Assembly (NCBI GenBank): GCA_964405015.1
Contig: CAYOME010000001.1
Location: 10,943 to 74,942, forward strand
DNA length: 64,000 nucleotides
Source of the DNA: an uncultured Candidatus Saccharibacteria bacterium
Lineage (GTDB): Bacteria; Patescibacteriota; Dojkabacteria; SC72
Direction: 5' to 3'
The notes under the pieces are model-generated. The model was not told the DNA's origin. It was given only the letters and a program-made list of their open reading frames with translations, and did no database searches. The position numbers were made by a program, and so were the translations under genes. Shown here piece after piece: positions 1 to 64,000 of the stretch. Every line of letters begins with the position of its first letter. Positions within the stretch are counted from its first letter, which is position 1.

Positions 1-1523
1 TTGAGTAATGAGACCCCTGTCATATCTGAAGGTATTGGTATACCCATTAGGTCTAATACCGTTGGCGTAACGTCTTTGAGGGCTCCATATGGTAGATTCC
101 TTGGGGGTATGTTAGCTCCTACAACAATGAATGGTACTGGATTAAGAGAATGTTCTGTATCCATTTCTCCAGTATCAAGATTAATTACTTCTTCAGAATT
201 ACCATGATCTGAGGTGATAATTACAGCACCTCCTCTAATTGTAAAATTTTTAACTAGTTCTCCAACACAGTAATCAACTACCGATATGGCTTTCATTGTT
301 GCATTTATATCCCCAGTGTGTCCTACCATATCTGGGTTTGCAAAGTTTACTACTGTAAAGTCATATACACTAGACTCTATCTTAGAAAGAAGTAGGTTGG
401 TCATAGGGAGGGCACTCATTTCAGGCTTAAGATCATATGTAGCGACATTAGGTGATGGTACTTCTATCCTATCCTCGTTTGCATATCTAATCGCAGCCCC
501 TCCGTTAAAGAAGTATGTAACATGGGGAAATTTCTCTGATTCTGCAATTCTAAGTTGTCTAAGTCCTGATGATGCTAATATATTCCCTATTGGAAGAGGT
601 ATATATTGTTTTGGGAAAAGTACCTTTGGAGGGAAATTCTTTCTGTATTCCACCATGCTTGCAAGATATATTGGATATATATTTGCTCTTGGGAAGAAAT
701 TAAAATTACTATCTATTAATGCTCTTGTTAATTGTATTGATCTATCTGGTCTGAAGTTTAAGAAAAGTACTACATCTCTCGGCCTAATATTACTTTCTTT
801 TACTAATACTGTTGGTTCTACAAACTCATCAGTAATCTTCTTTTCATATGATTTAGATATACATTCGGTATATGTACCACATTGATTACCAATGTTTTGA
901 GTAAGCAAATCATATGCTTTTTTTGTTCTATCCCAATTGTTATTCCTATCCATTGCCCAGGCTCTTCCACATACTGTCGCTATTTGACCAACTCCAGTTT
1001 CATTTATTACCTTTTGTATCTGATCCAAATATGATTTGGATGAATTAGTAGGAGAGTCTCTACCATCTGTAAATGCATGTATGAAGACTTCCCCATTAAA
1101 ATTATTCATTGAAAGGAATTTGAGAGTGGCTTTGATATGGTCTATATGGGAATGTACTCCTCCATCACTCATTAACCCCATTAAGTGAATTCTGGATTTC
1201 ATTCTGTTTGCATATTTAAGAGCTTCTATGAGTGTAAGATTTTTAAAGAAGAGACCTTTAGATATCGATTGATCTATTCTAGGTAATGTTTGAACTATTG
1301 TTCTGCCTGCTCCAATATTCATATGTCCTACCTCACTGTTACCTTTTACGTCTTTTGGGAGGCCAACAGCCTCTCCAGATGCTAGTAAATATGTATGTGG
1401 GGATGTACTCCAAAGCTTAGTTAAATTCTTTGGTTGTGCCTTTACTACTGCATTTCCAGGTGAGTCTGGGGCAGCTCCTAGTCCGTCTAATATTATTAGT
1501 AGTACTTTTTGTTTTATATTCAT
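1..1523 (-). CDS. gpmI: 2,3-bisphosphoglycerate-independent phosphoglycerate mutase (iPGM); C-terminus runs off window start
   Basis: Own translation of the minus strand from the ATG at 1523 gives MNIKQKVLLIILDGLGAAPDSPGNAV...GNSEVGHMNIGAGR...SDGGVHSH...FTDGRD...NPDMVGHTG...TSDHGNSE. These are the classic iPGM metal-binding and phosphoserine motifs. It is not in the supplied ORF track because no stop codon falls inside the window. The plus-strand ORFs 1..207 and 286..885 are antisense to it. Confidence 0.85.
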   Translation of the reverse strand, partial: MNIKQKVLLIILDGLGAAPDSPGNAVVKAQPKNLTKLWSTSPHTYLLASGEAVGLPKDVKGNSEVGHMNIGAGRTIVQTLPRIDQSISKGLFFKNLTLIEALKYANRMKSRIHLMGLMSDGGVHSHIDHIKATLKFLSMNNFNGEVFIHAFTDGRDSPTNSSKSYLDQIQKVINETGVGQIATVCGRAWAMDRNNNWDRTKKAYDLLTQNIGNQCGTYTECISKSYEKKITDEFVEPTVLVKESNIRPRDVVLFLNFRPDRSIQLTRALIDSNFNFFPRANIYPIYLASMVEYRKNFPPKVLFPKQYIPLPIGNILASSGLRQLRIAESEKFPHVTYFFNGGAAIRYANEDRIEVPSPNVATYDLKPEMSALPMTNLLLSKIESSVYDFTVVNFANPDMVGHTGDINATMKAISVVDYCVGELVKNFTIRGGAVIITSDHGNSEEVINLDTGEMDTEHSLNPVPFIVVGANIPPRNLPYGALKDVTPTVLDLMGIPIPSDMTGVSLL

Positions 1524-1621
1524 GGCAGTTATTAGAGTATATTGTGGCATATTTTTGTGAAATATTCTATAATAGCCGGTGCATAATATTTATTATGTTT
1601 TTATATATTAATACAAAAGTC

Positions 1622-2041
1622 ATGGATACAAATTTGATGAAGAAAATAGAGGGGGATCAGCTTAAGAAGAGACCAGATGTAAAGATTGGTGATACAGTCA
1701 GATTACATATGAAGATTAAAGAGGGTAACAAGGAAAGGATACAGATATTCGAGGGTGTAGTTATTTCTATGAAATCTTCTGGTTTAGATCAAACCTTAAC
1801 AGTTAGAAAGATTTCATATGGTATTGGTGTAGAAAGAGTTGTACCTATGCATTCTAATCTTTTAGAAAAGATCGAAGTAGTTAAGAGGGGTACAGTTACC
1901 AAATCTAAACTCTTCTATCTAAGAGATAGGGTGGGAAGAAGAGCATTAAAGGTTTCTAATCTAAAGGATTTGTATTTGACTGATGAAGTTGTTGTTCCTG
2001 TAGTAGGTGAGGATGTTGTAAAAGAAGAGGTTACAGAGTAA
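1622..2041 (+). CDS. rplS: 50S ribosomal protein L19, with a ~25-aa acidic C-terminal extension
   Basis: MKKIEGDQLKKRPDVKIGDTVRLHMKIKEGNKERIQIFEGVVISMK...VRKISYGIGVERVVPMHS is an L19 fold. The track ORF 1430..2041 is an upstream extension; the first plausible ATG is at 1622 (alternative 1637). A TATAAT-like -10 element lies near 1566. Confidence 0.85.
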   Translation: MDTNLMKKIEGDQLKKRPDVKIGDTVRLHMKIKEGNKERIQIFEGVVISMKSSGLDQTLTVRKISYGIGVERVVPMHSNLLEKIEVVKRGTVTKSKLFYLRDRVGRRALKVSNLKDLYLTDEVVVPVVGEDVVKEEVTE

Positions 2042-2056
2042 TATTTACTACTCAAT

Positions 2057-2132
2057 GCGGGAGTAGTTCAATGGTTAGAATGTCTGTTTTCCAAACAGAG
2101 GGTTGCGGGTTCGAGTCCCGTCTCCCGCTCCA
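2057..2132 (+). tRNA. tRNA-Gly (anticodon TCC), CCA encoded
   Basis: The 76-nt cloverleaf has acceptor GCGGGAG/CTCCCGC, D-arm GTTC-AATGGTTA-GAAT and anticodon stem TCTGT/ACAGA. The loop TTTCCAA gives anticodon UCC at positions 34-36. T-arm is GCGGG-TTCGAGT-CCCGT and the discriminator is U73. Standard numbering (single nucleotide 26, 5-nt variable loop) excludes the alternative CCA (Trp) reading. Confidence 0.85.
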
Positions 2133-2178
2133 ATTAGATAGATAGTGTATTTTTCGCTTCTCTACGGTATAATTGTGT

Positions 2179-2733
2179 ATGTTAAGTGCTGGAGAAGATT
2201 TCTTCAAAGACAAAAGTGATGATTTTAGTAGTGGAGGTAGAAGGAGTTCCTTTACTGACCTATCCTCAGATCGTATTCCAATGATTGAAAAGATATATCA
2301 AGAAGTTCTTGGTAGAAAACCAAGCTCAAGAGAAATATCTTTTTACAAATATGGTTCTGTACGCGAAGAAGAAATTCGGGCCAAGCTATTAAAATCTGAT
2401 GAACATATAAAGATTTTGGAAGATGCTAAGAAAGTTCCTGGTCTTGAAGAACAAGTAAGGAATTTACAATTAGCAGAAAAAAAACTTGTTCAAAAGGGTC
2501 AAGATCTAGGACAACAAATAGATGAAGTGCAGGTATTGTTAAATGAAAAGAATTCCATTATTCAACAATTAAGAGAGGAAGTAAAAAATCCATACAACTT
2601 GAATGATCAACTAAGAAGATATGAGGAAGGTTTTGATATTTACTCTACTGGTAGAAGAGAGGTTCAAGTTGTAAAAGAAAGGCAATCATTTATAGATTTT
2701 GTTAAAGAATTACTTAATATGATTATTAAGTAG
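2179..2733 (+). CDS. hypothetical coiled-coil protein with DUF4214-like motif (start uncertain; alternative ATG at 2281)
   Basis: The track ORF starts at a TTG at 2173, directly abutting a TATAAT at 2168-2173. EVLGRKPSSREISFYKYGSV resembles the DUF4214 core. The C-terminal half is heptad-rich (LQLAEKKLVQKGQDLGQQIDEVQVLLNEKNSIIQQLREEV). Confidence 0.4.
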   Translation: MLSAGEDFFKDKSDDFSSGGRRSSFTDLSSDRIPMIEKIYQEVLGRKPSSREISFYKYGSVREEEIRAKLLKSDEHIKILEDAKKVPGLEEQVRNLQLAEKKLVQKGQDLGQQIDEVQVLLNEKNSIIQQLREEVKNPYNLNDQLRRYEEGFDIYSTGRREVQVVKERQSFIDFVKELLNMIIK

Positions 2734-2735
2734 AT

Positions 2736-3026
2736 ATGTCTCCTAAAGAGTTTGGTGTTAGATTAAAGAAAGCTAGAGAGGAATATGGTTTATCTCAAAG
2801 AAGTTTAGGTTTGGCATTAGGTCTATCTGACAAAACTATTAGTTCATATGAATCATCCAGATCATATCCTAATCTCGAGATACTTAAAAAGCTATCTGAG
2901 GTATTAGGCAGATCGACAGATTATTTTCTAGAGTACGAGAGAAAGGATATTTCACTCTTAGAAAGAATTGAGATATTGGAGAAAGAAATCTCTATATTAA
3001 AGAAAAAGCTTAGTAAGGAGGAGTAA
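2736..3026 (+). CDS. XRE-family (Cro/C1-type) HTH transcriptional regulator with C-terminal coiled coil
   Basis: LKKAREEYGLSQRSLGLALGLSDKTISSYESSRSYPNLEILKKLSEVLGRSTDYF is the canonical XRE helix-turn-helix. It overlaps the 3' end of the convergent gene 3010..3660 by 17 nt. Confidence 0.75.
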   Translation: MSPKEFGVRLKKAREEYGLSQRSLGLALGLSDKTISSYESSRSYPNLEILKKLSEVLGRSTDYFLEYERKDISLLERIEILEKEISILKKKLSKEE

Positions 3027-3660
3027 GCCAAATCTTTATCCTCTTTATTATCTTATCTGAAGATTTGTATACAAAGAAACCTGCACCTCCAAGAAGTAAT
3101 ATCCCAAAGAGTACTAGAAACAGTATAGAGATTGTATATTCTGAATCCACAGGATCAACTACTAAGTTTTCACTTAATGTGACTGTAGAGCTTACACTGT
3201 TAGTATAGTTGGTATTGTATTGCCAGGATACAATATTTACAGTTACATCGTATGTTCCTGCTCTTTGTGGAGATATCGTAGCTTTAAATTTGTATGTTTG
3301 ACCTTTATTAAGAGTGACTATTTCTTTATGTGAAGGATCGGCTTTTAATGTTGATGGCACTTCCCATCTAATCTGTGTTTTATCAGACTCTATTTTAGGA
3401 GTTATATATACAGTATATGGTATTGATTTGTTAAATGGACTTTGAGCTCCTCTAACTAACTCTAATTCAAAGTAGTTGTTTTCACTCATTACCGTTTTCT
3501 TCTTAACATCTTCTGTAACTACAGGAGTTGATTCCTCATCTGCAATTTCTTCATCTATTACAATCTTTGTATCTTCTTCTATGGGTATTTGGTCCGCAAA
3601 TATAGCAGATACTTGTGAAAGAAAAAGAACTGGTAAGAGTAATATTGTTAATATTTTCAT
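3010..3660 (-). CDS. hypothetical secreted/anchored protein (signal peptide, acidic linker, C-terminal hydrophobic segment plus basic tail)
   Basis: N-terminal MKILTILLLPVLFLSQVSAIFA. C-terminal ...ISILFLVLFGILLLGGAGFFVYKSSDKIIKRIK. It is the last gene of a six-gene minus-strand run (7741 to 3010) with 4-47 nt overlaps. Confidence 0.5.
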   Translation of the reverse strand: MKILTILLLPVLFLSQVSAIFADQIPIEEDTKIVIDEEIADEESTPVVTEDVKKKTVMSENNYFELELVRGAQSPFNKSIPYTVYITPKIESDKTQIRWEVPSTLKADPSHKEIVTLNKGQTYKFKATISPQRAGTYDVTVNIVSWQYNTNYTNSVSSTVTLSENLVVDPVDSEYTISILFLVLFGILLLGGAGFFVYKSSDKIIKRIKIWLTPPY

Positions 3661-4073
3661 CCTAATATTTTGATTATAGCCATTTTATATATTTTGTATG
3701 CTTGTTGTGCACTATCATAGCTTATATCTTCATCTTTGTGTACTATATCATTCCTTGTTTTATGTACATCCCATATCTTTTGATATATATCTTTTTTAAA
3801 GAGACTCTTTGCTAATTTAAGATTTTCTCCACAGCTATTTTCATTCTTATACCTTGTTTGTAGAGATTTGCTAAGTAGATTATCCAATCTGATTATTGCA
3901 TCTCTTCTTGCATACATATCTTCACTTTGAATTTGCACTTCAAGATTGTTAAGGGATTTAAATATCTTCTCTCTTCTTTTTTTTGGTACTTGAAGTGAAT
4001 TAATTCTTGCAAATATCACAAGTACGGTAATGAGTAAGAGTATGAAAATTGTAAAAATTACTGCATTATCCAT
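3657..4073 (-). CDS. hypothetical N-terminally anchored small protein with Rx4H (HEPN-like) motif
   Basis: N-terminal transmembrane segment FTIFILLLITVLVIFA. Near the C-terminus DVHKTRNDIVHKDEDIS matches R-x4-H. The overlaps (4 nt with 3010..3660, 8 nt with 4066..5940) suggest co-translation. Confidence 0.45.
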   Translation of the reverse strand: MDNAVIFTIFILLLITVLVIFARINSLQVPKKRREKIFKSLNNLEVQIQSEDMYARRDAIIRLDNLLSKSLQTRYKNENSCGENLKLAKSLFKKDIYQKIWDVHKTRNDIVHKDEDISYDSAQQAYKIYKMAIIKILG

Positions 4074-5940
4074 ATTTCTTAGATATCTTGTTAACTAATA
4101 TATATATTGGAATTGCTATTACAAAATATGAAAGCATGGAGAGTAGTTTAGCAAAAATATTTACAGTAAGATTGTTTTCCAATATCTCTATTTCTTTCTC
4201 AATATATATTTCATCTGTTTCTATATTACCACTAATACCTTTGAGAACCATGTAGAAAGGGGTAGAAATATCTCTAGATGGTATATTAAATACAATATCT
4301 ATACTGTCCCCAGGGAGTAGTATTTTTGAAGAGTTGTTTTCTACAAAATCGATATATTTTGTAATATCTGGATTAGATTTAGTAAAGTGGATATCATCTA
4401 AGATTGTATTACCCATGTTAGTTACCTTGATGTAACCCTGTAAATGGGAATCAATAGCTTTGTATGGTTGTAGGAATATTTCTGCAGACATTTTGTTGTA
4501 TGTAGGTATTTCCTCTTGTATTACAGAAGTTTGGAAGTCATTCTCAGAATAGTAGGTGAGTTTCGGGGTATTCGGGTTGTAATATCTATATATTAAAGAT
4601 ATATGATCTGGTAACTGTCTGTTCCACAAAGAGGTCTTAGAGTAATCTTCAAGGAATGGATCAACAATTATCCAAGTCTTTTTTTCAATATCAAAATATT
4701 CTACCCAGTAATGATACATACCATCTGGATGGTAATCTGAAATATTTGTTACATATCCAATTACTAGTCTTGCAGGAATACCAAAGTATCTATACAAAGC
4801 TATCATTGAATCAGCATAGTCTTCACTAGTAGAGAGAGCTTGTTCGCTTAATGCTCTTTGTCCACCTAATCTAGTTCCTCCAGTTAGTGAACCTAATGTA
4901 AGCGTATTTGGTTCAAGATTCTCTACCAAGAAGATATACAATGAGTAGTAGAGGGATTCTTTGTCCTCTATTTTATCAATATTACTTACATTAGACTCTA
5001 TCCCCCTATCTTTAAGATATTTGTATATTCTTTTTTCCAATGAGCTATCTTTTATCTCCCATATTGTTTGATTCTCGATATCAGGCTTATTGTCTCTAGT
5101 TGAGATACTTTTATCCATAACTATGTATCCTTTTACAGATACATCTATATTACTTTTAGGAGCTATTTCATATTGTAGAGTGTAATTACCATTTAGATCT
5201 TTGTAGCTACCATTTGGTTTTGGTAGTATTTCAGAGATTAATACTAATTGATTATTACTGTTTGGTGGTAAAGATATCTCTGAAGATATTGTTTCCTCAC
5301 TACTATTTATTAAATTCCTAGATATATTAAAAGAGTAAAGTATTTTTTCTCCTAGTGAAAGATTTACCTTCGTACTACTTGGTGGAGCAGTTTTGATTTC
5401 TGTATTTGGACCTTTTTGTGTAATATCTGTAATTGGGGTGGATGACCAGGATATTTCTCCTAAGTTATTAGGATATGTGATACTAAATATTCTAGATTTT
5501 GTGTCTTTGATTGAGGATATTAGGGAAAGGTTATTACCTTCTTGTTCTGTAGAGAAGGTAAGTTTAATCTTTACAGGGTTCTCTTTAGAAACAACAGTAT
5601 TATCCAAATCAATTATCATATCTGTCGCCTGATCTCTATCATAGTAGGTAGGTTCAAGGGATGTATTTTTTGTTAAGGAAAATACCTTAGGTCTTAAATT
5701 CTCTTGAGGTATGGTGATGGTATAGAAGGTGAGGACTCTTGGTGTAGTAGTTGTAGAAATAGTTATATATACCGTAGTATCTACAATCTTTCCATCCCAT
5801 GTATGGTAAAAATCAGAGGATATATCAAATCCTTCTAATGCGTATGACTTTGGAATATTTGTAAATATTGAGATTGAAAAGAAAAGAGATATACTAAATA
5901 TCGATATTACTCTCTTTAAATATCCATTCAAATTTCTCAT
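4066..5940 (-). CDS. transglutaminase-like superfamily membrane protein (catalytic Cys position is Ser)
   Basis: EDYADSMIALYRYFGIPARLVIGYV...HYWVEYFDIEKKTWIIVDPF matches the transglutaminase-like core (G-x-C-x-D-x-A, GIPAR, H, D). Ser sits where the nucleophilic Cys is expected. It has an N-terminal signal/anchor and a C-terminal transmembrane segment. Confidence 0.55.
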   Translation of the reverse strand: MRNLNGYLKRVISIFSISLFFSISIFTNIPKSYALEGFDISSDFYHTWDGKIVDTTVYITISTTTTPRVLTFYTITIPQENLRPKVFSLTKNTSLEPTYYDRDQATDMIIDLDNTVVSKENPVKIKLTFSTEQEGNNLSLISSIKDTKSRIFSITYPNNLGEISWSSTPITDITQKGPNTEIKTAPPSSTKVNLSLGEKILYSFNISRNLINSSEETISSEISLPPNSNNQLVLISEILPKPNGSYKDLNGNYTLQYEIAPKSNIDVSVKGYIVMDKSISTRDNKPDIENQTIWEIKDSSLEKRIYKYLKDRGIESNVSNIDKIEDKESLYYSLYIFLVENLEPNTLTLGSLTGGTRLGGQRALSEQALSTSEDYADSMIALYRYFGIPARLVIGYVTNISDYHPDGMYHYWVEYFDIEKKTWIIVDPFLEDYSKTSLWNRQLPDHISLIYRYYNPNTPKLTYYSENDFQTSVIQEEIPTYNKMSAEIFLQPYKAIDSHLQGYIKVTNMGNTILDDIHFTKSNPDITKYIDFVENNSSKILLPGDSIDIVFNIPSRDISTPFYMVLKGISGNIETDEIYIEKEIEILENNLTVNIFAKLLSMLSYFVIAIPIYILVNKISKKYG

Positions 5941-6628
5941 ATTTTCTCATTACTTGCTTTACAATTGGGGTCTTAGCGGTGATCCCATATTTTGAAATGA
6001 TGTTATCCCATTCTATTTTCTCAGGTTCGTTCACTATCTTGTAATCTGGATTTCTAACTATTTCCTGTTTTGCATTCTTTCTGATTATATAATAGGCCAT
6101 TCCACCTTTATCATCAAGAACTATTCTTGGTTTGGCTTCTCTATCTACTATTTCAAGTACAATTAAATTTGAAGTTTGTCTTGAATTTACAATTGCACAT
6201 GTATATCCAGGAGGGACTATAACCTTTTGGCCTTTTTTTAACTGAGATTTAATGACTCTGTTTTTAATAGGGGAATCATATTTTTGAAGTAGAACTGTTC
6301 CGCCACCATATATTACTTCTAGTATTCTGGGTCTTTTTAAACATTTTGTTGCAAAAGTTTTTGAATATTCGATACCCGCTAGATTAGGATATATGAGGTA
6401 TATATTAATTTTAAGATTCTTACTCTTAAAAACATTATCCTTATCAATATCTTTGTATTTTCTGTAAAAAATTTCAGGACAGTTTAACTCTTCGTTTAAA
6501 AGCTGTGAACGGATGTCATCAATACAGACAGTAGATACTCCTGCTATTGTTAATCCTTGGGGCTGTAATTCTTCACCACTGTAAAAGATGGGCAATCCTG
6601 AGGATTGCTTCAGATCTATTCTTGCCAT
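5894..6628 (-). CDS. hypothetical protein (possible cupin-like beta fold, no metal-binding His motif)
   Basis: 244 aa; GQKVIVPPGYTCAIVNS resembles cupin motif 2, but no HxH motif. It is part of the minus-strand operon. Confidence 0.35.
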   Translation of the reverse strand: MARIDLKQSSGLPIFYSGEELQPQGLTIAGVSTVCIDDIRSQLLNEELNCPEIFYRKYKDIDKDNVFKSKNLKINIYLIYPNLAGIEYSKTFATKCLKRPRILEVIYGGGTVLLQKYDSPIKNRVIKSQLKKGQKVIVPPGYTCAIVNSRQTSNLIVLEIVDREAKPRIVLDDKGGMAYYIIRKNAKQEIVRNPDYKIVNEPEKIEWDNIISKYGITAKTPIVKQVMRKYEKFEWIFKESNIDI

Positions 6629-6654
6629 ATATCTCTATTATACCACAAAAAGGA

Positions 6655-6945
6655 TTAATCAGCTTGTCTAAAGGATTTTGAGAGTTCAGAAAAGACAAAA
6701 GAGAGAATTGAAAAGAAGATAATGGCAATGATTGGGGTTAATTCTATTGTGAATCTATCTATCATCATCTCTTCTGCAACTATTCCATAGAAGGGTTGAA
6801 TTACTGTATCTGTAAGGTTGTATATCCAACTGACTATACTGTTTGTAGAATCAGCATTTATGATTTTTAGAATAACTCTGAATATTAGTAATGTTTGTAA
6901 GAAGGTTGAGAGTGTATAAAGGATTCTAAATATTAAAGAAAGCAT
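6655..6945 (-). CDS. YggT-family (Ycf19/YlmG-like) small membrane protein
   Basis: Two-transmembrane-helix 96-aa protein; SWIYNLTDTVIQPFYGIVA...DRFTIELTPIIAIIFF fits the YggT pattern. Confidence 0.6.
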   Translation of the reverse strand: MLSLIFRILYTLSTFLQTLLIFRVILKIINADSTNSIVSWIYNLTDTVIQPFYGIVAEEMMIDRFTIELTPIIAIIFFSILSFVFSELSKSFRQAD

Positions 6946-6955
6946 ATTAATATAT

Positions 6956-7690
6956 TTACAAGTTATTTATATTCTCTACATAGTAATCTAGTTCTCTCAT
7001 GTATCTTGTAACACCATTAGCCCATGCATGAGCAGGATTAGCTCCACATGGAGGACAGTATGTAGGCTCTATTTGAAATGGCGTAAGATGTGTTCCATAT
7101 CCTAAAGCTAATCCCTTTGTTACAACCTCTATTCCATGTCCCCATGTATTGAATTGACTCCATCCTCTCGAATCAGGGTTAATACCTCTCCATCCCCATC
7201 CATTGTTTGTACCTTTTGGTATTAGATTACCAAATGCAGATTCAACTCCAGATATTGATGCTACTAATCTCCAATCTAATCCATATTCATCTGCTTCTTC
7301 TATGAAGATTTTAGCATATGGGTACATAGGGGAATTGTATGCTAGTAAAAATTTTTGCATAGCGATTACTCTTGGATCTTCAGTTCTCATCTGTGTTTTA
7401 CTGTTTACCTGTTTAAGTAAGTCTGATGTAGAGAGCGTATTAATTGAATATTCTTGTGTAAATATCTCACTGTTAGATATCGGTGTTAAGTAGTTTAATG
7501 TTACTTCCCTGCTTGCTCGTATTTCTCCTAATGTTAGACTTTTAATACCTTCTTCTATTTTTGGTGAAAGAAGGAGAAGATATATGACAAAAAATACAAG
7601 TATTAATGCTAAAGAGAAAAGATTTCTCTTCTGAAAAATATCTTTCCAATGGACTTTTTTTGTTGAACTTGAAAACATATCGTTGTACAT
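6956..7690 (-). CDS. membrane-anchored peptidoglycan hydrolase (FlgJ/glucosaminidase-like domain)
   Basis: KFLLAYNSPMYPYAKIFIEEADEYGLDWRLVASISGVESAFGN fits the mannosyl-glycoprotein endo-beta-N-acetylglucosaminidase core. A transmembrane segment LFSLALILVFFVIYLLLL precedes it. The start was moved to an internal Met to avoid overlapping the dnaE start. Confidence 0.55.
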   Translation of the reverse strand: MYNDMFSSSTKKVHWKDIFQKRNLFSLALILVFFVIYLLLLSPKIEEGIKSLTLGEIRASREVTLNYLTPISNSEIFTQEYSINTLSTSDLLKQVNSKTQMRTEDPRVIAMQKFLLAYNSPMYPYAKIFIEEADEYGLDWRLVASISGVESAFGNLIPKGTNNGWGWRGINPDSRGWSQFNTWGHGIEVVTKGLALGYGTHLTPFQIEPTYCPPCGANPAHAWANGVTRYMRELDYYVENINNL

Positions 7691-7729
7691 ATAATCTAGT
7701 ATATCAGAACTAGATGAGCTATTGAAAAT

Positions 7730-10700
7730 ATGTTTACACATTTACATCTGCATACAGAGTATTCTCTGTTGGATGCTACAACTCGTATATATTCTCTTGT
7801 AGAAAAGCTTAATGCAAGTGGTATGAAATCTTGCGCACTTACAGATCATGGGAATATGTATGGCGTTATGAAATTCAAAAGTGCGATGAAGGATGCAGGT
7901 CTTAAACCTATCATTGGGTGTGAGATATATATTTCTCCAAGAGAAATGCAACAGAAAGATTTTGGAATAGATAACAAGTATAACCATTTGGTATTACTGG
8001 CTAAAAATCAGGTAGGTTACAAAAACTTAATGAAGATCGTATCTGTTGCACACATGGAAGGCTTTTACTACAAACCTAGAGTAGACTTTGAGACCCTCTC
8101 TAAACACTCTGAAGGCCTCGTTGCTCTCTCTGGATGTCTTGCAGGTCCGATATCAAAACCTCTTCTTAATGGCAACTACGATGATGCTCTAAAAGCGGCA
8201 AAAAAATATTCTGATCTTTACAAAGCCAACTTCTATATAGAAATTCAAAGGAATGGAATGGAAGAACAAAAGGTTGTTAATGATGGCTTGTTAAAAATCT
8301 CTAAGGAATTAGATCTTCCAATAGTGGCTACTTGTGATTCTCATTACTTAAATAAAGAAGATGCATATATTCAAGAAATACTTTGGTGCATTGGAGATGG
8401 TAAAACATGGGATGATCCAACTAGAAGAAAGATGCCTACAAACGAATTCTACGTTAAAACACCTGAAGAAATGGAAGAGCTTTTTAAAGACATTCCCCAA
8501 GCTATTGAAAACACACAGAAGATTTCTGATCAGATTGAAGAATTCGAAATTACATTCGGACGTATTGAGCCACATTATATGGATTTACCAGAAGGAGAAA
8601 CTTCAGCATCATATCTAAAAAAACTTACATATGAGGGTGCTAAAAAGAAATATGGAGAGGTAACCAAAGAGTTAGATGAAAGAATTCAGTATGAATTACA
8701 AATAATTGATGATAAGGGATACAATGATTACTTTCTGGTTGTACGTGACTTCGTACTTTTTTGTAGACAGAAAGGAATTGTTGTTGGTATGAGAGGATCT
8801 GGGTGTGGTTCCGTAGTTGCATATGCTACAGAAATTACGAATATTGAACCAATATCTTGGGAATTGTATTTTGAAAGATTCCTTAATCCTGAGAGAGACT
8901 CACCTCCAGATTTTGATATAGATATTGCAGATAAACGAAGAGATGAAGTAATACAATATACAATTGAAAAATATGGTATTGAGAATGTTAAACAGATAGG
9001 TACATTTAGTAAGTTACAAACGAGACAAGCTATTAAAGACGTTGGAAGAGTATTAGGGGTAGAACTTTCAGTTACAGATAAATTGGCAAAGATGGTTGAG
9101 ATCGTCTTTGGTAAAGCCAAGGATATTGATTACATGATTGAGCATAATCCTGAGTTTGCTGAGATAATTAATTCTTCTGAAAAGACATTAGAATTAGCAA
9201 AGATAGTGAGAAAGGTGTCTGGGGTTTGTAGAGGTACGTCGACTCACGCTTGTGGGATAATTGTTACACCTCATCCAGTAGTGGAATATTGTCCATTACA
9301 AAGAGATTCACATGGTGGAGGTATTGGGATGACACAGTTTGAAATGTCTGATATCGAATATGTAGGACTAATGAAATTTGACTTTCTCGGTCTTAGAAAT
9401 CTTAATGTTATAGGTGAAGCTGTAACAAAGATAAAGGTAAACAGAAATGAAGAGTTGGATCTTTTGGGGTTAAATCCTAAGGATAAAAAAGCCTTTGAGG
9501 TAATTCAAAGTGGTCACACAGTTGGAGTATTCCAAATGGAAAGTGAAGGTATGAAAAGAAGTATTAGAGCATTACAACCTGAAACCCAGGAAGACATATG
9601 TTACCTTCTAGCAGCATATCGTCCCGGACCAATGCAATATATTCCAGAATATGTAGCAGTAAAAAAAGGAGATCAAGAACCAGACTATGTATTTCCTGAA
9701 CTTAGTTCTGTACTTGAGGTTACCAATGGGGTTATCACTTACCAAGAGCAGGTTATGAAAATTGCACAGATTGTTGCAGGATATACTCTTGGTGCAGCAG
9801 ATCTACTTAGACGTGCAATGGGTAAAAAGAAAATGGAGATAATGGATAAAGAGAAACCGAAGTTTTTAGATGGTGCAAAAAAGAATGGTTTCGATGAAAA
9901 AGAGACTGAAAGACTTTGGGATAAATTAATACAATTTGCTAATTACGGTTTTAATAAAGCACATAGTGCTTCGTATGCTACTGTTGCATATTGGACTGCA
10001 TATCTTAAAGCACACTACCCACTAGAGTTCATGGCAGCATTGTTAGAAGGTGACTTGGATAACTTTGAGAGAGTAATAATTGATTTAAATGAATGTGAAA
10101 GGTTGGGTATTGATGTTTTACCTCCAACAATAAATCAAAGCAGAGTGTTTTTTACAATAGAGGGTGATAGCGGTATTAGATTTGGATTAGGAGGTATAAA
10201 AAATGTAGGTGAGGATGTCGTTAAAACTGTTGTAAAAGAGAGAAAAGAGAATGGACTGTATACAAGCTTAGATGATTTCATTGAGAGGGTTGCTAAAAAG
10301 GGAGTACAAAAGAGAGCTATTGAATATCTAATAATGGCAGGAACCATGGATGAATTTGGTGATAGAGCTGCCTTACTTCAAGTAGCTCCACAAATATTTG
10401 AAAGAGCAAAGAAGAGCAATTCTGCTCGTAATATTGGCCAGATAGATATATTTTCCCTTTCAGGAGATACGGGCTCTGTACCAGAAGTTTCTGTTACACC
10501 TTTACCAGATGTAGAAAAGACACCTAAGTTTCAAACATTACAATGGGAGAAAGAGCTTCTTGGTTTGTACTTTTCTAGTCATCCTTTAGATAATTTACAG
10601 GATTTCTTTGAATCTAAAAAAGTAATATCCGTTAAAGATGCTTTAGAAAAAAAGAATAGGGCTGTGGTAATACTTGGTGTAATGGTTAACAAAGTAAGAA

Positions 10701-11122
10701 AGATTACTACAAAGAAAGGTGATATGATGGCATTTCTAACAGTAGAAGATAAATCTGCAATAGCGGATGTAATTGTTTTTCCTCAAGGATATCAAGAAAT
10801 AAAAGATGTATTGCAAGAAGGTAAACCAATATTAATAGCGGGTAGTATAAATGTAAAAAACGGAGAGAAGAGTATCATAATGGAAAAAGCAAAGTATATT
10901 GATGAATCTAAACATGGAGATAACTTTGATGGTGTAACATTTAGGATAAGGCCTACCCATACCGAGGAACAAATAAGAGATTTAAAAAAATATATCTCTG
11001 AATCTCAAGGGGATATTCCTGTAAAGATAATTGTAAATGAAGATGGGAAAAATAGATCAGTTATCTTAGAAAAAACAATTGCATTAAATAGTGAAACAAA
11101 GAAGTGGTTGAGGAAATTCTAA
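7730..11122 (+). CDS. dnaE: DNA polymerase III alpha subunit
   Basis: MFTHLHLHTEYSLLDATTRI PHP domain, then the polymerase core (GCGSVVAYATEIT, HACGIIV, NKAHSASYA) and a C-terminal OB fold; 1130 aa. Confidence 0.95.
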   Translation: MFTHLHLHTEYSLLDATTRIYSLVEKLNASGMKSCALTDHGNMYGVMKFKSAMKDAGLKPIIGCEIYISPREMQQKDFGIDNKYNHLVLLAKNQVGYKNLMKIVSVAHMEGFYYKPRVDFETLSKHSEGLVALSGCLAGPISKPLLNGNYDDALKAAKKYSDLYKANFYIEIQRNGMEEQKVVNDGLLKISKELDLPIVATCDSHYLNKEDAYIQEILWCIGDGKTWDDPTRRKMPTNEFYVKTPEEMEELFKDIPQAIENTQKISDQIEEFEITFGRIEPHYMDLPEGETSASYLKKLTYEGAKKKYGEVTKELDERIQYELQIIDDKGYNDYFLVVRDFVLFCRQKGIVVGMRGSGCGSVVAYATEITNIEPISWELYFERFLNPERDSPPDFDIDIADKRRDEVIQYTIEKYGIENVKQIGTFSKLQTRQAIKDVGRVLGVELSVTDKLAKMVEIVFGKAKDIDYMIEHNPEFAEIINSSEKTLELAKIVRKVSGVCRGTSTHACGIIVTPHPVVEYCPLQRDSHGGGIGMTQFEMSDIEYVGLMKFDFLGLRNLNVIGEAVTKIKVNRNEELDLLGLNPKDKKAFEVIQSGHTVGVFQMESEGMKRSIRALQPETQEDICYLLAAYRPGPMQYIPEYVAVKKGDQEPDYVFPELSSVLEVTNGVITYQEQVMKIAQIVAGYTLGAADLLRRAMGKKKMEIMDKEKPKFLDGAKKNGFDEKETERLWDKLIQFANYGFNKAHSASYATVAYWTAYLKAHYPLEFMAALLEGDLDNFERVIIDLNECERLGIDVLPPTINQSRVFFTIEGDSGIRFGLGGIKNVGEDVVKTVVKERKENGLYTSLDDFIERVAKKGVQKRAIEYLIMAGTMDEFGDRAALLQVAPQIFERAKKSNSARNIGQIDIFSLSGDTGSVPEVSVTPLPDVEKTPKFQTLQWEKELLGLYFSSHPLDNLQDFFESKKVISVKDALEKKNRAVVILGVMVNKVRKITTKKGDMMAFLTVEDKSAIADVIVFPQGYQEIKDVLQEGKPILIAGSINVKNGEKSIIMEKAKYIDESKHGDNFDGVTFRIRPTHTEEQIRDLKKYISESQGDIPVKIIVNEDGKNRSVILEKTIALNSETKKWLRKF

Positions 11123-11137
11123 GGTATAATACAGGGT

Positions 11138-12613
11138 ATGAATGAGAATATTAAATCAAAGTTAGAGAGCTTACCCAGTACTCCTGGTATTTACAAATTT
11201 CTTGGTAGTAAGAGTGAGATATTGTATATAGGTAAAGCCATTAACCTTAAGTCTAGGGTTTCTTCTTACTTCCGAGAAGAACATTTTGATAGACCAAGAA
11301 TTAGGCAGATGATGCCATTAGTTTTTGATCTTGAAATTAAAGAAACTAATAATGAGATAGAGGCATTAATATTAGAATCAGCTCTTGTTAAAGAGTATAA
11401 CCCACCTTTTAATTCTGATTTAAAAGATGGTAAATCATATGCTTGGATATATATATCTACCAAAGATGAATTTCCTACTGTAAAGATTGTAAGAAGCCTT
11501 AAGAAGGGTGAATACAAAAAGGGTAAGATGTTTGGTCCATATCCTAGTGGATATACGATTAAAAGAGTATATAAATATTTAAGAAGAATATACCCATTTT
11601 GTACATGTAAGAACAAAGATTGTAAGACCAATCTTGATTTCCATATTGGTCTTTGTCCTGGCCCATATGCCAATGCAATCTCTAAAGAGGATTACATGGA
11701 AAATATTAATAGCATTATTAGGTTCTTAAATGGTAAACAGAGTAACCATATTAAAAGATTAGAAAAAGAAATGAAGATATATTCAGAGTCTGAAGATTTT
11801 GAAAAGGCTGCTCAACTTAGAGATCGTATTAATGATTTAAAATATATTGGTGAGACAATAGATTTTACATATTACGATGATACACAAAGCTATCAAAGTA
11901 GAAGAGAGAAAGCTAGATTAAAGAGTTTTGATTCAATTGCATTAGAATTAGGTTTAAAAGATATGCATAGGATTGAATGTTATGACATATCAAATATGCA
12001 AGGTAAGAATGCATATGGTTCTATGGTTGTGGCAACTGATGGTCAATTAGTTAGATCCGATTACAGAATATTTAAGATTAGGAGTAAGGATACTCCAGAT
12101 GACCCAGGAATGTTAAAAGAAGTTTTGTTAAGAAGGTTAAAAAATATTGGATTAGGTATAGATGAGAGTTTAACTGTTAAGCCTGATTTAATATTAATAG
12201 ATGGTGGTATATCACAACTCTCTGTGGTGAAAGAATATGTTCCTTCTAATATTTCCCTTATGGGTATCTCAAAAGGTAAGCATATTAAAAGGTCTGGAGG
12301 GTTGAAAATGGATGAGTTTTGGTTTGTAAAGGGTGATGAGATATTAAGGAAGGATATAGATACTCCAGAGATATTAATAGATTTAAGGAATGAAGCTCAT
12401 AGATTTGCAATATCTCATTACAGAAGACAATCAATTAAGGTTACTAAAAGATCTATCCTTGATGATATTAAGGGTATTGGACCAAAGAAAAAGAAATTAC
12501 TAAAAGAAAAATATGGAAGCATCGATATGATTAAAGAGGCCTCTTTAGATGAACTATCTCTTCTTTTAAAAAACACTTCACTGGCTAAAACTCTTAAAGA
12601 AAAGATCTCCTAA
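11138..12613 (+). CDS. uvrC: excinuclease ABC subunit C (short form, 491 aa)
   Basis: GIY-YIG domain (PGIYKFLGSKSEILYIGKAINLKSRVSSYF), UVR domain (FEKAAQLRDRINDLKYI) and a C-terminal HhH (DDIKGIGPKKKKLLKEKYGSIDMIKEASLDEL). Confidence 0.9.
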   Translation: MNENIKSKLESLPSTPGIYKFLGSKSEILYIGKAINLKSRVSSYFREEHFDRPRIRQMMPLVFDLEIKETNNEIEALILESALVKEYNPPFNSDLKDGKSYAWIYISTKDEFPTVKIVRSLKKGEYKKGKMFGPYPSGYTIKRVYKYLRRIYPFCTCKNKDCKTNLDFHIGLCPGPYANAISKEDYMENINSIIRFLNGKQSNHIKRLEKEMKIYSESEDFEKAAQLRDRINDLKYIGETIDFTYYDDTQSYQSRREKARLKSFDSIALELGLKDMHRIECYDISNMQGKNAYGSMVVATDGQLVRSDYRIFKIRSKDTPDDPGMLKEVLLRRLKNIGLGIDESLTVKPDLILIDGGISQLSVVKEYVPSNISLMGISKGKHIKRSGGLKMDEFWFVKGDEILRKDIDTPEILIDLRNEAHRFAISHYRRQSIKVTKRSILDDIKGIGPKKKKLLKEKYGSIDMIKEASLDELSLLLKNTSLAKTLKEKIS

Positions 12614-13746
12614 TCTTTACTTCCCATAGGTTTAACATTTTCCAATATATATCCCAAAAGAGGATCATTTGTTTGTGTTGAAGAGAGAATATATATGTAA
12701 TTGTTAAAACCATTCGTTAGGACAACAACCTCAAGACTCTTTTCACCACTGGTTATGGTTCCCCTTAAGGAAGAGTATTCTCTAAAGGATGATTGTACTG
12801 TATTGAGAATAGAGTAGGTAGATTCTTCAGAGCTTTTCTTTTTACAGTAATCTTCTAAGTAATAGTCCAACGCTTTGTTTGTAACCTTCCCTATTGGATA
12901 TATTTCTACTATTTCATTACTTCCAAGTTTTTGAAATGAAACTGCTCTAAAGTCCTTAATATCTGTAGCACTATATTTAATAATATATTCTTTTGGGATT
13001 TGTATTTTCCAAGGAAAATCAGGAAGCAAATCTTGTTTGTCACTACTTGCCATTAACATTTCTCTTTCTATTTCCTCCTGTACCCTATTAGCTAATGCAG
13101 TTCTTGCCTCTTCTTCTGTAATACTTTCATACCAAATATCCTTAAATTTAGAATATATTCTTAAACCTCTCCCATCTTTGACCCAGTATTGTCCATACTT
13201 TTTATCTTCTGTTCCTAACGCGACCTCCATTACTAATTCCCATCCTTTTTCTGTTAATTCCTCTTTGTAGTATGTTTGTATTTTCTCAGTATCTACACTC
13301 TCAATTAATCTATATGCAGAATTTCCCGATGCTAAGAATTCTTTAACCACAGAATCCTCTAAGTTATTTTTAAATATGAATTCTGATCCTGGATATTCTG
13401 GAATATCTTCTAAACCTACAACTTCTCCAACAATATATGCTTCTTTATCAAATGCATTACTTCGAATGAAAGTGATATATCGTATTGAAAGATATATGAA
13501 TCCTCCAAGGAGCAATACTAGTAAGGGAACTATTAATATCTTGTAATTAATATTCCTTTTAATACCTCTTCCTGATCTATTACCTTTTTTTGTAAATATT
13601 TCTGGTAATTGAAATTTTTTCTTTCTTCTTACAATTGTTGGCCTTTTTGTATATGCTCTTGGCATAGTTATTGGACCTTTTGTAACTTTTTTTCTTGAAG
13701 AGATTCTCATTACAGATAGGTTACTGGTATTGTATAAATATTTCAA
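12610..13746 (-). CDS. hypothetical membrane-anchored protein with very basic N-terminus
   Basis: The N-terminal 60 aa are Lys/Arg-rich, followed by a transmembrane segment ILIVPLLVLLLGGFIYLSI and an extracytoplasmic domain. It overlaps the uvrC stop by 4 nt. Confidence 0.45.
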   Translation of the reverse strand: MKYLYNTSNLSVMRISSRKKVTKGPITMPRAYTKRPTIVRRKKKFQLPEIFTKKGNRSGRGIKRNINYKILIVPLLVLLLGGFIYLSIRYITFIRSNAFDKEAYIVGEVVGLEDIPEYPGSEFIFKNNLEDSVVKEFLASGNSAYRLIESVDTEKIQTYYKEELTEKGWELVMEVALGTEDKKYGQYWVKDGRGLRIYSKFKDIWYESITEEEARTALANRVQEEIEREMLMASSDKQDLLPDFPWKIQIPKEYIIKYSATDIKDFRAVSFQKLGSNEIVEIYPIGKVTNKALDYYLEDYCKKKSSEESTYSILNTVQSSFREYSSLRGTITSGEKSLEVVVLTNGFNNYIYILSSTQTNDPLLGYILENVKPMGSKD

Positions 13747-13756
13747 TTAATATTTT

Positions 13757-13848
13757 AAAAAGATTTCTTACGCAATCTTTTAATGTAAAAAAGATTCCTG
13801 ATGTAATCTTTTAATGATAAAAAAGATTTCTTACGCAATCTTTTAATG
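13757..13848. repeat. three tandem ~29-bp units (period ~31-32 bp), each an internal palindrome AAAAGATT-N8-AATCTTTT
   Basis: Units at 13757-13785 and 13820-13848 are identical (aaaaagatttcttacgcaatcttttaatg). The middle unit 13788-13816 has 5 substitutions. They are followed by a TATAAT at 13851-13856 and the tRNA-Gln 5' end at 13866. Confidence 0.7.
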
Positions 13849-13865
13849 ATATAATATTTTGCTTT

Positions 13866-13939
13866 TGCGGGATCGTCTAATGGTAGGACACCGGCCTTTG
13901 AAGCCGTGAATCATAGTTCGAATCTATGTCCCGCAACCA
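13866..13939 (+). tRNA. tRNA-Gln (anticodon TTG), CCA encoded
   Basis: Acceptor TGCGGGA/TCCCGCA (U1-A72), anticodon loop CTTTGAA giving UUG, and T-arm CATAG-TTCGAAT-CTATG; 74 nt. Confidence 0.85.
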
Positions 13940-14152
13940 ATTTTTCGCATTTTTAATACCACGTCAAAGCCTTGATTGCATGGGCTATTTCAATTTCAAA
14001 TTGGTTCGGAGTCCTAATTACTAGGTTTATGTCAACATTCGACTTTGCTGATTCTACTTATACTTTTCAAAGTTCGAATCCAAGTCACTATGCAACCTGT
14101 ACTGAGTATATGGTTGACTGTATATTACACTAGTTCGAGCCGTAGAAAACCG

Positions 14153-14434
14153 TTACTTTTTTCCTGTGGATTTGGTTCGAGCTTTCTTTGTGCCTGATTC
14201 ATAGGCATTTCTGCTCTCTTCGTTTTTTGCTCGCTCAGAGAATTCTTCCAACCAAACTTCATATTTGTCACCATATTTTTCTTTTTTACGTTTGTAGAAG
14301 TTTTGAATGGCTGTTCCAAAGTTTACGAGTCTATCCGAAAAAAGTTCTACTTCTTCATCCGTAAGTAAACGTTTATAACGTTTTTCAAAGATTTTACGAA
14401 CTAAATCTAGATATTCTTGAGAGAATCTACTCAT
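14153..14434 (-). CDS. hypothetical small basic protein
   Basis: MSRFSQEYLDLVRKIFEKRYKRLLTDEEVELFSDRL..., 93 aa. The track ORF is longer only through read-through of the divergent promoter region. Confidence 0.35.
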   Translation of the reverse strand: MSRFSQEYLDLVRKIFEKRYKRLLTDEEVELFSDRLVNFGTAIQNFYKRKKEKYGDKYEVWLEEFSERAKNEESRNAYESGTKKARTKSTGKK

Positions 14435-14492
14435 CTTTAATAAATGATAATTTATTATTTCATATTTTGATTGGAAAGGGTAAAATAGCAAT

Positions 14493-15962
14493 ATGAAAAC
14501 ATATATTATCGGAACAGGAGGAGTTGGAGGATACTTTGGAGGGAAACTAGCAAAGTCTGGGAATGATGTCACATTCGTTGCTAGAGGTGAGTTCTACGAG
14601 GCTATGAAGAAAGATGGATTAACCGTTAAAACAACAGATGGTGATTTCACAATCAATCCTGTACAAGTTATTGATAATATACCTAAAATTGAGAATCCCG
14701 ATTTAATCATTATTTCGGTAAAGACTTACGATACTCAAAGTATCGCAGAAGAACTAAATAGAGTTATTAGTCCTAATACGACTGTTATTACCTTCCAAAA
14801 TGGAATTGATAATGATAACCAAATTAAGAAGTATCTAAAACAAGGAAAAGTTTATGCAGGAGTTGCTTATGTTATATCTTCGAGAGAAAAGGCAGGTGTC
14901 ATTTTACAAACAGGTGGTTTAAAACGACTCGTATTTGGAGACAGGTCAAAAGTGAACCCCAAAGAGCTAAAAGATATCGAATTGTTATTTAAGAATGCTC
15001 AGATCGATACAATACTTTCAGACGACATAGAAAGAGATCTATGGAAGAAGTTTGCTTTTATCAATTCGTTTGCTGGTTTTACTGCTATATGTAGAACGAG
15101 TATTGGGAATATACGTAGTGAAGTGTTTACCTACAATTTGTACAAAGAAAGTATTAAGGAGACTATTTCAATAGCTAATTCATTAGGAATCAACCTCCCT
15201 GATACGATCTTTGATGATACAGTTAAGCTTACTGATAATACTACACCTGATTCAAAATCATCATTATTGATTGATATTGAGAATAATCGATTGACAGAAG
15301 TTGAAAGTCTTCAAGGAACGTTAGTTAAACTTGCAGAACAGCAGAAAGTTAATATTCCAATAATCAAGACACTCTACTCTGCTATTAAGACAGTAAATAA
15401 CCAGATTTTATTCAATCTAGTTGCTGAATATGTTGATAAATCTTTCGGAGAGAAATCTATGCATTTTGAAAGGACTGTTTATTGGTTACAGAAATTAGTT
15501 CCTCAAGCAGATTTAGCATTACAAATATCAGCATATGCACATGATATTCAAAGAGCATTTGCTCAAAAGGAAGCTCTAAAGAAAATTGAAAGTAGCGAAA
15601 ATGGATTTAAAGACGAAGAGTTTCTAAAAAATCACCAAGAAGAAGGTGGAAAATTAATGTACAAGTTCTTGAAAAAACATAGCCAAACGGATGATCTTGC
15701 AAACAGAGTTCAGTATCTTATCAGCAAACATGAAGTTGGAGGTGATGAAGATCAGAATATGCTTAAAGATGCAGATTCTATTAGCTATTTTGAATGTAAT
15801 GCAGACCATTTTGTAACAAAGTATGCTCCAATTCTTGGTACTGAAAAGGTAAAGAGCAAATTTGATTGGATGTTTGAACGAATTACAAGTGATCAGGCTA
15901 AACAGATAGCTGAGCCTATGTATAAAGAGGCACTGAATAAGTTATTAAGTCAAAATAAATGA
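14493..15962 (+). CDS. 2-dehydropantoate 2-reductase (ApbA/PanE) family protein fused to a ~170-aa C-terminal domain of unknown function
   Basis: N-terminal MKTYIIGTGGVGGYFGGKLAKSGNDVTFVARG Rossmann fold and ApbA_C-like helices to about residue 310. The C-terminal ~170 aa (AYAHDIQR...LISKHEVGG...LKDADSISYFE) have H/D-containing motifs not found in PanE. Confidence 0.6.
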   Translation: MKTYIIGTGGVGGYFGGKLAKSGNDVTFVARGEFYEAMKKDGLTVKTTDGDFTINPVQVIDNIPKIENPDLIIISVKTYDTQSIAEELNRVISPNTTVITFQNGIDNDNQIKKYLKQGKVYAGVAYVISSREKAGVILQTGGLKRLVFGDRSKVNPKELKDIELLFKNAQIDTILSDDIERDLWKKFAFINSFAGFTAICRTSIGNIRSEVFTYNLYKESIKETISIANSLGINLPDTIFDDTVKLTDNTTPDSKSSLLIDIENNRLTEVESLQGTLVKLAEQQKVNIPIIKTLYSAIKTVNNQILFNLVAEYVDKSFGEKSMHFERTVYWLQKLVPQADLALQISAYAHDIQRAFAQKEALKKIESSENGFKDEEFLKNHQEEGGKLMYKFLKKHSQTDDLANRVQYLISKHEVGGDEDQNMLKDADSISYFECNADHFVTKYAPILGTEKVKSKFDWMFERITSDQAKQIAEPMYKEALNKLLSQNK

Positions 15963-16519
15963 AGAATGCATTAATTCTACACGGAACTGATGGATATCCA
16001 ACAGAGAATTGGTTTGATTGGTTGAGAATTGAACTCGAAAAACAAAAGTATAAAGTTTGGGTTCCTCAACTTCCAGACTGTAATAAACCTAATATTGAAA
16101 AATACAACCAATTTATCTTATCAAACAAAGATTGGAACTTTGATAATGAAAGCACAATTGTTGGACATTCATCTGGTGCAGTTGCAATATTGGGTCTGTT
16201 AGAAGCATTACCAGATAACGTTGTCGTAGATACATGTTATCTAGTAGGATCATTTAAAAATAATCTTGATTGGGATGCATTAGATGATCTTTTTCTTAAA
16301 CCATTTGATTTTGAAAAGATAAAAAGAAAGGCAAATAAATTCGTTTTTATACACTCTGATAATGATCCCTACTGTCCATTAGATCATGCACAGTATTTAA
16401 GAGAAAAGCTTAATGGAACTTTGATATTACTGAGAGGTCAAAAACACTTTAGTATTGGAACCGCAGGTGAACAATATAAGGAATTTCCATTCTTACTTGA
16501 TTTAATTGTTAATAATTAA
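15959..16519 (+). CDS. RBBP9/YdeN-like serine hydrolase (alpha/beta fold)
   Basis: ALILHGTDGYPTENWFDWL...IVGHSSGAVAIL shows the GHSSG nucleophile elbow in the Ser_hydrolase arrangement. Start overlaps the upstream stop by 4 nt. Confidence 0.65.
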   Translation: MKNALILHGTDGYPTENWFDWLRIELEKQKYKVWVPQLPDCNKPNIEKYNQFILSNKDWNFDNESTIVGHSSGAVAILGLLEALPDNVVVDTCYLVGSFKNNLDWDALDDLFLKPFDFEKIKRKANKFVFIHSDNDPYCPLDHAQYLREKLNGTLILLRGQKHFSIGTAGEQYKEFPFLLDLIVNN

Positions 16520-17178
16520 TGGATATTATCAAAGTATTTGTAAATTCAGAAGGTAAGTATGGAAATCCTGTTGGGATAATTATTGATGAAGGCAAAACTA
16601 TATCAAATCAAAAACGTCAACAAACTGCCACTACATCTGGGTTAAGTGAGATTGTGTTTATTAATGATCTCAAAACAAACGACATTAGCATATTCAGTCC
16701 AACGAAAGAAATACCTTTTGCAGGTCATGCTGTAATAGGAACAGCCTTTTTCATTGAAAAACAGAAATCAAGCCAGATAACAAAGATAATAAGTATGAGC
16801 ATAAATATTGATGTTAAACACGAGGGCGAAAGGATCTGGGTACAAGCAGAATTATCTAAGATGCCTGATTGGAATTTTAAACAACTCAATTCAGCAAGTG
16901 ATGTTGAAAAACTAACAATCTCAAGCACAACTGATTTTGAGCATTGTGTTGTTTGGTCTTGGATAAATGAAGAAGAAGGAATTATACGAGCGAGAACATT
17001 TGCCCCTGATTGGCTAATACCTGAAGATGAGGCTAATGGTTCTGGATCGCTATTATTAAGTACAAAACTTCAAAAAGAGATTAAAGTTATTCATGGGAAA
17101 GGTTCTGTAATTTTTGCTAAGCCTGTTGATTCTAAGTTTGGTGAAGTTGGTGGGTGTTGTAGTGGGTCTACTTTTTAA
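16519..17178 (+). CDS. PhzF-family isomerase-like protein (short)
   Basis: FVNSEGKYGNPVGIII...LSEIVFIN...FSPTKEIPFAGHAVIGTAFFI matches the PhzF N-terminal half; 219 aa. Confidence 0.55.
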   Translation: MDIIKVFVNSEGKYGNPVGIIIDEGKTISNQKRQQTATTSGLSEIVFINDLKTNDISIFSPTKEIPFAGHAVIGTAFFIEKQKSSQITKIISMSINIDVKHEGERIWVQAELSKMPDWNFKQLNSASDVEKLTISSTTDFEHCVVWSWINEEEGIIRARTFAPDWLIPEDEANGSGSLLLSTKLQKEIKVIHGKGSVIFAKPVDSKFGEVGGCCSGSTF

Positions 17179-17639
17179 ATCTTCCAATAATCCAGTTTGT
17201 TATCCATAGGAATAAAAATATCGGGATAAAGAATATAACACCAATACAACCAAAGTTCTTAAATCCGCTATTTCTATGAATTTTTCTACCTTTTCCATTC
17301 TTGAAATACATAGTAGGGTTATACTAAGTTAGTTAATGATGGTTCCTTAAAATGTCCATATCCCTCTCTCTAGCAATTGGGTTAAATTTTTAAAATATTT
17401 TTACCTCTTTCACGCGAAGAGCTAGGATCTATGGGTATTTTCATTGTACAGTTGACTATAAATAGCGTAATTACATTGGTATTATGCATTTTTTGTACTT
17501 GTTAAAAAATTAGTTCTAATTGAGAATGAATTCAACTCAAAATACTCAACCCAGTTGAAAGAAAGCTGTGGAATACGTATACTTGAGAAGGGATTGAGAT
17601 GGAAAAAGTTCCTGAGTTTGTCCAACTCTCTCAAGATAT

Positions 17640-18698
17640 TTACCCCTGTATCTTTTCCAAAAGTTTTGATATCTCTTTTGTAAAACCCTTCTCCAAGAAA
17701 GATATGAAGTAGAAGGCAATGATTGCTAATAATAAAGTAATACCGATTATTACAGATTTATTTCCCTCGAAACTGTTATAAAAGAAAGTAAAGGTGACAG
17801 AGTTAAGCATAACGTAGCCCAAAAATCTTGTAATACCCCTTGAAGAGAAAATTCTTTTAAATATATTCAAAGGTTTTGGAATAGGCCTATTACTATCTAC
17901 AGCAGAAAGACTAAGAACAAACATCTCTACGTACTCTTTAATTAGAGTTTCTAAAAGGTATATACCCCTTTTAATATCCCTATCATCTAAACTATCTAAA
18001 AGATTTTTAAGATCACCCCTGTCGATATTTTTCATATACAGCCTCTCTAAAAGCAATACCTCATTAAGTGATAGAGTATTATCTGGATCTGTAGAAAGTA
18101 GAACGTTTTCTAAACGATGAATTTTTTTAATAACTTCATCACTATTCATTTTCTCAACAGATTTCTCAATTTCCTTAACATTAGGACCCAATATTTTCTT
18201 ATTTTTATTAGATTCCCTTGGATTAATACTCAATATGGTTATTAATTCTATTAAATCATTCAAAAAGTAAAGAGTTAATCCTGTAAAACCCATTATAGGT
18301 AAAGAAATCGGTGAGGAATTTATAATAGGAGAAACAATGTAACCAGTAATTACTGCACTAGTAAAGAACATAAATTCATAGAGGTTTTTTATTGTTTCAT
18401 AGAATCTTTTTTTTAGATCAAGATCTTCTCTTTTATCAGCTATTGTTATTTCTCTTTCGATATAGGACTGAAATCTATTGAATATGTTTACTATCGTATC
18501 TTTGTATTTATCATCTTTAGTACTTAGGTTGTTAATCAAAAGCCCTTTATATTTTTTTATTCTAGAATAGATTAAATCTTTTTCATCAGATGATACTCTG
18601 TTGTTCCTACTAACAAATGAACTAATTAACGGCCTTATTGATACTTCACAATCAAAGTAGTTAAGTTCTATGTTTTTTCTGAATTTGTTCTCTTCCAT
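17640..18698 (-). CDS. hypothetical polytopic membrane protein
   Basis: Transmembrane segments in the middle (FFTSAVITGYIVSPII, IMGFTGLTLYFL) and C-terminal half (LGYVMLNSVTFTFF, VIIGITLLLAIIAFYFISF). The 5' end abuts nadK. Confidence 0.45.
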   Translation of the reverse strand: MEENKFRKNIELNYFDCEVSIRPLISSFVSRNNRVSSDEKDLIYSRIKKYKGLLINNLSTKDDKYKDTIVNIFNRFQSYIEREITIADKREDLDLKKRFYETIKNLYEFMFFTSAVITGYIVSPIINSSPISLPIMGFTGLTLYFLNDLIELITILSINPRESNKNKKILGPNVKEIEKSVEKMNSDEVIKKIHRLENVLLSTDPDNTLSLNEVLLLERLYMKNIDRGDLKNLLDSLDDRDIKRGIYLLETLIKEYVEMFVLSLSAVDSNRPIPKPLNIFKRIFSSRGITRFLGYVMLNSVTFTFFYNSFEGNKSVIIGITLLLAIIAFYFISFLEKGFTKEISKLLEKIQG

Positions 18699-18699
18699 A

Positions 18700-19449
18700 T
18701 TATTTCCTATATCTATGAGCTATATCTCTTCTTCTTTTTAAAAAATCATCCTTATCGAAGAATGCTATACCTATCTTACTACCTTTTTTTAATGTTAGAA
18801 CAGACCCTTCGGAAAGTATTTCTGATTCAACATTAGTAAGATATATCCTAGCTCCATTTGCCTCTATCTTTATTTCTTGATATTGAACAATATCATTTAA
18901 ATATCTATTACATACAACTCCAGTAATTGATAGGAGGCATGAATCAAGGGGGAGTATTCTTCCATTGTTGTTAAAGTTGAAAGCAGTAGATCCAATAGCA
19001 GTACTAATACAAAGTCCTGAGCCTTTTATTTCAAAATCTTCAAAATCACCATTCTCTGTTGATATTTTAAACGTATGATATCCTGTTAACTTTTCTCCAA
19101 GAATTACATCGTTGGCTGCTTCTCCAAGTTTCTTTCCATCTAGATATGCTTCTATGGCATAGGAGTTAAATATTTCAAGATTGACTCTATCCTCTAAAAT
19201 ATCTGTAATAGCTTTTTCATCATCATCAAACTTGTTCATGAGGAAGTTAAATGTACCCATTGCCTTACCAATATATGGGATATTGGAATCGATAGTGTTA
19301 TGAATGGAGTGAAGCATAGCTCCATCACCTCCAGCCACTAGATAGATATCTGGGTTTTCTTCAGTTAAAAGGTTTGGGAATTTACTAGATATGAATTTAT
19401 TAAATTCCTGAACTCTTAAATCATTGTTTATTAAATACTTAATTTTCAT
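18700..19449 (-). CDS. nadK: NAD+ kinase
   Basis: IYLVAGGDGAMLHSIHN GGDG motif, and NGARIYLTNVESEILSEGSVLTL at the C-terminus. Confidence 0.85.
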   Translation of the reverse strand: MKIKYLINNDLRVQEFNKFISSKFPNLLTEENPDIYLVAGGDGAMLHSIHNTIDSNIPYIGKAMGTFNFLMNKFDDDEKAITDILEDRVNLEIFNSYAIEAYLDGKKLGEAANDVILGEKLTGYHTFKISTENGDFEDFEIKGSGLCISTAIGSTAFNFNNNGRILPLDSCLLSITGVVCNRYLNDIVQYQEIKIEANGARIYLTNVESEILSEGSVLTLKKGSKIGIAFFDKDDFLKRRRDIAHRYRK

Positions 19450-19510
19450 CGGCGTGTATTATATCAGGATATTATATATTTAGTATCAATATAGAATATC
19501 TCAAATGTTA

Positions 19511-19537
19511 TTGACTTTGTATACTTTATGGTATAAT
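19511..19537 (+). promoter_or_regulatory. sigma70-like promoter (TTGACT, 15 nt, TGgTATAAT extended -10) for the RRM gene
   Basis: ttgact at 19511-19516 and tataat at 19532-19537 preceded by TG at 19529-19530. The ~95-nt leader that follows contains hairpin AGGTATTA-ttcg-TAATACC (19557-19575) and a T-tract at 19603-19620. Confidence 0.5.
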
Positions 19538-19636
19538 TAGGTGTCTATGTTAAGAAAGGTATTATTCGTAATACCCTGTGTAGGTTACCTTCTGTGTGCT
19601 TATCCGTAGTCTTTTTTATTTTTTATTTATATATAA

Positions 19637-19957
19637 ATGCAGAACAAACTTTTTGTTGGAAACCTTTCATGGGGTACCACAGATGAGTCTTTGTTAGAGC
19701 TTTTCTCCCAAATTGGAGAAGTAGTAGAGGCAAAGGTTATTGTAGACAAGTTCAAGAACAGATCTAAAGGATTTGGTTTTGTTACTATGGCTACAGAAGA
19801 GCTAGCACAAGCAGCTATTGACCAATTAAATGGTAAAGATGTTGACGGAAGAGCTATAAACGTTTCTGTTGCTAAACCTCCTAGAGAGGATGGTGGTTAC
19901 AGAAATGATAGAAGAAGTAACGACAGGGGTGGTAGAAGAGATGACTTCTACAGATAA
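19637..19957 (+). CDS. RRM-type RNA-binding protein with Arg/Gly/Asp-rich tail
   Basis: KLFVGNLSWGTTDESLLELFSQIGEV...KGFGFVTM contains the RNP2 and RNP1 motifs. C-terminal tail RNDRRSNDRGGRRDDFYR. Confidence 0.8.
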   Translation: MQNKLFVGNLSWGTTDESLLELFSQIGEVVEAKVIVDKFKNRSKGFGFVTMATEELAQAAIDQLNGKDVDGRAINVSVAKPPREDGGYRNDRRSNDRGGRRDDFYR

Positions 19958-19983
19958 TTCCTGAAGAAACTGTAATCGAAATT

Positions 19984-20010
19984 GGGGTAGGTAAAACTAC
20001 CCCTTTTTTA
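19984..20010. terminator. bidirectional rho-independent terminator between the convergent RRM gene and uvrB
   Basis: GGGGTAG-gtaaaa-CTACCCC followed by TTTTTTA on the plus strand, with an A-run on the other side. Confidence 0.6.
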
Positions 20011-21978
20011 TTAAATCCTTAATTCCTTTATTTTGTCCCTTAACTCTGCTGCTTTCTCAAACTGTAAGTTGTCTGCTGCTAACATCATTTTTGCCCTCAA
20101 ATCCTTTATCATTAACTTCTTCTGTTTCTCTGTTAACTTCTCTACTTCAATATCTAATACCTTTTTATCATGATCTTCTTTTTCTACTAATCGATCTCTA
20201 ATAGCTTTCTTAATAGACTGGGGGGTAATATTGTGTTCTTTGTTGTAGTTAGCCTGATACTCTCTACGTCTGTTAGTTTCATCGAGAGCATATTTCATAC
20301 TCTCTGTTTGCTTGTCTGCATACATAATTACTCTACCATTTAGATGTCTTGCAGCTCTTCCAATGGTTTGAACCAAACTTGTCTTAGATCTTAGGAACCC
20401 TTCCTTGTCTGCATCAAGGATAATGACTAGAGATACTTCTGGTAGGTCGATACCCTCTCTTAAAAGATTTATACCAACTAATACATCATATTCACCCAAT
20501 CTTAGATCTCGAAGGATATCTACTCTTTCTACTGTATCAATATCTGAATGAAGATATGCAACTTTAATATCATATTCCTTTAAATATTCAGTTAAATCTT
20601 CAGCCATTCTCTTTGTTAATGTCGTTATCAATACTCTTTCTTTTTTCTCGACATTCTTTTTCACCTCATTAATGACATCATCTATCTGATTCTCTGTCTT
20701 TCTAACATCAATACTAGGATCCAAAAGACCAGTAGGCCTTGTAAGAAGTTCTACAACACTCTTGTTACTCTCAATTAACTCCCATTCATCTGGGGTAGCA
20801 GTAAAATATATTGTTTGTCCTTGCTTTTTTCTAAACTCCTCAAAATTAAGAGGCCTGTTATCAAATGCAGTAGGTAATCTAAAACCATGCTCAACTAAAT
20901 TAGTTTTTCTAGCCCTATCACCATTGTACATACCACCAACTTGAGGAATTGTAATATGTGACTCATCTACAAAAAGAAGATAGTCGTCTGGGAAGTAATC
21001 TAAAAGAGTAAAAGGAGGTTGACCACTCTTTCTACCATCGAAATATATGGAATAGTTTTCCATGCTTTTACAAAAACCAATCTCTCTCATCATTTCAACA
21101 TCATATCTAGTCTTTTGTTCTAATCTGTGGGCTTCTAATTCTTTTCCAATATTTTTTAAAAATGTAATTCTTCTTTCTAGATCTTTTTCAATATTTTCAA
21201 CAGCACGAGCCATTGTTTCTGCATCATATACTAGTGGAGTAGCAGGAAATATATCTAAGTTGTCTACATCATATATTTTTTGCTTAGAGATAGGTTCAAT
21301 ATATGAGATTCTTTCAATTTCGTTACCCCAGAATTCAATACGTACAGGATATTCCTCATATGGCATAAAGATTTCCATGGTATCTCCTCTTACTAAGAAA
21401 GTACCAGATATTAAATCTGTAGCTTCCCTTTCATATCTTAAGAAAGAAAGTTGTTGGGAAAGCTTTGCAATGTCCATCTGTTGACCTACTAAAATCTCCA
21501 TAGATTTGTTTTCGTAGTTGTCTGGACTACCAATATTGTAAATACAGGATACTGATGCCACAACTATGGTATCTCTCCTAGTTCTTGCTGCATTCATTGC
21601 ACTGAGTCTCAATTTCTCAATCTCATCATTTACTTCGGACTCCTTTTCTATATACAGATCTCTAGCAGGGATATATGCTTCTGGTTGATAGTAATCATAG
21701 TAAGAGACAAAATATTTAACAGCATTTTCAGGGAAGAACTCTTTAAATTCCTCATACAATTGAGCTGCTAAAGTTTTGTTGTGAGAAAGTACTAATGTAG
21801 GTCTGTTTAATTCTTGAATTAGGTTAGCCATTACAAAAGTTTTACCAGAACCAGTAACTCCTAAAAGAACCTGACTCTTTTTACCATTCAAAGCATTCTC
21901 TTTAAGGGTAGAAATAGCTCTTGTTTGGTCAGGTGATGGTGAATATTTTGATTTCAATTTGAATTCTTCTTGTATCAT
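20011..21978 (-). CDS. uvrB: excinuclease ABC subunit B
   Basis: GVTGSGKTFVMANLIQ Walker A, helicase motifs, a beta-hairpin region and a C-terminal UVR domain (EKAAELRDKIKELR). Confidence 0.95.
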   Translation of the reverse strand: MIQEEFKLKSKYSPSPDQTRAISTLKENALNGKKSQVLLGVTGSGKTFVMANLIQELNRPTLVLSHNKTLAAQLYEEFKEFFPENAVKYFVSYYDYYQPEAYIPARDLYIEKESEVNDEIEKLRLSAMNAARTRRDTIVVASVSCIYNIGSPDNYENKSMEILVGQQMDIAKLSQQLSFLRYEREATDLISGTFLVRGDTMEIFMPYEEYPVRIEFWGNEIERISYIEPISKQKIYDVDNLDIFPATPLVYDAETMARAVENIEKDLERRITFLKNIGKELEAHRLEQKTRYDVEMMREIGFCKSMENYSIYFDGRKSGQPPFTLLDYFPDDYLLFVDESHITIPQVGGMYNGDRARKTNLVEHGFRLPTAFDNRPLNFEEFRKKQGQTIYFTATPDEWELIESNKSVVELLTRPTGLLDPSIDVRKTENQIDDVINEVKKNVEKKERVLITTLTKRMAEDLTEYLKEYDIKVAYLHSDIDTVERVDILRDLRLGEYDVLVGINLLREGIDLPEVSLVIILDADKEGFLRSKTSLVQTIGRAARHLNGRVIMYADKQTESMKYALDETNRRREYQANYNKEHNITPQSIKKAIRDRLVEKEDHDKKVLDIEVEKLTEKQKKLMIKDLRAKMMLAADNLQFEKAAELRDKIKELRI

Positions 21979-22026
21979 TCCCCAATTTTATCAAAATATC
22001 CCATATCTGTGTTAAAATATTTTTGT

Positions 22027-23832
22027 ATGAACGACAAAATTGTATTAAACAAATTACCACAGGAACTAGTTAATCAAATCGCAGCAGGAGAAGTCATTGA
22101 GAGACCATCTTCTGTTGTAAAAGAATTGGTAGACAACAGTATAGATGCGAAAGCAACGAAAATATCAATTAAAATATCCAACGGGGGGATTGATAATATT
22201 GAAGTAAGTGACAATGGCGTAGGTATTCCTAAAGAGAACTTAGAAGATGTTTTTAAAGCTCATACTACGAGTAAAATATCCTCACTTGAAGATTTGAATA
22301 ACCTTCTTACAATGGGTTTTAGAGGAGAGGCTCTTTCTACAATTGTTTCAGTCTCTTCTGTAAAACTAATTTCAAAATATGAACACGAAGATATTGGTAA
22401 TGAAATCTCATATTCAAATTCTACTCAGAGTAAAGTGAAGAGTAATGCGAGACAATCTGGTACTTTAGTTTCAGTATCCAATATCTTTGAGAATATTCCA
22501 GCTAGAAAGAAATTTCTTAAATCAGGTCAAACAGAGTACAAGAAGATTTTAGAAATATTAATCCCTTACTTTTTAATATATCCCAACATTCATTTCACAC
22601 TTCAAAGAGATTTAAAAACAATATATGATCTTAAACCAATTCCAAACTCTAGATCTAATTCCATTGAAAAAGAGAGAGTACAATCTGTTCTTAAAGACTC
22701 TTTTGTTCAAAGAGCTTTAAAGCTTTTCTATGACGGTAATGGAACTAAGATATCGGGGTATGTTGGACACCCTTCAGATCATCAAAAGAAAGCAACCAAT
22801 CAATATCTCTTTGTAAACAGAAGACCAATTAGAGACTCAGGTATATCAAGGGCAGTATATCAAGGTATGGAGAGATATATTCCTCATGGAGAAAAGGTTC
22901 CATATATATTGTTGTTGGATATTAATCCAGATCTAATTGATGTAAATGTTCATCCAAGAAAAGAAGAGGTTAGATTTCTTAATCCTTTTAGAATATATTC
23001 TGCAGTTGAAGAGGCTGTAAAAAAGAGTGTAGAGGGAGCTACCTCATACAGAAAAGAAGTACCAGTTCCAAATGTATATATACCGAAAGAGTATATCTCT
23101 AGAGACATATCATTTAAAGATACTTCTGTGGGTTCTGTAAGAGATAGCTTACTGTTTAGTAAAGAAGCTTTGGAAGAAACACAATCAATATTTAATACAA
23201 GAGAGGAGTATGTTGAGAGTACCCCATTTAAACCTCAAGAACTTGATACGGTAGGTATATTAAAAAATATATATCAGATATTTAACAAATATATATTAGT
23301 CGAATTTGGAGATGAAATTCTTTGGGTAATTGATCAACATGCAGCAGCTGAAAGAATTACCTTTGAGAAATTTAAAAAGAATCTTCCAGGGGATATCTCT
23401 AAGCAAAAATTCTTAGTACCTCAGAAAATAAATATCTCCCCTGTAGAGGGTGAGGCTTTGGAAGAGATAAAGGACTTTTTCTTTGAATTAGGATTTGAAT
23501 ATGAAGTAAAGGATTCAGTATTAAATATATATTCTTCTCCAGTTGAATTTGTAAATACAGACTTTAGGAAATTTTTTGATGAGATATTCTCTCTCTCTGA
23601 CGATATTCACAATATATCCAAAGAGATATTACGACTGAAAGAGGATCTCTATGCAACCATGGCCTGCCATGGAAGCGTAAGAAGTGGTCAAATGCTTCAT
23701 AGGGAAGAGATGATAGATATATACAAAAAGTTGATTAAGTGTGAGAATCCGTATAGCTGTCCTCATGGTAGGCCTGCGGTATGGAAATTAAAGCTTAGTG
23801 ATATTGATATGAATTTTGAAAGAACTTACTAA
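22027..23832 (+). CDS. mutL: DNA mismatch repair protein MutL (endonuclease-motif type)
   Basis: LPQELVNQIAAGEVIERPSSVVKELVDNSIDA GHKL ATPase domain. C-terminal DQHAAAERITFEK fits the DQHA(x)2E(x)4E nicking motif, and a CPHGRP-like Zn motif follows. Start set at the internal ATG 22027. Confidence 0.9.
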   Translation: MNDKIVLNKLPQELVNQIAAGEVIERPSSVVKELVDNSIDAKATKISIKISNGGIDNIEVSDNGVGIPKENLEDVFKAHTTSKISSLEDLNNLLTMGFRGEALSTIVSVSSVKLISKYEHEDIGNEISYSNSTQSKVKSNARQSGTLVSVSNIFENIPARKKFLKSGQTEYKKILEILIPYFLIYPNIHFTLQRDLKTIYDLKPIPNSRSNSIEKERVQSVLKDSFVQRALKLFYDGNGTKISGYVGHPSDHQKKATNQYLFVNRRPIRDSGISRAVYQGMERYIPHGEKVPYILLLDINPDLIDVNVHPRKEEVRFLNPFRIYSAVEEAVKKSVEGATSYRKEVPVPNVYIPKEYISRDISFKDTSVGSVRDSLLFSKEALEETQSIFNTREEYVESTPFKPQELDTVGILKNIYQIFNKYILVEFGDEILWVIDQHAAAERITFEKFKKNLPGDISKQKFLVPQKINISPVEGEALEEIKDFFFELGFEYEVKDSVLNIYSSPVEFVNTDFRKFFDEIFSLSDDIHNISKEILRLKEDLYATMACHGSVRSGQMLHREEMIDIYKKLIKCENPYSCPHGRPAVWKLKLSDIDMNFERTY

Positions 23833-24545
23833 TGAGGAAAACTGGTACTTTGTATTTAATACCAACATCTTTGTCCAAAAGACCTCTGAAGGAAGTACTG
23901 AAAGAATCGGATTTAGATATTGTTAGAAAGTTAAAATATTTTGTTGTAGAGACTCCAAAGGTAGCAAGATCATATCTAAAAGATATGGGTATGGTAATTC
24001 AAGAAATAGATATGAGGATATTGGATGAACATACTAATACTAAAAATATTTCCTTTCTTCTTCAACCGTTAATATCTGGTAATGATGTCGGTCTAATGAG
24101 TGATGCTGGTGCTCCAGGAATTGCAGATCCAGGGAGTATCGTTGTAAGAGAGTGCCATAGGTTAGGGGTTAAGGTTGTACCGTTAGTAGGCCCATCTTCC
24201 ATATTTTTAGCATTAATGGCTTCTGGTATGAATGGTCAATCTTTTACATTTCATGGATACCTTCCTAGGGATCCTCAAAAAAGGCAAGAGAAATTAAGAA
24301 ATATTGAGAGAGAATCTTTACGCAAGAATGAAACACAAATCTTCATAGAAGCTCCTTACAGAAACAAATCTATGTTTGAAAATATATTAGAAGTATGTAA
24401 ACCAAAGACAGATCTTTGTATGGCAGTTGATATTACTGGTGAAAATGAGAAGATATTCTCAATGAGTATCTCACAGTGGAGAATGCAAAAAGACTTACAT
24501 ATTCTTGATATACCTACGATATATTTAATATTAGCTAAAAGATGA
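23832..24545 (+). CDS. tetrapyrrole-methylase-fold SAM-dependent methyltransferase (RsmI-like)
   Basis: GTLYLIPTSL...VETPKVARSYLKDMG...MSDAGAPGIADPGSIVV...GVKVVPLVGPSSIFLAL...FTFHGYLP parallels RsmI motifs (VSDAGTP, DPG, PGxSA, GFLP). Confidence 0.6.
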   Translation: MRKTGTLYLIPTSLSKRPLKEVLKESDLDIVRKLKYFVVETPKVARSYLKDMGMVIQEIDMRILDEHTNTKNISFLLQPLISGNDVGLMSDAGAPGIADPGSIVVRECHRLGVKVVPLVGPSSIFLALMASGMNGQSFTFHGYLPRDPQKRQEKLRNIERESLRKNETQIFIEAPYRNKSMFENILEVCKPKTDLCMAVDITGENEKIFSMSISQWRMQKDLHILDIPTIYLILAKR

Positions 24546-26701
24546 TGAAGATATCAAAGAGATTTCTAATTCTCTCAATTTCAATATTTGTATGTTTAAT
24601 TGGGATTGGTTTTGGTATTTACAAATTGGTATCACACAGAATATATGTCGAAGACACGCCATATGATGTATTAATATCAGACATACAGAGTAACTCTGTA
24701 ACAATATCATGGAAGAGCAAAAAAGAACTTCCTACATATGTAAGGATAGGGGGGAATGAAAAACTCTTCGGTGAAAGTAAGCTTACAAAACTTCATAAGG
24801 TGACATTGGATGGTTTGAAAGAACTAAGCACATATTCTTTTGTGATTTCTGATGGTAAGAGAGATTGGGAAACCGTATCTAAAGAGAATTCTGATGAACT
24901 TTCTATATATTTAGCTAAAGAATATATCTTTAGTACTAAAGATATCCAAGACGATATATTAATACCTGAAGTTAAAGAGGTTAAGTCTTTGCCTAACGAA
25001 GAGGTATATCTTGTAGCTTTTAATCCAGAGGAAGGGAAACATTCTGAAGTTAAAAGATATGTTTCAAACAGATTTGGAGGTATAGCGGTTGATATTAATT
25101 CATTCGGAGGTATATCTGTAGATGAGAATACGCAGATTAAAGACATTAAATATGTAGAAAAAATTACTAGCATATCTCCTGTTTTTAAAACATATTTGTT
25201 TGCTGCAGATATCAATTGTGATCAGGGAGTTAAGGATCAAAGTGTTCCTGGTTCTACTAAACAAGGTTTTGCAGATTTAGCTACTAGATTTGTAGCTGGA
25301 AGAGGAAAACATCATGCTTTGGAATGTTACAATGATGTTGTATTAAGGGCCAAAAAGGCAGGGGTTGATCCTGCGTTTGCATTAACAATATGGTTAAATG
25401 AATCTGGTGCAAGCAACTATACTCAAAAACCAGAGATTTCAGGTATAGTAGAAGATTTTGGTATACATGGTCAAACATCTGCTCCTCCACAAGACTTTGA
25501 TAAACAGATTACTTTTTTCTTAAATCTTACCCATGGAGCAAGTTGTCCAGGATTAACATATTGGGAATCATGGGGAAATATGTATAGATGGGGAGATTGT
25601 AACGAAGACGATCCTGTTAAACGACAGGTAGGTATTGATTACTACAAGGGTATAGATGCAGTATATGGAATGGTTACTGGTGGTAGTCATTTGCCTTCAA
25701 AGATTAATGGATATCCACCTTCTGGTGATGATGGTGGTTCAGGAGATGATGGTGGATGGTCTAATGATGATGGTTCTCTTTGCTGTGCATTAAAATTAGA
25801 TAACAGGGAAAACCTTAAGGGAGACTATGAGAACAATGTTGAAGGTAAATCTTGTGCAGATGTATGGAAGGTTGGTAGATCTATAGATGGTGGTAAATTA
25901 GAATATTCTGTAGAAATTCCTGGTAAGACAGGTCAAGCATGTGAAGTAGAGTATGAAGGAGTATGTTGCCAATTATCTACAGATATTAAATGGTATCCCA
26001 AGAGCGTTTGTACAACTCAAATACCAAGTGTATCTTCTGCTCAAGCATGTAAAGAGTATGCTAACAACAGGGGTTGTTTTTTTAGGGATGGATCATTCCA
26101 ATGGTTACCTAAATCAATAGGGGATGATTTTGTAGTTGGTGTTACATCTGAATCACAATGTAAGGCTAGGAACAAACTTTCAACTTACAAAGTAAATATT
26201 GAGAAGGGTGTTAATTTTGTTGGTCTAGATTTCTCTCCTGTATATCAAGCAAAAGAGATGTATGCTTCTGACTTAATTAAATACAATACGAATATTCTTT
26301 TGGTAGGTAATTTTGTAGGTTATGAATGGAAAGATTTAGTATCCAAATCGCAAGATTTACCTTTTGCTGGTAATGACTTCTATCTTTCTCAAAACAAAGG
26401 ATATTTAATTGTCTCTGCTGAAGAATTTGTTTTAGAGTTAGATGGATGGAAGGATACTTCTGCTACATATCTACCTCTACAAACTGGTTGGAATCTTGTG
26501 GGTGGTAGTTTGTATACTAAATCTTCTAAGGCATCATCTTTAATATCCTCTATGAAAAGAAACAATGTCGATGTTGATGTTGTAGGTGTATGGTCTAAAG
26601 AGTTAGCAAGGTTTAATTACAGAAGAGAGGAAGAAGATGGTCAAACCTTTGGTGACGATGTAAAACTTGAAACAAATGTTGGAATATTTATTAGAAAGTA
26701 G
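24542..26701 (+). CDS. cysteine-rich cell-surface protein: N-terminal transmembrane anchor, FN3-like domain, Cys-rich core; paralog of 38520..41567
   Basis: Transmembrane segment FLILSISIFVCLIGIGFGIY, then SDIQSNSVTISWKSKK (FN3-like). A Gly/Asp-rich linker (GDDGGSGDDGGWSNDDG) and multiple CC/CxxxC pairs follow. The C-terminal ~150 aa align with the other gene (FVGLDF...GWNLVGG vs FVTFPF...GWNLIGT). Possible lysozyme-like motif TIWLNESGAS. Confidence 0.55.
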   Translation: MMKISKRFLILSISIFVCLIGIGFGIYKLVSHRIYVEDTPYDVLISDIQSNSVTISWKSKKELPTYVRIGGNEKLFGESKLTKLHKVTLDGLKELSTYSFVISDGKRDWETVSKENSDELSIYLAKEYIFSTKDIQDDILIPEVKEVKSLPNEEVYLVAFNPEEGKHSEVKRYVSNRFGGIAVDINSFGGISVDENTQIKDIKYVEKITSISPVFKTYLFAADINCDQGVKDQSVPGSTKQGFADLATRFVAGRGKHHALECYNDVVLRAKKAGVDPAFALTIWLNESGASNYTQKPEISGIVEDFGIHGQTSAPPQDFDKQITFFLNLTHGASCPGLTYWESWGNMYRWGDCNEDDPVKRQVGIDYYKGIDAVYGMVTGGSHLPSKINGYPPSGDDGGSGDDGGWSNDDGSLCCALKLDNRENLKGDYENNVEGKSCADVWKVGRSIDGGKLEYSVEIPGKTGQACEVEYEGVCCQLSTDIKWYPKSVCTTQIPSVSSAQACKEYANNRGCFFRDGSFQWLPKSIGDDFVVGVTSESQCKARNKLSTYKVNIEKGVNFVGLDFSPVYQAKEMYASDLIKYNTNILLVGNFVGYEWKDLVSKSQDLPFAGNDFYLSQNKGYLIVSAEEFVLELDGWKDTSATYLPLQTGWNLVGGSLYTKSSKASSLISSMKRNNVDVDVVGVWSKELARFNYRREEEDGQTFGDDVKLETNVGIFIRK

Positions 26702-26704
26702 TTA

Positions 26705-27517
26705 CTATTCTTTGTAATCAATCTGAATTAATCTCGCATGCATTACAATCCTAGTTGTTGGAGATGAGCAAGTAGAGAGAGTAAGAATTTTATCACGATT
26801 ATTAACTTCTACATTGAAATCATACTCACTTCGATTTTTTAAAAAAGTTAGGAAATATTCATAGGTCTTATCATTATTAAAATCCGTAACTATGTAATCG
26901 CTTGTTACAGGAACTTGGTAAACCGAAAATACCTCCCAAAGGGTATTGTGTGATTCTGTAGACATTCTAACTACATGATATTTAGTATTTGTATACCATT
27001 TACTCTTTCGTATGTTCTTTAGCGTTCCAAACAAGACTGTATTTATTCTCCCGTGTGCATATATAATATTGTTTCTATCAAGCTCTTGTATGTTATTTCG
27101 AGAATCTAAAAATACCCATCCTGCACGATTAGAACTTTTATCAAATGAATGATTGAGGTAAAAACTATTATCTGAATGTTGAACAAAAGGGTAGTTAATA
27201 TTTGTACCGAGTACTTCGATCCACCCCTTTGTTTCATTATTAATTTCTTTGAGCGAATCTAAAGGTACGTTTATCATAGAAAGGGAAGGATACTTAGTGT
27301 ATGGAGAATCTTCTAATGAGGATTCTTCATCTTCTAGACTTGTTATTGGTATTTCTTTTATCTCAACCATCTTATTAATGATTTGGATCTGATTGTCGAT
27401 AGAATGGGTGTCTTTAACCCATACCAAGATTGCAATGAATGTAATTAAAATTGTAATACTAAATACTATATATAGTGTGTATTTTGTCTTTATCAAATTG
27501 ATTTTCATTAAGAGCAA
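26705..27517 (-). CDS. srtB: class B sortase
   Basis: N-terminal transmembrane segment. GWIEVLGTNINYPFVQHSDNSFYLNHSF...NIIYAHGR (His)...ILTLSTCS (Cys)...RIVMHARL (Arg) follows the SrtB-type catalytic triad and spacing. Confidence 0.75.
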   Translation of the reverse strand: MLLMKINLIKTKYTLYIVFSITILITFIAILVWVKDTHSIDNQIQIINKMVEIKEIPITSLEDEESSLEDSPYTKYPSLSMINVPLDSLKEINNETKGWIEVLGTNINYPFVQHSDNSFYLNHSFDKSSNRAGWVFLDSRNNIQELDRNNIIYAHGRINTVLFGTLKNIRKSKWYTNTKYHVVRMSTESHNTLWEVFSVYQVPVTSDYIVTDFNNDKTYEYFLTFLKNRSEYDFNVEVNNRDKILTLSTCSSPTTRIVMHARLIQIDYKE

Positions 27518-27580
27518 TTGACAGCTAACAATTATATATTTATATTTATACTATCATAAATTTAAACATGCCCCTCTGCA

Positions 27581-29752
27581 ATGTCTAAAAAATTCTCAAA
27601 GATCTTCCTCTCGTTTTTAATTCTTTTCTCGTATATTTTACTTCCAATATCTCCAGCTATTGCTTTAGAAGCTCCAATTCAGAGTTTAGATGTTAATGGG
27701 GTTAATATCTTTAATATAGGTGGAGGATATAACTCTAGTCACGGTATCGCTGGTATATCCTACGATGTTCCAACACATACATTGACGCTTACTAATGCAT
27801 CTGTTGAAAATATTCATGCTTCTGGAGATCTTGATATTGTGATTGTGGGAACAAACTTTGTAACAAATCCTTCTAGTGGGGCTGCAATATTAGCTATGGG
27901 CGGTGATTTAACAATAACAGGGGATAGTGCATCTTTAACGATATCTCCTTCCGCGAGTAATGAGCCATCAATAACAATTGGAGTTAGTGGTAGGCTAACT
28001 ATTGGTGCTGCTGGTACTTCAATTACTGTTACAGTTACGGATGGTTTTTTAAATAATTGTGAAGATACGTATGTGGTTGATGGAAATACATTCACCCCAC
28101 CAGCTTCTGAAGATCCTTTAGGACCTCCACCCGGAGATCCATTGCAAATATTTGTAGATGGTTTCTTGGCTATAGATGAAACCTCTGACCCTCAAGTAAC
28201 ATCTGTAAGTGGTGAAGGTTGGAGTCTTGAACAGGGATTTATGGGTATCTATCAATTAAACGTTGAATCTGGGAGAACCCTTGGATATATTACGGGTTCT
28301 GGAGATGGTGCTCTTTCAATTAGTTCTTTGGATGGGAGTTTTACTATTGCAGAAAACGAAGATAGTAGATCAATAAATATGAATGGTAATGTAACGCTTT
28401 TCTTGGGAACCGAAATGGGAACTATTAATCTTGTAGGAGGTATATATACCGAAGGAGAAGTTATTGTTCGAGATGGTCAGAATGTTTCGATAGGAACATT
28501 GGGTGTACCAAGTAATACTGGTATAGCTTCTGGTGGTTTATATATTGGTAGTAGCGACCTTTCAATATACACAACAGGTACTGCATTAGCATATTACAAT
28601 CCAACCCCATTAGAGGGAGTGGGTATGTTAGTTGAGTCTGGACAAGGTCATACACTAACAGTATTCTCAAGTGATATTGCAACTGAAAATGTTGCAAGCT
28701 TACGCGTTTCCGGTGGTGGTACAATTGATTTATCATACACCTCATCTCTTGGATTATTTACACCAGAAGCATCACATTGGCCATGGACCGATATGACAGG
28801 TACAGAGGAAGAGAATCCTCTACCAACAACAGTGATCTGTGAAGAGGGAACGGATACCGATAATAAATATGTAATGACTTCTTCAGTTGGTAACTTCTTA
28901 CTAGAATCAACTGCAGGTACACTATACCAACTTGGATGGAATATACCCGATGCACAGGATTCAATTGTAACCAATGGTACGGTAAGGGTAATCGCAGCAA
29001 ATGGTTATAGATTTACCTCTGGTGGATACACCGACTATTCTATTGAAGCAGGTAGTACTGTCACTATTGAGCTATTGCCAGACTATGGTTATCAATATGT
29101 ATCTGGTGGTTTAAATGGTAATCAAACCCTACCTGACGAAGGAAAGGCCTCATATACATTTACTATGCCCGAAGGACATTTACACCTTAGTGCAATATTT
29201 GAAAGATCTTCTGATATTGTTAATTTAGATACAGACATTATTGACAATGCAGCTCTTGTAATGCCTTCTGGAGAAATCAATGGAAATGCAGAACTATTAA
29301 TCGATGAAGCTAGTGGAGTACAAGAAGATAAATTCTTAAATGCGGCTGGGGGATATGAAGTAGACACTTTCTTAGATCTATCTCTTAATGAGGTGATATA
29401 TAAAGGAACTACAGAAGAGGTATGGAGAACTAATTTAACAGAGTTAGAGGAAGAAACTACAGTGACATTAACACTTTCGGATGAGTTAGAGGGTCATGGT
29501 GAATACAAGGTGTTAAGAGAGCACGATGGTGTTGTAGAGGTTCTTGATGCTGTATATGACCCTTCTACGGGGGCATTAACATTCGATACGGACTCTTTCT
29601 CTACATATGCCATAGCATATAACGATGAAACTAATCCAAATACATATGACAATATATCAATATTTGCCATTATTGGATTTGCAAGCATATTAGGGTTAAC
29701 AGGAATGTTTGTATATGAAAGAAGATTTCTTAAGAAGAGAGAACTTGTTTAA
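27581..29752 (+). CDS. secreted surface protein with C-terminal sortase-type sorting signal (NPNT motif)
   Basis: Signal peptide MSKKFSKIFLSFLILFSYILLPISPAIA. A Gly/Thr/Ser-rich repetitive body (beta-helix/adhesin-like) follows. C-terminus is ...NDETNPNTYDN-ISIFAIIGFASILGLTGMFVY-ERRFLKKRELV, i.e. motif, hydrophobic span, then basic tail. Confidence 0.6.
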   Translation: MSKKFSKIFLSFLILFSYILLPISPAIALEAPIQSLDVNGVNIFNIGGGYNSSHGIAGISYDVPTHTLTLTNASVENIHASGDLDIVIVGTNFVTNPSSGAAILAMGGDLTITGDSASLTISPSASNEPSITIGVSGRLTIGAAGTSITVTVTDGFLNNCEDTYVVDGNTFTPPASEDPLGPPPGDPLQIFVDGFLAIDETSDPQVTSVSGEGWSLEQGFMGIYQLNVESGRTLGYITGSGDGALSISSLDGSFTIAENEDSRSINMNGNVTLFLGTEMGTINLVGGIYTEGEVIVRDGQNVSIGTLGVPSNTGIASGGLYIGSSDLSIYTTGTALAYYNPTPLEGVGMLVESGQGHTLTVFSSDIATENVASLRVSGGGTIDLSYTSSLGLFTPEASHWPWTDMTGTEEENPLPTTVICEEGTDTDNKYVMTSSVGNFLLESTAGTLYQLGWNIPDAQDSIVTNGTVRVIAANGYRFTSGGYTDYSIEAGSTVTIELLPDYGYQYVSGGLNGNQTLPDEGKASYTFTMPEGHLHLSAIFERSSDIVNLDTDIIDNAALVMPSGEINGNAELLIDEASGVQEDKFLNAAGGYEVDTFLDLSLNEVIYKGTTEEVWRTNLTELEEETTVTLTLSDELEGHGEYKVLREHDGVVEVLDAVYDPSTGALTFDTDSFSTYAIAYNDETNPNTYDNISIFAIIGFASILGLTGMFVYERRFLKKRELV

Positions 29753-29885
29753 TTAATAATTTCTTTTTAAGATATTTTAGAATTATTTCTAGAACATTTC
29801 TCTATTTAAGAGGTATGTCTAACATATCATCTTGAAGGCCTTTACGTACCCTTTCTAGAGGTTATATGTGATCATATGACTCTAG

Positions 29886-30242
29886 TTATCTTCTTACACA
29901 CTTTTTGGATATACCGTCGACTTCTTTTTCTTCATCTGTTAAATCAACAGCTTTTAAACCTTCACAACAATATGGCTGTGGTAATATTACAGGGATATAT
30001 TGGTTTTCTTCTATACAATTAAGTTCCTTGTTTGGAACTGTATATGAGAAGTATTTGAATGAAACATCCTCATTCTGTATTAATTCAAAAATAAATATTC
30101 CTAGAGGTTCTACATCATATTGAGTACCATTTGGACCATATGAAATACATTCTTTGTCTATGGATTGGCAATTAGCAGGTATTGGAAGAAGAAGAGAAGT
30201 AATTACAATGAGAATTGATATCAAGAGGGGATATTTTTTCAA
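29886..30242 (-). CDS. small secreted cysteine-rich protein
   Basis: Signal peptide MKKYPLLISILIVITSLLLPIPANC; 7 Cys in the ~95-aa mature part, including a CC pair. Confidence 0.45.
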   Translation of the reverse strand: MKKYPLLISILIVITSLLLPIPANCQSIDKECISYGPNGTQYDVEPLGIFIFELIQNEDVSFKYFSYTVPNKELNCIEENQYIPVILPQPYCCEGLKAVDLTDEEKEVDGISKKCVRR

Positions 30243-30308
30243 AATAGTAAATATATATTAACTTAACAATATATATTAATTGAAAATTATGGAAAAATCT
30301 ATATGAAA

Positions 30309-30382
30309 TCGGGGAGACAGGACTTGAACCTGCGGCCTCTGCGTCCCAAACGCAGCGTTCTAGCCAACTGAACTACTCCCCG
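30309..30382 (-). tRNA. tRNA-Pro (anticodon TGG)
   Basis: The reverse complement gives CGGGGAG-TA-GTTCAGTTGGCTAGAAC-G-CTGCG-TTTGGGA-CGCAG-AGGCC-GCAGG-TTCAAGT-CCTGT-CTCCCCG-A. It has anticodon UGG and G37; CCA is not encoded. Confidence 0.85.
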
Positions 30383-30432
30383 ATACAAAACTTATGAATT
30401 TTATCACAGATATATCAATTAAAAAAGGATAT

Positions 30433-33400
30433 TTACTTCCTTCTTAATTCTAAATCAGGATTAATATTCAATATCTTGTCACTATCTGTGTCATATGTTA
30501 ATTCTTTTTCTGTATTAATTGTAAGGTTTTCATCTAACATCTCTAATTTGTATTTACCACCAGGTACTATGAAACGATATCTACCTTTTTCATCAGTTAT
30601 TCTTCGAGCATATATTGTGTCAAATTCTGTTTCTCTTAAACCCACGTTTACTCCTTGTACAATATCATTGTATATGTCTTTTACTACTCCATATTTTCTC
30701 CTACCTTTTATATATATATACAAGTTAAGAAGTATGAGTAAGGAGTAAAGTATTAAGATTATTAAATCAATTGGTCGGTGTAGATTGATATATGTTATTA
30801 ACACGAATATAAATCCGCCGATTAGTAGTATATTTTGAAGCGCATTGAACAGATTGTGTATTCTGTTTCTAAATACTACAGAGGCATATTCAACAAAGCT
30901 TTTATCTATTGGATCAACAGGAATTGAGAATGTAATAGGGGTGTTAGGATTGTGATTGAATTGTTGACCATTATATATATTCTCATATGGCATATCTGTT
31001 CCACCTTTTATTACCCTTGATGGGAATACGTGATCTCTTACTTGAACAGATATTGAATATACTCCTTCTGGGAGATTTACATCGAATGCTCCAAATGTAT
31101 TAGTTACTGCTGTAGTAACAATCTTTCCTTCAATATCAAATATTCTAACAATTGCCCTATTTAAAGGTTCTTTAGTAGTTGAGTTATATACAACTCCATA
31201 TCCTCTCTCTTTATTCTTTATCTTTAATCCTGCAAAGAATAATGTCCCTATTTGTAATACATATGCTAATGGGTATGTGGTTCCAATTGTTGCAGAGGTT
31301 ACAGAAATAGCTATTAAGATTCCTGTTGCAGTATATGCTACTCTTTCTGTTTTTTCTGGAGATTCTAGAATATCTCTAATATCCTCAACAATACTATTAA
31401 ATACATCTACAATATATCCAAATACTCCTGTATTTGTTGTCTCATCATCTTGTTCATCAGATCCTTTATCATCTTCATCTGTTGGGGATTCATCATCATC
31501 AACTTCGGGGTTCTCGTTTGGACTTTCATCAGGATTTTCTTCTGGGATCTCTACAGGATCTTCATTTGTTGGAGGATTTGTTGTTCCTCCTCCTGGTGTA
31601 GTTGGTTCTTCTGTTGGAGATTCATCACCTGGTTCCTCGATAGGTGCAGTAACTACAATACTTGTAGATACTCCAAGAATTTCTTCATCTAAGGTGTCTT
31701 GTGCAGTAACAACATATGACCCAGCACCGTTTATAGCTATATCAGAGAATACTTTACTTCCGTTATCTGTAGCTAGGAAAGTATATGTAGTTGATAATCC
31801 AGTAATATTGCTAATTATATCTATTGTTCCTTCATAGTCAGGATCAGGATTACCTTCTGAATCAATTACCGTGATAGTTATTGATGTTGATTCACCTTCT
31901 GTCAATTGTGTATCAGATGCAGATACTGTAAAGGTATTTGCACTTACTGCCATTACTCCCTTTGGTAAAGCATTAGTAATCTTTAAATATGGATCTCCTA
32001 AGTATGTGGTATTTGTGATTCCTGAGAGTCCGACTTTGATTAATTGAGCGTTATTACAACTGTAAGATATTTCTGAGAGATTTGTAGCCTCAGGACACAC
32101 TAATACCCTAGAAATATTTAAGTCATTACGATATGGAATATACATATCTATATCTGTTAGGCCAGCAATGTTTTGTGTATTTTGAATTACAGATTTACCT
32201 GTTTGCTTATCCATATCTCCAGAAATACTCGAAATATCCCTGTTAATACTCATATCAAGATTGAAATTAGCAAGTTTTGTTGGTTTCGCAGCTGGTGACC
32301 ACTTAAGAGTAGGATATTGATTGTAATTTAAAAGACCGTCATTAGATGCTTGGGTATACCTTATACCATCTCCAGCACCTACACCGATATATACAGAACT
32401 TGATGAGAAATTTTGTGTTTGGGGTCCATATACAAATTCGAACTCACCATTTGGGTACAGTATTAACGAGTATTCAATTTCTGTACCACTATATCCATAT
32501 TCTTGAGCTCTCCATGAGACAATGAATCTTTCTGTTGTACTATCAATGTATATACCTTGTTGTGGAGTAACATCTGTTTCAGTATCTAGAGTCAATGGAG
32601 ATATGAAAGGTCCAAAGAAGGTATCATCATATCCGCTATCTAGATATCCATCACAACTTTTAGTTAAGTCAAAACAGATCATACCATTTGTCCCTATTTG
32701 TATGTTCGTATATATATCATCATAGAATGGGAATTCGAATGGTAAATCTAATGATATTGTATCATCATCTCCAGCAAAGACTTTTGTCCCTATTTGTTGG
32801 TAGATAGTTGATCCTGGATTCTCCTGTTCCAATATATTTGTACTCCCAATTGTTCCCTGTTGTATAATTGATGTAACAACATCTTCTTCTGGCGTGAAGT
32901 AAAGTGTATTGACTGGTGAGGAGAATATTGAATCTATTACTGCATATGATGTATTGGTATTGAATACTCTGTTAATTGGTGTTTCTAAATATTTTATCAA
33001 ATACAAATGATTGTATTGAGTATATTGCGTTGAAAGGTAGTAAGGTATGTATGTAGGACTTATATTTTCTCTTGGATACCAGCTCTTTCCAAACATATAT
33101 ATTCCATCTATAGAGTTCGCAAGCTTACCACCATTTGAAAGGCCAATCTTTACTGCATTAAGGTAGTTTAAGCTTGTATCGAATATCTGTACAAATGCAT
33201 TACCCATACTTGCTGTAGATGTTAGAGTGCGACTTCCTTCAGTAAAATCAACATCTAAAATATTTCTAAAGCTTCCTGATATATATATTTTGTTGTTAAA
33301 TACCGTTATACCATTGTATTCTGCAGAATTGTTTGAAGAAAGTATCTTTGGTGCGTCTAGAGTACCAGTGGAGGAATATTTAAGTAGTATACCATCTGAG

Positions 33401-36400
33401 TAGAAATCAACAGGTGTGTGTGATGTACCATACCCTTCAAAAAAGGTTTCTGCTCTAGCATTAACAATCATGTATATTTCATTATCTGAAACTACCTCGA
33501 TTTGGTTAAGTATTTCAGTGTCATAATATGATTCAACAATTCTTGTCCATTGGTAGCCGAGAGTATTAGAAAACTTTGTTAAATATATATGCCTGTCTTC
33601 GTTTGCAGCAGTTTTGGTATCTACTCCAGCTGTAGAATCAAAATCTATAGTAGGACCTCCCCAGTATCCACCTACATATACATTACCTGTTGAATCTGTT
33701 TCAATATCTATTACTTCTTCATCAAGATTTTCTCCTAATATACTGATTGCATTAACAAATGTACGATCCGAGATATTAAACTTACTTATAAAGACATCAC
33801 CGTGAGCAAGATTAGGTAATATACTTACACCGGATGTACCATCCGCATCAAAATCACTAGCATACATACTTCCACCTACAAAGATATGTTGAGCTGTTAC
33901 TTCTATGTCTGTTACCTTGTCTGATCTGGAAACATCCGAACTACCAAATACAAAGGATTCTATGTATGTATCTGAAGAATCATATATTGAAACGAAGGCA
34001 TCTCCTCGACCAATGGCAGTTTTTGAGTCTATACCAGCATTAAGATTTAAATCGGTCGTTCCTTCAAAGTAGCCACCTATGTATAAATTGTCATTGGAAT
34101 CTATTGTACAGGTGGAGAGTAATTCATTAGGACCCGCAAATACTTTTGCCCATACGAATGCCCCTTGATTATCTCTTTTAATTAGATATGAATCTGCATA
34201 CCCTGTTGAAACAGAATATATTGCTGTTCCATCTGGATATCCTAGGTTAACATCAGTTCCTTCGAATTGACCCAAAGTATACGAAGAACCATCACTTGTA
34301 GTACATATATCTAAAGCAGATACACGGATATCTGCTTCAAAACCAGTATTTCCCCAATCTAGTTTAAGTCCAGTTAAATATGGGTTTGTATCTCGGTAAA
34401 TAGATACTGTATATGTATCTACTGTTCTTCTATCTTCAGCAATAACGGTGATTGTTACGGTATTGTCTCCAGGGTCAAGTGATATGGATTGGCTACTAGT
34501 ACCTGATACTACATTGGAACCATTTACTTGTAAGGAGTATGCATCAGGATCAAAAAGAGTAGGTGTTAACGTTATATTCGTAATATCAGAAGTAACCTCT
34601 ACAGTATATGTTCTTGTGTTAGTGCTAAATACTGGATTTAGTGTTCCAGAAGAGATAGTTAAGCTAGAGAGTCTTGTGTCTGTAGAATATGGTGGTGTAG
34701 AACCATCATCTCTCCAAACAGTAAGTGTATATGTTTTTGTTGTAATACCATCTCCAGCAGTTACAATGATTTCAAATATGTTGTTACCTAAGTTAAGTGG
34801 CAATGCCAAACCGAATTCTCCATTAGTTACTGAAGTTCCATTGACCGTAATTCCTGAGATATTAAAATCTTGTGCTGTTGGTCTTAAAGCAAGGGAAGTG
34901 ATGCCTGCATCTAGAACTATTGTATATGCTGTAGTGTTTGGATCGAAATCTGGTATAAATATTCCTTGTGTTGATTCTAAATTTGAAAGATTTGCATTAT
35001 CTTGAGTAACTTGACCAAAATTAGCAATGAAGCCATCATATAATCCAATTGCTGTTATTGCATTTTCACTTATACTTGGATCAAGATCAGTAGTCCCATA
35101 CATTACTCCTCCAACAAACATCTCATCTATTGAAGGGAATACAACTGAACTTACCTCAACCCAATCATCAGAATCAAAAGTTTTCGTCCAGATATATGAA
35201 TCAGAGCTATTTATTTGCATAACGTAGCCAGAACCTCCACCAGCAATTACATTTTTATTATCTACCCCAGCTGAAGGATCAAAGTCAACAGTGTCATCGA
35301 AATATCCAAATACAAAGATATTGTCTTCAAGATTAATAGTTAACCCCTTTAATGAATCCCAGCTTGATCCTCCATATGTTTTTACCCATGTTGTATCCCC
35401 AGTTGCATCTAATTTGATTAGAAATACATCGTCAGTTGAACTTATACTTGAATATTCAATAGTTTGATTGTTAGGATCTAAGAGGGCAACATCTCCATCG
35501 GTACTAAATGTACCACCAAGTACAACATTGCCCAACGAATCGGAATCTAAACCTCCATCTACAACATCTATGTAATCTTGACTAGTTATGGTCTTTGTCC
35601 ATTGATAGTTTCCATTTATATCCAATTTTGAAATATATATGCTTCCACCGTTGTATTCAGAAAAAATGTCTGTACTTGCACTTGGATCAAAATCGATATT
35701 AATACCCCTAAATCTACCTAAAGAATATACGTTTCCATTTACATCTACATTGATATGGGAATATTGAACATAGTTCCCTGATGAACTACTTGCTGTAGTT
35801 TCATATGTCTTTGACCAAGTAAACCCTCCAGTTTCAGTAAATTTTGTAACAAAGGCATGAGTTCTGTTGAAACCGTAGGTGACAATATATTCACCTTCTG
35901 TAGGATCTAAATCCAATGAAGACATAAAGGTACCACCTACATAGATGTTTCCAGTTGAATCCATATCTACACTGTATGAATAGTCTTCAAAAAATGTACT
36001 TCCCCAAGTTAGTATGTTTCCAACAGTTCCATTTGAATTAATCATTATCATATGGGCATCCCTTGGTCCTCCTGATGCTCTTGAATCAGTATTTGTTGTA
36101 GGATCTAAATCTACGGTACCTCCAAATGAACCAACAGCAACAATATTGTCATTGCTATCTACCATTAAGTCATTTATTAATACAAACGGTACGCTTGTAC
36201 TGAAATCATATGTCCATCTTAGTACCCATAACGGGTTTTGTGAGGAATCTAATTTCATCAGGTAAGTACCACTTAACATGTCATCGCCATTTGAAGGTAC
36301 ACCAAAGTCAACTGGACCATCCCTAAATGTACCTGAAACATAGAAATTTCCAGTTGAATCCATATCCATATTCTCCACTTCTATTCTACTTCCAAGATCG

Positions 36401-38343
36401 CCTAACTGTTTTGAGGATATATATGTATATTCACTTCCTTGTGGTACTGGTTTATTTACAGTAATTGTATATGTAGAGGTTTCAGTTAGATCCTCAGAAG
36501 TAACTACTACATTAATTTCGTTTGCACCACTACTAAGAGGGATGGGTGAACTAGCAACACCGCTTACCAAAGCATATCCGTTAACTGCGAGTCTAGAATT
36601 TGTATCTGCACTAGTTGCTGTTATTGAAACAGTTTCAACAGTCCCATCAACATCTAAGGTATAGCTGTAACTAACAGCTGAAAAAGAAGGAGCTACAGGA
36701 CCTTCGCTTGTGGTTAAAGACATTAGATATGAATCTGAGGAGAAACTCTCACCTGGTACAGTTAAGTTACCAACAGGATCATTTATATCTACTGCTATAT
36801 ATGGATAGAAGATTGAAACAAAAATATCTGTATTGTATGTAGAAGCAACTGGACCTCCTAAAATATACTCATTTGCAGAAGGATCAAAATCTGTATCTTC
36901 GAGATACGCACCCATTGCATATACTCTGTTTTTTGAATCAATACCTAAGTCGTAAAGATCTGAATATGCATAGCTTGTATTCTCATTTCTACCCCATGAA
37001 TATGTTTTTAAATATGTACCATCATTATTAATTACAGTTATATATGACCAAGCTTGATTTGTCATAGCAGAATGGATATCTGTACTTCCACTAAAATCAA
37101 AATCAACATTTGTACTTGTAAATCCACCACCTATATATACATTTCCATATGTATCTGTATCTAATGCAAAGGCAAATTCACTGCCAGTACCACCAAATCT
37201 TTGAGTCCAAGCATATGGATTATCTAAATCAAATGGGTTTGCACTTACATTCCACTTAGTAACAAAGGAATCTCTGCTACCAGAACTAGAGATTGAGTCT
37301 AAATTAGTTGAAGGGTCAAAATCGACAGTATTTTCAAATCTTCCAGCAATATATATGTTCTCACTTGAATCAAACACGAACTCTTTAAGTTCAACACCTG
37401 CCAAGAGAACAGTTCCAAGGTATGTATTTGTTGGAGTAAGTTTAGTAATAAAACTAGAAGAAACCGCACCAGTTGTTATACTATCATCACCTGCACCTGG
37501 ATCAAAATCTACGGTTGTATTTGAAGATATTCCGGAACCTACGTATACATCACCGGTAGACTCCTTAATCCTTACATTATGCTCAAACAAACCTCCAAGA
37601 TTTCCATATACATTTCCCCATTGGAAATTACCATCTAAATCAAATTTGGAGATAAGGAAACCACTGTTTGCTGATGTAACAGATCCAGCTCCAGGATCAA
37701 TATCTACATTGGGACTGTAAAGATGACCAGCGACATACAAAGCATTCCTAGTTGTATCAACGGCAAGATTGTATGCATAGTCATATTCGGTTCCACCCCA
37801 TGTTTTAGTCCAACCATATGTTCCATTGGAATTAATCTTCATAATGAAAGCATCGTAAGAACTTGTTGCTGTCTTACTATCTGTACCTGCGGTGAAATCA
37901 AAATCAACAGTACCATTGAAATCGCCGGAAAGGTATATATTTCCACTAGAATCTAATGCAATTCCCCCAGCACCAACATCCCCAGAAAGTGTACCTAAGG
38001 TAATACCCCACATATATACCTTCTCTGGGGAGTATTTAGACAAGAAGAATGTACCATTAGAAATTGCACTACCACTATTCCAGTTAAGATCAATATTTGT
38101 TGGATCATAGCTGTCATCGTATATCTCTCCAACAATGTAGTAGTTATCACTACTATCAAAGGCACTTTTTATTGGGAAATATGTTGAGTTATCATCATTA
38201 AAACTCTTTGTACCAATATATCCTAAACCTGTTACTCTTGCTTGAGCGTTTGCAGGAGTGTTGAAAAAGAAAACTAATCCTAAAAAGGAAATGATTAGAG
38301 TAATTAATACTCTTGATACCTGTTTAAAGCAGTTTGATCTCAT
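30433..38343 (-). CDS. giant (2636 aa) cell-surface protein: signal peptide, SBBP beta-propeller repeats, cadherin-like and Ig-like domains, acidic Pro/Thr/Glu linker, polytopic C-terminal anchor with two CarboxypepD_reg-like beta-sandwich domains
   Basis: Dozens of ~50-aa repeats of the form SGNIYLSGDFNGTVDFDFTAGTDSKTATSSYDAFIMKINSNGTYGWTKTWGG (SBBP/PF06739-like). Three repeats like LSNLESTQGIFIPDFDPNTTAYTIVL...YTLTVWR are cadherin-like. An FEFPFYDDIYTNIQIGTNG (NIDO-like) segment is also present. Linker EEPTTPGGGTTNPPTNEDPVEIPEENPDESPNENPEVDDDE. C-terminus has 4-5 transmembrane helices flanking GVVYNSTTKEPLNRAIVRIFDIEGKIV and RITDEKGRYRFIVPGGKYKL. Confidence 0.75.
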   Translation of the reverse strand: MRSNCFKQVSRVLITLIISFLGLVFFFNTPANAQARVTGLGYIGTKSFNDDNSTYFPIKSAFDSSDNYYIVGEIYDDSYDPTNIDLNWNSGSAISNGTFFLSKYSPEKVYMWGITLGTLSGDVGAGGIALDSSGNIYLSGDFNGTVDFDFTAGTDSKTATSSYDAFIMKINSNGTYGWTKTWGGTEYDYAYNLAVDTTRNALYVAGHLYSPNVDIDPGAGSVTSANSGFLISKFDLDGNFQWGNVYGNLGGLFEHNVRIKESTGDVYVGSGISSNTTVDFDPGAGDDSITTGAVSSSFITKLTPTNTYLGTVLLAGVELKEFVFDSSENIYIAGRFENTVDFDPSTNLDSISSSGSRDSFVTKWNVSANPFDLDNPYAWTQRFGGTGSEFAFALDTDTYGNVYIGGGFTSTNVDFDFSGSTDIHSAMTNQAWSYITVINNDGTYLKTYSWGRNENTSYAYSDLYDLGIDSKNRVYAMGAYLEDTDFDPSANEYILGGPVASTYNTDIFVSIFYPYIAVDINDPVGNLTVPGESFSSDSYLMSLTTSEGPVAPSFSAVSYSYTLDVDGTVETVSITATSADTNSRLAVNGYALVSGVASSPIPLSSGANEINVVVTSEDLTETSTYTITVNKPVPQGSEYTYISSKQLGDLGSRIEVENMDMDSTGNFYVSGTFRDGPVDFGVPSNGDDMLSGTYLMKLDSSQNPLWVLRWTYDFSTSVPFVLINDLMVDSNDNIVAVGSFGGTVDLDPTTNTDSRASGGPRDAHMIMINSNGTVGNILTWGSTFFEDYSYSVDMDSTGNIYVGGTFMSSLDLDPTEGEYIVTYGFNRTHAFVTKFTETGGFTWSKTYETTASSSSGNYVQYSHINVDVNGNVYSLGRFRGINIDFDPSASTDIFSEYNGGSIYISKLDINGNYQWTKTITSQDYIDVVDGGLDSDSLGNVVLGGTFSTDGDVALLDPNNQTIEYSSISSTDDVFLIKLDATGDTTWVKTYGGSSWDSLKGLTINLEDNIFVFGYFDDTVDFDPSAGVDNKNVIAGGGSGYVMQINSSDSYIWTKTFDSDDWVEVSSVVFPSIDEMFVGGVMYGTTDLDPSISENAITAIGLYDGFIANFGQVTQDNANLSNLESTQGIFIPDFDPNTTAYTIVLDAGITSLALRPTAQDFNISGITVNGTSVTNGEFGLALPLNLGNNIFEIIVTAGDGITTKTYTLTVWRDDGSTPPYSTDTRLSSLTISSGTLNPVFSTNTRTYTVEVTSDITNITLTPTLFDPDAYSLQVNGSNVVSGTSSQSISLDPGDNTVTITVIAEDRRTVDTYTVSIYRDTNPYLTGLKLDWGNTGFEADIRVSALDICTTSDGSSYTLGQFEGTDVNLGYPDGTAIYSVSTGYADSYLIKRDNQGAFVWAKVFAGPNELLSTCTIDSNDNLYIGGYFEGTTDLNLNAGIDSKTAIGRGDAFVSIYDSSDTYIESFVFGSSDVSRSDKVTDIEVTAQHIFVGGSMYASDFDADGTSGVSILPNLAHGDVFISKFNISDRTFVNAISILGENLDEEVIDIETDSTGNVYVGGYWGGPTIDFDSTAGVDTKTAANEDRHIYLTKFSNTLGYQWTRIVESYYDTEILNQIEVVSDNEIYMIVNARAETFFEGYGTSHTPVDFYSDGILLKYSSTGTLDAPKILSSNNSAEYNGITVFNNKIYISGSFRNILDVDFTEGSRTLTSTASMGNAFVQIFDTSLNYLNAVKIGLSNGGKLANSIDGIYMFGKSWYPRENISPTYIPYYLSTQYTQYNHLYLIKYLETPINRVFNTNTSYAVIDSIFSSPVNTLYFTPEEDVVTSIIQQGTIGSTNILEQENPGSTIYQQIGTKVFAGDDDTISLDLPFEFPFYDDIYTNIQIGTNGMICFDLTKSCDGYLDSGYDDTFFGPFISPLTLDTETDVTPQQGIYIDSTTERFIVSWRAQEYGYSGTEIEYSLILYPNGEFEFVYGPQTQNFSSSSVYIGVGAGDGIRYTQASNDGLLNYNQYPTLKWSPAAKPTKLANFNLDMSINRDISSISGDMDKQTGKSVIQNTQNIAGLTDIDMYIPYRNDLNISRVLVCPEATNLSEISYSCNNAQLIKVGLSGITNTTYLGDPYLKITNALPKGVMAVSANTFTVSASDTQLTEGESTSITITVIDSEGNPDPDYEGTIDIISNITGLSTTYTFLATDNGSKVFSDIAINGAGSYVVTAQDTLDEEILGVSTSIVVTAPIEEPGDESPTEEPTTPGGGTTNPPTNEDPVEIPEENPDESPNENPEVDDDESPTDEDDKGSDEQDDETTNTGVFGYIVDVFNSIVEDIRDILESPEKTERVAYTATGILIAISVTSATIGTTYPLAYVLQIGTLFFAGLKIKNKERGYGVVYNSTTKEPLNRAIVRIFDIEGKIVTTAVTNTFGAFDVNLPEGVYSISVQVRDHVFPSRVIKGGTDMPYENIYNGQQFNHNPNTPITFSIPVDPIDKSFVEYASVVFRNRIHNLFNALQNILLIGGFIFVLITYINLHRPIDLIILILYSLLILLNLYIYIKGRRKYGVVKDIYNDIVQGVNVGLRETEFDTIYARRITDEKGRYRFIVPGGKYKLEMLDENLTINTEKELTYDTDSDKILNINPDLELRRK

Positions 38344-38424
38344 TTAGTCTGTAATAAAGATTAGAGATAATATAATGTATCGGTTATAGAAACGGTAGTC
38401 AACCTATTTTGTATTAGAGGATAC

Positions 38425-38455
38425 AATTAATAATTGATAATTGATAATTGATATT
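38425..38455. repeat. heptanucleotide microsatellite (TAATTGA)x4-5 in the divergent promoter region between the giant gene and 38520..41567
   Basis: caattaa taattga taattga taattga tattg. Confidence 0.5.
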
Positions 38456-38519
38456 GCAAACTCTCTATACCTTCTGTACTATATATTTGAGTAAAATAAC
38501 CTAATAAATTTCTTTTAAA

Positions 38520-41500
38520 ATGGATAAAAGTATAGTTACTAAGTATAGAATTAAGAAGGTACTTAAGGTATTTAGTATAACTCTTTTAATTCTCTTTCTT
38601 TCCATAATTGTATTTGGATATATAAGAACAATACCAAGAGATATTAAGGTATCAAACCTTTCATCTAGTTCATTTACTGTGAGTTGGAATACAAGATTTG
38701 CAACAAACGGTTCAGTTTTTGTAATAGATGAAAAGAACAAATTACCTCTTGGTATATTAGGTATTGGTAAGAAATTGTTTAATGATACAAGGGATGTAAG
38801 AGCTTCGGAGATTATGGCCACTTATGAGACTGCTAACAAGATATATGAGAAGAATTCTGTAGGTATATATATAGATGATTTTGTTACTGAGAGAAGTATT
38901 ACAAATAGAGGATCATATTTTACTCATCATGTAGAAGTTAAAGGTTTAGATCCAGAGTCAGAATATAGCCTAATGATAGGGGATGGAATTTTCTTTTACA
39001 ATTTAAATATTGTAAACAATGAGATCAGTATTAATACTGATAATATTGCAGAGAATATCTCTACTCCTGTACCTGCATATGGAAGGATAGAAGATGCTAA
39101 CAATGAAGAGAAAACAATAGAAGAATTAGATCCTGTTGAGGATGCTGTTGTATATATCAACTATTTTGATGAAACTACGGGAGAAAGAAGTAATGTGTTT
39201 TCCAGCTCTGTAAATGAGAATGGTGCTTGGTATATAGATCTTTCTACGGCAGTAGATAAGGATGGTAATAATTTTGTTGAAACATACTCTAAACAAATTA
39301 CAAATATTGAAATGGAGTTAGCTATTGATGCAGGACCCTTAGGTAAATGGGAAAGAAGAATATCTCCTGAAACTAGTTCTCCTTTAGAAACATTGGTATT
39401 AAATATCCCTGGTGCTTCATATGGTGATGATATTCCAGATGTTCTACATCGTACAGATATGCCTTCTGATAGTACTTTTGTAAAGGGTGTTAGTGCTTTG
39501 GAGGATGGTTGTAAACAGATTGGTTTTTGTAGTTGTGGTGTTAGACAGAATAATAGATGGGAAAACTGTGCTTGTGATGCCGATGTTATGGAGAGAAGGG
39601 GTTGTAATGGTCAAACAGATGCTCAGGCAGCTGCTCAATCAATCACCCCACAAGAAGCTTATAGAGAAACTTGTGCTGGTGGTGGGGTACAGGGAAGCAT
39701 GGTATATCATGGTACAAGTTGTCTTAAGTGTGATGATGGGAGATGGGTTCCTTCATCGGGTTGTGATACATCAAGGGGTGCAGCTATATATACCCCTACT
39801 GTGACCGAGACTAGAGAGGATGATGATTCGGTTATTAAAGAGAAAGAAGATGCACCAAATTTTTCCGATGAAGCTTTACGTAATAGGATCATTGTTGATA
39901 ATTGTAGGCCAGAAACTGTTGGGCGTTCCTGCAAGGTCGGTGATAATATCGGAACCTGTTTTGGTTCAGCCTATGGTTCATACACATGTCAAATTGGAGC
40001 AGAACCCATAATAGATGATTATAGTGACGACAAAAAAGAATCAAAAACAAGAACAAGAAAAGTAATTGTGAAGCCAAATGTAGAAACAAAAACATTCTGT
40101 ACAAATATAGACGAGAATATTGCTTTCGGATTTCTTGATTCAAATGGAAACTGTGTAAAATCAGAATTAACAATAAAGGATGTTCAAGGAGCCTCATGTA
40201 GAGGGGCTGATTTGCAAGTTCAAGTTTATGATAATTCGACTTTAAAAACTTATGAATGCAAAGATAATGAGCTAGTAGAAAGTTCTAAAAAAATAGATAA
40301 ATGTGATGAAGGCTCCTCATGTTTTGATAAGTGGCCGACATCTACATGTATAACTACCGAAGGCTTATTACTTGATTGTAATACTGTAACTGAAGAGGGT
40401 CTGTTTAAATGGGAAATAGAAGAAGGAGCTCAAGAGAGAGCCGCAATAAAAGTTGAACCAGTTGAAAAGGGGGCCGTTTGTGATGGTGATGCTGGTTGTT
40501 TCTGTTCTAATAAAGTAGGTGGGTATATTTCAGATGGAGAAACTTGTCCAGAGGTTCTTTTTTGTCGAAACTGGGGGCCATTAGGTAATACTGATGGTAA
40601 AAAGTGTGGAATGGAAGGAAATGTATGCTCTGGTTCAAAATGTGAACCTCAAGAAAAACTAGATCCGAATGATCCAAATAATGGATCGGCTTTAATACCA
40701 AGGGTAATTGCCCAGGAAGTAGAAGAACAAAAAGAAACTGAATATCTTATTGATCAAACATCTGGAAAAATCTTAGGGATTACTCCCGGTGTATATACAA
40801 TTATGGATGGTGATGAAATATATATGTTTACTATCAAGGAAAAAGACATTACCGGTGAAAAAGGAGATATCTTGATATATATTGACTCAAATCGGGACGG
40901 TGTCTTTACTGAAGGGACCGATAAAAAGATTTCAGATTTTGGATCAACAATAAAAATAAATTCTGTAAGTCAAACATTTAAATACAATTTAAAAGCTGGA
41001 TATAATTTTGTAACATTCCCTTTCCTTATCGATGATCATACTGCTCGATCAGCAGCTGGATTGATAGATATGATAAATTTTCAATATGAAGACGCACTAT
41101 TCTCAATTGCAAAATATGATGGAACATGGAAAGTAGTAGGAGGTAATGGAGATACATATGACGCTAATGATTTCCAATTAGTACCAGGGCAAGGATATAT
41201 ATTAAAAGCTAAAAGGAATTTAGAAATCTCTGTCATTGGTAAACCAGTCAAGTTAGACACAACAACAGACAGTGCACCTATCTCCCTCTTCCCAGGATGG
41301 AACTTAATAGGTACATATGGGAGTAATGTAAAACAATATACAGCAAAGAGTCTAATACAGGGTATTAACTCATATGAACCAGTAGACTTTACAGCAGATA
41401 ACGTAAGTAGGTGGGAATCAGACGTACAAAGATATGATGGATTCCAAGTTACAAATGAGAATGGAATAGATATTGAGTATGGGTTTGATTTCCCTATTAA

Positions 41501-41567
41501 TACTTTACAATCCTACTTCGTAAGGATATTAAACGGAAGAGGGAACTGGCAACAGGAGGTTAAATAA
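38520..41567 (+). CDS. cysteine-rich cell-surface protein (1015 aa): N-terminal transmembrane anchor, FN3-like domain, Cys-rich core; paralog of 24542..26701
   Basis: Transmembrane segment VFSITLLILFLSIIVFGYI, then VSNLSSSSFTVSWNTRFATNGSV (FN3-like). More than 50 Cys occur in CxC/CxxC/CxxxC patterns over residues ~330-700. The C-terminal domain is shared with 24542..26701 (GYNFVTFPF...LFPGWNLIGT). Confidence 0.55.
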   Translation: MDKSIVTKYRIKKVLKVFSITLLILFLSIIVFGYIRTIPRDIKVSNLSSSSFTVSWNTRFATNGSVFVIDEKNKLPLGILGIGKKLFNDTRDVRASEIMATYETANKIYEKNSVGIYIDDFVTERSITNRGSYFTHHVEVKGLDPESEYSLMIGDGIFFYNLNIVNNEISINTDNIAENISTPVPAYGRIEDANNEEKTIEELDPVEDAVVYINYFDETTGERSNVFSSSVNENGAWYIDLSTAVDKDGNNFVETYSKQITNIEMELAIDAGPLGKWERRISPETSSPLETLVLNIPGASYGDDIPDVLHRTDMPSDSTFVKGVSALEDGCKQIGFCSCGVRQNNRWENCACDADVMERRGCNGQTDAQAAAQSITPQEAYRETCAGGGVQGSMVYHGTSCLKCDDGRWVPSSGCDTSRGAAIYTPTVTETREDDDSVIKEKEDAPNFSDEALRNRIIVDNCRPETVGRSCKVGDNIGTCFGSAYGSYTCQIGAEPIIDDYSDDKKESKTRTRKVIVKPNVETKTFCTNIDENIAFGFLDSNGNCVKSELTIKDVQGASCRGADLQVQVYDNSTLKTYECKDNELVESSKKIDKCDEGSSCFDKWPTSTCITTEGLLLDCNTVTEEGLFKWEIEEGAQERAAIKVEPVEKGAVCDGDAGCFCSNKVGGYISDGETCPEVLFCRNWGPLGNTDGKKCGMEGNVCSGSKCEPQEKLDPNDPNNGSALIPRVIAQEVEEQKETEYLIDQTSGKILGITPGVYTIMDGDEIYMFTIKEKDITGEKGDILIYIDSNRDGVFTEGTDKKISDFGSTIKINSVSQTFKYNLKAGYNFVTFPFLIDDHTARSAAGLIDMINFQYEDALFSIAKYDGTWKVVGGNGDTYDANDFQLVPGQGYILKAKRNLEISVIGKPVKLDTTTDSAPISLFPGWNLIGTYGSNVKQYTAKSLIQGINSYEPVDFTADNVSRWESDVQRYDGFQVTNENGIDIEYGFDFPINTLQSYFVRILNGRGNWQQEVK

Positions 41568-41592
41568 GGGTTGAATAAGGTATAAAAGAAAA

Positions 41593-41616
41593 GGGAGAGA
41601 TAACTCTCCCTTTTTT
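41593..41616. terminator. bidirectional rho-independent terminator
   Basis: aaaa-GGGAGAG-ataa-CTCTCCC-TTTTTT between the convergent genes 38520..41567 (+) and 41639..41995 (-). Confidence 0.65.
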
Positions 41617-41638
41617 AATATCCAATACTAAATGGAAA

Positions 41639-41995
41639 TTAATCTAAAGCACTCATAAGTTTTAATGCAAGATCTGATACTACTGGAACATCAAATCTCT
41701 CTCCCTTTGAGGTCTTAACAAGACCTACAACAAATGCAACGAATGCTGCTACTGATAGTAACCAACCAATTAATGGAATCCAAGCTACAAATATAACTAC
41801 ATTCATCATTCCAAACTGTGTAGCATGATATCTGACAAAAAGATCATCCTTTTCTACAAACATCATAATTAATCCCACAATTGGGATGCAAGAAACCATA
41901 GCCATAGTTTTGTTCTTCTCGTTGAACTTTATCTCTTCTAAGGTGTAAACCTTCTTGGCTTCTTTTTGCTCTGCCATTATATTAAAAATACTCAT
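41639..41995 (-). CDS. DUF4870/Tic20-like small membrane protein
   Basis: DDLFVRYHATQFGMMNVVIFVAWIPLIGWLL matches the D-x-F-V-R-F/Y-H-A-x-Q signature of Tic20-like/DUF4870 proteins; 3 transmembrane helices. Confidence 0.5.
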   Translation of the reverse strand: MSIFNIMAEQKEAKKVYTLEEIKFNEKNKTMAMVSCIPIVGLIMMFVEKDDLFVRYHATQFGMMNVVIFVAWIPLIGWLLSVAAFVAFVVGLVKTSKGERFDVPVVSDLALKLMSALD

Positions 41996-42038
41996 AATTT
42001 ATATATTTAAGTATATATTTATATAAATGATTTTACAA

Positions 42039-42105
42039 CGGTATACTATAAGTAGTTGCGGGGTATACCATCGGTGGTATACTAAATTAATAAATTGAGT
42101 ATACC
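42039..42105. promoter_or_regulatory. cluster of GTATAC-containing inverted repeats: candidate LexA operator(s)
   Basis: cGGTATACt (42039-42047). A perfect inverted repeat GTATACCA-tcgg-TGGTATAC at 42063-42082. GTATACC at 42099-42105, 7 nt before the lexA ATG. The same short region is shared with the divergent DUF4870 gene. Confidence 0.4.
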
Positions 42106-42111
42106 TAATGT

Positions 42112-42765
42112 ATGGACGATAAATTAACTGAGAAGCAGGACAGGGTATTGAGAGTTATTAGAGATTTCTATCTTGAAAATGGTAAATCTCCATCTTTAAC
42201 GGAACTCCAAGGTATGCTTAGTATATCTACGAAAAGGGGTGTAGTCAGTCACCTAGAAGCTCTAGAAAAGAAAGGTTTTATAATTCGTACCAGTGAACCA
42301 AGAGGTATTCAAATCGTCGAGGAATCAGAATCAGATATGATCTATGAGTATCTAGTAGGTATACCAATTTTAGGGTACGCTAATGCTGGTACTCCTTTAG
42401 TACTTGCAGAGGAACAAAACCTTGGTATCCTTCAGCTTGATAGGAGTTTAATTGGTAAAAAGGATGGTCTTTTCTCATTAATAGTTAAAGGTGATTCCAT
42501 GAATATGAGAGAGATCGATGGTCAAAATATTCAAGAGGGACAATATTTGATTGTTCAGAGAGATGTGGAATTTGAAGATGGCGATGTTGTATTGGCTATT
42601 GTTGATGGTGCAGCTACGGTTAAAAACATTAAACGAAGTGAGGATATGGTAATACTGTACCCACAATCTAGTAATCCAATACATAAGCCAATATATTTGG
42701 ATATCAATAGTAATTCAATGATTAATGGTAAGGTTATCAAGGTCCTGGACAATCCAAATACTTAA
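42112..42765 (+). CDS. lexA: LexA repressor (S24 peptidase)
   Basis: N-terminal winged HTH (LTELQGMLSISTKRGVVSHLEALEKKGFI), Ala-Gly cleavage site in GYANAGTP, Ser nucleophile in GDSMNM and Lys in VKNIKRSE. Confidence 0.9.
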   Translation: MDDKLTEKQDRVLRVIRDFYLENGKSPSLTELQGMLSISTKRGVVSHLEALEKKGFIIRTSEPRGIQIVEESESDMIYEYLVGIPILGYANAGTPLVLAEEQNLGILQLDRSLIGKKDGLFSLIVKGDSMNMREIDGQNIQEGQYLIVQRDVEFEDGDVVLAIVDGAATVKNIKRSEDMVILYPQSSNPIHKPIYLDINSNSMINGKVIKVLDNPNT

Positions 42766-42766
42766 T

Positions 42767-43462
42767 CTATTCCCTTATCTCAACATCCTTAACATATTTT
42801 TTTATAATCTTTTTAAAGGCTTGTAATTCCTTAGGAGTAAATGAATTCGAGTTATTTAGACTTGGGTCAATGGTTTTACCTGGTCTAAAATTCTGTATGT
42901 AATATCTTTTAGCACCCTCTATTAGCTCCCCTATACCTTCTGCTGATTTTAGAGTATGTATACCTTTTACATATGTAGTTCTAAATTCATAGTCATTTCC
43001 TCTCTCTTTTATTAACCTAATACTCTTCTTAATATCTTCATACTTAACATTCTTTTCAAGATTCTGAATATACAACTCTTCTTCATATTTAATATCCATA
43101 GCCCAATAGTCAATGATATTTAAATCTAGAAGATCTTTTACAACACCTGGATTACTACCATTGGTATCCAATTTAACTAAAAATCCTAGACTCTTAACTT
43201 TCTTTATAAAAGGAATTAGATCAGATTGAATAGTAGGTTCACCACCAGTAATTACAATTGCATCCAAGAGATTACCTCTCTTCTTTAAGTATTCAAAAAT
43301 ATATTCTTCTTTAAGTATATTCTCTTGAACACACGGTAAAGTAACTAATTCAGGGTTATGGCAATACCCACATCTAAGGTTACAGCCATATGTAAATATT
43401 AAGGCCGCAACCTTACCAGGGTAATCTAAAAGAGTAGATTTTTGAAAACCAGAGATTAGCAT
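42767..43462 (-). CDS. nrdG: anaerobic ribonucleoside-triphosphate reductase activating protein (radical SAM)
   Basis: LLDYPGKVAALIFTYGCNLRCGYCHNPELV (CxxxCxxC) and VITGGEPTIQ. Confidence 0.9.
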   Translation of the reverse strand: MLISGFQKSTLLDYPGKVAALIFTYGCNLRCGYCHNPELVTLPCVQENILKEEYIFEYLKKRGNLLDAIVITGGEPTIQSDLIPFIKKVKSLGFLVKLDTNGSNPGVVKDLLDLNIIDYWAMDIKYEEELYIQNLEKNVKYEDIKKSIRLIKERGNDYEFRTTYVKGIHTLKSAEGIGELIEGAKRYYIQNFRPGKTIDPSLNNSNSFTPKELQAFKKIIKKYVKDVEIRE

Positions 43463-43602
43463 TAAGAATTGAATGTAACCCTGTCACTGTATTCTGATTG
43501 TTTTCCAGAATTCCATTGATTTACAGGTCTGTAATATCCAACAACTCTTGAGTATACCTCGCATCTTTGTCTAGTAACTACTTGTTTTTGCTTTTTTGTC
43601 AT
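43462..43602 (-). CDS. stand-alone glycyl-radical domain of anaerobic RNR (46 aa), not in ORF track
   Basis: Own translation: MTKKQKQVVTRQRCEVYSRVVGYYRPVNQWNSGKQSEYSDRVTFNS. RVVGY...N-GKQ-E...R matches the NrdD C-terminal glycyl radical segment. The stop TAA overlaps the nrdG ATG (TAATG). The start is 20 nt after the nrdD stop, in a different frame. Confidence 0.6.
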   Translation of the reverse strand: MTKKQKQVVTRQRCEVYSRVVGYYRPVNQWNSGKQSEYSDRVTFNS

Positions 43603-43622
43603 AGCAGGGGACAGTAAAAATA

Positions 43623-45674
43623 TTAAATAGTTTCATTAAACTCCATACCATCTATATACCCAGATTCAGCATCACACTTGGGACAGTAAATATGCTCACC
43701 AGCAATATATCCGTGTTTTGGACATACACTGAATGTAGGGGTAATAGAGAAGTAGGGAAGCTTGTAATTTTGCGCAACCTTTCTAACAAAACTCTTTACA
43801 CTATTAACAGAGGGCATTCTTTCACCTAAGAATATATGTAATACAGTACCACCAGTATATTTACATTGGAAATCATCCTGCTTATCCAAAGCCTCAAATA
43901 CATCATCTGTAAAACCAACAGGTAATTGAGAAGAGTTTGTATAATATGGGGCAGAACCCTTCTTCATACCAATATCAGATGCTGCAATTATCTCATCACC
44001 AAACTTAGCTTTATCAGCTTTTGCAAACCTGTATGTAGTACTCTCACCTGGAGTGGCTTCTAGATTAAACAATTGATTGTATTCAATCTGATACGTCATT
44101 AATTTCTCTCTCATGAAATCCATAACCTTAAGACCAAACTCTCTACCTTCATCTGAAGTAATATCTTTACCCATGAAATTCACCAAGGCTTCGTTTAATC
44201 CTAGGATACCAATGGTATTAAAATGATTCTTAAAATATTCACCAAACCTTTCCTTAACATCAGCCAGGTAAAATTTAGAATATGGATACAAACCCATCTC
44301 CATGTATTTCTCAATATTCGCACGTTTGATAACTAGACTCTCCTTAGCTATCTCCATCAGATCCTCTAATCTTTTAAAGAAATCATTCTCATCTTTTGCT
44401 AAATATCCAATTCTAGGCATATTAATTGTTACAACACCAATACTACCAGTAAGAGGATTTGCACCAAACAAACCACCACCTCTTTTTCTTAACTCTCGGT
44501 TATCCAGTCTTAATCTACAACACATAGATCTAGCATCATCAGGACTCATATCCGAATTGATGAAATTAGAGAAGTAAGGAATACCATACTTAGCAGTCAT
44601 TTCCCACAACGGTTTGTATTTAGGACTATCCCAATCGAAATCTTTAGTTAAGTTGTATGTAGGAATAGGGTAAGAGAAAAGTCTACCTTGAGCATCACCT
44701 TGCATCATTACTTCACAAAATGCCCTGTTTAGCATATCCATCTCCTTTTGAAAATCACTGTATTTCTCCTTCTGAGGCTTACCTCCAATGATTACATTCT
44801 CTTTTGCCAACATACCACTTGCAATCAAATCCATAGTGATGTTAGTGAAAGGAGTCTGACAACCAACTCTAGTTGGAACATTCATATTAAAGAGGAACTC
44901 TTGAATATTCTGCTTTACCTGTTTGTATGTAAGCTTGTCATATCTAATGAAAGGAGCAAGTAAAGTATCAAAGCTAGAAAAAGCTTGAGCACCAGCAGCC
45001 TCATGTTGAAGGGTATATAGGTAGTTAACACACTGTCCCAATGCAGTGCCAAAATGCTTTGCAGGACCAGAAGAGATCTTTCCAGGTACACCTGTAAAAC
45101 CTTTAAGAAGTAGATCCTTTAAATCCCAACCACAACAGTACGTAGCTAACATACCCAAATCATGAATATGTAAATCAGCATTAATATGTGCATTAGAAAC
45201 ATGCTTAGGATATATGGTATACAACCAGTAATTAGCTTGAACAGAAGAAGAGATATGATTGTTTAATCCTTGCCAGGAGTATGCCATATTACTATTCTCT
45301 TTGACTCTCCAATCCTCCTCTTTTATATATCCCTTAACTAAAGACTCTGCATCAATCAAAGACTTAATATTTTTAACCTTGTTCTTTAAATCAACAAACA
45401 ATTCAAAAGCAACAGCTGTTTTACCATGCCCCATATCTTTAAGAGCCTCTTTTACGGTTTTAGCAATATCATCTGTAGATACATATGTCTCTTCGCTATG
45501 CTTACTTGCAAGCCTTTTAACTACCTCATCAGATACTTCCTTAGCTCTTTCCCTATCATTTCCACCTACACTCTCTGCAGCTTTGAAAACTCCAGTAGTA
45601 ATTCTTTCTTGGTCAAATTCGACTAAACGACCATCTCTTTTCTTTACTTTGAACTGTATACCCTTGCTAGCCAT
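43623..45674 (-). CDS. nrdD: anaerobic ribonucleoside-triphosphate reductase catalytic subunit (class III), ATP-cone + core + C-terminal Zn ribbon, apparently lacking its own glycyl radical motif
   Basis: ATP-cone (KVKKRDGRLVEFDQERI). Core motifs CCRLRLDNRELRKRGGGLFGANPLTGSIGVVTINMPRIGY. C-terminal ...SVCPKHGYIAGEHIYCPKCDAESGYIDGMEFNETI* ends 15 aa after the second Cys pair. Confidence 0.9.
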   Translation of the reverse strand: MASKGIQFKVKKRDGRLVEFDQERITTGVFKAAESVGGNDRERAKEVSDEVVKRLASKHSEETYVSTDDIAKTVKEALKDMGHGKTAVAFELFVDLKNKVKNIKSLIDAESLVKGYIKEEDWRVKENSNMAYSWQGLNNHISSSVQANYWLYTIYPKHVSNAHINADLHIHDLGMLATYCCGWDLKDLLLKGFTGVPGKISSGPAKHFGTALGQCVNYLYTLQHEAAGAQAFSSFDTLLAPFIRYDKLTYKQVKQNIQEFLFNMNVPTRVGCQTPFTNITMDLIASGMLAKENVIIGGKPQKEKYSDFQKEMDMLNRAFCEVMMQGDAQGRLFSYPIPTYNLTKDFDWDSPKYKPLWEMTAKYGIPYFSNFINSDMSPDDARSMCCRLRLDNRELRKRGGGLFGANPLTGSIGVVTINMPRIGYLAKDENDFFKRLEDLMEIAKESLVIKRANIEKYMEMGLYPYSKFYLADVKERFGEYFKNHFNTIGILGLNEALVNFMGKDITSDEGREFGLKVMDFMREKLMTYQIEYNQLFNLEATPGESTTYRFAKADKAKFGDEIIAASDIGMKKGSAPYYTNSSQLPVGFTDDVFEALDKQDDFQCKYTGGTVLHIFLGERMPSVNSVKSFVRKVAQNYKLPYFSITPTFSVCPKHGYIAGEHIYCPKCDAESGYIDGMEFNETI

Positions 45675-45686
45675 TGCAGTATTTCT

Positions 45687-46139
45687 TTAAATTAAATCTT
45701 CTAGTTCTTTCTTTAAGTCATTAAGTGTCTCAAAGTCTTTGTATACACTAGCAAACCTCATATATGCTAATGGATCCAATTCTCTTAGCCACTCAAGTAC
45801 CATATTTCCAATATCTGTAGTTGTAAGAGGGTTAGAGCTAACCATTACTTTTCGTTCTACTTCCTCACAAAAGGTATCAATCTCATCTTCAGTTATTCGA
45901 TCAAGATTAACAGCCTTCTTTATACCCTTTTTGAGTTTCTCACAATCAAAATTTTCTAAAGAGCCATCCTTTTTCGCAATTACAATATCTACTTTCTCTA
46001 TCCTTTCATATGTTGTATATCTTCTACCACATCTTAAACATTGCCTCCTCCTTCTAGTAGAGAAGTCATCCGTATTATCTCTTTTGTCTACAACCTTAGA
46101 GGTTGTACATGCACAGTAGGGACATCTCATTAAACACAA
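45687..46139 (-). CDS. nrdR: transcriptional repressor NrdR
   Basis: MRCPYCACTTSKVVDKRD...RRRQCLRCGRRYTTYE Zn ribbon, then an ATP-cone (IAKKDGSLENFDCEKLKKGI). Confidence 0.9.
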   Translation of the reverse strand: MCLMRCPYCACTTSKVVDKRDNTDDFSTRRRRQCLRCGRRYTTYERIEKVDIVIAKKDGSLENFDCEKLKKGIKKAVNLDRITEDEIDTFCEEVERKVMVSSNPLTTTDIGNMVLEWLRELDPLAYMRFASVYKDFETLNDLKKELEDLI

Positions 46140-46354
46140 TATGTTGTAGTTAGTAATCTAAGCTACCGCAGTGGGTTGTGTCCGTCAACGGCCTGTAGTC
46201 GTCAAGTTTAGAGTTATACCCCACAATACGTTGTATTTAGTCCAGGAGGGTACTACTACAGGTTGAGATATGGGGATATATAGGGTGGATTACAAATTGT
46301 TGACACAGAGATATTCATCTGATTAAATCTAGACTAACGTTATCAAAAATATCT

Positions 46355-46864
46355 ATGATCATTTCATTAGAAGATTTTCCCAAATTAAAAGAAACTACAC
46401 TAAAAGGTAAGACCATAGTGTGTACTTCAGGATATTTCGACCCTATACACCCTGGCCATATATCATGCCTTTTAGAATCTAAAAAATTTGGAGATGTATT
46501 AATAGTTATTCTTGACGGAGATACAAGATGTATTAACAAAAAGGGTAAACCATTTATACCTGCTAAAGACAGGGCAGACATTGTAGATGCTATAAAAGGT
46601 GTAGACTATGTTGTAGTACACGAAAATCCAAAGGCCACTAACTGCGCAGAAGTATTAGAAGTCATTAAACCTGAAGTATTTACCAAAGGAGGTGATAGAA
46701 ATGACAAAGATAGGAATGATCCTAATAGTGGATTAAAGGTAGAAGCAGACCTTATTGAATCTTACGGTGGACGTATAGAGTATGGAGTAGGTAAAGAAAA
46801 GGTATGGTCAAGCTCCAACTATCTACAAGAGTGGGTCGATTTTGTTAATTCAAAAAGTAATTAA
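46355..46864 (+). CDS. cytidylyltransferase-fold nucleotidyltransferase (RfaE domain II / HldE adenylyltransferase-like)
   Basis: TSGYFDPIHPGHISCLLESKKFGDVLIVILDGD...KDRADIVDAIKGVDYVV...KGGD fits the (H/T)xGH nucleotidyltransferase signature and layout of ADP-heptose synthase domain II. Confidence 0.6.
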   Translation: MIISLEDFPKLKETTLKGKTIVCTSGYFDPIHPGHISCLLESKKFGDVLIVILDGDTRCINKKGKPFIPAKDRADIVDAIKGVDYVVVHENPKATNCAEVLEVIKPEVFTKGGDRNDKDRNDPNSGLKVEADLIESYGGRIEYGVGKEKVWSSSNYLQEWVDFVNSKSN

Positions 46865-47826
46865 TATACCTCAGTAGAATTACCACAACTCTTACCCTGT
46901 TTTAGATATCCAAATATTGAATTAGCAGCAATAGAGCCTTCTGAAGCTGCAGTAACAACCTGTCTAAACCTGTTAGAAGCACTAGTACAGTCCCCAGCAG
47001 CCCATACGCCATCTAAACTAGTACTCTGATCACTATTTACTTTTATATATTTCATCTCATCTAGTTCCAATCCCAAACTATTAGCTAAATCAACATTAGG
47101 AACAGAACCAATTTCAACAAATACACCATCAGTATCTATATATTCTGACCCGTTATACTCTCTAGAAAGTTTAACTCTTTCTAATTTACTTTCACCTTCT
47201 AAACCAACTAAAACAGTAGTATATATTATTTCAATATTATTTTTTCCTTCAACCTGTTCAATCCACATAGGTTCACCCTTAAGTTCAGTACCTCTGTATA
47301 TTAAATACACCTTCTTAGCAATATCAGAAAGCATAGAGGCAGCCATAGTGGCAGCATTACTACCACCAACTACAACAACTGTCTTATCTCTATAAAACAT
47401 TGCATCACATGTAGCACAGTATGAAACACCCTTACCCAAGAACTTCTCTTCATCCTTAAGATTTAATTTGTTCCTGTTTGTACCAATACCCAATATTACA
47501 GTCTTTGAAAAAAATTCTTTGTTAGAATCTGATGTTAATTTAAAAATATCACTCTCTTTTTTTATTGACACAATATGTTCAGAAGAATATTCACCCCCAA
47601 GCTCTTTAGCTTGTTCATAGAATTTCATACCCAAATCTAAACCAGAAATATCTGATACACCCGGATAGTTACAAACCTTATGTGCTTCAGAGATAGTTCC
47701 ACCAAGTAATCTACCAAAAACAATATTACTTAACCTATATCTGCTAGCATATATACTTGCAGAAAAACCAGCAGGACCACTACCGATAATGGCAATATCG
47801 TATATCTTGTTACTTGTATCAGGCAT
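46861..47826 (-). CDS. trxB: thioredoxin reductase
   Basis: YDIAIIGSGPAGFSASIYASR FAD site, CATCD redox-active disulfide and VVVVGGSNAA NADPH site. Confidence 0.9.
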   Translation of the reverse strand: MPDTSNKIYDIAIIGSGPAGFSASIYASRYRLSNIVFGRLLGGTISEAHKVCNYPGVSDISGLDLGMKFYEQAKELGGEYSSEHIVSIKKESDIFKLTSDSNKEFFSKTVILGIGTNRNKLNLKDEEKFLGKGVSYCATCDAMFYRDKTVVVVGGSNAATMAASMLSDIAKKVYLIYRGTELKGEPMWIEQVEGKNNIEIIYTTVLVGLEGESKLERVKLSREYNGSEYIDTDGVFVEIGSVPNVDLANSLGLELDEMKYIKVNSDQSTSLDGVWAAGDCTSASNRFRQVVTAASEGSIAANSIFGYLKQGKSCGNSTEVY

Positions 47827-47925
47827 ATTAGTTAGACACTCAAATTATCTTCACATATTGTATCACACATTTGGTCAATTCTTTGAATATTTGATATCAT
47901 CTGAGAAACATATTACATTGCCCAT

Positions 47926-48849
47926 ATGACAAAAGAAAAAGTATATATAGTAGGACATACAAAACCAGATCTAGATTCAATAGCCAGTGCATTCGCATAT
48001 CAGGTATATATGAACTCGCAAGGTTTCTTTAATTACTATGCAATTCGTTGTGAAGATGTAAATCCATTAACAAAATGGATATTTGAGATATTTGAAACAC
48101 GATTACCTGAATATATTCCAGATGTATCAGGTATGAATCTTGTTTTAGTAGATCATACATATCCAGAAAGTAGACCAAAAGGTTGGGAAAGTTCCAATAT
48201 TATTGAAGTAATTGACCATCATGATGTTAAATTAGAAGACCTTATTCCAGAAAAGATTTTAATTAGAGAGTGTGGTTCTACAGCCAGTTTAATTGCAGAA
48301 TTAATAGTGAATTCTGGTATTGATATACCAAAGAATGTTGCAGGTATATTAGTTAGTGCAATAATTGATGATACTCTTAATCTTGAATCTCCTACAACAA
48401 CATCACTTGATATAGATATGTTGTATACGTTAGTTGATTTGAGTGGGATAAAGGATTTAGATCAGTTTGTAGAGGATATTTTTAACAAAAAGGATAACTG
48501 GGCTAATATGATTCCTAAGGATATTTTAGCTATGGATATGAAAGAGATTGATTTTAATGGCAATCGAGTAGTTATTAGTCAAATTGAAACTAGGGATGGT
48601 TCTAGTATTAATATTGATTCTTTGATTGATGAGATGAGGAATCAGGATATTTCTAATCCTATTGGTTTAAGATTAGCGATGGTTACTGATATTTTAAAGA
48701 GTGAGTGTAAGCTATTAGTTGTTGGTAAGGATTTAAAACTTTTTGAAGATCGAATAGGGGAGAATATTGTAAACAATATTTTGGTTCTTTCTAATGTTGT
48801 TAGTAGAAAGAAACAGATATTGCCTATAATTAAGGGGATGTATGAATAG
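47926..48849 (+). CDS. DHH/DHHA2-family phosphoesterase (probable Mn-dependent family II inorganic pyrophosphatase)
   Basis: VYIVGHTKPDLDSIASAFAYQVYM, LVDHT and VIDHHD (DHH motifs), with a C-terminal DHHA2-like domain. Confidence 0.65.
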   Translation: MTKEKVYIVGHTKPDLDSIASAFAYQVYMNSQGFFNYYAIRCEDVNPLTKWIFEIFETRLPEYIPDVSGMNLVLVDHTYPESRPKGWESSNIIEVIDHHDVKLEDLIPEKILIRECGSTASLIAELIVNSGIDIPKNVAGILVSAIIDDTLNLESPTTTSLDIDMLYTLVDLSGIKDLDQFVEDIFNKKDNWANMIPKDILAMDMKEIDFNGNRVVISQIETRDGSSINIDSLIDEMRNQDISNPIGLRLAMVTDILKSECKLLVVGKDLKLFEDRIGENIVNNILVLSNVVSRKKQILPIIKGMYE

Positions 48850-48856
48850 GGAATGT

Positions 48857-48911
48857 GAGAAGGGTCTCTTGGGTATAGCATAAAGCTAATACGGATCAAG
48901 AGACCCTTCTC
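48857..48911. other. perfect 15-bp inverted repeat with 25-nt loop, immediately 3' of the DHH gene
   Basis: GAGAAGGGTCTCTTG (48857-48871) ... CAAGAGACCCTTCTC (48897-48911). No flanking T-run. Confidence 0.6.
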
Positions 48912-48931
48912 TCTAAAGAGGACAATATGGG

Positions 48932-48962
48932 GGCGGGTTTACCCCAGGTTCGGGGAACCCGC
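48932..48962. other. GC-rich nested hairpin (local GC far above surroundings), possible small structured RNA
   Basis: GCGGGTT-ta-CCCC-aggttc-GGGG-AACCCGC with 11 consecutive base pairs. No adjacent U-tract on either strand. It is inside the doubtful 78-aa track ORF 48896..49132. Confidence 0.5.
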
Positions 48963-49070
48963 AGCTGACTGCCATTACAGCAATCACACACAATACAAAA
49001 AAAATTCCGATTCCGATTATAACCAGACAACCAGAAATTTTCATCTCTTTTTCTCCTTTTATTGATTTTT

Positions 49071-49120
49071 ATACCAACATACAAACATCCATATAGATAT
49101 AAATATCTATATGTTGGTAT
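49071..49120. repeat. long AT-rich imperfect palindrome
   Basis: ATACCAACAT-acaaacatcc-ATATAGATAT-aa-ATATCTATAT(overlap)GTTGGTAT. The outer and inner 10-mers are exact reverse complements; the left arm carries a 10-nt insertion. Confidence 0.5.
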
Positions 49121-49242
49121 AAATGAACCCACATTGTCCTTATTAATGAGCAGTTATTCAATTCAGTATTAAAACTAGAAAAGAATAATTAGGTATTAAA
49201 ACCTAATATATTATACCATATTACTATAGGGCTATAAATATG

Positions 49243-50013
49243 CTATACCTTTGTCTTCCAATCTAAGGTATCAGTAAGAATATCAGGAGAATCCTTTCTA
49301 ACAACAACCATATACTCAAACATAACAGAATTACCACCATTTTTTGTCTTAGCAGACCACCCATCCTTATCTATCTTCACTTCCCCAGTATCATCAACAA
49401 CCTGACACTCAATACAAAGAACCATACCATCAACTAAGAGAGGACCCTTTCCTTTATTTCCATATGCTGGAACATCTGGAGAATCATGCAATGTCTTACC
49501 AATACCATGACCAACAAACATACGCATAACATTAAAGCCATTTTTCTTTGCAACACTCTCCATATTATGACCCAAATCACCGACATGATTACCAACTATT
49601 GCAAGTGGAAGAGTACTCTCTACAGCCTCTCTACCAGCCCTTAGAAGCTTCTCATTGGTAGCATTTGGATTACCAATACTCCAAGTCCAACAATGATCTG
49701 TAAACAACCCCTTATGAATAATCCCAAAATCTATTGAAACAAGATCTCCTTGTTTAAAAGGTATATCTGTAGGAATACCATGAACAGCAACATCGTTAAC
49801 TGAAATACAAGTATTGTATTTATAACCATTTACACCTAAAAAAGATGGGGAAACATGATTAGCTTTGCACAGTTCACCAGCTATAACATCTATCTCAAAA
49901 GGAGTAACACCAACCTCAATACGATTACCCAATTCCTTCAAAATACCAACAGAAATCTCTGCAGCCTCCCTCAACAACATCTCATCTTTTGCTCTATTCA
50001 ATACCATGCCCAC
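49243..50013 (-). CDS. map: methionine aminopeptidase type I
   Basis: Pita-bread fold motifs (DLVSIDFG, HCWTWSIG, HGIGKTLH, MFEYMVVV). GTG start at 50013. Confidence 0.9.
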   Translation of the reverse strand: MGMVLNRAKDEMLLREAAEISVGILKELGNRIEVGVTPFEIDVIAGELCKANHVSPSFLGVNGYKYNTCISVNDVAVHGIPTDIPFKQGDLVSIDFGIIHKGLFTDHCWTWSIGNPNATNEKLLRAGREAVESTLPLAIVGNHVGDLGHNMESVAKKNGFNVMRMFVGHGIGKTLHDSPDVPAYGNKGKGPLLVDGMVLCIECQVVDDTGEVKIDKDGWSAKTKNGGNSVMFEYMVVVRKDSPDILTDTLDWKTKV

Positions 50014-50021
50014 ATTATACA

Positions 50022-50594
50022 GGTAGACCCTAGTCTAATAAAGTGGTGATATTTCAAGGGAAGTTCATAGACCTGGGGTATGATATTGATATGTCCAGAC
50101 CAAGAAATTTTCAAAGTGGATTTCCATATCATATTGTCTCAAGGGGTAATCAAAGAGAGGATATCTTCAAAGAAATTAGAGATTATAAATATTTTACAAA
50201 GTTGCTGATGAAATATTCCTCAGTACATGATATCGCAATTTTTTCTTACTGCCTTATGCCTAATCACTACCATTTGTTAGTTTGTAGTATTGATACAGCC
50301 TCGATTTCAAAATTTATGCATATTGTGAATTGTGCATATGCAGAACATATGAAGAGAAAATATGGATGGGTAGGGCATGTTTTTCAAAGTAGGTTTAGGG
50401 CCTACAAAATAGGTGATTTCGTATATTTTGAAACAATCCTAAGATACATAAAAAGGAATCCTGTCAAAGCGGGTTTAGCATTGAAAATCGGAGAATACAA
50501 ATGGCAATATACCAATTCAAAGTTAGTAAGGAAAATGTCCCAGGTCTATAAACTAATGTCTTAGCTATGCAAAAAGTATAGACTAGGGTCTACC
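50022..50594 (+). mobile_element. compact RAYT/IS200-like HUH (Y1) transposase element flanked by 16-bp perfect inverted repeats (REPtron-like)
   Basis: Left end GGTAGACCCTAGTCTA (50022-50037). Right end TAGACTAGGGTCTACC (50579-50594), its exact reverse complement. Each end can also form a TAGAC-ccta-GTCTA mini-hairpin. It contains a single ORF. Confidence 0.7.
50091..50564 (+). CDS. tnpA: REP-associated tyrosine (HUH/Y1) transposase, IS200/RAYT family
   Basis: MSRPRNFQSGFPYHIVSRGNQREDIF...YCLMPNHYHLLV (HuH motif)...YIKRNPVKAGL (catalytic Tyr-x-x-NP). The track ORF begins at a GTG at 50043; the first ATG is at 50091. Confidence 0.8.
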   Translation: MSRPRNFQSGFPYHIVSRGNQREDIFKEIRDYKYFTKLLMKYSSVHDIAIFSYCLMPNHYHLLVCSIDTASISKFMHIVNCAYAEHMKRKYGWVGHVFQSRFRAYKIGDFVYFETILRYIKRNPVKAGLALKIGEYKWQYTNSKLVRKMSQVYKLMS

Positions 50595-51753
50595 CGATGA
50601 TGTAGAGTTCTTCTTCGGCTCTGGTTATGGCAGTATATAGCCATCTGCGGAAGTTGTCGTCGTCCATTTTGGGGAATCTTTCTTCGAATACAACAACTCT
50701 TTTAGCTTGGCTGCCTTGAGCTTTGTGAACGGTTAATGCATATCCAAAGTCAAAATAGTTAAGTTCTGGCATCTTTTTATCTATTAACTCTATAGAATTG
50801 AATTGCTCAATAGAGATTTTCCCCCAGAATGGCAAATCTTCATAATCTAAAGCAATTTCGGCTTCGTAATATTCAAGAGAATCCGCTCCCTTACGAGAGA
50901 TATCCAAAATCGTGCCAGTCATACCATTGAAAATATCTACAATTCTATTATTTTTTAAACATATAACTCGATCACCAATTTGAGGATTACTAGTCTCAAA
51001 ATGTAAACTTCTGATTGCTTTGTTAAGATTAACTCTAGTTTTGTTATAGCCACATAACACCATTGTTTCATCATTGAAAGATGCAAAAATATCTCTTAAT
51101 GTATCCTGTGTGTCTGGTTCAACCTTGTTTATCTTTTTTACAGTTCTAGAGAATTCTTCAAAAGGTATATTACCGTATTTTCTTGCAATCTCAGAAACTT
51201 TAATGATTGGATTCTGAGCCTCCTGTCTATATATCTCTTCTAAAGTAAGATCAGGTTTCCCCATCAAATTAAAATTACTGTTAATTGGAGGTAATTGGCC
51301 ATGGTCACCGACTGCAAGAATAGGGACATTAAAACTTAGCAAATCATTCCAAATATCTTCTGTTACCATAGAGGCTTCATCGACAACTATTAGATCATAT
51401 TTAAAATCCTCCAAAGGAATTTTTTCCCACCCAAGTATATTATCGTCATCATCAACAATCGCTCTATATATTAATCTATGAATAGTACCATTAAAGTCAG
51501 TATTTCGAATTGATTTACTCTCCACTAATTTCCTATTCAAAACTCTTGCGGCTTTCCCAGTAAAACTACAATATGCAATCTTTATTTTTTTATTATCATT
51601 ATGCAGATATTCACTTAAATATCCAAGTAAAGTAGTTTTACCTGTTCCAGCATATCCACCTAGTGTGATATACTGACATTTAGACGATCTAAACCAATCT
51701 AATATATTATCAGTGACTTTTAATTGTGTTTTCGAGAGTTCAAAATTTTTCAT
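50590..51753 (-). CDS. RecD/PIF1-like ATP-dependent DNA helicase (short, 387 aa)
   Basis: ITLGGYAGTGKTTLLGYL (Walker A), VVDEASMV (Walker B), VGDHGQLPPI and C-terminal LTVHKAQGSQAKRVVVF...YTAITRAEEELYIIG. The stop codon lies inside the right inverted repeat of the RAYT element. Confidence 0.7.
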   Translation of the reverse strand: MKNFELSKTQLKVTDNILDWFRSSKCQYITLGGYAGTGKTTLLGYLSEYLHNDNKKIKIAYCSFTGKAARVLNRKLVESKSIRNTDFNGTIHRLIYRAIVDDDDNILGWEKIPLEDFKYDLIVVDEASMVTEDIWNDLLSFNVPILAVGDHGQLPPINSNFNLMGKPDLTLEEIYRQEAQNPIIKVSEIARKYGNIPFEEFSRTVKKINKVEPDTQDTLRDIFASFNDETMVLCGYNKTRVNLNKAIRSLHFETSNPQIGDRVICLKNNRIVDIFNGMTGTILDISRKGADSLEYYEAEIALDYEDLPFWGKISIEQFNSIELIDKKMPELNYFDFGYALTVHKAQGSQAKRVVVFEERFPKMDDDNFRRWLYTAITRAEEELYIIG

Positions 51754-51791
51754 AAAATGTTTTTGTAGCTAATAGGATATATAATATTACA

Positions 51792-53237
51792 ATGTTAAGA
51801 CCAATGGAAAAAATATTTAAAAGTGTTCTCTTTTTAATACTTCTTACTATTCCTTTTTTGTCAATTACTAAAATATATGCACAAGAAGAGGTAGTACAAA
51901 GCAGTAACAAATACGCAATATATTTTGGAGGAATCGGGTGTCCTCACTGTGCAAAGGTTTCACCAGTATTGATTAAGAAGGTAAACGAGGGTGGATTTGT
52001 TTTTGTTGAATATGAGATTTACAAGAATCTTGCAAATTCCCAGGCTCTCTCTTCGTATTCAGATAAATATGATTTAAGTCTTGGAATTCCACAGATAATG
52101 TTTAATCCTGATAGCAAGGAATCTGGTGATACTCCAATATTGGGGAAATTAGATGAAATGATATTAAGCGCTAAGCCAGATGTAATTTTTCTTTCTAATG
52201 GTAAAGAGATTCCTTTTAATGATTTAAAGTTGAATGATTTAGAAAGATATCCAACATTTTATGCTAAGGATCGTGTAGCTATTAAAAAATCTTTAAAGAC
52301 TCTTTCTACTGAGGAGAATGAGCAGATTAAACAGTTTATCTCTGCAAGTACGATTACAGAAGCTATTGCCAATTTAAATGGTAAAAAAGCTAAACCAACG
52401 AAGATTGAATATTCGGGAGGTTCTTTGGTATTTGAAAATGCTATTGAAATAAATGGTTGGTTACTTCAGTGGAATGGGGAAGAAATTAATTCTAATGGTT
52501 CAGGTACTGGTGATTCTGGTGAAAATAGTGATACTCAAACAGAAGGAGTCTCTGTATGGAAGACAATATTGCTGGGGTTAGCAGATTCTGTAAATCCTTG
52601 TGCAATATCAGTTTTAGCTTTAATGTTAATAGCTATTGTTACTTACAACCCTGGCGATAGGAAACAGATATTATTTGCAGGTCTATCATTTGTTTTAGCT
52701 GTCATAGTTATGTATTTGTTGTATGGATATTTAATAATTACAGCATTTCAATTTATACAATCAATTGCTTCCATAAAATTGTATATATACAAAGCATTGG
52801 GAATAGGAGCTATAGTTTTGGGGTTACTTGAATTAAAGGATTACTTTAAATACAAACCAGGAAGTATTGGAACAGAAATGCCTCTATTTTTGAGACCGAA
52901 GGTAAATGAAATAATATCAAAAGTAACTTCTCCAATTGGAGCATTCAGTATGGGTTTGTTTGTAACACTATTCTTACTTCCATGTACAATTGGTCCATAC
53001 ATTATTCTCGGAGGTATGTTAGCTGATGGTGGTTTTGTAGCATCTATACCTATGTTACTTCTTTACAATATTGTATTTGTATCACCAATGATACTAGTTA
53101 CAATCCTTGTATATGTAGGTTCTAAGAAAGCAGAGGATGTAAAAGACTGGAAAGAGAAGAATGTAAGAAAAATGCACCTTATTGCAGGTGCATTAATGCT
53201 TCTGATTGGTCTTTTAATGGTACTTGGAGTTATTTAA
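51792..53237 (+). CDS. thioredoxin-like domain (CPHC) fused to DsbD/CcdA-type transmembrane thiol-disulfide transporter domain
   Basis: Signal/anchor, then YAIYFGGIGCPHCAKVSP (thioredoxin fold CxxC). The C-terminal half has 6 transmembrane helices; LGLADSVNPCAISVLALML and LLPCTIGPYI each carry a conserved Cys. Confidence 0.6.
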   Translation: MLRPMEKIFKSVLFLILLTIPFLSITKIYAQEEVVQSSNKYAIYFGGIGCPHCAKVSPVLIKKVNEGGFVFVEYEIYKNLANSQALSSYSDKYDLSLGIPQIMFNPDSKESGDTPILGKLDEMILSAKPDVIFLSNGKEIPFNDLKLNDLERYPTFYAKDRVAIKKSLKTLSTEENEQIKQFISASTITEAIANLNGKKAKPTKIEYSGGSLVFENAIEINGWLLQWNGEEINSNGSGTGDSGENSDTQTEGVSVWKTILLGLADSVNPCAISVLALMLIAIVTYNPGDRKQILFAGLSFVLAVIVMYLLYGYLIITAFQFIQSIASIKLYIYKALGIGAIVLGLLELKDYFKYKPGSIGTEMPLFLRPKVNEIISKVTSPIGAFSMGLFVTLFLLPCTIGPYIILGGMLADGGFVASIPMLLLYNIVFVSPMILVTILVYVGSKKAEDVKDWKEKNVRKMHLIAGALMLLIGLLMVLGVI

Positions 53238-53724
53238 TCTCCAATAGTTCGACCTTAAAATTCAAACCAGCATATGGTGGAATTACTCCTCCAGCTCCAT
53301 ATGATCCATATCCCATTTCTGAAGGAATTTTTAACAACCTTACTTCACCAACTTTCATACCCTTTACACCTTCTTCCCATCCTTGAATTACCATATTTTC
53401 ACCTAATTTGAATTCAAAAGGTTTGTTTCTGTCATATGAGCTATCAAATTTAGTTCCATCTATTAGTGTACCTTCGTAGTTAACTACAACAGTATCACCA
53501 ACAACTGCACTTGGACCATTACCTTCCTTTGATATTTCATATTCAAATTTTTCGTAATCGTTCAAAGCTTCTACCTCCTTTCCATTTGAGATTTTCTCCA
53601 TTTCATCATCTGTAAACGCATCTATTTCTCTATCTTTACCAACATATTGAAAAATTAAGATTGATACTACTGCAACAACAGGGATAGCTATAAACATAAA
53701 TTTAGCTCCTTGTGGTATTTCCAT
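53230..53724 (-). CDS. FKBP-type peptidyl-prolyl cis-trans isomerase, N-terminally anchored
   Basis: GDTVVVNYEGTLIDGTKFDSSYDRNKPFEFKLGENMVIQGWEEGVKGMKVGEVRLLKIPSEMGYGSYGAGGVIPPYAGLNFKVELLEI. Confidence 0.8.
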   Translation of the reverse strand: MEIPQGAKFMFIAIPVVAVVSILIFQYVGKDREIDAFTDDEMEKISNGKEVEALNDYEKFEYEISKEGNGPSAVVGDTVVVNYEGTLIDGTKFDSSYDRNKPFEFKLGENMVIQGWEEGVKGMKVGEVRLLKIPSEMGYGSYGAGGVIPPYAGLNFKVELLEIK

Positions 53725-53858
53725 GATTTAATATTTCTTTAAGTTATTTCTCTTTCGAATATATCAATATATTTTAAAAGCTACAACCCAATTAATTTGT
53801 CTATCAAATATTCATGTGCTACAATCAAACTCAATATTAAATTTTTACTGAACTGTCT

Positions 53859-54284
53859 GTGCCACTTCAGAAACAAATAATCCAAAATACCCTCGACTTT
53901 ATCAAAAATATAGAGCTAAGAACCTACAAGAAAGGTGAGCTATCTCCTCTTCAATTGAGAACGTTAGTATTCATAAGAGATAAAGGTTGTGTAAAATCTA
54001 GTGATTTAGCTAAACAATTCAATGTTACTCCTGCGACCATTACAGCCCAAATTGACAAATTAGTAGCAAATGGATGGTTAGAAAGATGTGATGATGGGAA
54101 TGATAGAAGAGTAATAAATATTACACTGACAAAGAAATCCCAAAAAGAAGTAGATACTTTAGTAGATCAAACTATAAAAAGATACGATTGGGTATTCAAT
54201 TCTTTAACAAAAGATGAGCAACAAACTTTTCTTAATCTTGTGATTAAGATTAATCAAAATGCTCGTAAATCTGAACAATATTAA
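53859..54284 (+). CDS. MarR-family transcriptional regulator
   Basis: LSPLQLRTLVFIRDKGCVKSSDLAKQFNVTPATITAQIDKLVANGWLERCDDGNDRRVINITLT is a winged HTH. GTG start. Confidence 0.75.
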   Translation: MPLQKQIIQNTLDFIKNIELRTYKKGELSPLQLRTLVFIRDKGCVKSSDLAKQFNVTPATITAQIDKLVANGWLERCDDGNDRRVINITLTKKSQKEVDTLVDQTIKRYDWVFNSLTKDEQQTFLNLVIKINQNARKSEQY

Positions 54285-54288
54285 GAAT

Positions 54289-55068
54289 ATGTCACACAAA
54301 CTACCACTGTATTTAGATACAGAAACTACAGATGTACAAAGTAAGGACTTACTTCAGATAGCTTTCATTACTGAAGATCCCAATATTTGGATGAATGTAT
54401 ATGTAAAACCAAGACAAGAGATATCTTTTGGGGCTATGGCTATACACAATATAACTCCAGAGGATGTTGAAGGTAGGGAGTATTTTGAAGATGCTTTGAT
54501 ACCAGAGGAAGGTAAAGATCCTGAATTTAAAGGTAATTCATTAAAAGAATATTTAGACTTTCTTGCAAAGAAGTATGTATTTGTTGCTCATAACTCTGAT
54601 TTTGATATAGAAGCATTAGGTAAAAAAGGTGTAACCATATTAGAGCCAATATGTACTTTGAAAGTATCTCGGAATGCTCTTACAACTGCCGAGGGAAGAG
54701 ATTTAGAAAGTTACAAGTTACAATACCTTCGATACTATTTAGGACTCTACAAAACAGAAGACAAAGAACATATAACTGCACATGATGCATTGAGTGATGT
54801 ATATTTCCTTAGAGATCTTTTTAGATATTTAAGGGATAATACAAAGTTAAGTATTGAAAATATGCAACTCATTACTAAACAACCTCAGATAATGAGAGAG
54901 ATGTCCTTTGGTAAATATATGGGTAAAACATTCGAAGAAATAGAGAGAACTGATAGAGAATATCTCGAATGGTTAGTTGATAGTATGAGTGATAAGCCTG
55001 ATTTACAATGGAATGCCAAAAGAGCACTGGATCAAGGATTAAGAAGTAGAACTCAATCTCTTTTCTAA
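54289..55068 (+). CDS. DEDDh 3'-5' exonuclease (DnaQ/epsilon-like) with ExoX-T C-terminal-like domain
   Basis: LYLDTETTD (Exo I), VAHNSDFDIEAL (Exo II) and HDALSDV (Exo III). C-terminal MSFGKYMGKTFEEIERTDREYLEWLVDS. Start set at the internal ATG to avoid a 26-nt overlap with marR. Confidence 0.7.
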   Translation: MSHKLPLYLDTETTDVQSKDLLQIAFITEDPNIWMNVYVKPRQEISFGAMAIHNITPEDVEGREYFEDALIPEEGKDPEFKGNSLKEYLDFLAKKYVFVAHNSDFDIEALGKKGVTILEPICTLKVSRNALTTAEGRDLESYKLQYLRYYLGLYKTEDKEHITAHDALSDVYFLRDLFRYLRDNTKLSIENMQLITKQPQIMREMSFGKYMGKTFEEIERTDREYLEWLVDSMSDKPDLQWNAKRALDQGLRSRTQSLF

Positions 55069-55992
55069 CTCATTTCTCAAAATTTCTAAGTCCTGTTCTC
55101 TGTATACAGAAATAACTATGAAATCCTTAAAGGACTTTTCTAGTTCCTCCTTTTTACTTTCTAAATCTTCCAAAGAGAGAATATCTGCCTTTGTAAAAAC
55201 AACAAACTCAGGTAACATATCCAAATTCTTAGAGATATCGGAAAACTCCTCTCGCATTGTATTGTATGCAGATACTAAATCATCATTCTCTAAACTAATA
55301 CAATGTACTAAAAGTTTAGAATATTTAGTATGTTTCAAAAATTCAGTTCCTAAACCCTTACCTAACGAAGTACCTTCAATTAAGCCAGGTAAATCCATAA
55401 GGATATATCTACCCATTACGGCCAACTGAGGATCTAATGTTGTGAATTCATATGAAGCGACCTTGTATTTTGCATTAGTTAAGGAATTAATGATGCTTGA
55501 TTTACCAGCATTAGGATATCCAAGAAATATAGCATCTGCCCTTAAGTTAAGCTCAAGTTTTAAAGATAAAGTACTACCTTTCTCAGCTCTCTTTCTAGAT
55601 AATTTACCATCCCAACCCTCACCACGAAGAGTAAAGTTTCCTAAACCACCAATACCACCATCCAATATCTTTACCCTCTGACCCTTCTGTGTAATCTTTA
55701 GAAGTTCTGTACCATCTTCACCCTTAACTATTGTAACCAATGGTACAAATACAGTTAGATCTGAGCCATCTTTTCCATTACTTTTCTTTTTTTCACCTCT
55801 TTTACCATTCTCAGCACGAAGTATAGCTAGTTTTTCTAAATGTGAAAGATCAAAAACATTCGTAGTACCTTCTAAATATACATCTCCACCTTTACCACCA
55901 TTACCACCATCTGCCTTCCTATTATTGTCAAAAGCAATAATTCCTTCTCCACCATTGCCTGATTGTAATTTTACCGTTGCATAATCTTTCAT
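55039..55992 (-). CDS. obg: GTPase Obg (no C-terminal TGS/OCT domain)
   Basis: Gly-rich Obg fold (SGNGGEGIIAFDNNRKADGGNGGKGGDVYL) and G domain GYPNAGKSSIINSL (G1), DLPGLIEG (G3), TKAD (G4). Confidence 0.85.
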   Translation of the reverse strand: MKDYATVKLQSGNGGEGIIAFDNNRKADGGNGGKGGDVYLEGTTNVFDLSHLEKLAILRAENGKRGEKKKSNGKDGSDLTVFVPLVTIVKGEDGTELLKITQKGQRVKILDGGIGGLGNFTLRGEGWDGKLSRKRAEKGSTLSLKLELNLRADAIFLGYPNAGKSSIINSLTNAKYKVASYEFTTLDPQLAVMGRYILMDLPGLIEGTSLGKGLGTEFLKHTKYSKLLVHCISLENDDLVSAYNTMREEFSDISKNLDMLPEFVVFTKADILSLEDLESKKEELEKSFKDFIVISVYREQDLEILRNELEKRLSSTS

Positions 55993-56098
55993 AACCTACA
56001 TTCTACATTAGAAAGGGCATTTTGTAACCTTTTGACAAGATATATTCATAATGATACTCTGATATATACATACTTTTTCTAAATTTTTCTAACAACGA

Positions 56099-57799
56099 AT
56101 GAAAAGTAGATACTCTTTGAAATTTGGTGGACAGTCAGGACAAGGTATTAATACACTAGGGGAGATATTAACAAAAGGTATTAAAGATTCAGGTTTCTTT
56201 ACCTTTTCATACAGAGAATACCCCTCCATTATCAAAGGAGGATATGCCTCATATCAAATAGATTTTTCAGATAGTGTAATAAACTCATCCTCAAGATATA
56301 CAAATATATTAATTTGTATAGCACCAGAGGCTCTCCATCAATATATTGGACAAGTATCAAAGGATGGACTAATTCTTCATTCAATTCCCGACTTTGAATT
56401 TACCAAAGAAGAAAATGAATATATTAAGGAGTTAGATATTGATGTTGTATATATAGATACCTTAAAAATCGCAGAGGAAAGTAAAGCTCCTAAGATAATG
56501 GCCAATGTAGTAATACTCGGATACCTTTGGAAATTAATAGATTTAGATATCAAGATATTAGAAAAAGTCCTCAAGAAAAAATTTGAAGGTAAGGATATTG
56601 ATATGAATGCAGAATACAGATGTCTTAGAGCTGGATATGCATATGAGAAACCCAAGAAATTTGAAATAAAAGAAAGACCTCAAAAGAAAACACCTTTTTG
56701 GAATAAATCCAAGATACTTACGGGTAATGAAGCTATTGCTTTAGGTGCAATATCTGCAGGCTGTAGAGCATATTACGCATATCCAATGACCCCCTCAACC
56801 GCAATATTGCAGATATTAGGAGATACATACAAAGAAACAGGGATGTTAGTTAAACAATCTGAAAGTGAAATTACAGCTGCATTACAAGTACTAGGAAGTA
56901 TGCATATGGGTACTAGAGCATTTACTGCAACTTCTGGAGGTGGTTTTGATCTAATGACAGAAGCAATATCTTGTGCAGGTATGACAGAGACACCAATGGT
57001 TGTTGTACTTGGTCAAAGAGCTGGATCAGGAACTGGAATACCCACATGGACTGGTGCAGGAGACTTAGGGGTAGCTTTGGGTGCAGGACATGGTGAATTT
57101 CCTAGATGTGTACTTAGTTGTAGTGATGTAAATGATAGCTATGAATTAATTCAAAAAGCATTTAATATCGCAGAAAAGTATCAAATTCCTGTAATTCTAC
57201 TAACTGAAAAACAAATAGCGGAATCACTCTTTAATATAAAGGATTTACCTAAACCAATTAAGATTGAAAGATCTTTAAGTAAAGGCAAGTATAGATATGA
57301 GATAACAGAAAGTGGGATATCACCAAGGTGGATACCACAGAAAGACTCTCCTACCTTTTTAGTAAACAGTGATGAACATTCAGAAGATGGAAATAGCACA
57401 GAAGATATTGAAACAATATTACAAATGTCAGAAAAGAGACTTAGAAAACTCTCCTCATTAAGAAAAGAGATACCTGAACCTAAATATTATGGCCCAAAAG
57501 ATCCTGATGTTGTATTTGTTGGTACAGGATCTACCAAAAATACTGTTCTAGACGCGATGAATCAGATTGATACAAAGATTGGGTATATACATTATCAATA
57601 TATATTTCCTTTGAAATATGAAAAGATTCTAGAATTGTATGAAAATGGTAGTAGGTTAATTTTAATTGAAAACAATCAAACTGGACAATTAGGAAAGTTA
57701 ATTAAAAGAGAAAGTAATTTTGAATTCTCTGAAAAGCTTCTTAAATTCGATGGTAGACCATTCTTTGTTGAAGATATCTTAGATTTTTTAGAACAGTAA
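56099..57799 (+). CDS. 2-oxoacid:ferredoxin oxidoreductase, fused gamma-alpha subunit
   Basis: N-terminal gamma domain (LKFGGQSGQGINTLGEIL), alpha domain (GNEAIALGAISAGCRAYYAYPMTPST...) and domain III. Confidence 0.75.
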   Translation: MKSRYSLKFGGQSGQGINTLGEILTKGIKDSGFFTFSYREYPSIIKGGYASYQIDFSDSVINSSSRYTNILICIAPEALHQYIGQVSKDGLILHSIPDFEFTKEENEYIKELDIDVVYIDTLKIAEESKAPKIMANVVILGYLWKLIDLDIKILEKVLKKKFEGKDIDMNAEYRCLRAGYAYEKPKKFEIKERPQKKTPFWNKSKILTGNEAIALGAISAGCRAYYAYPMTPSTAILQILGDTYKETGMLVKQSESEITAALQVLGSMHMGTRAFTATSGGGFDLMTEAISCAGMTETPMVVVLGQRAGSGTGIPTWTGAGDLGVALGAGHGEFPRCVLSCSDVNDSYELIQKAFNIAEKYQIPVILLTEKQIAESLFNIKDLPKPIKIERSLSKGKYRYEITESGISPRWIPQKDSPTFLVNSDEHSEDGNSTEDIETILQMSEKRLRKLSSLRKEIPEPKYYGPKDPDVVFVGTGSTKNTVLDAMNQIDTKIGYIHYQYIFPLKYEKILELYENGSRLILIENNQTGQLGKLIKRESNFEFSEKLLKFDGRPFFVEDILDFLEQ

Positions 57800-57800
57800 T

Positions 57801-58646
57801 ATGGAAATAGAGAGATACAATACAAATATGAAGAATACATGGTGCCCAGGTTGTGGTAATTTCGGTATAAATATGGCCTTAAAACAGACCCTAGTCGACC
57901 TTAAGAAAGCACCAAGTGAAGTATTTATTTCATTTGATATCGGCTGTAACGGTAATGGAGGAGATGATATAGAAGGGTATAGATATAAAGGATTGCATGG
58001 TAGATCAATACCCCTCGCAGTAGGAGCTCATTTAGCAAACAGAAAGTTTACCGTTATTGCAGAGATAGGGGATGGGGGATGTTTACATGAAGGTGTAGAC
58101 CACTTAATACACGGTATTCGTTCCAACTATGATATTACTGTAATAATTCATAATAACCAGAATTTTGCATTAACTACTGGACAAGCAACATCAACTACTC
58201 AACAAGGCAAGGAGATGTACGCTTTCCCCGATGGTAAACCTGAGGGAGATATTAATATAGGCGAATTAGTATTAAGCCTTAACCCCACCTTCTATGCAAA
58301 AGGATACTCTGGAGAACCGAAACAACTCTGCGAGTTGATAAAAGAAGGTATCAAACATAAAGGATTTAGCGTTATCGAAGTAATGCAGCTATGTCCAACA
58401 TACAATCCTGAATGTACACCAGAATTCTTCAAAGAGAAAATTAAATATACCGAACCAAAAACTACCATAAGTGATGCAGTAAAATGCGTTAAAGATACAG
58501 AATATATATATACTGGTATAATATACAGAAATATTGGAAGACAAGACTTCTATAGTAATCTTGAAAATAGAAAGAAATTTAAAACTGAATTTGTAGAGGA
58601 AGTAAAAAATTTCAATATAAAAAATATATTAGCTAGGTTTGAATAG
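57801..58646 (+). CDS. 2-oxoacid:ferredoxin oxidoreductase, beta (TPP-binding) subunit
   Basis: WCPGCGNFGI and GDGG TPP-binding motifs; translationally coupled to the alpha gene with a 1-nt gap. Confidence 0.8.
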   Translation: MEIERYNTNMKNTWCPGCGNFGINMALKQTLVDLKKAPSEVFISFDIGCNGNGGDDIEGYRYKGLHGRSIPLAVGAHLANRKFTVIAEIGDGGCLHEGVDHLIHGIRSNYDITVIIHNNQNFALTTGQATSTTQQGKEMYAFPDGKPEGDINIGELVLSLNPTFYAKGYSGEPKQLCELIKEGIKHKGFSVIEVMQLCPTYNPECTPEFFKEKIKYTEPKTTISDAVKCVKDTEYIYTGIIYRNIGRQDFYSNLENRKKFKTEFVEEVKNFNIKNILARFE

Positions 58647-60756
58647 AATGATTAAAGAAAATATCCTTTCTCCAAAAAGTATTGCAATAGTTGGTGTATC
58701 ACAAGATAAAAGTAAAATAGGTAATGTAATATTACGAAATCTTTTAGAAGGTGGCTACAATGGGAGGGTATACCCTGTTAATCCAAAATACAAAGAAGTA
58801 GAAGGTAAACCATGCTACCCTGACCTTTTGAGTATCAAAGATTCTGTTGATCAAGTCTGTATTGTAGTTCCATCTCAATTTGTTTTAGCTGTAGTAGAGG
58901 ATTGTATAGAGAAGAAGGTATCTTCGGTATTAATAATTTCTGCTGGATTCAAAGAGACAGGTCCTGAGGGTAAAGAATTAGAAGAAGAAATATGTACAAA
59001 ATTAAAAGATGCGAATATAAGATTAATGGGTCCAAATAGTTTAGGATATATTAATAACGATAGTAAGATAAATCTTTCATTTGCTAGAAATAACCCAATA
59101 GAGGGTAATATCGCATTCATATCACAATCAGGAGCATTTGCAACAGCAATAATGGATATGGCCCTAATGGATAATATCGGTTTTTCAAAGATAATATCTG
59201 TTGGTAATAAATCAGATATAAATGAAAATGAATTAATCGAATATCTTTCTAAAGATAAAGATACAGAATCAATAGCCCTTTATTTAGAAGAATTCTCAGA
59301 TGGTAAAGATTTTATTGATATTGCCAAGAAAGTAGATAAACCAATTGTAATAATTGCTCCAGGGAGCTCACATAAAGGTACGGAAGCAATTTCTTCACAT
59401 ACTGGCTCTCTTGCAAAATCATACGATATTACCCTTGCTGCTATTAAAAAAGCCAACTTAATTAAAGTAGAAAGTTCTGAGGAGCTTTTTGATACATTGA
59501 AGGTACTTTCTACAAAAAAATTACCCAAAGGAAGGAATGTAGGTATCGTTACTAATGCAGGAGGACCTGGAATAATGGCAACAGATTTCATAGAGAAATT
59601 CGGTCTTAATCTTGCAGAGATAGGGGAAAAAACACAGGAGAAATTAAAAAAGGAATTACCAGTATTTGCTAACACAAAAAATCCTGTAGATATACTCGGG
59701 GATGCACTACTAGATAGATATGAGAAATCTATAAAGATACTACTTGATGATGTTAACGTAGATTCTCTTTTGGTAATTCTCACCCCTCAATTAGTTACAG
59801 ATATAACTGGTGTTGCAAAACTCATTGTTGATATCCAAAAACAGACATCCAAACCCATCTTCTCGTGCTTTCTTGGAGGAAAAGATATCCAGGATGGTAA
59901 TAATATACTAGGTGCATATGGTTTGTATTACTCAAACGATATCGAAGATACTATTAAACTTCTAAGTAAGATTACAGAACATACTTTGAATGAACGTAAT
60001 ACATCTCACAGGGATATATCTACATTACAAATGAAAGGTAAATACAAGAAAGAAATATTAGAAATACTTACAGAAGATTTAGAAGTATTACCAGATAATA
60101 TTGCATTAGATATTGCCAATGAATTTGATTTAGATTTACCCAAACAATTACTAACTGCAAATATTGATGAAGCTACAGAGTTTGCAGCTATGAATTTCCC
60201 AGTAGCTATTAAAGCTACATCTAAAGATTTAGCACATAAGACGGATTTTAAAGGATTGTTTTTAGATATTAGAACAATATCTGAATTCCAATATAAGTTT
60301 GAAGAGCTCTCCACGAACATTGAGAAAGTAACAGGTAAGAATACTCCAGAGATATTAATACAAGAAATGATAGAACCTAAAGCAGAATTTTTTGTGGGAG
60401 CGAATAGGGAAGGTGGTATTGATATCTATGAACCAAATGGTCTGGGATTCGGTCATCTTCTTGCCTTAGGACAGGGTGGTATATATACAGAAGTGTATAA
60501 AGATATACAAAAGATACTTGTTCCTGATACTGTTAAGAGTATAGAAGAGGCATTAAATGATACAAAGATCTGTACTGTTATCAATGGCTTTAGAGGAAAA
60601 GCCCCTTTAGCTAAACAGAAGTTAATAGAAGCAATAGACAAAATTCAAGGTATATTGGTTACATATCCAGAGATATATACAATGGATATAAATCCAATAA
60701 TACTTACTGAAGATAGAGCAGTTCTTGTAGATATTAAAATATATATTAAGAGATAA
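58639..60756 (+). CDS. acetyl-CoA synthetase (ADP-forming), fused alpha-beta (NDP-forming acyl-CoA synthetase superfamily)
   Basis: CoA-binding domain (PKSIAIVGVSQDKSKIGNVILRNLLEGGY), CoA-ligase/flavodoxin-like domain with the phospho-His region (GSSHKGTEAISSHTGSLA) and a C-terminal ATP-grasp. Confidence 0.7.
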   Translation: MNRMIKENILSPKSIAIVGVSQDKSKIGNVILRNLLEGGYNGRVYPVNPKYKEVEGKPCYPDLLSIKDSVDQVCIVVPSQFVLAVVEDCIEKKVSSVLIISAGFKETGPEGKELEEEICTKLKDANIRLMGPNSLGYINNDSKINLSFARNNPIEGNIAFISQSGAFATAIMDMALMDNIGFSKIISVGNKSDINENELIEYLSKDKDTESIALYLEEFSDGKDFIDIAKKVDKPIVIIAPGSSHKGTEAISSHTGSLAKSYDITLAAIKKANLIKVESSEELFDTLKVLSTKKLPKGRNVGIVTNAGGPGIMATDFIEKFGLNLAEIGEKTQEKLKKELPVFANTKNPVDILGDALLDRYEKSIKILLDDVNVDSLLVILTPQLVTDITGVAKLIVDIQKQTSKPIFSCFLGGKDIQDGNNILGAYGLYYSNDIEDTIKLLSKITEHTLNERNTSHRDISTLQMKGKYKKEILEILTEDLEVLPDNIALDIANEFDLDLPKQLLTANIDEATEFAAMNFPVAIKATSKDLAHKTDFKGLFLDIRTISEFQYKFEELSTNIEKVTGKNTPEILIQEMIEPKAEFFVGANREGGIDIYEPNGLGFGHLLALGQGGIYTEVYKDIQKILVPDTVKSIEEALNDTKICTVINGFRGKAPLAKQKLIEAIDKIQGILVTYPEIYTMDINPIILTEDRAVLVDIKIYIKR

Positions 60757-60762
60757 CTAATC

Positions 60763-61518
60763 ATGCCTAATATTGCAGCCTTAATTTTTTCTGCAGGAAA
60801 AGGTACAAGACTTAAACCTTTGACAGACATAACTCCGAAACCACTACTTGAAATTGTGAATGGGAAATCATTACTGGATCTTACGATAGAATCTTTAATG
60901 AGCGTTGGAATAAAGGAGATATTTGTAAATCATTCCTATGCAACTGAGCTATTTCTAAAAAAGAAGCAAGAGTACGAAGAACTTTGTAATATTACATTAT
61001 TGAAAGAAGAAGAACCATTAGGACAGGGTGGTACGATACTGGAAAATATCGAAAAATTTAGAACCTATGATAACGTATTATGTTCAAATGGCGACACCTT
61101 TACTCAGTATGATAGGATATCTTTTTTAAATAAACATAACTCTACGGAAGCATCGTTGACAATCCTGTCAGACAACAGTATTAATACTTCTAAGGATATT
61201 TTGGTTAGCATTGGCGATGAGATCAAAGGTTGTCGAATAAATAGAAAATCTTTTTTTTATAAAAAATCTCTAATAAATTTTGTAAAAAGAACAAACTATC
61301 TAGGAGAGTTTATATTTAACCCTAAAAACTTTCCAAATGAGGGCTTCACAAAAGAATTTAGAGGACTTTTTGGTGTAGATGACTTGATTGATATTTTGGT
61401 AAATAATAACAATAAAGCCATGATCCATAGGTTAAAGGTAGATTATCATCTTAGCATGAACACAATAGAAGAATACGAAAAGGTAAAAACTATTTCAAAA
61501 GAACTCCTTTATGCTTAA
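60763..61518 (+). CDS. sugar-phosphate nucleotidyltransferase (NTP_transferase fold)
   Basis: ALIFSAGKGTRLKPLTDITPKPLLEI is the G-x-G-T-R-L signature; the specific substrate is not inferable. Confidence 0.55.
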   Translation: MPNIAALIFSAGKGTRLKPLTDITPKPLLEIVNGKSLLDLTIESLMSVGIKEIFVNHSYATELFLKKKQEYEELCNITLLKEEEPLGQGGTILENIEKFRTYDNVLCSNGDTFTQYDRISFLNKHNSTEASLTILSDNSINTSKDILVSIGDEIKGCRINRKSFFYKKSLINFVKRTNYLGEFIFNPKNFPNEGFTKEFRGLFGVDDLIDILVNNNNKAMIHRLKVDYHLSMNTIEEYEKVKTISKELLYA

Positions 61519-62374
61519 CTACCCTCAAGATTATCTTGAAAAGGAAACGAAGTCCGAGAATCAGCTCCAAATATTGCATGGCCCCTTTTCACCATTACAT
61601 ATTGAATCTGTACACTCGGAGGGAGCAGAGAGAGTAACGCTATGTTCTGATAATGATCTTGTAGTTTTTATACCACAAACAACTGAAATCTATAGAGATC
61701 AAATATCTTCAAGATTAAAGGATGAAATTACCACACTCTCTCTAGAGAATAGGGCAAAGATAATTAGTGTTATAGACAGTATGATGCATATTCATGGAGA
61801 CCAATTATATGGTGAATATTTGCCACAAACGTATTCTTCCGACACTAATATGCTTTTAGGTTCTGATGTTGAAAACTTTGATGGGAAATCAGTAAATCCA
61901 GTTCTTTTTATAAGCAATTTCCTTCTTAAAGAGGCAAAGGAAAAAGAATATCGAAAAGAAATTGTATTACATCCTGATATTATTTTCTTCCTATCAAAAG
62001 GGAAAGATCAGAATGTAGAAAATACTTTGAAATTTTTAAATTCAATGGCTTCAATCTTGGATATTCAATTGTATTTTGAAAATATACATTTAACAAATTC
62101 TAAGATGCAGAAAGCTTTTGCGATGTTTATAGACCCTATGCAACTGGCAAATATGGTTAGAGATCACTCTAGTCTAGGAATTACTATTGATATTCAACAT
62201 ATGGAAAGCCATTTTGCCCCAGAGAGTATTGAGAATATTATTGTTTCATCTATGAATACCTTACAAAACAGTACGAAGATTATCATACATAGTAGAGAGG
62301 GTTTTGATGAGAAATATCAATCTCTATACCAAAAGTGTATAAGAAATGGAATTCCATGGGTAGTTGAACCATAA
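61511..62374 (+). CDS. hypothetical protein, possible xylose-isomerase-like TIM-barrel (AP endonuclease family 2)
   Basis: Weak motif resemblance (GITIDIQHMESH ... KIIIHSRE); low confidence. Confidence 0.35.
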   Translation: MLNYPQDYLEKETKSENQLQILHGPFSPLHIESVHSEGAERVTLCSDNDLVVFIPQTTEIYRDQISSRLKDEITTLSLENRAKIISVIDSMMHIHGDQLYGEYLPQTYSSDTNMLLGSDVENFDGKSVNPVLFISNFLLKEAKEKEYRKEIVLHPDIIFFLSKGKDQNVENTLKFLNSMASILDIQLYFENIHLTNSKMQKAFAMFIDPMQLANMVRDHSSLGITIDIQHMESHFAPESIENIIVSSMNTLQNSTKIIIHSREGFDEKYQSLYQKCIRNGIPWVVEP

Positions 62375-62377
62375 GAA

Positions 62378-64000
62378 TTACTTCTTCCTCTGATCTAAAC
62401 AAGCTTGTATAAATCCCAAAAATATTGGATGAGGAGAAAGAAATCTCGTCTTTAATTCAGGATGATATTGAGTAGCTATAAAGAAAGGATGAACCTTCCT
62501 ATCTAACTCTACAGCTTCTACTAGATTACCATCAGGACTCTTACCAGAAAATATTAAACCCTTTTCTTCAAACTTAGCCATATACTCATTATTAAACTCA
62601 TACCTATGCCTATGTCTTTCAGATACAATAGGTAGTGTATCAAATAAATCATTAGAATATTTTTTGTAAAGAGATTCTAATACTGAACCCTTTTGAATCT
62701 TACAAGGCCATGCTCCTAAACGAATGGTACCACCAAATTTACCATCCTTAAGTAACTTCTTTTGTTCTTCCATTAAATGAATAACGAGATTTGAGCACTT
62801 ACTATCAACTTCTTCAGAATTAGCATCTTTAATATTTAATACATTCCGTGCATATTCTATAACTGCCATTTGCATACCATAGCAAAGACCAAGATATGGA
62901 ATCTTACTCTCTCTGGCTATCTGTATAGCCTTAATTTTACCCAAAGCACCTCTACTTCCCCATCCCTGAGGAACAATAAGACCGTCCATTTTAAGTAAGT
63001 TCTTCTGTAACTGTACATCACTATCTAAATCATCAGCTATTATCCAATGAATATTTGCCTTTACTCCCTTTTCCCAACCAGCATGATTAATAGCTTCTAA
63101 AACAGAAACATATGAATCCTTTAAATCAAACTTACCACTCTTAAAATATTTCCCAACGATACCAATATTTACTTCCTTCTTTAAAGCCCTCATCTTCGCA
63201 GTCTTTTTCTTCCACTCAATCATTAACTCCGTCTTATGTGGTTTAAGAGAAAGAGACTTAAGGATATTTAAACCAAAATTAGCATCTTCAAAATTTTCTG
63301 GGACATCATATATACAATCAACATCTTTAGCGGAAATAATATGATCCGTAGGGACATAGCAATATCTAGAGAGTTTCTCCTTTCTTACATCATCAATACC
63401 TAATTCTGATCTGGCAATTAAGAATTCAGGATTAATACCATGAGAATTTAATAACTGAGTAGATATTTGTACAGGCTTACTTTTCATTTCACCCAATGTC
63501 CCAGGAACAGGAAGATATGATACATGAACATGAACAACATCCTGAGGAGCTTGTACTTTCATAACTCTGTTTGCTTCCAAAAAGAGAGCATTACCAACCT
63601 CTCCAACAGTACCACCAATCTCTACAATAGTGATATCCGATTTAGATTCCTTTGTTACATTTTTTATCCATGTAATAATCTCATCAGGAACATGATAATC
63701 TAAACTAACCCATTTCCCTTCATAAGCTAAAGATCTTTCATCCTTAATTACTTTCTCAAGAATAGCACCACAAGTCATAGAGTTTGGTCTAGCAAAAGAT
63801 TCATTAATGAATCTCTCATAACTACCTATATCCATATCAGTTTCAAAACCATCCTCTAATACAAAAGTCTCTCCATGCTCAAGAGGATTCATAGTACCAG
63901 CATCCACATTTAAATATGGATCTGCCTTTATCATGGTTATCTTGTAACCATATGATTTTAAAATGAAAGCGATAGAAGCTGCGGAGATACCTTTCCCAAT
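62378..64000 (-). CDS. pyrG: CTP synthase; N-terminus runs off window end
   Basis: The minus-strand translation continues past the track ORF start to 64000 (...IGKGISAASIAFILKSYGYKITMIKADPYLNVDAGTMNPLEHGETFV...). The glutamine amidotransferase domain has GLCYGMQ (Cys) and YHPE...RHRHRYE. Confidence 0.9.
   Translation of the reverse strand: MGKGISAASIAFILKSYGYKITMIKADPYLNVDAGTMNPLEHGETFVLEDGFETDMDIGSYERFINESFARPNSMTCGAILEKVIKDERSLAYEGKWVSLDYHVPDEIITWIKNVTKESKSDITIVEIGGTVGEVGNALFLEANRVMKVQAPQDVVHVHVSYLPVPGTLGEMKSKPVQISTQLLNSHGINPEFLIARSELGIDDVRKEKLSRYCYVPTDHIISAKDVDCIYDVPENFEDANFGLNILKSLSLKPHKTELMIEWKKKTAKMRALKKEVNIGIVGKYFKSGKFDLKDSYVSVLEAINHAGWEKGVKANIHWIIADDLDSDVQLQKNLLKMDGLIVPQGWGSRGALGKIKAIQIARESKIPYLGLCYGMQMAVIEYARNVLNIKDANSEEVDSKCSNLVIHLMEEQKKLLKDGKFGGTIRLGAWPCKIQKGSVLESLYKKYSNDLFDTLPIVSERHRHRYEFNNEYMAKFEEKGLIFSGKSPDGNLVEAVELDRKVHPFFIATQYHPELKTRFLSPHPIFLGFIQACLDQRKK

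Follow-up and report, generated by a model that had tools for sequence, protein, structure and literature searches.

Gene content of the locus

The analyzed window, the whole 64-kb stretch of DNA under study, contains a 17-kb region of envelope-protein genes with a tRNA gene in its middle. The region begins with parA (24542–26701, + strand, 719 aa), encoding a conserved Dojkabacteria envelope protein, followed by srtB (26705–27517, − strand, 270 aa) for a class B sortase and, across a divergent intergenic region of 63 nt (27518–27580), by the gene for a 723-aa sortase substrate (27581–29752, + strand). Beyond these lie orf118 (29886–30242, − strand), encoding a putative small secreted protein of 118 aa with a hydrophobic N-terminus and six cysteines; tRNA-Pro(TGG) (30308–30383, − strand), located between parA and parB in 6/6 genomes compared; the gene for a giant protein of 2636 aa (30433–38343, − strand); and parB (38520–41567, + strand, 1015 aa). 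No homolog of orf118 was found adjoining other srtB cassettes. The ORF listing and a tRNA check reproduced all gene coordinates of an initial annotation of this DNA, together with its mid-locus tRNA-Pro, and its count of five large envelope proteins was corrected to four. Homologs carry the name Candidatus Dojkabacteria, in agreement with the small-genome CPR lineage that had been expected.

The sortase and its cognate substrate form a two-gene cassette

Sortases are common in CPR bacteria (PMC6744442). The product of srtB scored 163.8 bits against TIGR03064 in an NCBIfam search, above the curated equivalog cut-off of 153.75, and 36.2 versus 26.6 for Pfam Sortase. Its alignment with Staphylococcus aureus SrtB (1ng5) was full-length (E 2.7e-33) and brought catalytic His155, Cys250 (in TLSTC), and Arg256 into register; the above-cut-off score and the conserved His, Cys, and Arg residues confirm its identity as a sortase B. 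An N-terminal hydrophobic segment (aa 16–34) serves as membrane anchor, and we infer that the catalytic domain lies outside the membrane. Within the intergenic region, an 11/12 sigma-70-like match (TTGACA-17-TATATT, 27518–27546, + strand) is a consensus match alone, and the total count of such matches there did not exceed that in shuffles.

The substrate starts with a signal peptide (aa 1 to ~28, AIA/LE junction, hydrophobic aa 8–26), which is followed by a right-handed β-helix at aa ~30–460 in the fold model, a Flg_new_2/InlB B-repeat (aa 483–543), and β-sandwich stalk domains between the B-repeat and the sorting signal. The signal NPNTYDN (aa 685–691, nt 29633–29653, + strand) precedes a C-terminal transmembrane helix (aa 692–712) and the basic tail ERRFLKKRELV; this is the sole sorting-signal-like C-terminus in the window. 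NPxT was present in 58/58 homologs and Asp at +2 in 56/58 (N58, P58, T58, Y44/F9, D56, G33/N22), giving the consensus NPxT[YF]D[GN]. The proposal that this tail is a sorting signal, encoded divergently from srtB, is supported by the tail itself, the linked sortase, and the conserved motif. Against it, NCBIfam searches at E ≤ 10 returned no family for the 75-aa tail or for the protein as a whole, and P1′ is occupied by an aromatic residue (Y/F), in contrast to the G/N/S of characterized SrtB substrates. The near-invariant Asp agrees with the requirement of Bacillus anthracis SrtB for Asp at P2′ (PMC11987632).

The divergent srtB/substrate pair was retained in four other contexts (L001, L012/L013, L014, and L015), each with different neighbors and with NPxT[YF]D[GN] as the signal in every case. 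The giant protein, parA, and parB were absent from these four contexts, and the anchor module of the giant protein, described below, was not found there. Each cassette contains one substrate gene and lacks an additional pilin or sortase; that of L012 lies among defense-type genes (N6_Mtase, HEPN, and SocA_Panacea). Conservation of the pair in other genomes bears out the earlier view that sortase and adjoining NPxT substrate belong together, and the real functional unit of the locus is this self-contained two-gene cassette.

In the mechanism we propose, the membrane-anchored class B sortase acts on one cognate substrate, whose gene is divergent from its own. This protein would be exported via Sec and retained through the basic tail and the helix at its C-terminus, whereupon the His-Cys-Arg sortase would cut after Thr in NPxT[YF]D[GN] and move the substrate to a peptidoglycan amine. 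Such wall attachment would display the β-helix on its β-sandwich stalk, with a head acting as an adhesin or as a glycan-binding or glycan-cutting domain.

Polymerization of the 723-aa protein into a pilus-like fiber, rather than anchoring of monomers to the wall, appears very improbable. The class B sortase SrtB of Streptococcus pyogenes polymerizes pili and provides a precedent (PMC11987632), and one stalk domain of the substrate contains an invariant Lys (K608, in EVIYKG). Related sortases from MAGs of Bacilli also adjoin proteins ending in VPQTFD. That ending is pilin-like, resembling pilin signals of the (Q/E)VPTG type. The sortase nevertheless aligns better with NPQTN-type SrtB (E 2.7e-33) than with 3psq, the pilus sortase of S. 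pyogenes (E 1.1e-22), its cassette has only the single substrate, and the substrate is a β-helix rather than a CnaB/Ig pilin fold.

For the putatively wall-anchored substrate, the predicted head is an adhesin-like right-handed β-helix. The binding proteins Cthe_2159 and SRRP took the top two places among the fold matches of the model, ahead of autotransporter adhesins and tapirins. It is rather unlikely that this protein is an enzyme that degrades host capsule, EPS, or wall polymers, whether as a polysaccharide lyase or as a depolymerase: both top matches only bind, Pfam and PDB sequence profile searches returned no catalytic family, and no catalytic residues were found.

A recurrent membrane module as the predicted anchor of the giant protein

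The ectodomain of the giant protein follows an N-terminal signal peptide and alternates propellers with cadherin-like domains: propeller 1 (aa 57–514), cadherin-like 1 (aa 540–632), propeller 2 (aa 648–1116), cadherin-like 2 and 3 (aa 1118–1318), and propeller 3 (aa 1336 to ~1800). The three cadherin-like domains named in the initial annotation were all recovered by PF12733 (178.5 bits, E 3e-53, above the gathering score). An iterated, self-built repeat HMM identified ~19 clear blades of 62 aa each, grouped into three blocks; this fits three 7-bladed propellers and ~19–21 blades in total, fewer than the more than 25 SBBP repeats originally counted. The SBBP-type designation is upheld by the HMM-defined blades and by a match to NF047494 (E 5.5e-35), but not by PF06739, which reached 12.4 bits against a gathering score of 20.5 (E 0.16, six stretches). 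Since the NF047494 match falls under the equivalog cut-off, the protein is not a LipL53 orthologue.

Two further assignments, both made by eye, found no such backing. The NIDO-like segment (aa ~1840–2030) had as its sole support a FPFYDD...GTNGMICF motif, and neither Pfam nor PDB sequence searches returned a match at E ≤ 10 in aa 1840–2030; for the Ig-like domain (aa 2137–2234), the one Ig-type match was Big_3_5 at E 0.12, far under cut-off. An acidic, Pro-rich linker (aa ~2235–2306) leads from here to the C-terminal module.

This module (aa ~2330–2636, nt 30436–31356, − strand) consists of one or more hydrophobic segments, a K/R cluster, a first CarboxypepD_reg domain, two predicted transmembrane helices, a further K/R cluster, and a second CarboxypepD_reg domain. 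PF13620 matched two stretches at 33.4 bits against a gathering score of 32.3, with hydrophobic helices around them. An exhaustive search with the module yielded 3156 matches; 2152 cluster representatives reached E ≤ 1e-10, and 159 of them E ≤ 1e-30. Among the matches listed, the module occupied the C-terminal end of proteins of 200–4586 aa; its layout was kept across 71 sequences, the ectodomains varied, and the named proteins came from Dojkabacteria. The module thus recurs as an anchor in thousands of large proteins that are dissimilar in other respects, and the domain and helix layout, together with this recurrence, supports the earlier view that it, and not a sorting signal, holds the giant protein. 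Export would proceed by the N-terminal signal peptide and retention by the ~300-aa membrane module, with no involvement of sortase. The T9SS C-terminal sorting domain TIGR04183 was considered as a candidate and rejected: it scored 20.4 against 23 bits, at an internal position (aa 2384–2446) overlapping the first CarboxypepD_reg domain. The anchor module represents the most novel lead in the locus.

parA and parB, a probable ancestral pair with different cores

The two flanking proteins matched each other in BLASTP (E 1e-6), and the cross-match was found again in three genomes. parA comprises an N-terminal transmembrane segment (aa 8–26), two FN3-like β-sandwiches (aa ~39–205), a lysozyme-like domain (aa ~222–385, nt ~25205–25696, + strand), a Cys-rich region (aa ~411–545), and a C-terminal domain in common with parB (aa ~546–719). 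parB has an N-terminal transmembrane segment (aa 14–32), an FN3/Pur_ac_phosph_N-like domain (aa ~39–155), a long core containing 30 cysteines (aa 331–708), and the homologous C-terminal domain (aa ~806–1015, nt 40935–41564, + strand); the shared C-terminal domain measures ~190 aa. The layout ascribed to both proteins accordingly stands for the N-terminal transmembrane segment, the FN3-like region, and the C-terminal domain, whereas the cores differ and the lysozyme-like domain occurs in parA alone. parA has 15 cysteines and parB 30, not the more than 50 attributed to the protein at 38520. Both are disulfide-rich envelope proteins with a membrane anchor at the N-terminus, and their genes probably constitute an ancestral tandem pair.

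The lysozyme-like fold of parA had escaped the initial annotation. Neither Pfam nor PDB sequence profiles matched this domain. E261 and E287, candidates for the catalytic Glu, are invariant, the latter as part of an invariant E287-S288 pair, and in P0113 a domain of the parA type is fused to Peptidase_M23. parA is predicted to be a peptidoglycan glycosidase.

A conserved backbone encloses a variable tRNA-Pro slot

We compared six genomes, the present one and five related Dojkabacteria (L016–L020). The backbone uvrB-mutL-rsmI-parA-tRNAPro-parB-DUF4870-lexA-nrdG-nrdD is common to the relatives, and parB orthologues adjoin parA in all five. In the closest relative, L016, the parA-parB gap measures ~200 nt with tRNA-Pro alone inside, and blastn collinearity with this genome breaks exactly at window positions 26702/30309 and 30433/38520. 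Relative to L016, the present genome has two extra blocks: block A (26703–30308), which adds srtB, the substrate gene, and orf118 3′ of tRNA-Pro, and block B (30434–38519), which adds the giant gene 5′ of it. In L017–L020, the same interval contains unrelated cargo (a P-type ATPase, a methyltransferase, or other surface proteins). These arrangements define a variable slot, a short stretch to either side of tRNA-Pro in which the cargo differs from genome to genome.

These data bear directly on the proposal that the whole 17 kb constitutes a single dedicated apparatus for adhesion or host contact, with parts that belong and function together. All products are predicted envelope proteins, the genes are contiguous, slot cargo is surface-protein-like in 3/6 genomes, and the multiple adhesins needed for epibiotic growth of Saccharibacteria offer a precedent (PMC10633639). 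The single-apparatus proposal nonetheless fails because of synteny: the slot is empty in L016, where parA and parB are adjacent and the other genes missing, and it contains unrelated cargo, including an ATPase or a methyltransferase, in four genomes. The srtB/substrate pair, moreover, occurs elsewhere without the giant protein, its anchor module, parA, or parB. We therefore regard a single apparatus as clearly improbable; for individual proteins, adhesion or host contact is a reasonable functional guess.

We favor, with a probability of roughly two in three, the interpretation that three pieces independent of one another make up the region as a mosaic: the backbone, the variable slot, and the cargo of the present genome. 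How the cargo arrived is a separate matter. Blocks A and B might be remnants of integrative mobile elements targeting tRNA-Pro, the surface genes being horizontally acquired island cargo; cargo abuts both ends of the tRNA and differs among the six genomes, and the defense-type neighborhood of the L012 cassette and the origin of the nearest out-of-family sortases in MAGs of Bacilli and 'Tenericutes' (~50% identity) point the same way. However, neither an integrase or recombinase ORF nor direct repeats derived from the tRNA were present in the slot, the GC and GC3 of its cargo were indistinguishable from those of backbone genes, with no compositional anomaly, and the named substrate homologs were all from Dojkabacteria. 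This origin is consequently unlikely, and the variation in the slot may reflect an ancestral locus of larger size from which genes were lost differentially.

Comparison with known systems

The mosaic locus resembles tRNA-associated islands and hypervariable surface loci in carrying variable cargo beside a conserved tRNA in a conserved backbone. It differs from tRNA-associated islands in that integrase, att repeats, and compositional signature are lacking and the tRNA has cargo to either side.

The cassette belongs to the same enzyme family as the SrtB-IsdC systems of S. aureus and B. anthracis (NPQTN/NPKTG(D)), with which it shares one cognate substrate next door, an N-P-x-T start, and a hydrophobic span with a basic tail; Asp at P2′ is a further likeness to the B. 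anthracis signal. In contrast to those systems, the substrate is a 723-aa β-helix protein rather than a NEAT-domain heme receptor, the signature extends over seven residues with an aromatic P1′, and the host is a CPR bacterium. The substrate compares in fold with Lactobacillus reuteri SRRP and other LPXTG-anchored β-solenoid adhesins, autotransporter passengers (Hap, pertactin, and Ag43), and Caldicellulosiruptor tapirins, although sequence similarity to SRRP, autotransporters, and tapirins was not detectable by Pfam or PDB sequence profile. Unlike SRRP and autotransporters, it has a class B rather than class A signal and lacks serine-rich repeats and a β-barrel translocator.

For parA, the comparison set comprises GH73 N-acetylglucosaminidases and lysozyme-like hydrolases (Clostridioides difficile endolysin Ecd09610, LytB, and FlgJ), with g-type lysozyme and Slt/MltF in addition. 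The Pfam and PDB searches gave no sequence match to these hydrolases, and in contrast to GH73 enzymes the lysozyme-like domain belongs to a membrane-anchored protein, where FN3-like domains precede it and a Cys-rich one follows. The giant protein shares its 62-aa SBBP-like blades with Leptospira LipL53-family SBBP lipoproteins (NF047494) and its PF12733 β-sandwiches with SBBP/cadherin-like giant surface proteins. It departs from the LipL53 type by interleaving three propellers with cadherin-like domains and by resting on a polytopic C-terminal module rather than on a lipid or a sorting signal.

Genomic context of the tRNA-Pro region

The region comprises six reading frames and one tRNA gene, all lying where the initial annotation had placed them: parA (24542-26701, + strand, 719 aa), a sortase gene (26705-27517, - strand, 270 aa), the gene for its substrate (27581-29752, + strand, 723 aa), the small orf118 (29886-30242, - strand, 118 aa), tRNA-Pro(TGG) (30308-30383, - strand), a giant-protein gene (30433-38343, - strand, 2636 aa) and parB (38520-41567, + strand, 1015 aa). 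The large envelope proteins among these number four, not five as previously counted. Housekeeping genes (uvrB, mutL, rsmI) lie upstream, and genes for a DUF4870-like membrane protein, lexA, nrdG and nrdD lie downstream. GC content of the window is 33.5%, and composition runs across the region without a break. An Rfam search of the window returned three tRNAs and nothing else.

Comparison with L016 (GCA_964621195.1), the closest relative available, whose parA is 69% identical, revealed the order uvrB-mutL-rsmI-parA-tRNAPro-parB-DUF4870-lexA-nrdG-nrdD, with about 200 nt from parA to parB and tRNA-Pro alone between them. At the nucleotide level the two sequences stay collinear up to window position 26702. 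A 125-nt collinear stretch, 94% identical, then covers the tRNA together with its upstream region (30309-30433), and collinearity picks up once more at 38520. These gaps define two blocks that are extra in the window: Block A (26703-30308), on the 3' side of tRNA-Pro, with sortase, substrate and orf118, and Block B (30434-38519), on its 5' side, with the giant gene. The backbone is kept in four further Dojkabacteria genomes, and the interval is filled differently: a 134-aa ORF to one side of the tRNA and 807-aa Flg_new_2/Ig and 189-aa proteins to the other (L017), a P-type ATPase with two small ORFs (L018), a 974-aa DUF2341/Ig protein (L019), and DUF134 with a methyltransferase (L020). The conserved backbone and its differing fill indicate that parA and parB are an ancestral tandem pair enclosing a variable slot around tRNA-Pro.

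This arrangement is at odds with the proposal that the locus forms one integrated 17-kb apparatus for adhesion or host contact: parA and parB are adjacent in L016 and enclose other cargo in L017-L020, which indicates that the parts were inherited separately. A recent integrative island was also considered and is unsupported, since no tRNA-derived direct repeats or att-like sites occur in 26400-30500, no integrase ORF was found, and the cargo genes show no GC or GC3 anomaly. Most of the underlying observation stands, though several of its numbers and domain calls were wrong; the integrated reading is unsupported. The clustering is easy to over-read: the envelope genes are neighbours here on account of a variable slot in the genome, not because they form a co-evolved machine.

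Homologues of parA, the 723-aa protein and the C-terminal module of the giant protein all derive, where the source is named, from 'Candidatus Dojkabacteria bacterium', and a 724-kb contig carries one parA homologue, making the guess of a small-genome CPR organism reasonable. Pyruvate:ferredoxin oxidoreductase-type and ADP-forming acetyl-CoA synthetase-type proteins are encoded at 56099-60756 (+ strand) and, together with nrdD/nrdG (42767-45674), point to an anaerobic fermentative lifestyle. Between nrdG and nrdD, L018 (21098-21235) and L020 (19020-19157) each have a further, separate ORF of 45 aa that matches Pfam NRDD; no equivalent was called in the window. The product of orf118, encoded between the substrate gene and tRNA-Pro, has a hydrophobic N-terminus and six cysteines; it matches no family and lacks homologues in the other sortase-substrate loci. 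Matches in a promoter/terminator scan were not enriched over shuffles, the sole one noted being an 11/12 promoter match in the srtB-substrate spacer.

The giant protein and its C-terminal anchor module

Domain searches recovered the three cadherin-like domains (PF12733, E 3e-53) and two CarboxypepD_reg-like domains (PF13620) that had been assigned to the giant protein. The SBBP propellers gained partial support: the NCBIfam SBBP-propeller lipoprotein model matched at E 5.5e-35, below its equivalog cut-off, but PF06739 reached only E 0.16. Counted with an HMM built from the giant protein itself, the clear 62-aa blades come to about 19, not the more than 25 repeats first proposed. They fall into three blocks (aa 57-514, 648-1116 and 1336-1729), which fits three seven-bladed propellers. 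The NIDO-like segment had no Pfam match for NIDO at E<=10 and no PDB sequence match, and the sole Ig-type match (Big_3_5, E 0.12) lay far below cut-off. A T9SS sorting-domain match was rejected because it is below cut-off, internal, and overlaps CarboxypepD_reg.

The anchor module, the last ~300 aa of this protein, begins with one or two hydrophobic segments, a K/R cluster and the first CarboxypepD_reg domain, and continues with two clear TM helices, read as a hairpin, a second K/R cluster and the second CarboxypepD_reg domain. A word-indexed protein search with the module returned three relatives, a misleading figure against the exhaustive search, which gave 3156 cluster representatives at E<=1e-3, of which 2152 reach E<=1e-10 and 159 reach E<=1e-30. 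Among the 150 matches listed, the carriers are 200-4586 aa long, with the module at their C-terminal end. Source-named carriers are Dojkabacteria, many have signal-peptide-like N-termini, and their ectodomains vary (cadherin-like, GLUG, NHL, SBBP, Big_13). As judged from these sequences, the module is a recurrent anchoring device shared by large surface proteins of a domain-shuffled family; a literature search found no description of it.

The CarboxypepD_reg domains are beta-sandwiches, the first prealbumin-like; both are directly preceded by K/R clusters, and the second hydrophobic segment is amphipathic in periodicity. From these features we infer that both sandwiches may lie on the cytoplasmic side, in which case the module would link the giant surface proteins to an intracellular partner. 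Of the leads from this locus, the anchor module and the tRNA-Pro slot stand out as the most interesting. Tentatively, with a probability of about 0.3, we propose that the former is an undescribed, lineage-wide anchoring module retaining domain-shuffled Dojkabacteria surface giants and that, together with the slot, it constitutes a surface-diversifying system in an episymbiotic lineage.

The class B sortase and its substrate

Scoring 163.8 bits, the sortase exceeds the 153.75-bit cut-off of TIGR03064, the equivalog model for class B, as the initial annotation had proposed. It aligned along the entire catalytic domain to the NPQTN-specific SrtB of S. aureus (1ng5, E 2.7e-33). His155, Arg256 and, within TLSTC, Cys250 are all present, and the protein has a hydrophobic anchor at its N-terminus. 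The sorting signal recognized earlier on the 723-aa protein was likewise borne out: its tail consists of NPNTYDN, a 21-residue hydrophobic span and ERRFLKKRELV, and is the only sorting-signal-like tail in the 64-kb window. The N-terminus is signal-peptide-like. NCBIfam gave no match to this tail even at E<=10.

The substrate family is compact (61 matches, mostly 700-745 aa), and N-P-x-T occurs in 58/58 members with a complete C-terminus. Among these 58, the next position is Tyr in 44 and Phe in 9, the residue after it is Asp in 56, and that Asp is followed by Gly in 33 and Asn in 22; a hydrophobic span and basic tail come after the signature. Neighbourhoods were compared on relatives' contigs, as exact-sequence look-ups of the window's own pair gave no contig. 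The divergent arrangement recurs in four other genomic contexts (L001, L012/L013, L014 and L015) with different neighbours in each, the signature of a dedicated two-gene cassette, and the sortase with its adjoining NPxT substrate is the solid core of the locus.

Two of these contexts hold further envelope or defence genes. In L012 (1-9000) the cassette lies beside defence-type genes (an N6 methyltransferase with S subunit, HEPN_Cthe2314, SocA_Panacea/HTH and DUF2779) in what is another variable region. In L014 ('bacterium ADurb.Bin212'; 17386-22199, - strand) a nearby gene of >3557 aa, adjoining a MacB/FtsX ABC pair, encodes another giant envelope protein, with Laminin_G_3, Toxin_R_bind_N and Pur_ac_phosph_N domains and without the anchor module.

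Distant sortase relatives (~50% identity) occur in Bacilli and 'Tenericutes' MAGs. Beside them are ~495-aa proteins (L004:8285-9763, L005:8280-9770 and L008:5853-7358, all - strand; MAGs of Bacilli, 'Tenericutes' and Mycoplasma sp. CAG:776) that are unrelated and end in (E)VPQTFD, a hydrophobic span/TM and KRR. An xPxT[YF]D signal thus seems to accompany this sortase subfamily, and these neighbouring proteins hint at a broader group of SrtB enzymes specific for xPxT[YF]D, with substrates dedicated to them. A literature search found no Dojkabacteria sortase system beyond a general CPR survey.

An AlphaFold2 model of the substrate (40 homologues, mean pLDDT 85.5) comprises a long right-handed beta-helix (aa ~30-460), beta-sandwich domains that include a Flg_new_2/InlB B-repeat match, and a C-terminal helix; the substrate profile had no match among PDB sequences. 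The model supports a surface-displayed binding head, with binding/adhesin-type proteins leading the fold matches. Pectate lyases and phage tailspike depolymerases come after them, and a glycan-cutting enzyme is a live alternative to the binding head. In the stalk beta-sandwich of the family, K608 is an invariant Lys in EVIYKG, the only hint towards possible intermolecular cross-linking.

A predicted peptidoglycan glycosidase in the tandem pair

The flanking proteins had been described as paralogs, and they do share an N-terminal TM helix, an FN3/purple-acid-phosphatase-N-like sandwich and a C-terminal domain of ~190 aa, whose similarity is weak but reproducible in three genomes (E 1e-6 to 6e-10). 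The more than 50 cysteines attributed to parB did not hold: it has 30, and parA has 15. These Cys-rich envelope proteins are consistent with the reported enrichment of CPR genomes in extracytoplasmic disulfide-forming proteins and in sortases (PMC6744442).

In parA, Glu287-Ser288 and Glu261 are invariant in 36 homologues. Its lysozyme-like domain also lies near the C-terminus of other 750-1100-aa proteins (P0112-P0133, 35-50% identity), accompanied in P0113 by Peptidase_M23, and was detected neither by Pfam nor by the PDB sequence profile. That profile matched FN3 only; Foldseek of the parA model against the PDB likewise gave FN3-type matches only, with none for the domain common with parB, and parB had no match among PDB sequences. 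The domain looks like an unmodelled peptidoglycan-hydrolase family, and parA reads as a membrane-tethered, disulfide-rich, predicted peptidoglycan glycosidase, which the first reading had missed. Directly downstream of parB in 6/6 genomes is a 118-aa three-TM protein (41639-41995, - strand; 78% identical in L016) with a weak DUF4870/MamF_MmsF match, which may belong functionally with parB.

Proposed working and comparison with known systems

Sec would export the substrate, whose C-terminal helix and basic tail would then hold it in place. By homology with SrtB of S. aureus and B. anthracis, the membrane-anchored sortase would cleave NPxT|[YF]D to a thioacyl intermediate on Cys250, which a peptidoglycan amine would resolve. 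The beta-helix head, displayed on a short stalk, may then bind or cut a glycan or partner-cell surface. The giant protein, once exported, would be retained by its own membrane module without involvement of the sortase, and parA, judging from its fold, would act on peptidoglycan at the cell surface. None of these steps would need the others.

We know of nothing in Dojkabacteria comparable to the adhesins of cultivated Patescibacteria. Those cultivated members grow attached to their hosts and require several adhesins (PMC10633639). Concrete candidates emerge from the locus. One is a sortase B that has a single defined substrate bearing the seven-residue signal NPxT[YF]D[GN]; another is a recurrent C-terminal anchor that flags Dojkabacteria giant surface proteins in metagenomes; a third, as modelled, is a lysozyme-like protein, conserved and tethered to the membrane, whose target could be the wall of the host or that of the cell itself. 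The aromatic P1' and obligatory P2' Asp of the signal could be informative for SrtB specificity and for the engineering of sortase ligation. SrtB of B. anthracis requires a P2' Asp beyond NPKTG (PMC11987632), and this requirement matches the near-invariant Asp two residues past the predicted scissile Thr in the substrate family; the P1' position, by contrast, is aromatic, unlike that of characterised SrtB substrates.

Follow-up and report, generated by a model that had tools for sequence, protein, structure and literature searches.

A probably resident, single-copy RAYT-type transposase cassette between a helicase gene and map in a Candidatus Dojkabacteria genome

A small transposase gene bracketed by inverted repeats lies between the gene of a RecD-like helicase and the methionine aminopeptidase gene (map), and the question raised by this locus is whether it is a recent insertion, a unit that still moves, or a resident of its slot. 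The window, meaning the whole 64-kb stretch of DNA that was analyzed, comes from a genome whose close helicase homologues carry the name Candidatus Dojkabacteria; the host is a Candidatus Dojkabacteria genome, within the candidate phyla radiation (CPR).

The RAYT-type Y1 HUH transposase gene is located at 50091-50564 on the plus strand, antisense to its neighbours, and codes for 157 aa plus a stop codon. The HUH motif is formed by H59-Y60-H61 (50265-50273), and the catalytic Tyr119 (50445-50447) lies in YIKRNP, a Y-x3-N-P arrangement. The original prediction of a single Y1/HUH ORF between the repeats was borne out: the Pfam Y1_Tnp profile (PF01797) matched above its cut-off (E=6e-16, 59 bits vs. 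a cut-off of 23, profile positions 5-120 of 121), so that the HUH/Y1 assignment stands, and the HUH motif and Tyr119 are invariant. Y1_Tnp was the only Pfam domain in the 157-aa protein. H59, H61, Y119, and N123 did not vary over 69 family members, and the same was true of the HUH motif and Y119 in alignments of 6 and 4 sequences. The gene had been proposed to start at GTG 50043; the start is most likely ATG 50091 instead, where all orthologues and the public gene call begin. The 80-aa "truncated" RAYT of locus L010 proved to be a gene-calling difference, its DNA being identical to that of L011, which has an intact gene.

The window protein scored 67.1 bits with the NCBIfam model REP_Tyr_transpos against 26.9 bits with transpos_IS200, both below the respective equivalog cut-offs of 80 and 55, and by the REP_Tyr_transpos model it is a divergent relative rather than an equivalog. 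The AlphaFold model of the protein reached a pLDDT of 95.3. Its best PDB fold match was 4ER8_A, the E. coli RAYT bound to a REP hairpin, with a TM score of 0.68 over the full length (158 columns), compared with 0.45-0.56 over 115-147 columns for the transposases of IS608, ISDra2, and IS200. All of the top 30 PDB fold matches were Y1 transposases. The sequence identity between the window protein and 4ER8 is about 16%, and a PDB sequence search with the family profile did not find 4ER8, which was reached by the fold search only. The window RAYT is thus a divergent branch, because a search by sequence alone fails to reach its nearest structure. When 1.84 billion representative proteins were searched exhaustively, 26,373 relatives appeared at E<=0.001 and just 3 at E<=1e-30; on these counts the Y1 superfamily is huge and the clade of the window RAYT itself tiny. 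Among the RAYT orthologues L011, L002, and L012, dN/dS was 0.07-0.09, and by this measure the gene is under purifying selection.

The ends of the cassette were described in the original prediction as perfect 16-bp terminal inverted repeats, and this was confirmed. The outer left repeat, GGTAGACCCTAGTCTA, lies at 50022-50037 on the plus strand, and its exact reverse complement, the outer right repeat, lies at 50579-50594 on the minus strand; the inverted match is 16/16, and the 64-kb window has no other match to GGTAGACCCTAGTCTA when up to 3 mismatches are tolerated. When the upstream flank was shuffled (n=100), the best flank-to-flank inverted repeat had a mean of 7.3 matched bases, and 16 was never reached (0 times). 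Each end carries a hairpin with a 5-bp stem and a 4-nt loop, and a GTAG tag overlaps the stem at both ends (GGTAGAC-CCTA-GTCTA, inverted). The tag is on the top strand at the left end (50023-50026, overlapping the hairpin TAGAC-CCTA-GTCTA) and on the bottom strand at the right end. Of the predicted fold TAGAC-CCTA-GTCTA, the sequence is present at the ends as described, but the fold is weak on its own: as DNA the outer hairpin alone had -2.5 kcal/mol and z=-1.5, and 20 of 200 shuffles folded as well, so it is not significantly stable. Each whole end, with outer and inner repeat folded together as DNA, gave z values from +0.3 to -1.5, likewise not significant.

A second inverted repeat, which the original prediction had missed, is nested inside the first at 50062-50077 and 50539-50554. 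Its left arm, AGTTCATAGACCTGGG (50062-50077, plus strand), falls in the 5' untranslated region, 14 nt ahead of the start codon of the RAYT gene; its right arm, CCCAGGTCTATAAACT (50539-50554, minus strand), lies within the last RAYT codons (..SQVYKL..) and is complementary to the left arm at 15 of 16 positions. Even L108, a different locus with a RAYT of 44% identity, has kept the core of the inner left repeat, ATAGACCTGGGGTA. Within lineages there is covariation of the inner arms, as in L106, where ATAGACC has become ATATACC in both arms, a change that is synonymous in the coding arm. The covariation is modest; only 78 of 5040 permutations reached the observed agreement between the arms.

Conservation of the non-coding left end exceeds that of the gene. 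GTAG...CTAC termini were present in 7/7 lineages, the exception being GTAA at one end of L009. The 22 nt of GGTAGACCCTAGTCTAATAAAG, that is GGTAGACCCTAGTCTA with the following ATAAAG, are identical at all 22 positions between the window and L107, vs. 62% DNA identity and 56% protein identity for the RAYT of this pair, and the 5' non-coding left end has a mean column identity of 77% over the 7 lineages. Over 14 ends, the outer stem of 5-6 bp was paired in 83% of cells, with one pair altered on both sides (A-T to C-G or G-C). Shuffle controls gave modest support for the stem, 12/500 for the cells paired and 8/500 for the covariation score. The two repeat pairs and the 5' untranslated region are far better conserved than the coding DNA.

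The cassette is wedged between its neighbours. The superfamily-1 helicase gene (RecD-like, 50590-51753, minus strand, 387 aa) has its last codon and stop in or beside the right repeat. The helicase TAG was originally placed within that repeat, and we located it there, at 50590-50592 on the minus strand. In empty-site relatives the helicase ends in ...I(V/I)A-TAA, and in the window in ...IIG-TAG with the TAG inside the repeat; therefore, the cassette end supplies the helicase stop, and the earlier statement on this stop codon is borne out. Judging from the same ends, the last helicase codon is probably supplied by the cassette as well. L009 and L106 resemble the window (...IIG-TA(G/A), stop in the repeat), and L107 has ...IIA-TAG, with the TAG forming the first bases of the repeat. 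The length of the helicase protein is the same with or without the cassette-derived stop.

On the other side, the map gene (49243-50007, minus strand, 254 aa) most likely starts at ATG 50007, in agreement with the orthologues and the public call, and not at GTG 50013 as first proposed. This puts the left repeat at a distance of 14 nt from the start of map instead of 8 nt. Between the two lies a perfect TATAAT box (50014-50019, minus strand), 2 nt away from the left repeat and 6 nt before the map ATG. All orthologous loci, occupied or empty, have this box 5-6 nt before the ATG of map. The map-side end at all occupied loci has the form ...CTAC(C/G)TG, directly followed by TATAAT, 5-6 nt, and the ATG. 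The cassette had been thought to separate map from any upstream promoter; however, because the conserved TATAAT lies between the left repeat and the map ATG, the -10 element stays with map. The spacing between TATAAT and ATG suggests that the map transcript is probably leaderless or near-leaderless. A consensus scan found no -35/-10 promoter at either the map or the RAYT start, and it did not call the window hairpin as a terminator.

Neighbourhoods were compared for the helicase orthologues and for every close RAYT relative. The slot between helicase and map holds an antisense RAYT in six other Dojkabacteria lineages, with 47-61% aa identity to that of the window (L002, 57%; L009, 47%; L011, 56%; L012, 53%; L106, 60%; L107, 56%). 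The idea of a fresh insertion is contradicted by these diverged orthologues in exactly the same slot. All the RAYTs with at least 47% identity, that is these same six, lie between map and helicase, and the RAYTs at 44% identity lie elsewhere, between dnaE and uvrC in L108-L110 and between a peptidase gene and a tRNA-Ala gene in L111. Empty slots were found in L006, whose helicase is the closest found (88% identical to that of the window), and in L007/L008 (81%). The empty slot has 30 nt between the helicase TAA and the map ATG, made up of a 19-nt spacer TTTCTTTCTGTTTTAG(G/A)GA, TATAAT, and 5 nt. This spacer is identical at 18 of 19 positions in the two empty sites and has no counterpart in the occupied sites. 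The suggested comparison with uninterrupted junctions of map and helicase thus yielded the empty sites, but no clean insertion footprint was visible between occupied and empty sites, the 19-nt spacer being replaced rather than split.

The helicase tree has the form ((L007 empty, L107 occupied),(L006 empty, window occupied)), and the slot is occupied in its outgroups. Ancestral presence of the cassette on this tree therefore needs two losses, and the near-identical spacers in both empty sites argue against two independent deletions. In addition, the RAYT identity between the window and L107 is 56%, vs. 74% between L011 and L012, at an equal helicase identity of 79-80%. Purely vertical residence therefore fits poorly with the occupancy on the helicase tree, the shared empty spacer, and the low identity of the window and L107 RAYTs. 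Over its last 36 nt, the helicase gene of the window shares 92% identity with L009 but 69% with L006, the sister of the window; over the first 72 nt of map, the identity is 83% with L012 and 61% with L006. A large recombination tract around the cassette was considered and rejected, as the DNA identity between the window and L006 is uniform (76-77%) across helicase and map. The alignment suggests that just short junction blocks are mosaic in the window.

Another slot with the same geometry was found between dnaE and uvrC. It is empty in the window (11120-11143), where it reads dnaE-TAA, GG, TATAAT, ACAGGGT, ATG-uvrC. In L108, the TAA is followed by ATAACG, then by a cassette running from CCCCGAGCTAT through an antisense RAYT to ATAGCTCGGGG, and then by TATAAT, TGGGG, and the ATG. 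Two slots between a stop codon and TATAAT were thus found (helicase-map and dnaE-uvrC), each with empty alleles in close relatives. The cassette is antisense in both; one of its repeats borders directly on the -10 box, and the other lies at or over the stop codon of the upstream gene.

A dispersed repeat population was not evident in the window. In the 64 kb, no GGTAGACCCTAGTCTA copies were found beyond the two ends with up to 3 mismatches, nor were relaxed hairpins of the form GTAGAC-N4-GTCTAC beyond the two ends with up to 2 mismatches, nor any other dispersed repeat family. The window contains one RAYT gene; a weak RAYT-like match at 15978-16136, inside an alpha/beta-hydrolase-like ORF, was attributed to chance. 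The GGTAGACCCTAGTCTA 16-mer was also searched exactly in one genome per bacterial or archaeal species, a collection outside which the source genome lies, and the 14 hits were each single-copy, 13 of them in unrelated organisms. A 22-nt match (L097) lies inside a Bacteroidota TonB-receptor-like ORF and was treated as chance, not as a related copy. In L098, GTAGACTAGGGTCTACCTG is identical over 18 nt to the map-side end of the window; this isolated copy precedes a tRNA-Arg gene by 24 nt, and a TAAAAT box comes directly after it. It is in the same MAG (CAYVBS01, GCA_964449955.1) as the 44%-identical RAYT of L108. Although labelled otherwise, this MAG represents a close relative within the Dojkabacteria, with a DnaE 72-82% identical to that of the window. 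L098 is either a solo repeat or a relic of a cassette end. A near-identical cassette was not found in any other genome, the closest protein being 61% identical.

These observations have to be weighed against the possibility that the repeat-bounded cassette is mobile now or was so recently, having entered the helicase-map slot more than once, by transposase-mediated, site-specific insertion beside TATAAT or by homologous recombination with cassette-bearing relatives. Presence and absence differ within two sister pairs whose empty spacers are nearly identical, and the RAYT divergence between the window and L107 is deeper than that of the host genes. The hints of mosaic flanks (92% to L009 vs. 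69% to L006; 83% to L012 vs. 61% to L006) point the same way, although this signal depends on blocks of 36-72 nt. The slot of the same geometry between the dnaE stop and the uvrC TATAAT, filled by a 44% RAYT in L108-L110, and the solo end L098 (18 nt identical), upstream of tRNA-Arg in the genome of L108, are also consistent with movement. However, the 64 kb of the window contain a single copy, and no other genome yielded a cassette that was identical or nearly so (closest protein 61% identical). Nor is there a clean footprint, since occupied sites have the 19-nt spacer replaced and not split. Among 52 loci of the wider family, the repeats were not generally flanked by TATAAT, and TATAAT/ATTATA as a family-wide insertion target was rejected (0-1/52 loci). 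Furthermore, E. coli REPtrons are immobile as units (PMC3333891). With no near-identical copy, no footprint, and no general TATAAT flank, mobility of the unit is therefore possible but unlikely. The broader proposal that Dojkabacteria RAYT cassettes move as whole units into tiny spacers between a stop codon and TATAAT, located between co-directional housekeeping genes, is likewise possible but unlikely. If it were true, RAYT cassettes would show unit mobility with a site preference, unlike the E. coli REPtron, and they would do so in a reduced genome without a REP population to serve.

It might also be argued that the outer repeats are host regulatory hairpins and not substrates of the transposase, whose gene would merely lie between them. 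They would then act as a helicase terminator and as an insulator or upstream promoter element of map. In L002/L011 the helicase-side hairpin, GTAGCC-TAGA-GGCTAC, has TTTTTT directly behind it on the strand of the helicase and thus has the textbook form of an intrinsic terminator; TACTTTTT follows the hairpin of the window, and the map-side repeat always abuts TATAAT. However, both hairpins are missing from the empty-site relatives, the exact inverted pair travels with the transposase gene, and flanking inverted repeats occur family-wide in unrelated contexts. The GTAG tag is a known RAYT recognition signal (PMC3333891), and the terminator scan was negative for the window hairpin. Since the helicase-side hairpin is followed by a T-run (TTTTTT in L002/L011, TACTTTTT in the window), co-option of the repeats as a terminator is plausible, and this is compatible with a resident RAYT cassette rather than a reason to prefer host hairpins, an explanation that we find improbable. 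An autonomous insertion sequence of the IS200/IS605 family would share the Pfam domain and be a small element with a single ORF, as here. Against this, the NCBIfam IS200 model gave 27 bits vs. a cut-off of 55, the fold is nearer to RAYT than to the IS608 and ISDra2 transposases, and terminal inverted repeats take the place of same-strand subterminal hairpins. The element is also present in a single copy in the window and is locus-bound across lineages, and such an insertion sequence is very improbable.

The best-supported description is that of a resident, locus-bound, selected single-copy RAYT cassette, and we consider it probable. The cassette consists of an intact Y1 HUH gene, antisense to its neighbours, between two nested pairs of inverted repeats, and it abuts the map -10 box without removing it. 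By analogy with the E. coli RAYT and the IS200/IS605 paradigm, the enzyme may bind the ends, each a GTAG plus hairpin, as single-stranded DNA, and it may cleave and rejoin them through a 5'-phosphotyrosine link at Y119. If it binds and cuts the ends in this way, the repeats would be kept as its recognition sites. The insertion sequence IS608 excises as a single-stranded circle. As the two GTAG hairpins of the window cassette do not share a strand, the unit as a whole should not form such a circle, and this fits its locus-bound, single-copy state. Several points speak against the resident RAYT cassette. A dispersed REP population, which is part of the classical definition of RAYTs, was not seen in the 64 kb. 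The NCBIfam RAYT score of 67 is below 80, and the hairpin, with its 5 bp, lacks significant stability on its own. GGGGWSAS, the motif of TIRYTs, is absent, and so is the C-terminal HTH of their subclass 2.1.

Among domesticated bacterial transposases, RAYTs are the textbook case, and their role in the host is still unsettled. A minimal RAYT of this kind is a clean, small test case for what RAYTs do for their host, with a 157-aa protein, a 5-bp hairpin, no repeat population visible in 64 kb, a CPR genome of about 1 Mb, and strong purifying selection on the gene and its repeats. The occupied and empty sister alleles and the second slot with the same geometry offer a handle on whether such cassettes still move as units. 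The classification is unchanged by these points, as the element belongs to a described kind.

Flanking repeats are a habit of the wider family. A metagenome scan gave 458 relatives, 66 of which (30-42% identity) had enough flank for a repeat test, and significant inverted repeats bracketed 51 of these 66 more distant relatives. The repeats are usually 20-130 nt upstream of the start, and just past or overlapping the stop; many are self-palindromic, and many have GGGGACAG- or GGGGTCA-type motifs. Genes bracketed in this manner correspond to the published REPtrons and TIRtrons (PMC3333891, PMC3733652, PMC6006769). The original classification as RAYT/REPtron-like holds, since a Y1/HUH gene lies in single copy between inverted mini-hairpins with GTAG tags. 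With good confidence, the element can be called a RAYT/TIRYT-type cassette, REPtron- or TIRtron-like, of a known kind and from a CPR lineage.

Elements of the IS200/IS605 family lack terminal inverted repeats, have their end hairpins on the same strand, and are multicopy. The window protein has the HUH/Tyr core in common with these elements (IS608, ISDra2), and a similar chemistry on single-stranded hairpin DNA would be expected; in contrast, the window cassette has a perfect terminal inverted repeat, GTAG hairpins on opposite strands, and one copy in the window.

REPtrons are RAYT genes flanked by GTAG-tagged REPs (PMC3333891, PMC3733652, PMC6006769); the 5' tag has the general form GT[AG]G and is placed at the foot of the hairpin. 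For the E. coli enzyme, GTAG-dependent binding and cleavage of single-stranded repeat DNA have been assayed with purified protein and oligonucleotides (PMC3333891). The E. coli REPtron (PMC3333891, PMC3479197) has the same Y1 HUH fold, with 4ER8 being the best structural match of the window protein, and in both systems the gene is flanked by inverted hairpin repeats with a 5' GTAG tag (PMC3333891). It is single-copy, occupies one locus in 74/110 strains, and has been judged non-transposing as a unit (PMC3333891); similarly, the window cassette is present in a single copy at one locus in some lineages and is absent from close relatives. However, E. coli REPs are imperfect palindromes of 30-40 nt with an essential mismatch, whereas the window hairpin has a perfect 5-bp stem, and GTAG is at the foot of the hairpin in E. 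coli and overlaps the stem in the window. Unlike the E. coli system, no REP/BIME population was seen in the 64 kb of the window, and the window cassette has a second, nested pair of inverted repeats.

In TIRtrons, inverted repeats that often contain GGGGWSAS flank a RAYT-like gene of the TIRYT type, and such units predominate in species without a REP family (PMC3733652, PMC6006769). The window cassette shares with them (PMC3733652; subclass 2.1, PMC6006769) terminal inverted repeats and, in the 64 kb examined, the lack of an evident REP family. The repeats of TIRtrons may overlap the 3' end of the gene ("3'ov"), and some TIRtrons have double repeats, as in the window. The GGGGWSAS motif of TIRYTs occurs in many of the relatives at 30-42% identity but is absent from the outer repeat of the window, and the inner arm reads CCTGGGGTAT. 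TIRYT subclass 2.1 has a C-terminal HTH domain (PMC6006769), in contrast to the window protein of 157 aa. The outer repeat of the window is GTAG-tagged as in REPs, unlike that of TIRtrons, and the cassette sits between the REPtron and TIRtron types.

The dnaE-uvrC junction of the window (11120-11143), which reads TAA GG TATAAT ACAGGGT ATG, is a second RAYT slot in its unoccupied version. In the related MAG CAYVBS01 (loci L108-L110), a RAYT cassette (44% identical) lies in antisense orientation exactly between the dnaE stop codon and the TATAAT, and is bracketed by the repeats CCCCGAGCTAT/ATAGCTCGGGG; the cassette region compared with the window junction spans 2923-3508 of L108.

Perfect TATAAT boxes were observed 5-7 nt 5' of the ATG of both map (50014-50019, minus strand) and uvrC (11125-11130, plus strand), and both boxes are kept in relatives. 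Because these perfect, conserved boxes stand so close to the two start codons, they suggest that transcripts in the lineage of the window are leaderless or near-leaderless. The RAYT gene has a comparable TAAAAT/TATGAT 6-7 nt ahead of its own ATG.

Several other repeats were found in the window. Three tandem copies of a ~31-nt unit, AAAAAGATTTCTTACGCAATCTTTTAATG, each internally palindromic, occupy 13757-13848, and the tRNA-Gln gene (13866-13939) follows directly 3' of them; none of these units was found at the corresponding place in L108. An AT-rich near-palindrome with arms of 27 nt (81% complementary) and a loop of 2 nt is located 3' of map at 49068-49123. In addition, 33660-37909 contains several diverged direct-repeat families of 30-43 nt, hundreds of bases apart; by their appearance, they are repeats within the coding sequence of at least one large gene.

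Sequences resembling the map-side (left) end of the window cassette were also found elsewhere. In L098, which belongs to the same MAG as L108, a solo hairpin at 1158-1175, GTAGAC-TAGG-GTCTAC followed by CTG, shares 18 identical nt with that end, and a tRNA-Arg(CCT) gene lies 24 nt downstream. This hairpin is a repeat standing alone or else the remnant of a cassette end. An unrelated bacterium has an exact 22-nt match to the left end (the repeat plus ATAAAG) within a TonB-receptor-like ORF (L097, 266-287); it was judged to be a chance match, though one of such length is unlikely by chance.

A further RAYT (L111, 2850-3560; 44% identical) is squeezed in between the stop codon of a peptidase gene and a gene for tRNA-Ala. 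It is flanked by two nested inverted-repeat pairs, the outer of which is a perfect 20-nt repeat, AGGCCTGACCTGAAGATTTC, and it shares this double-repeat layout with the window cassette.
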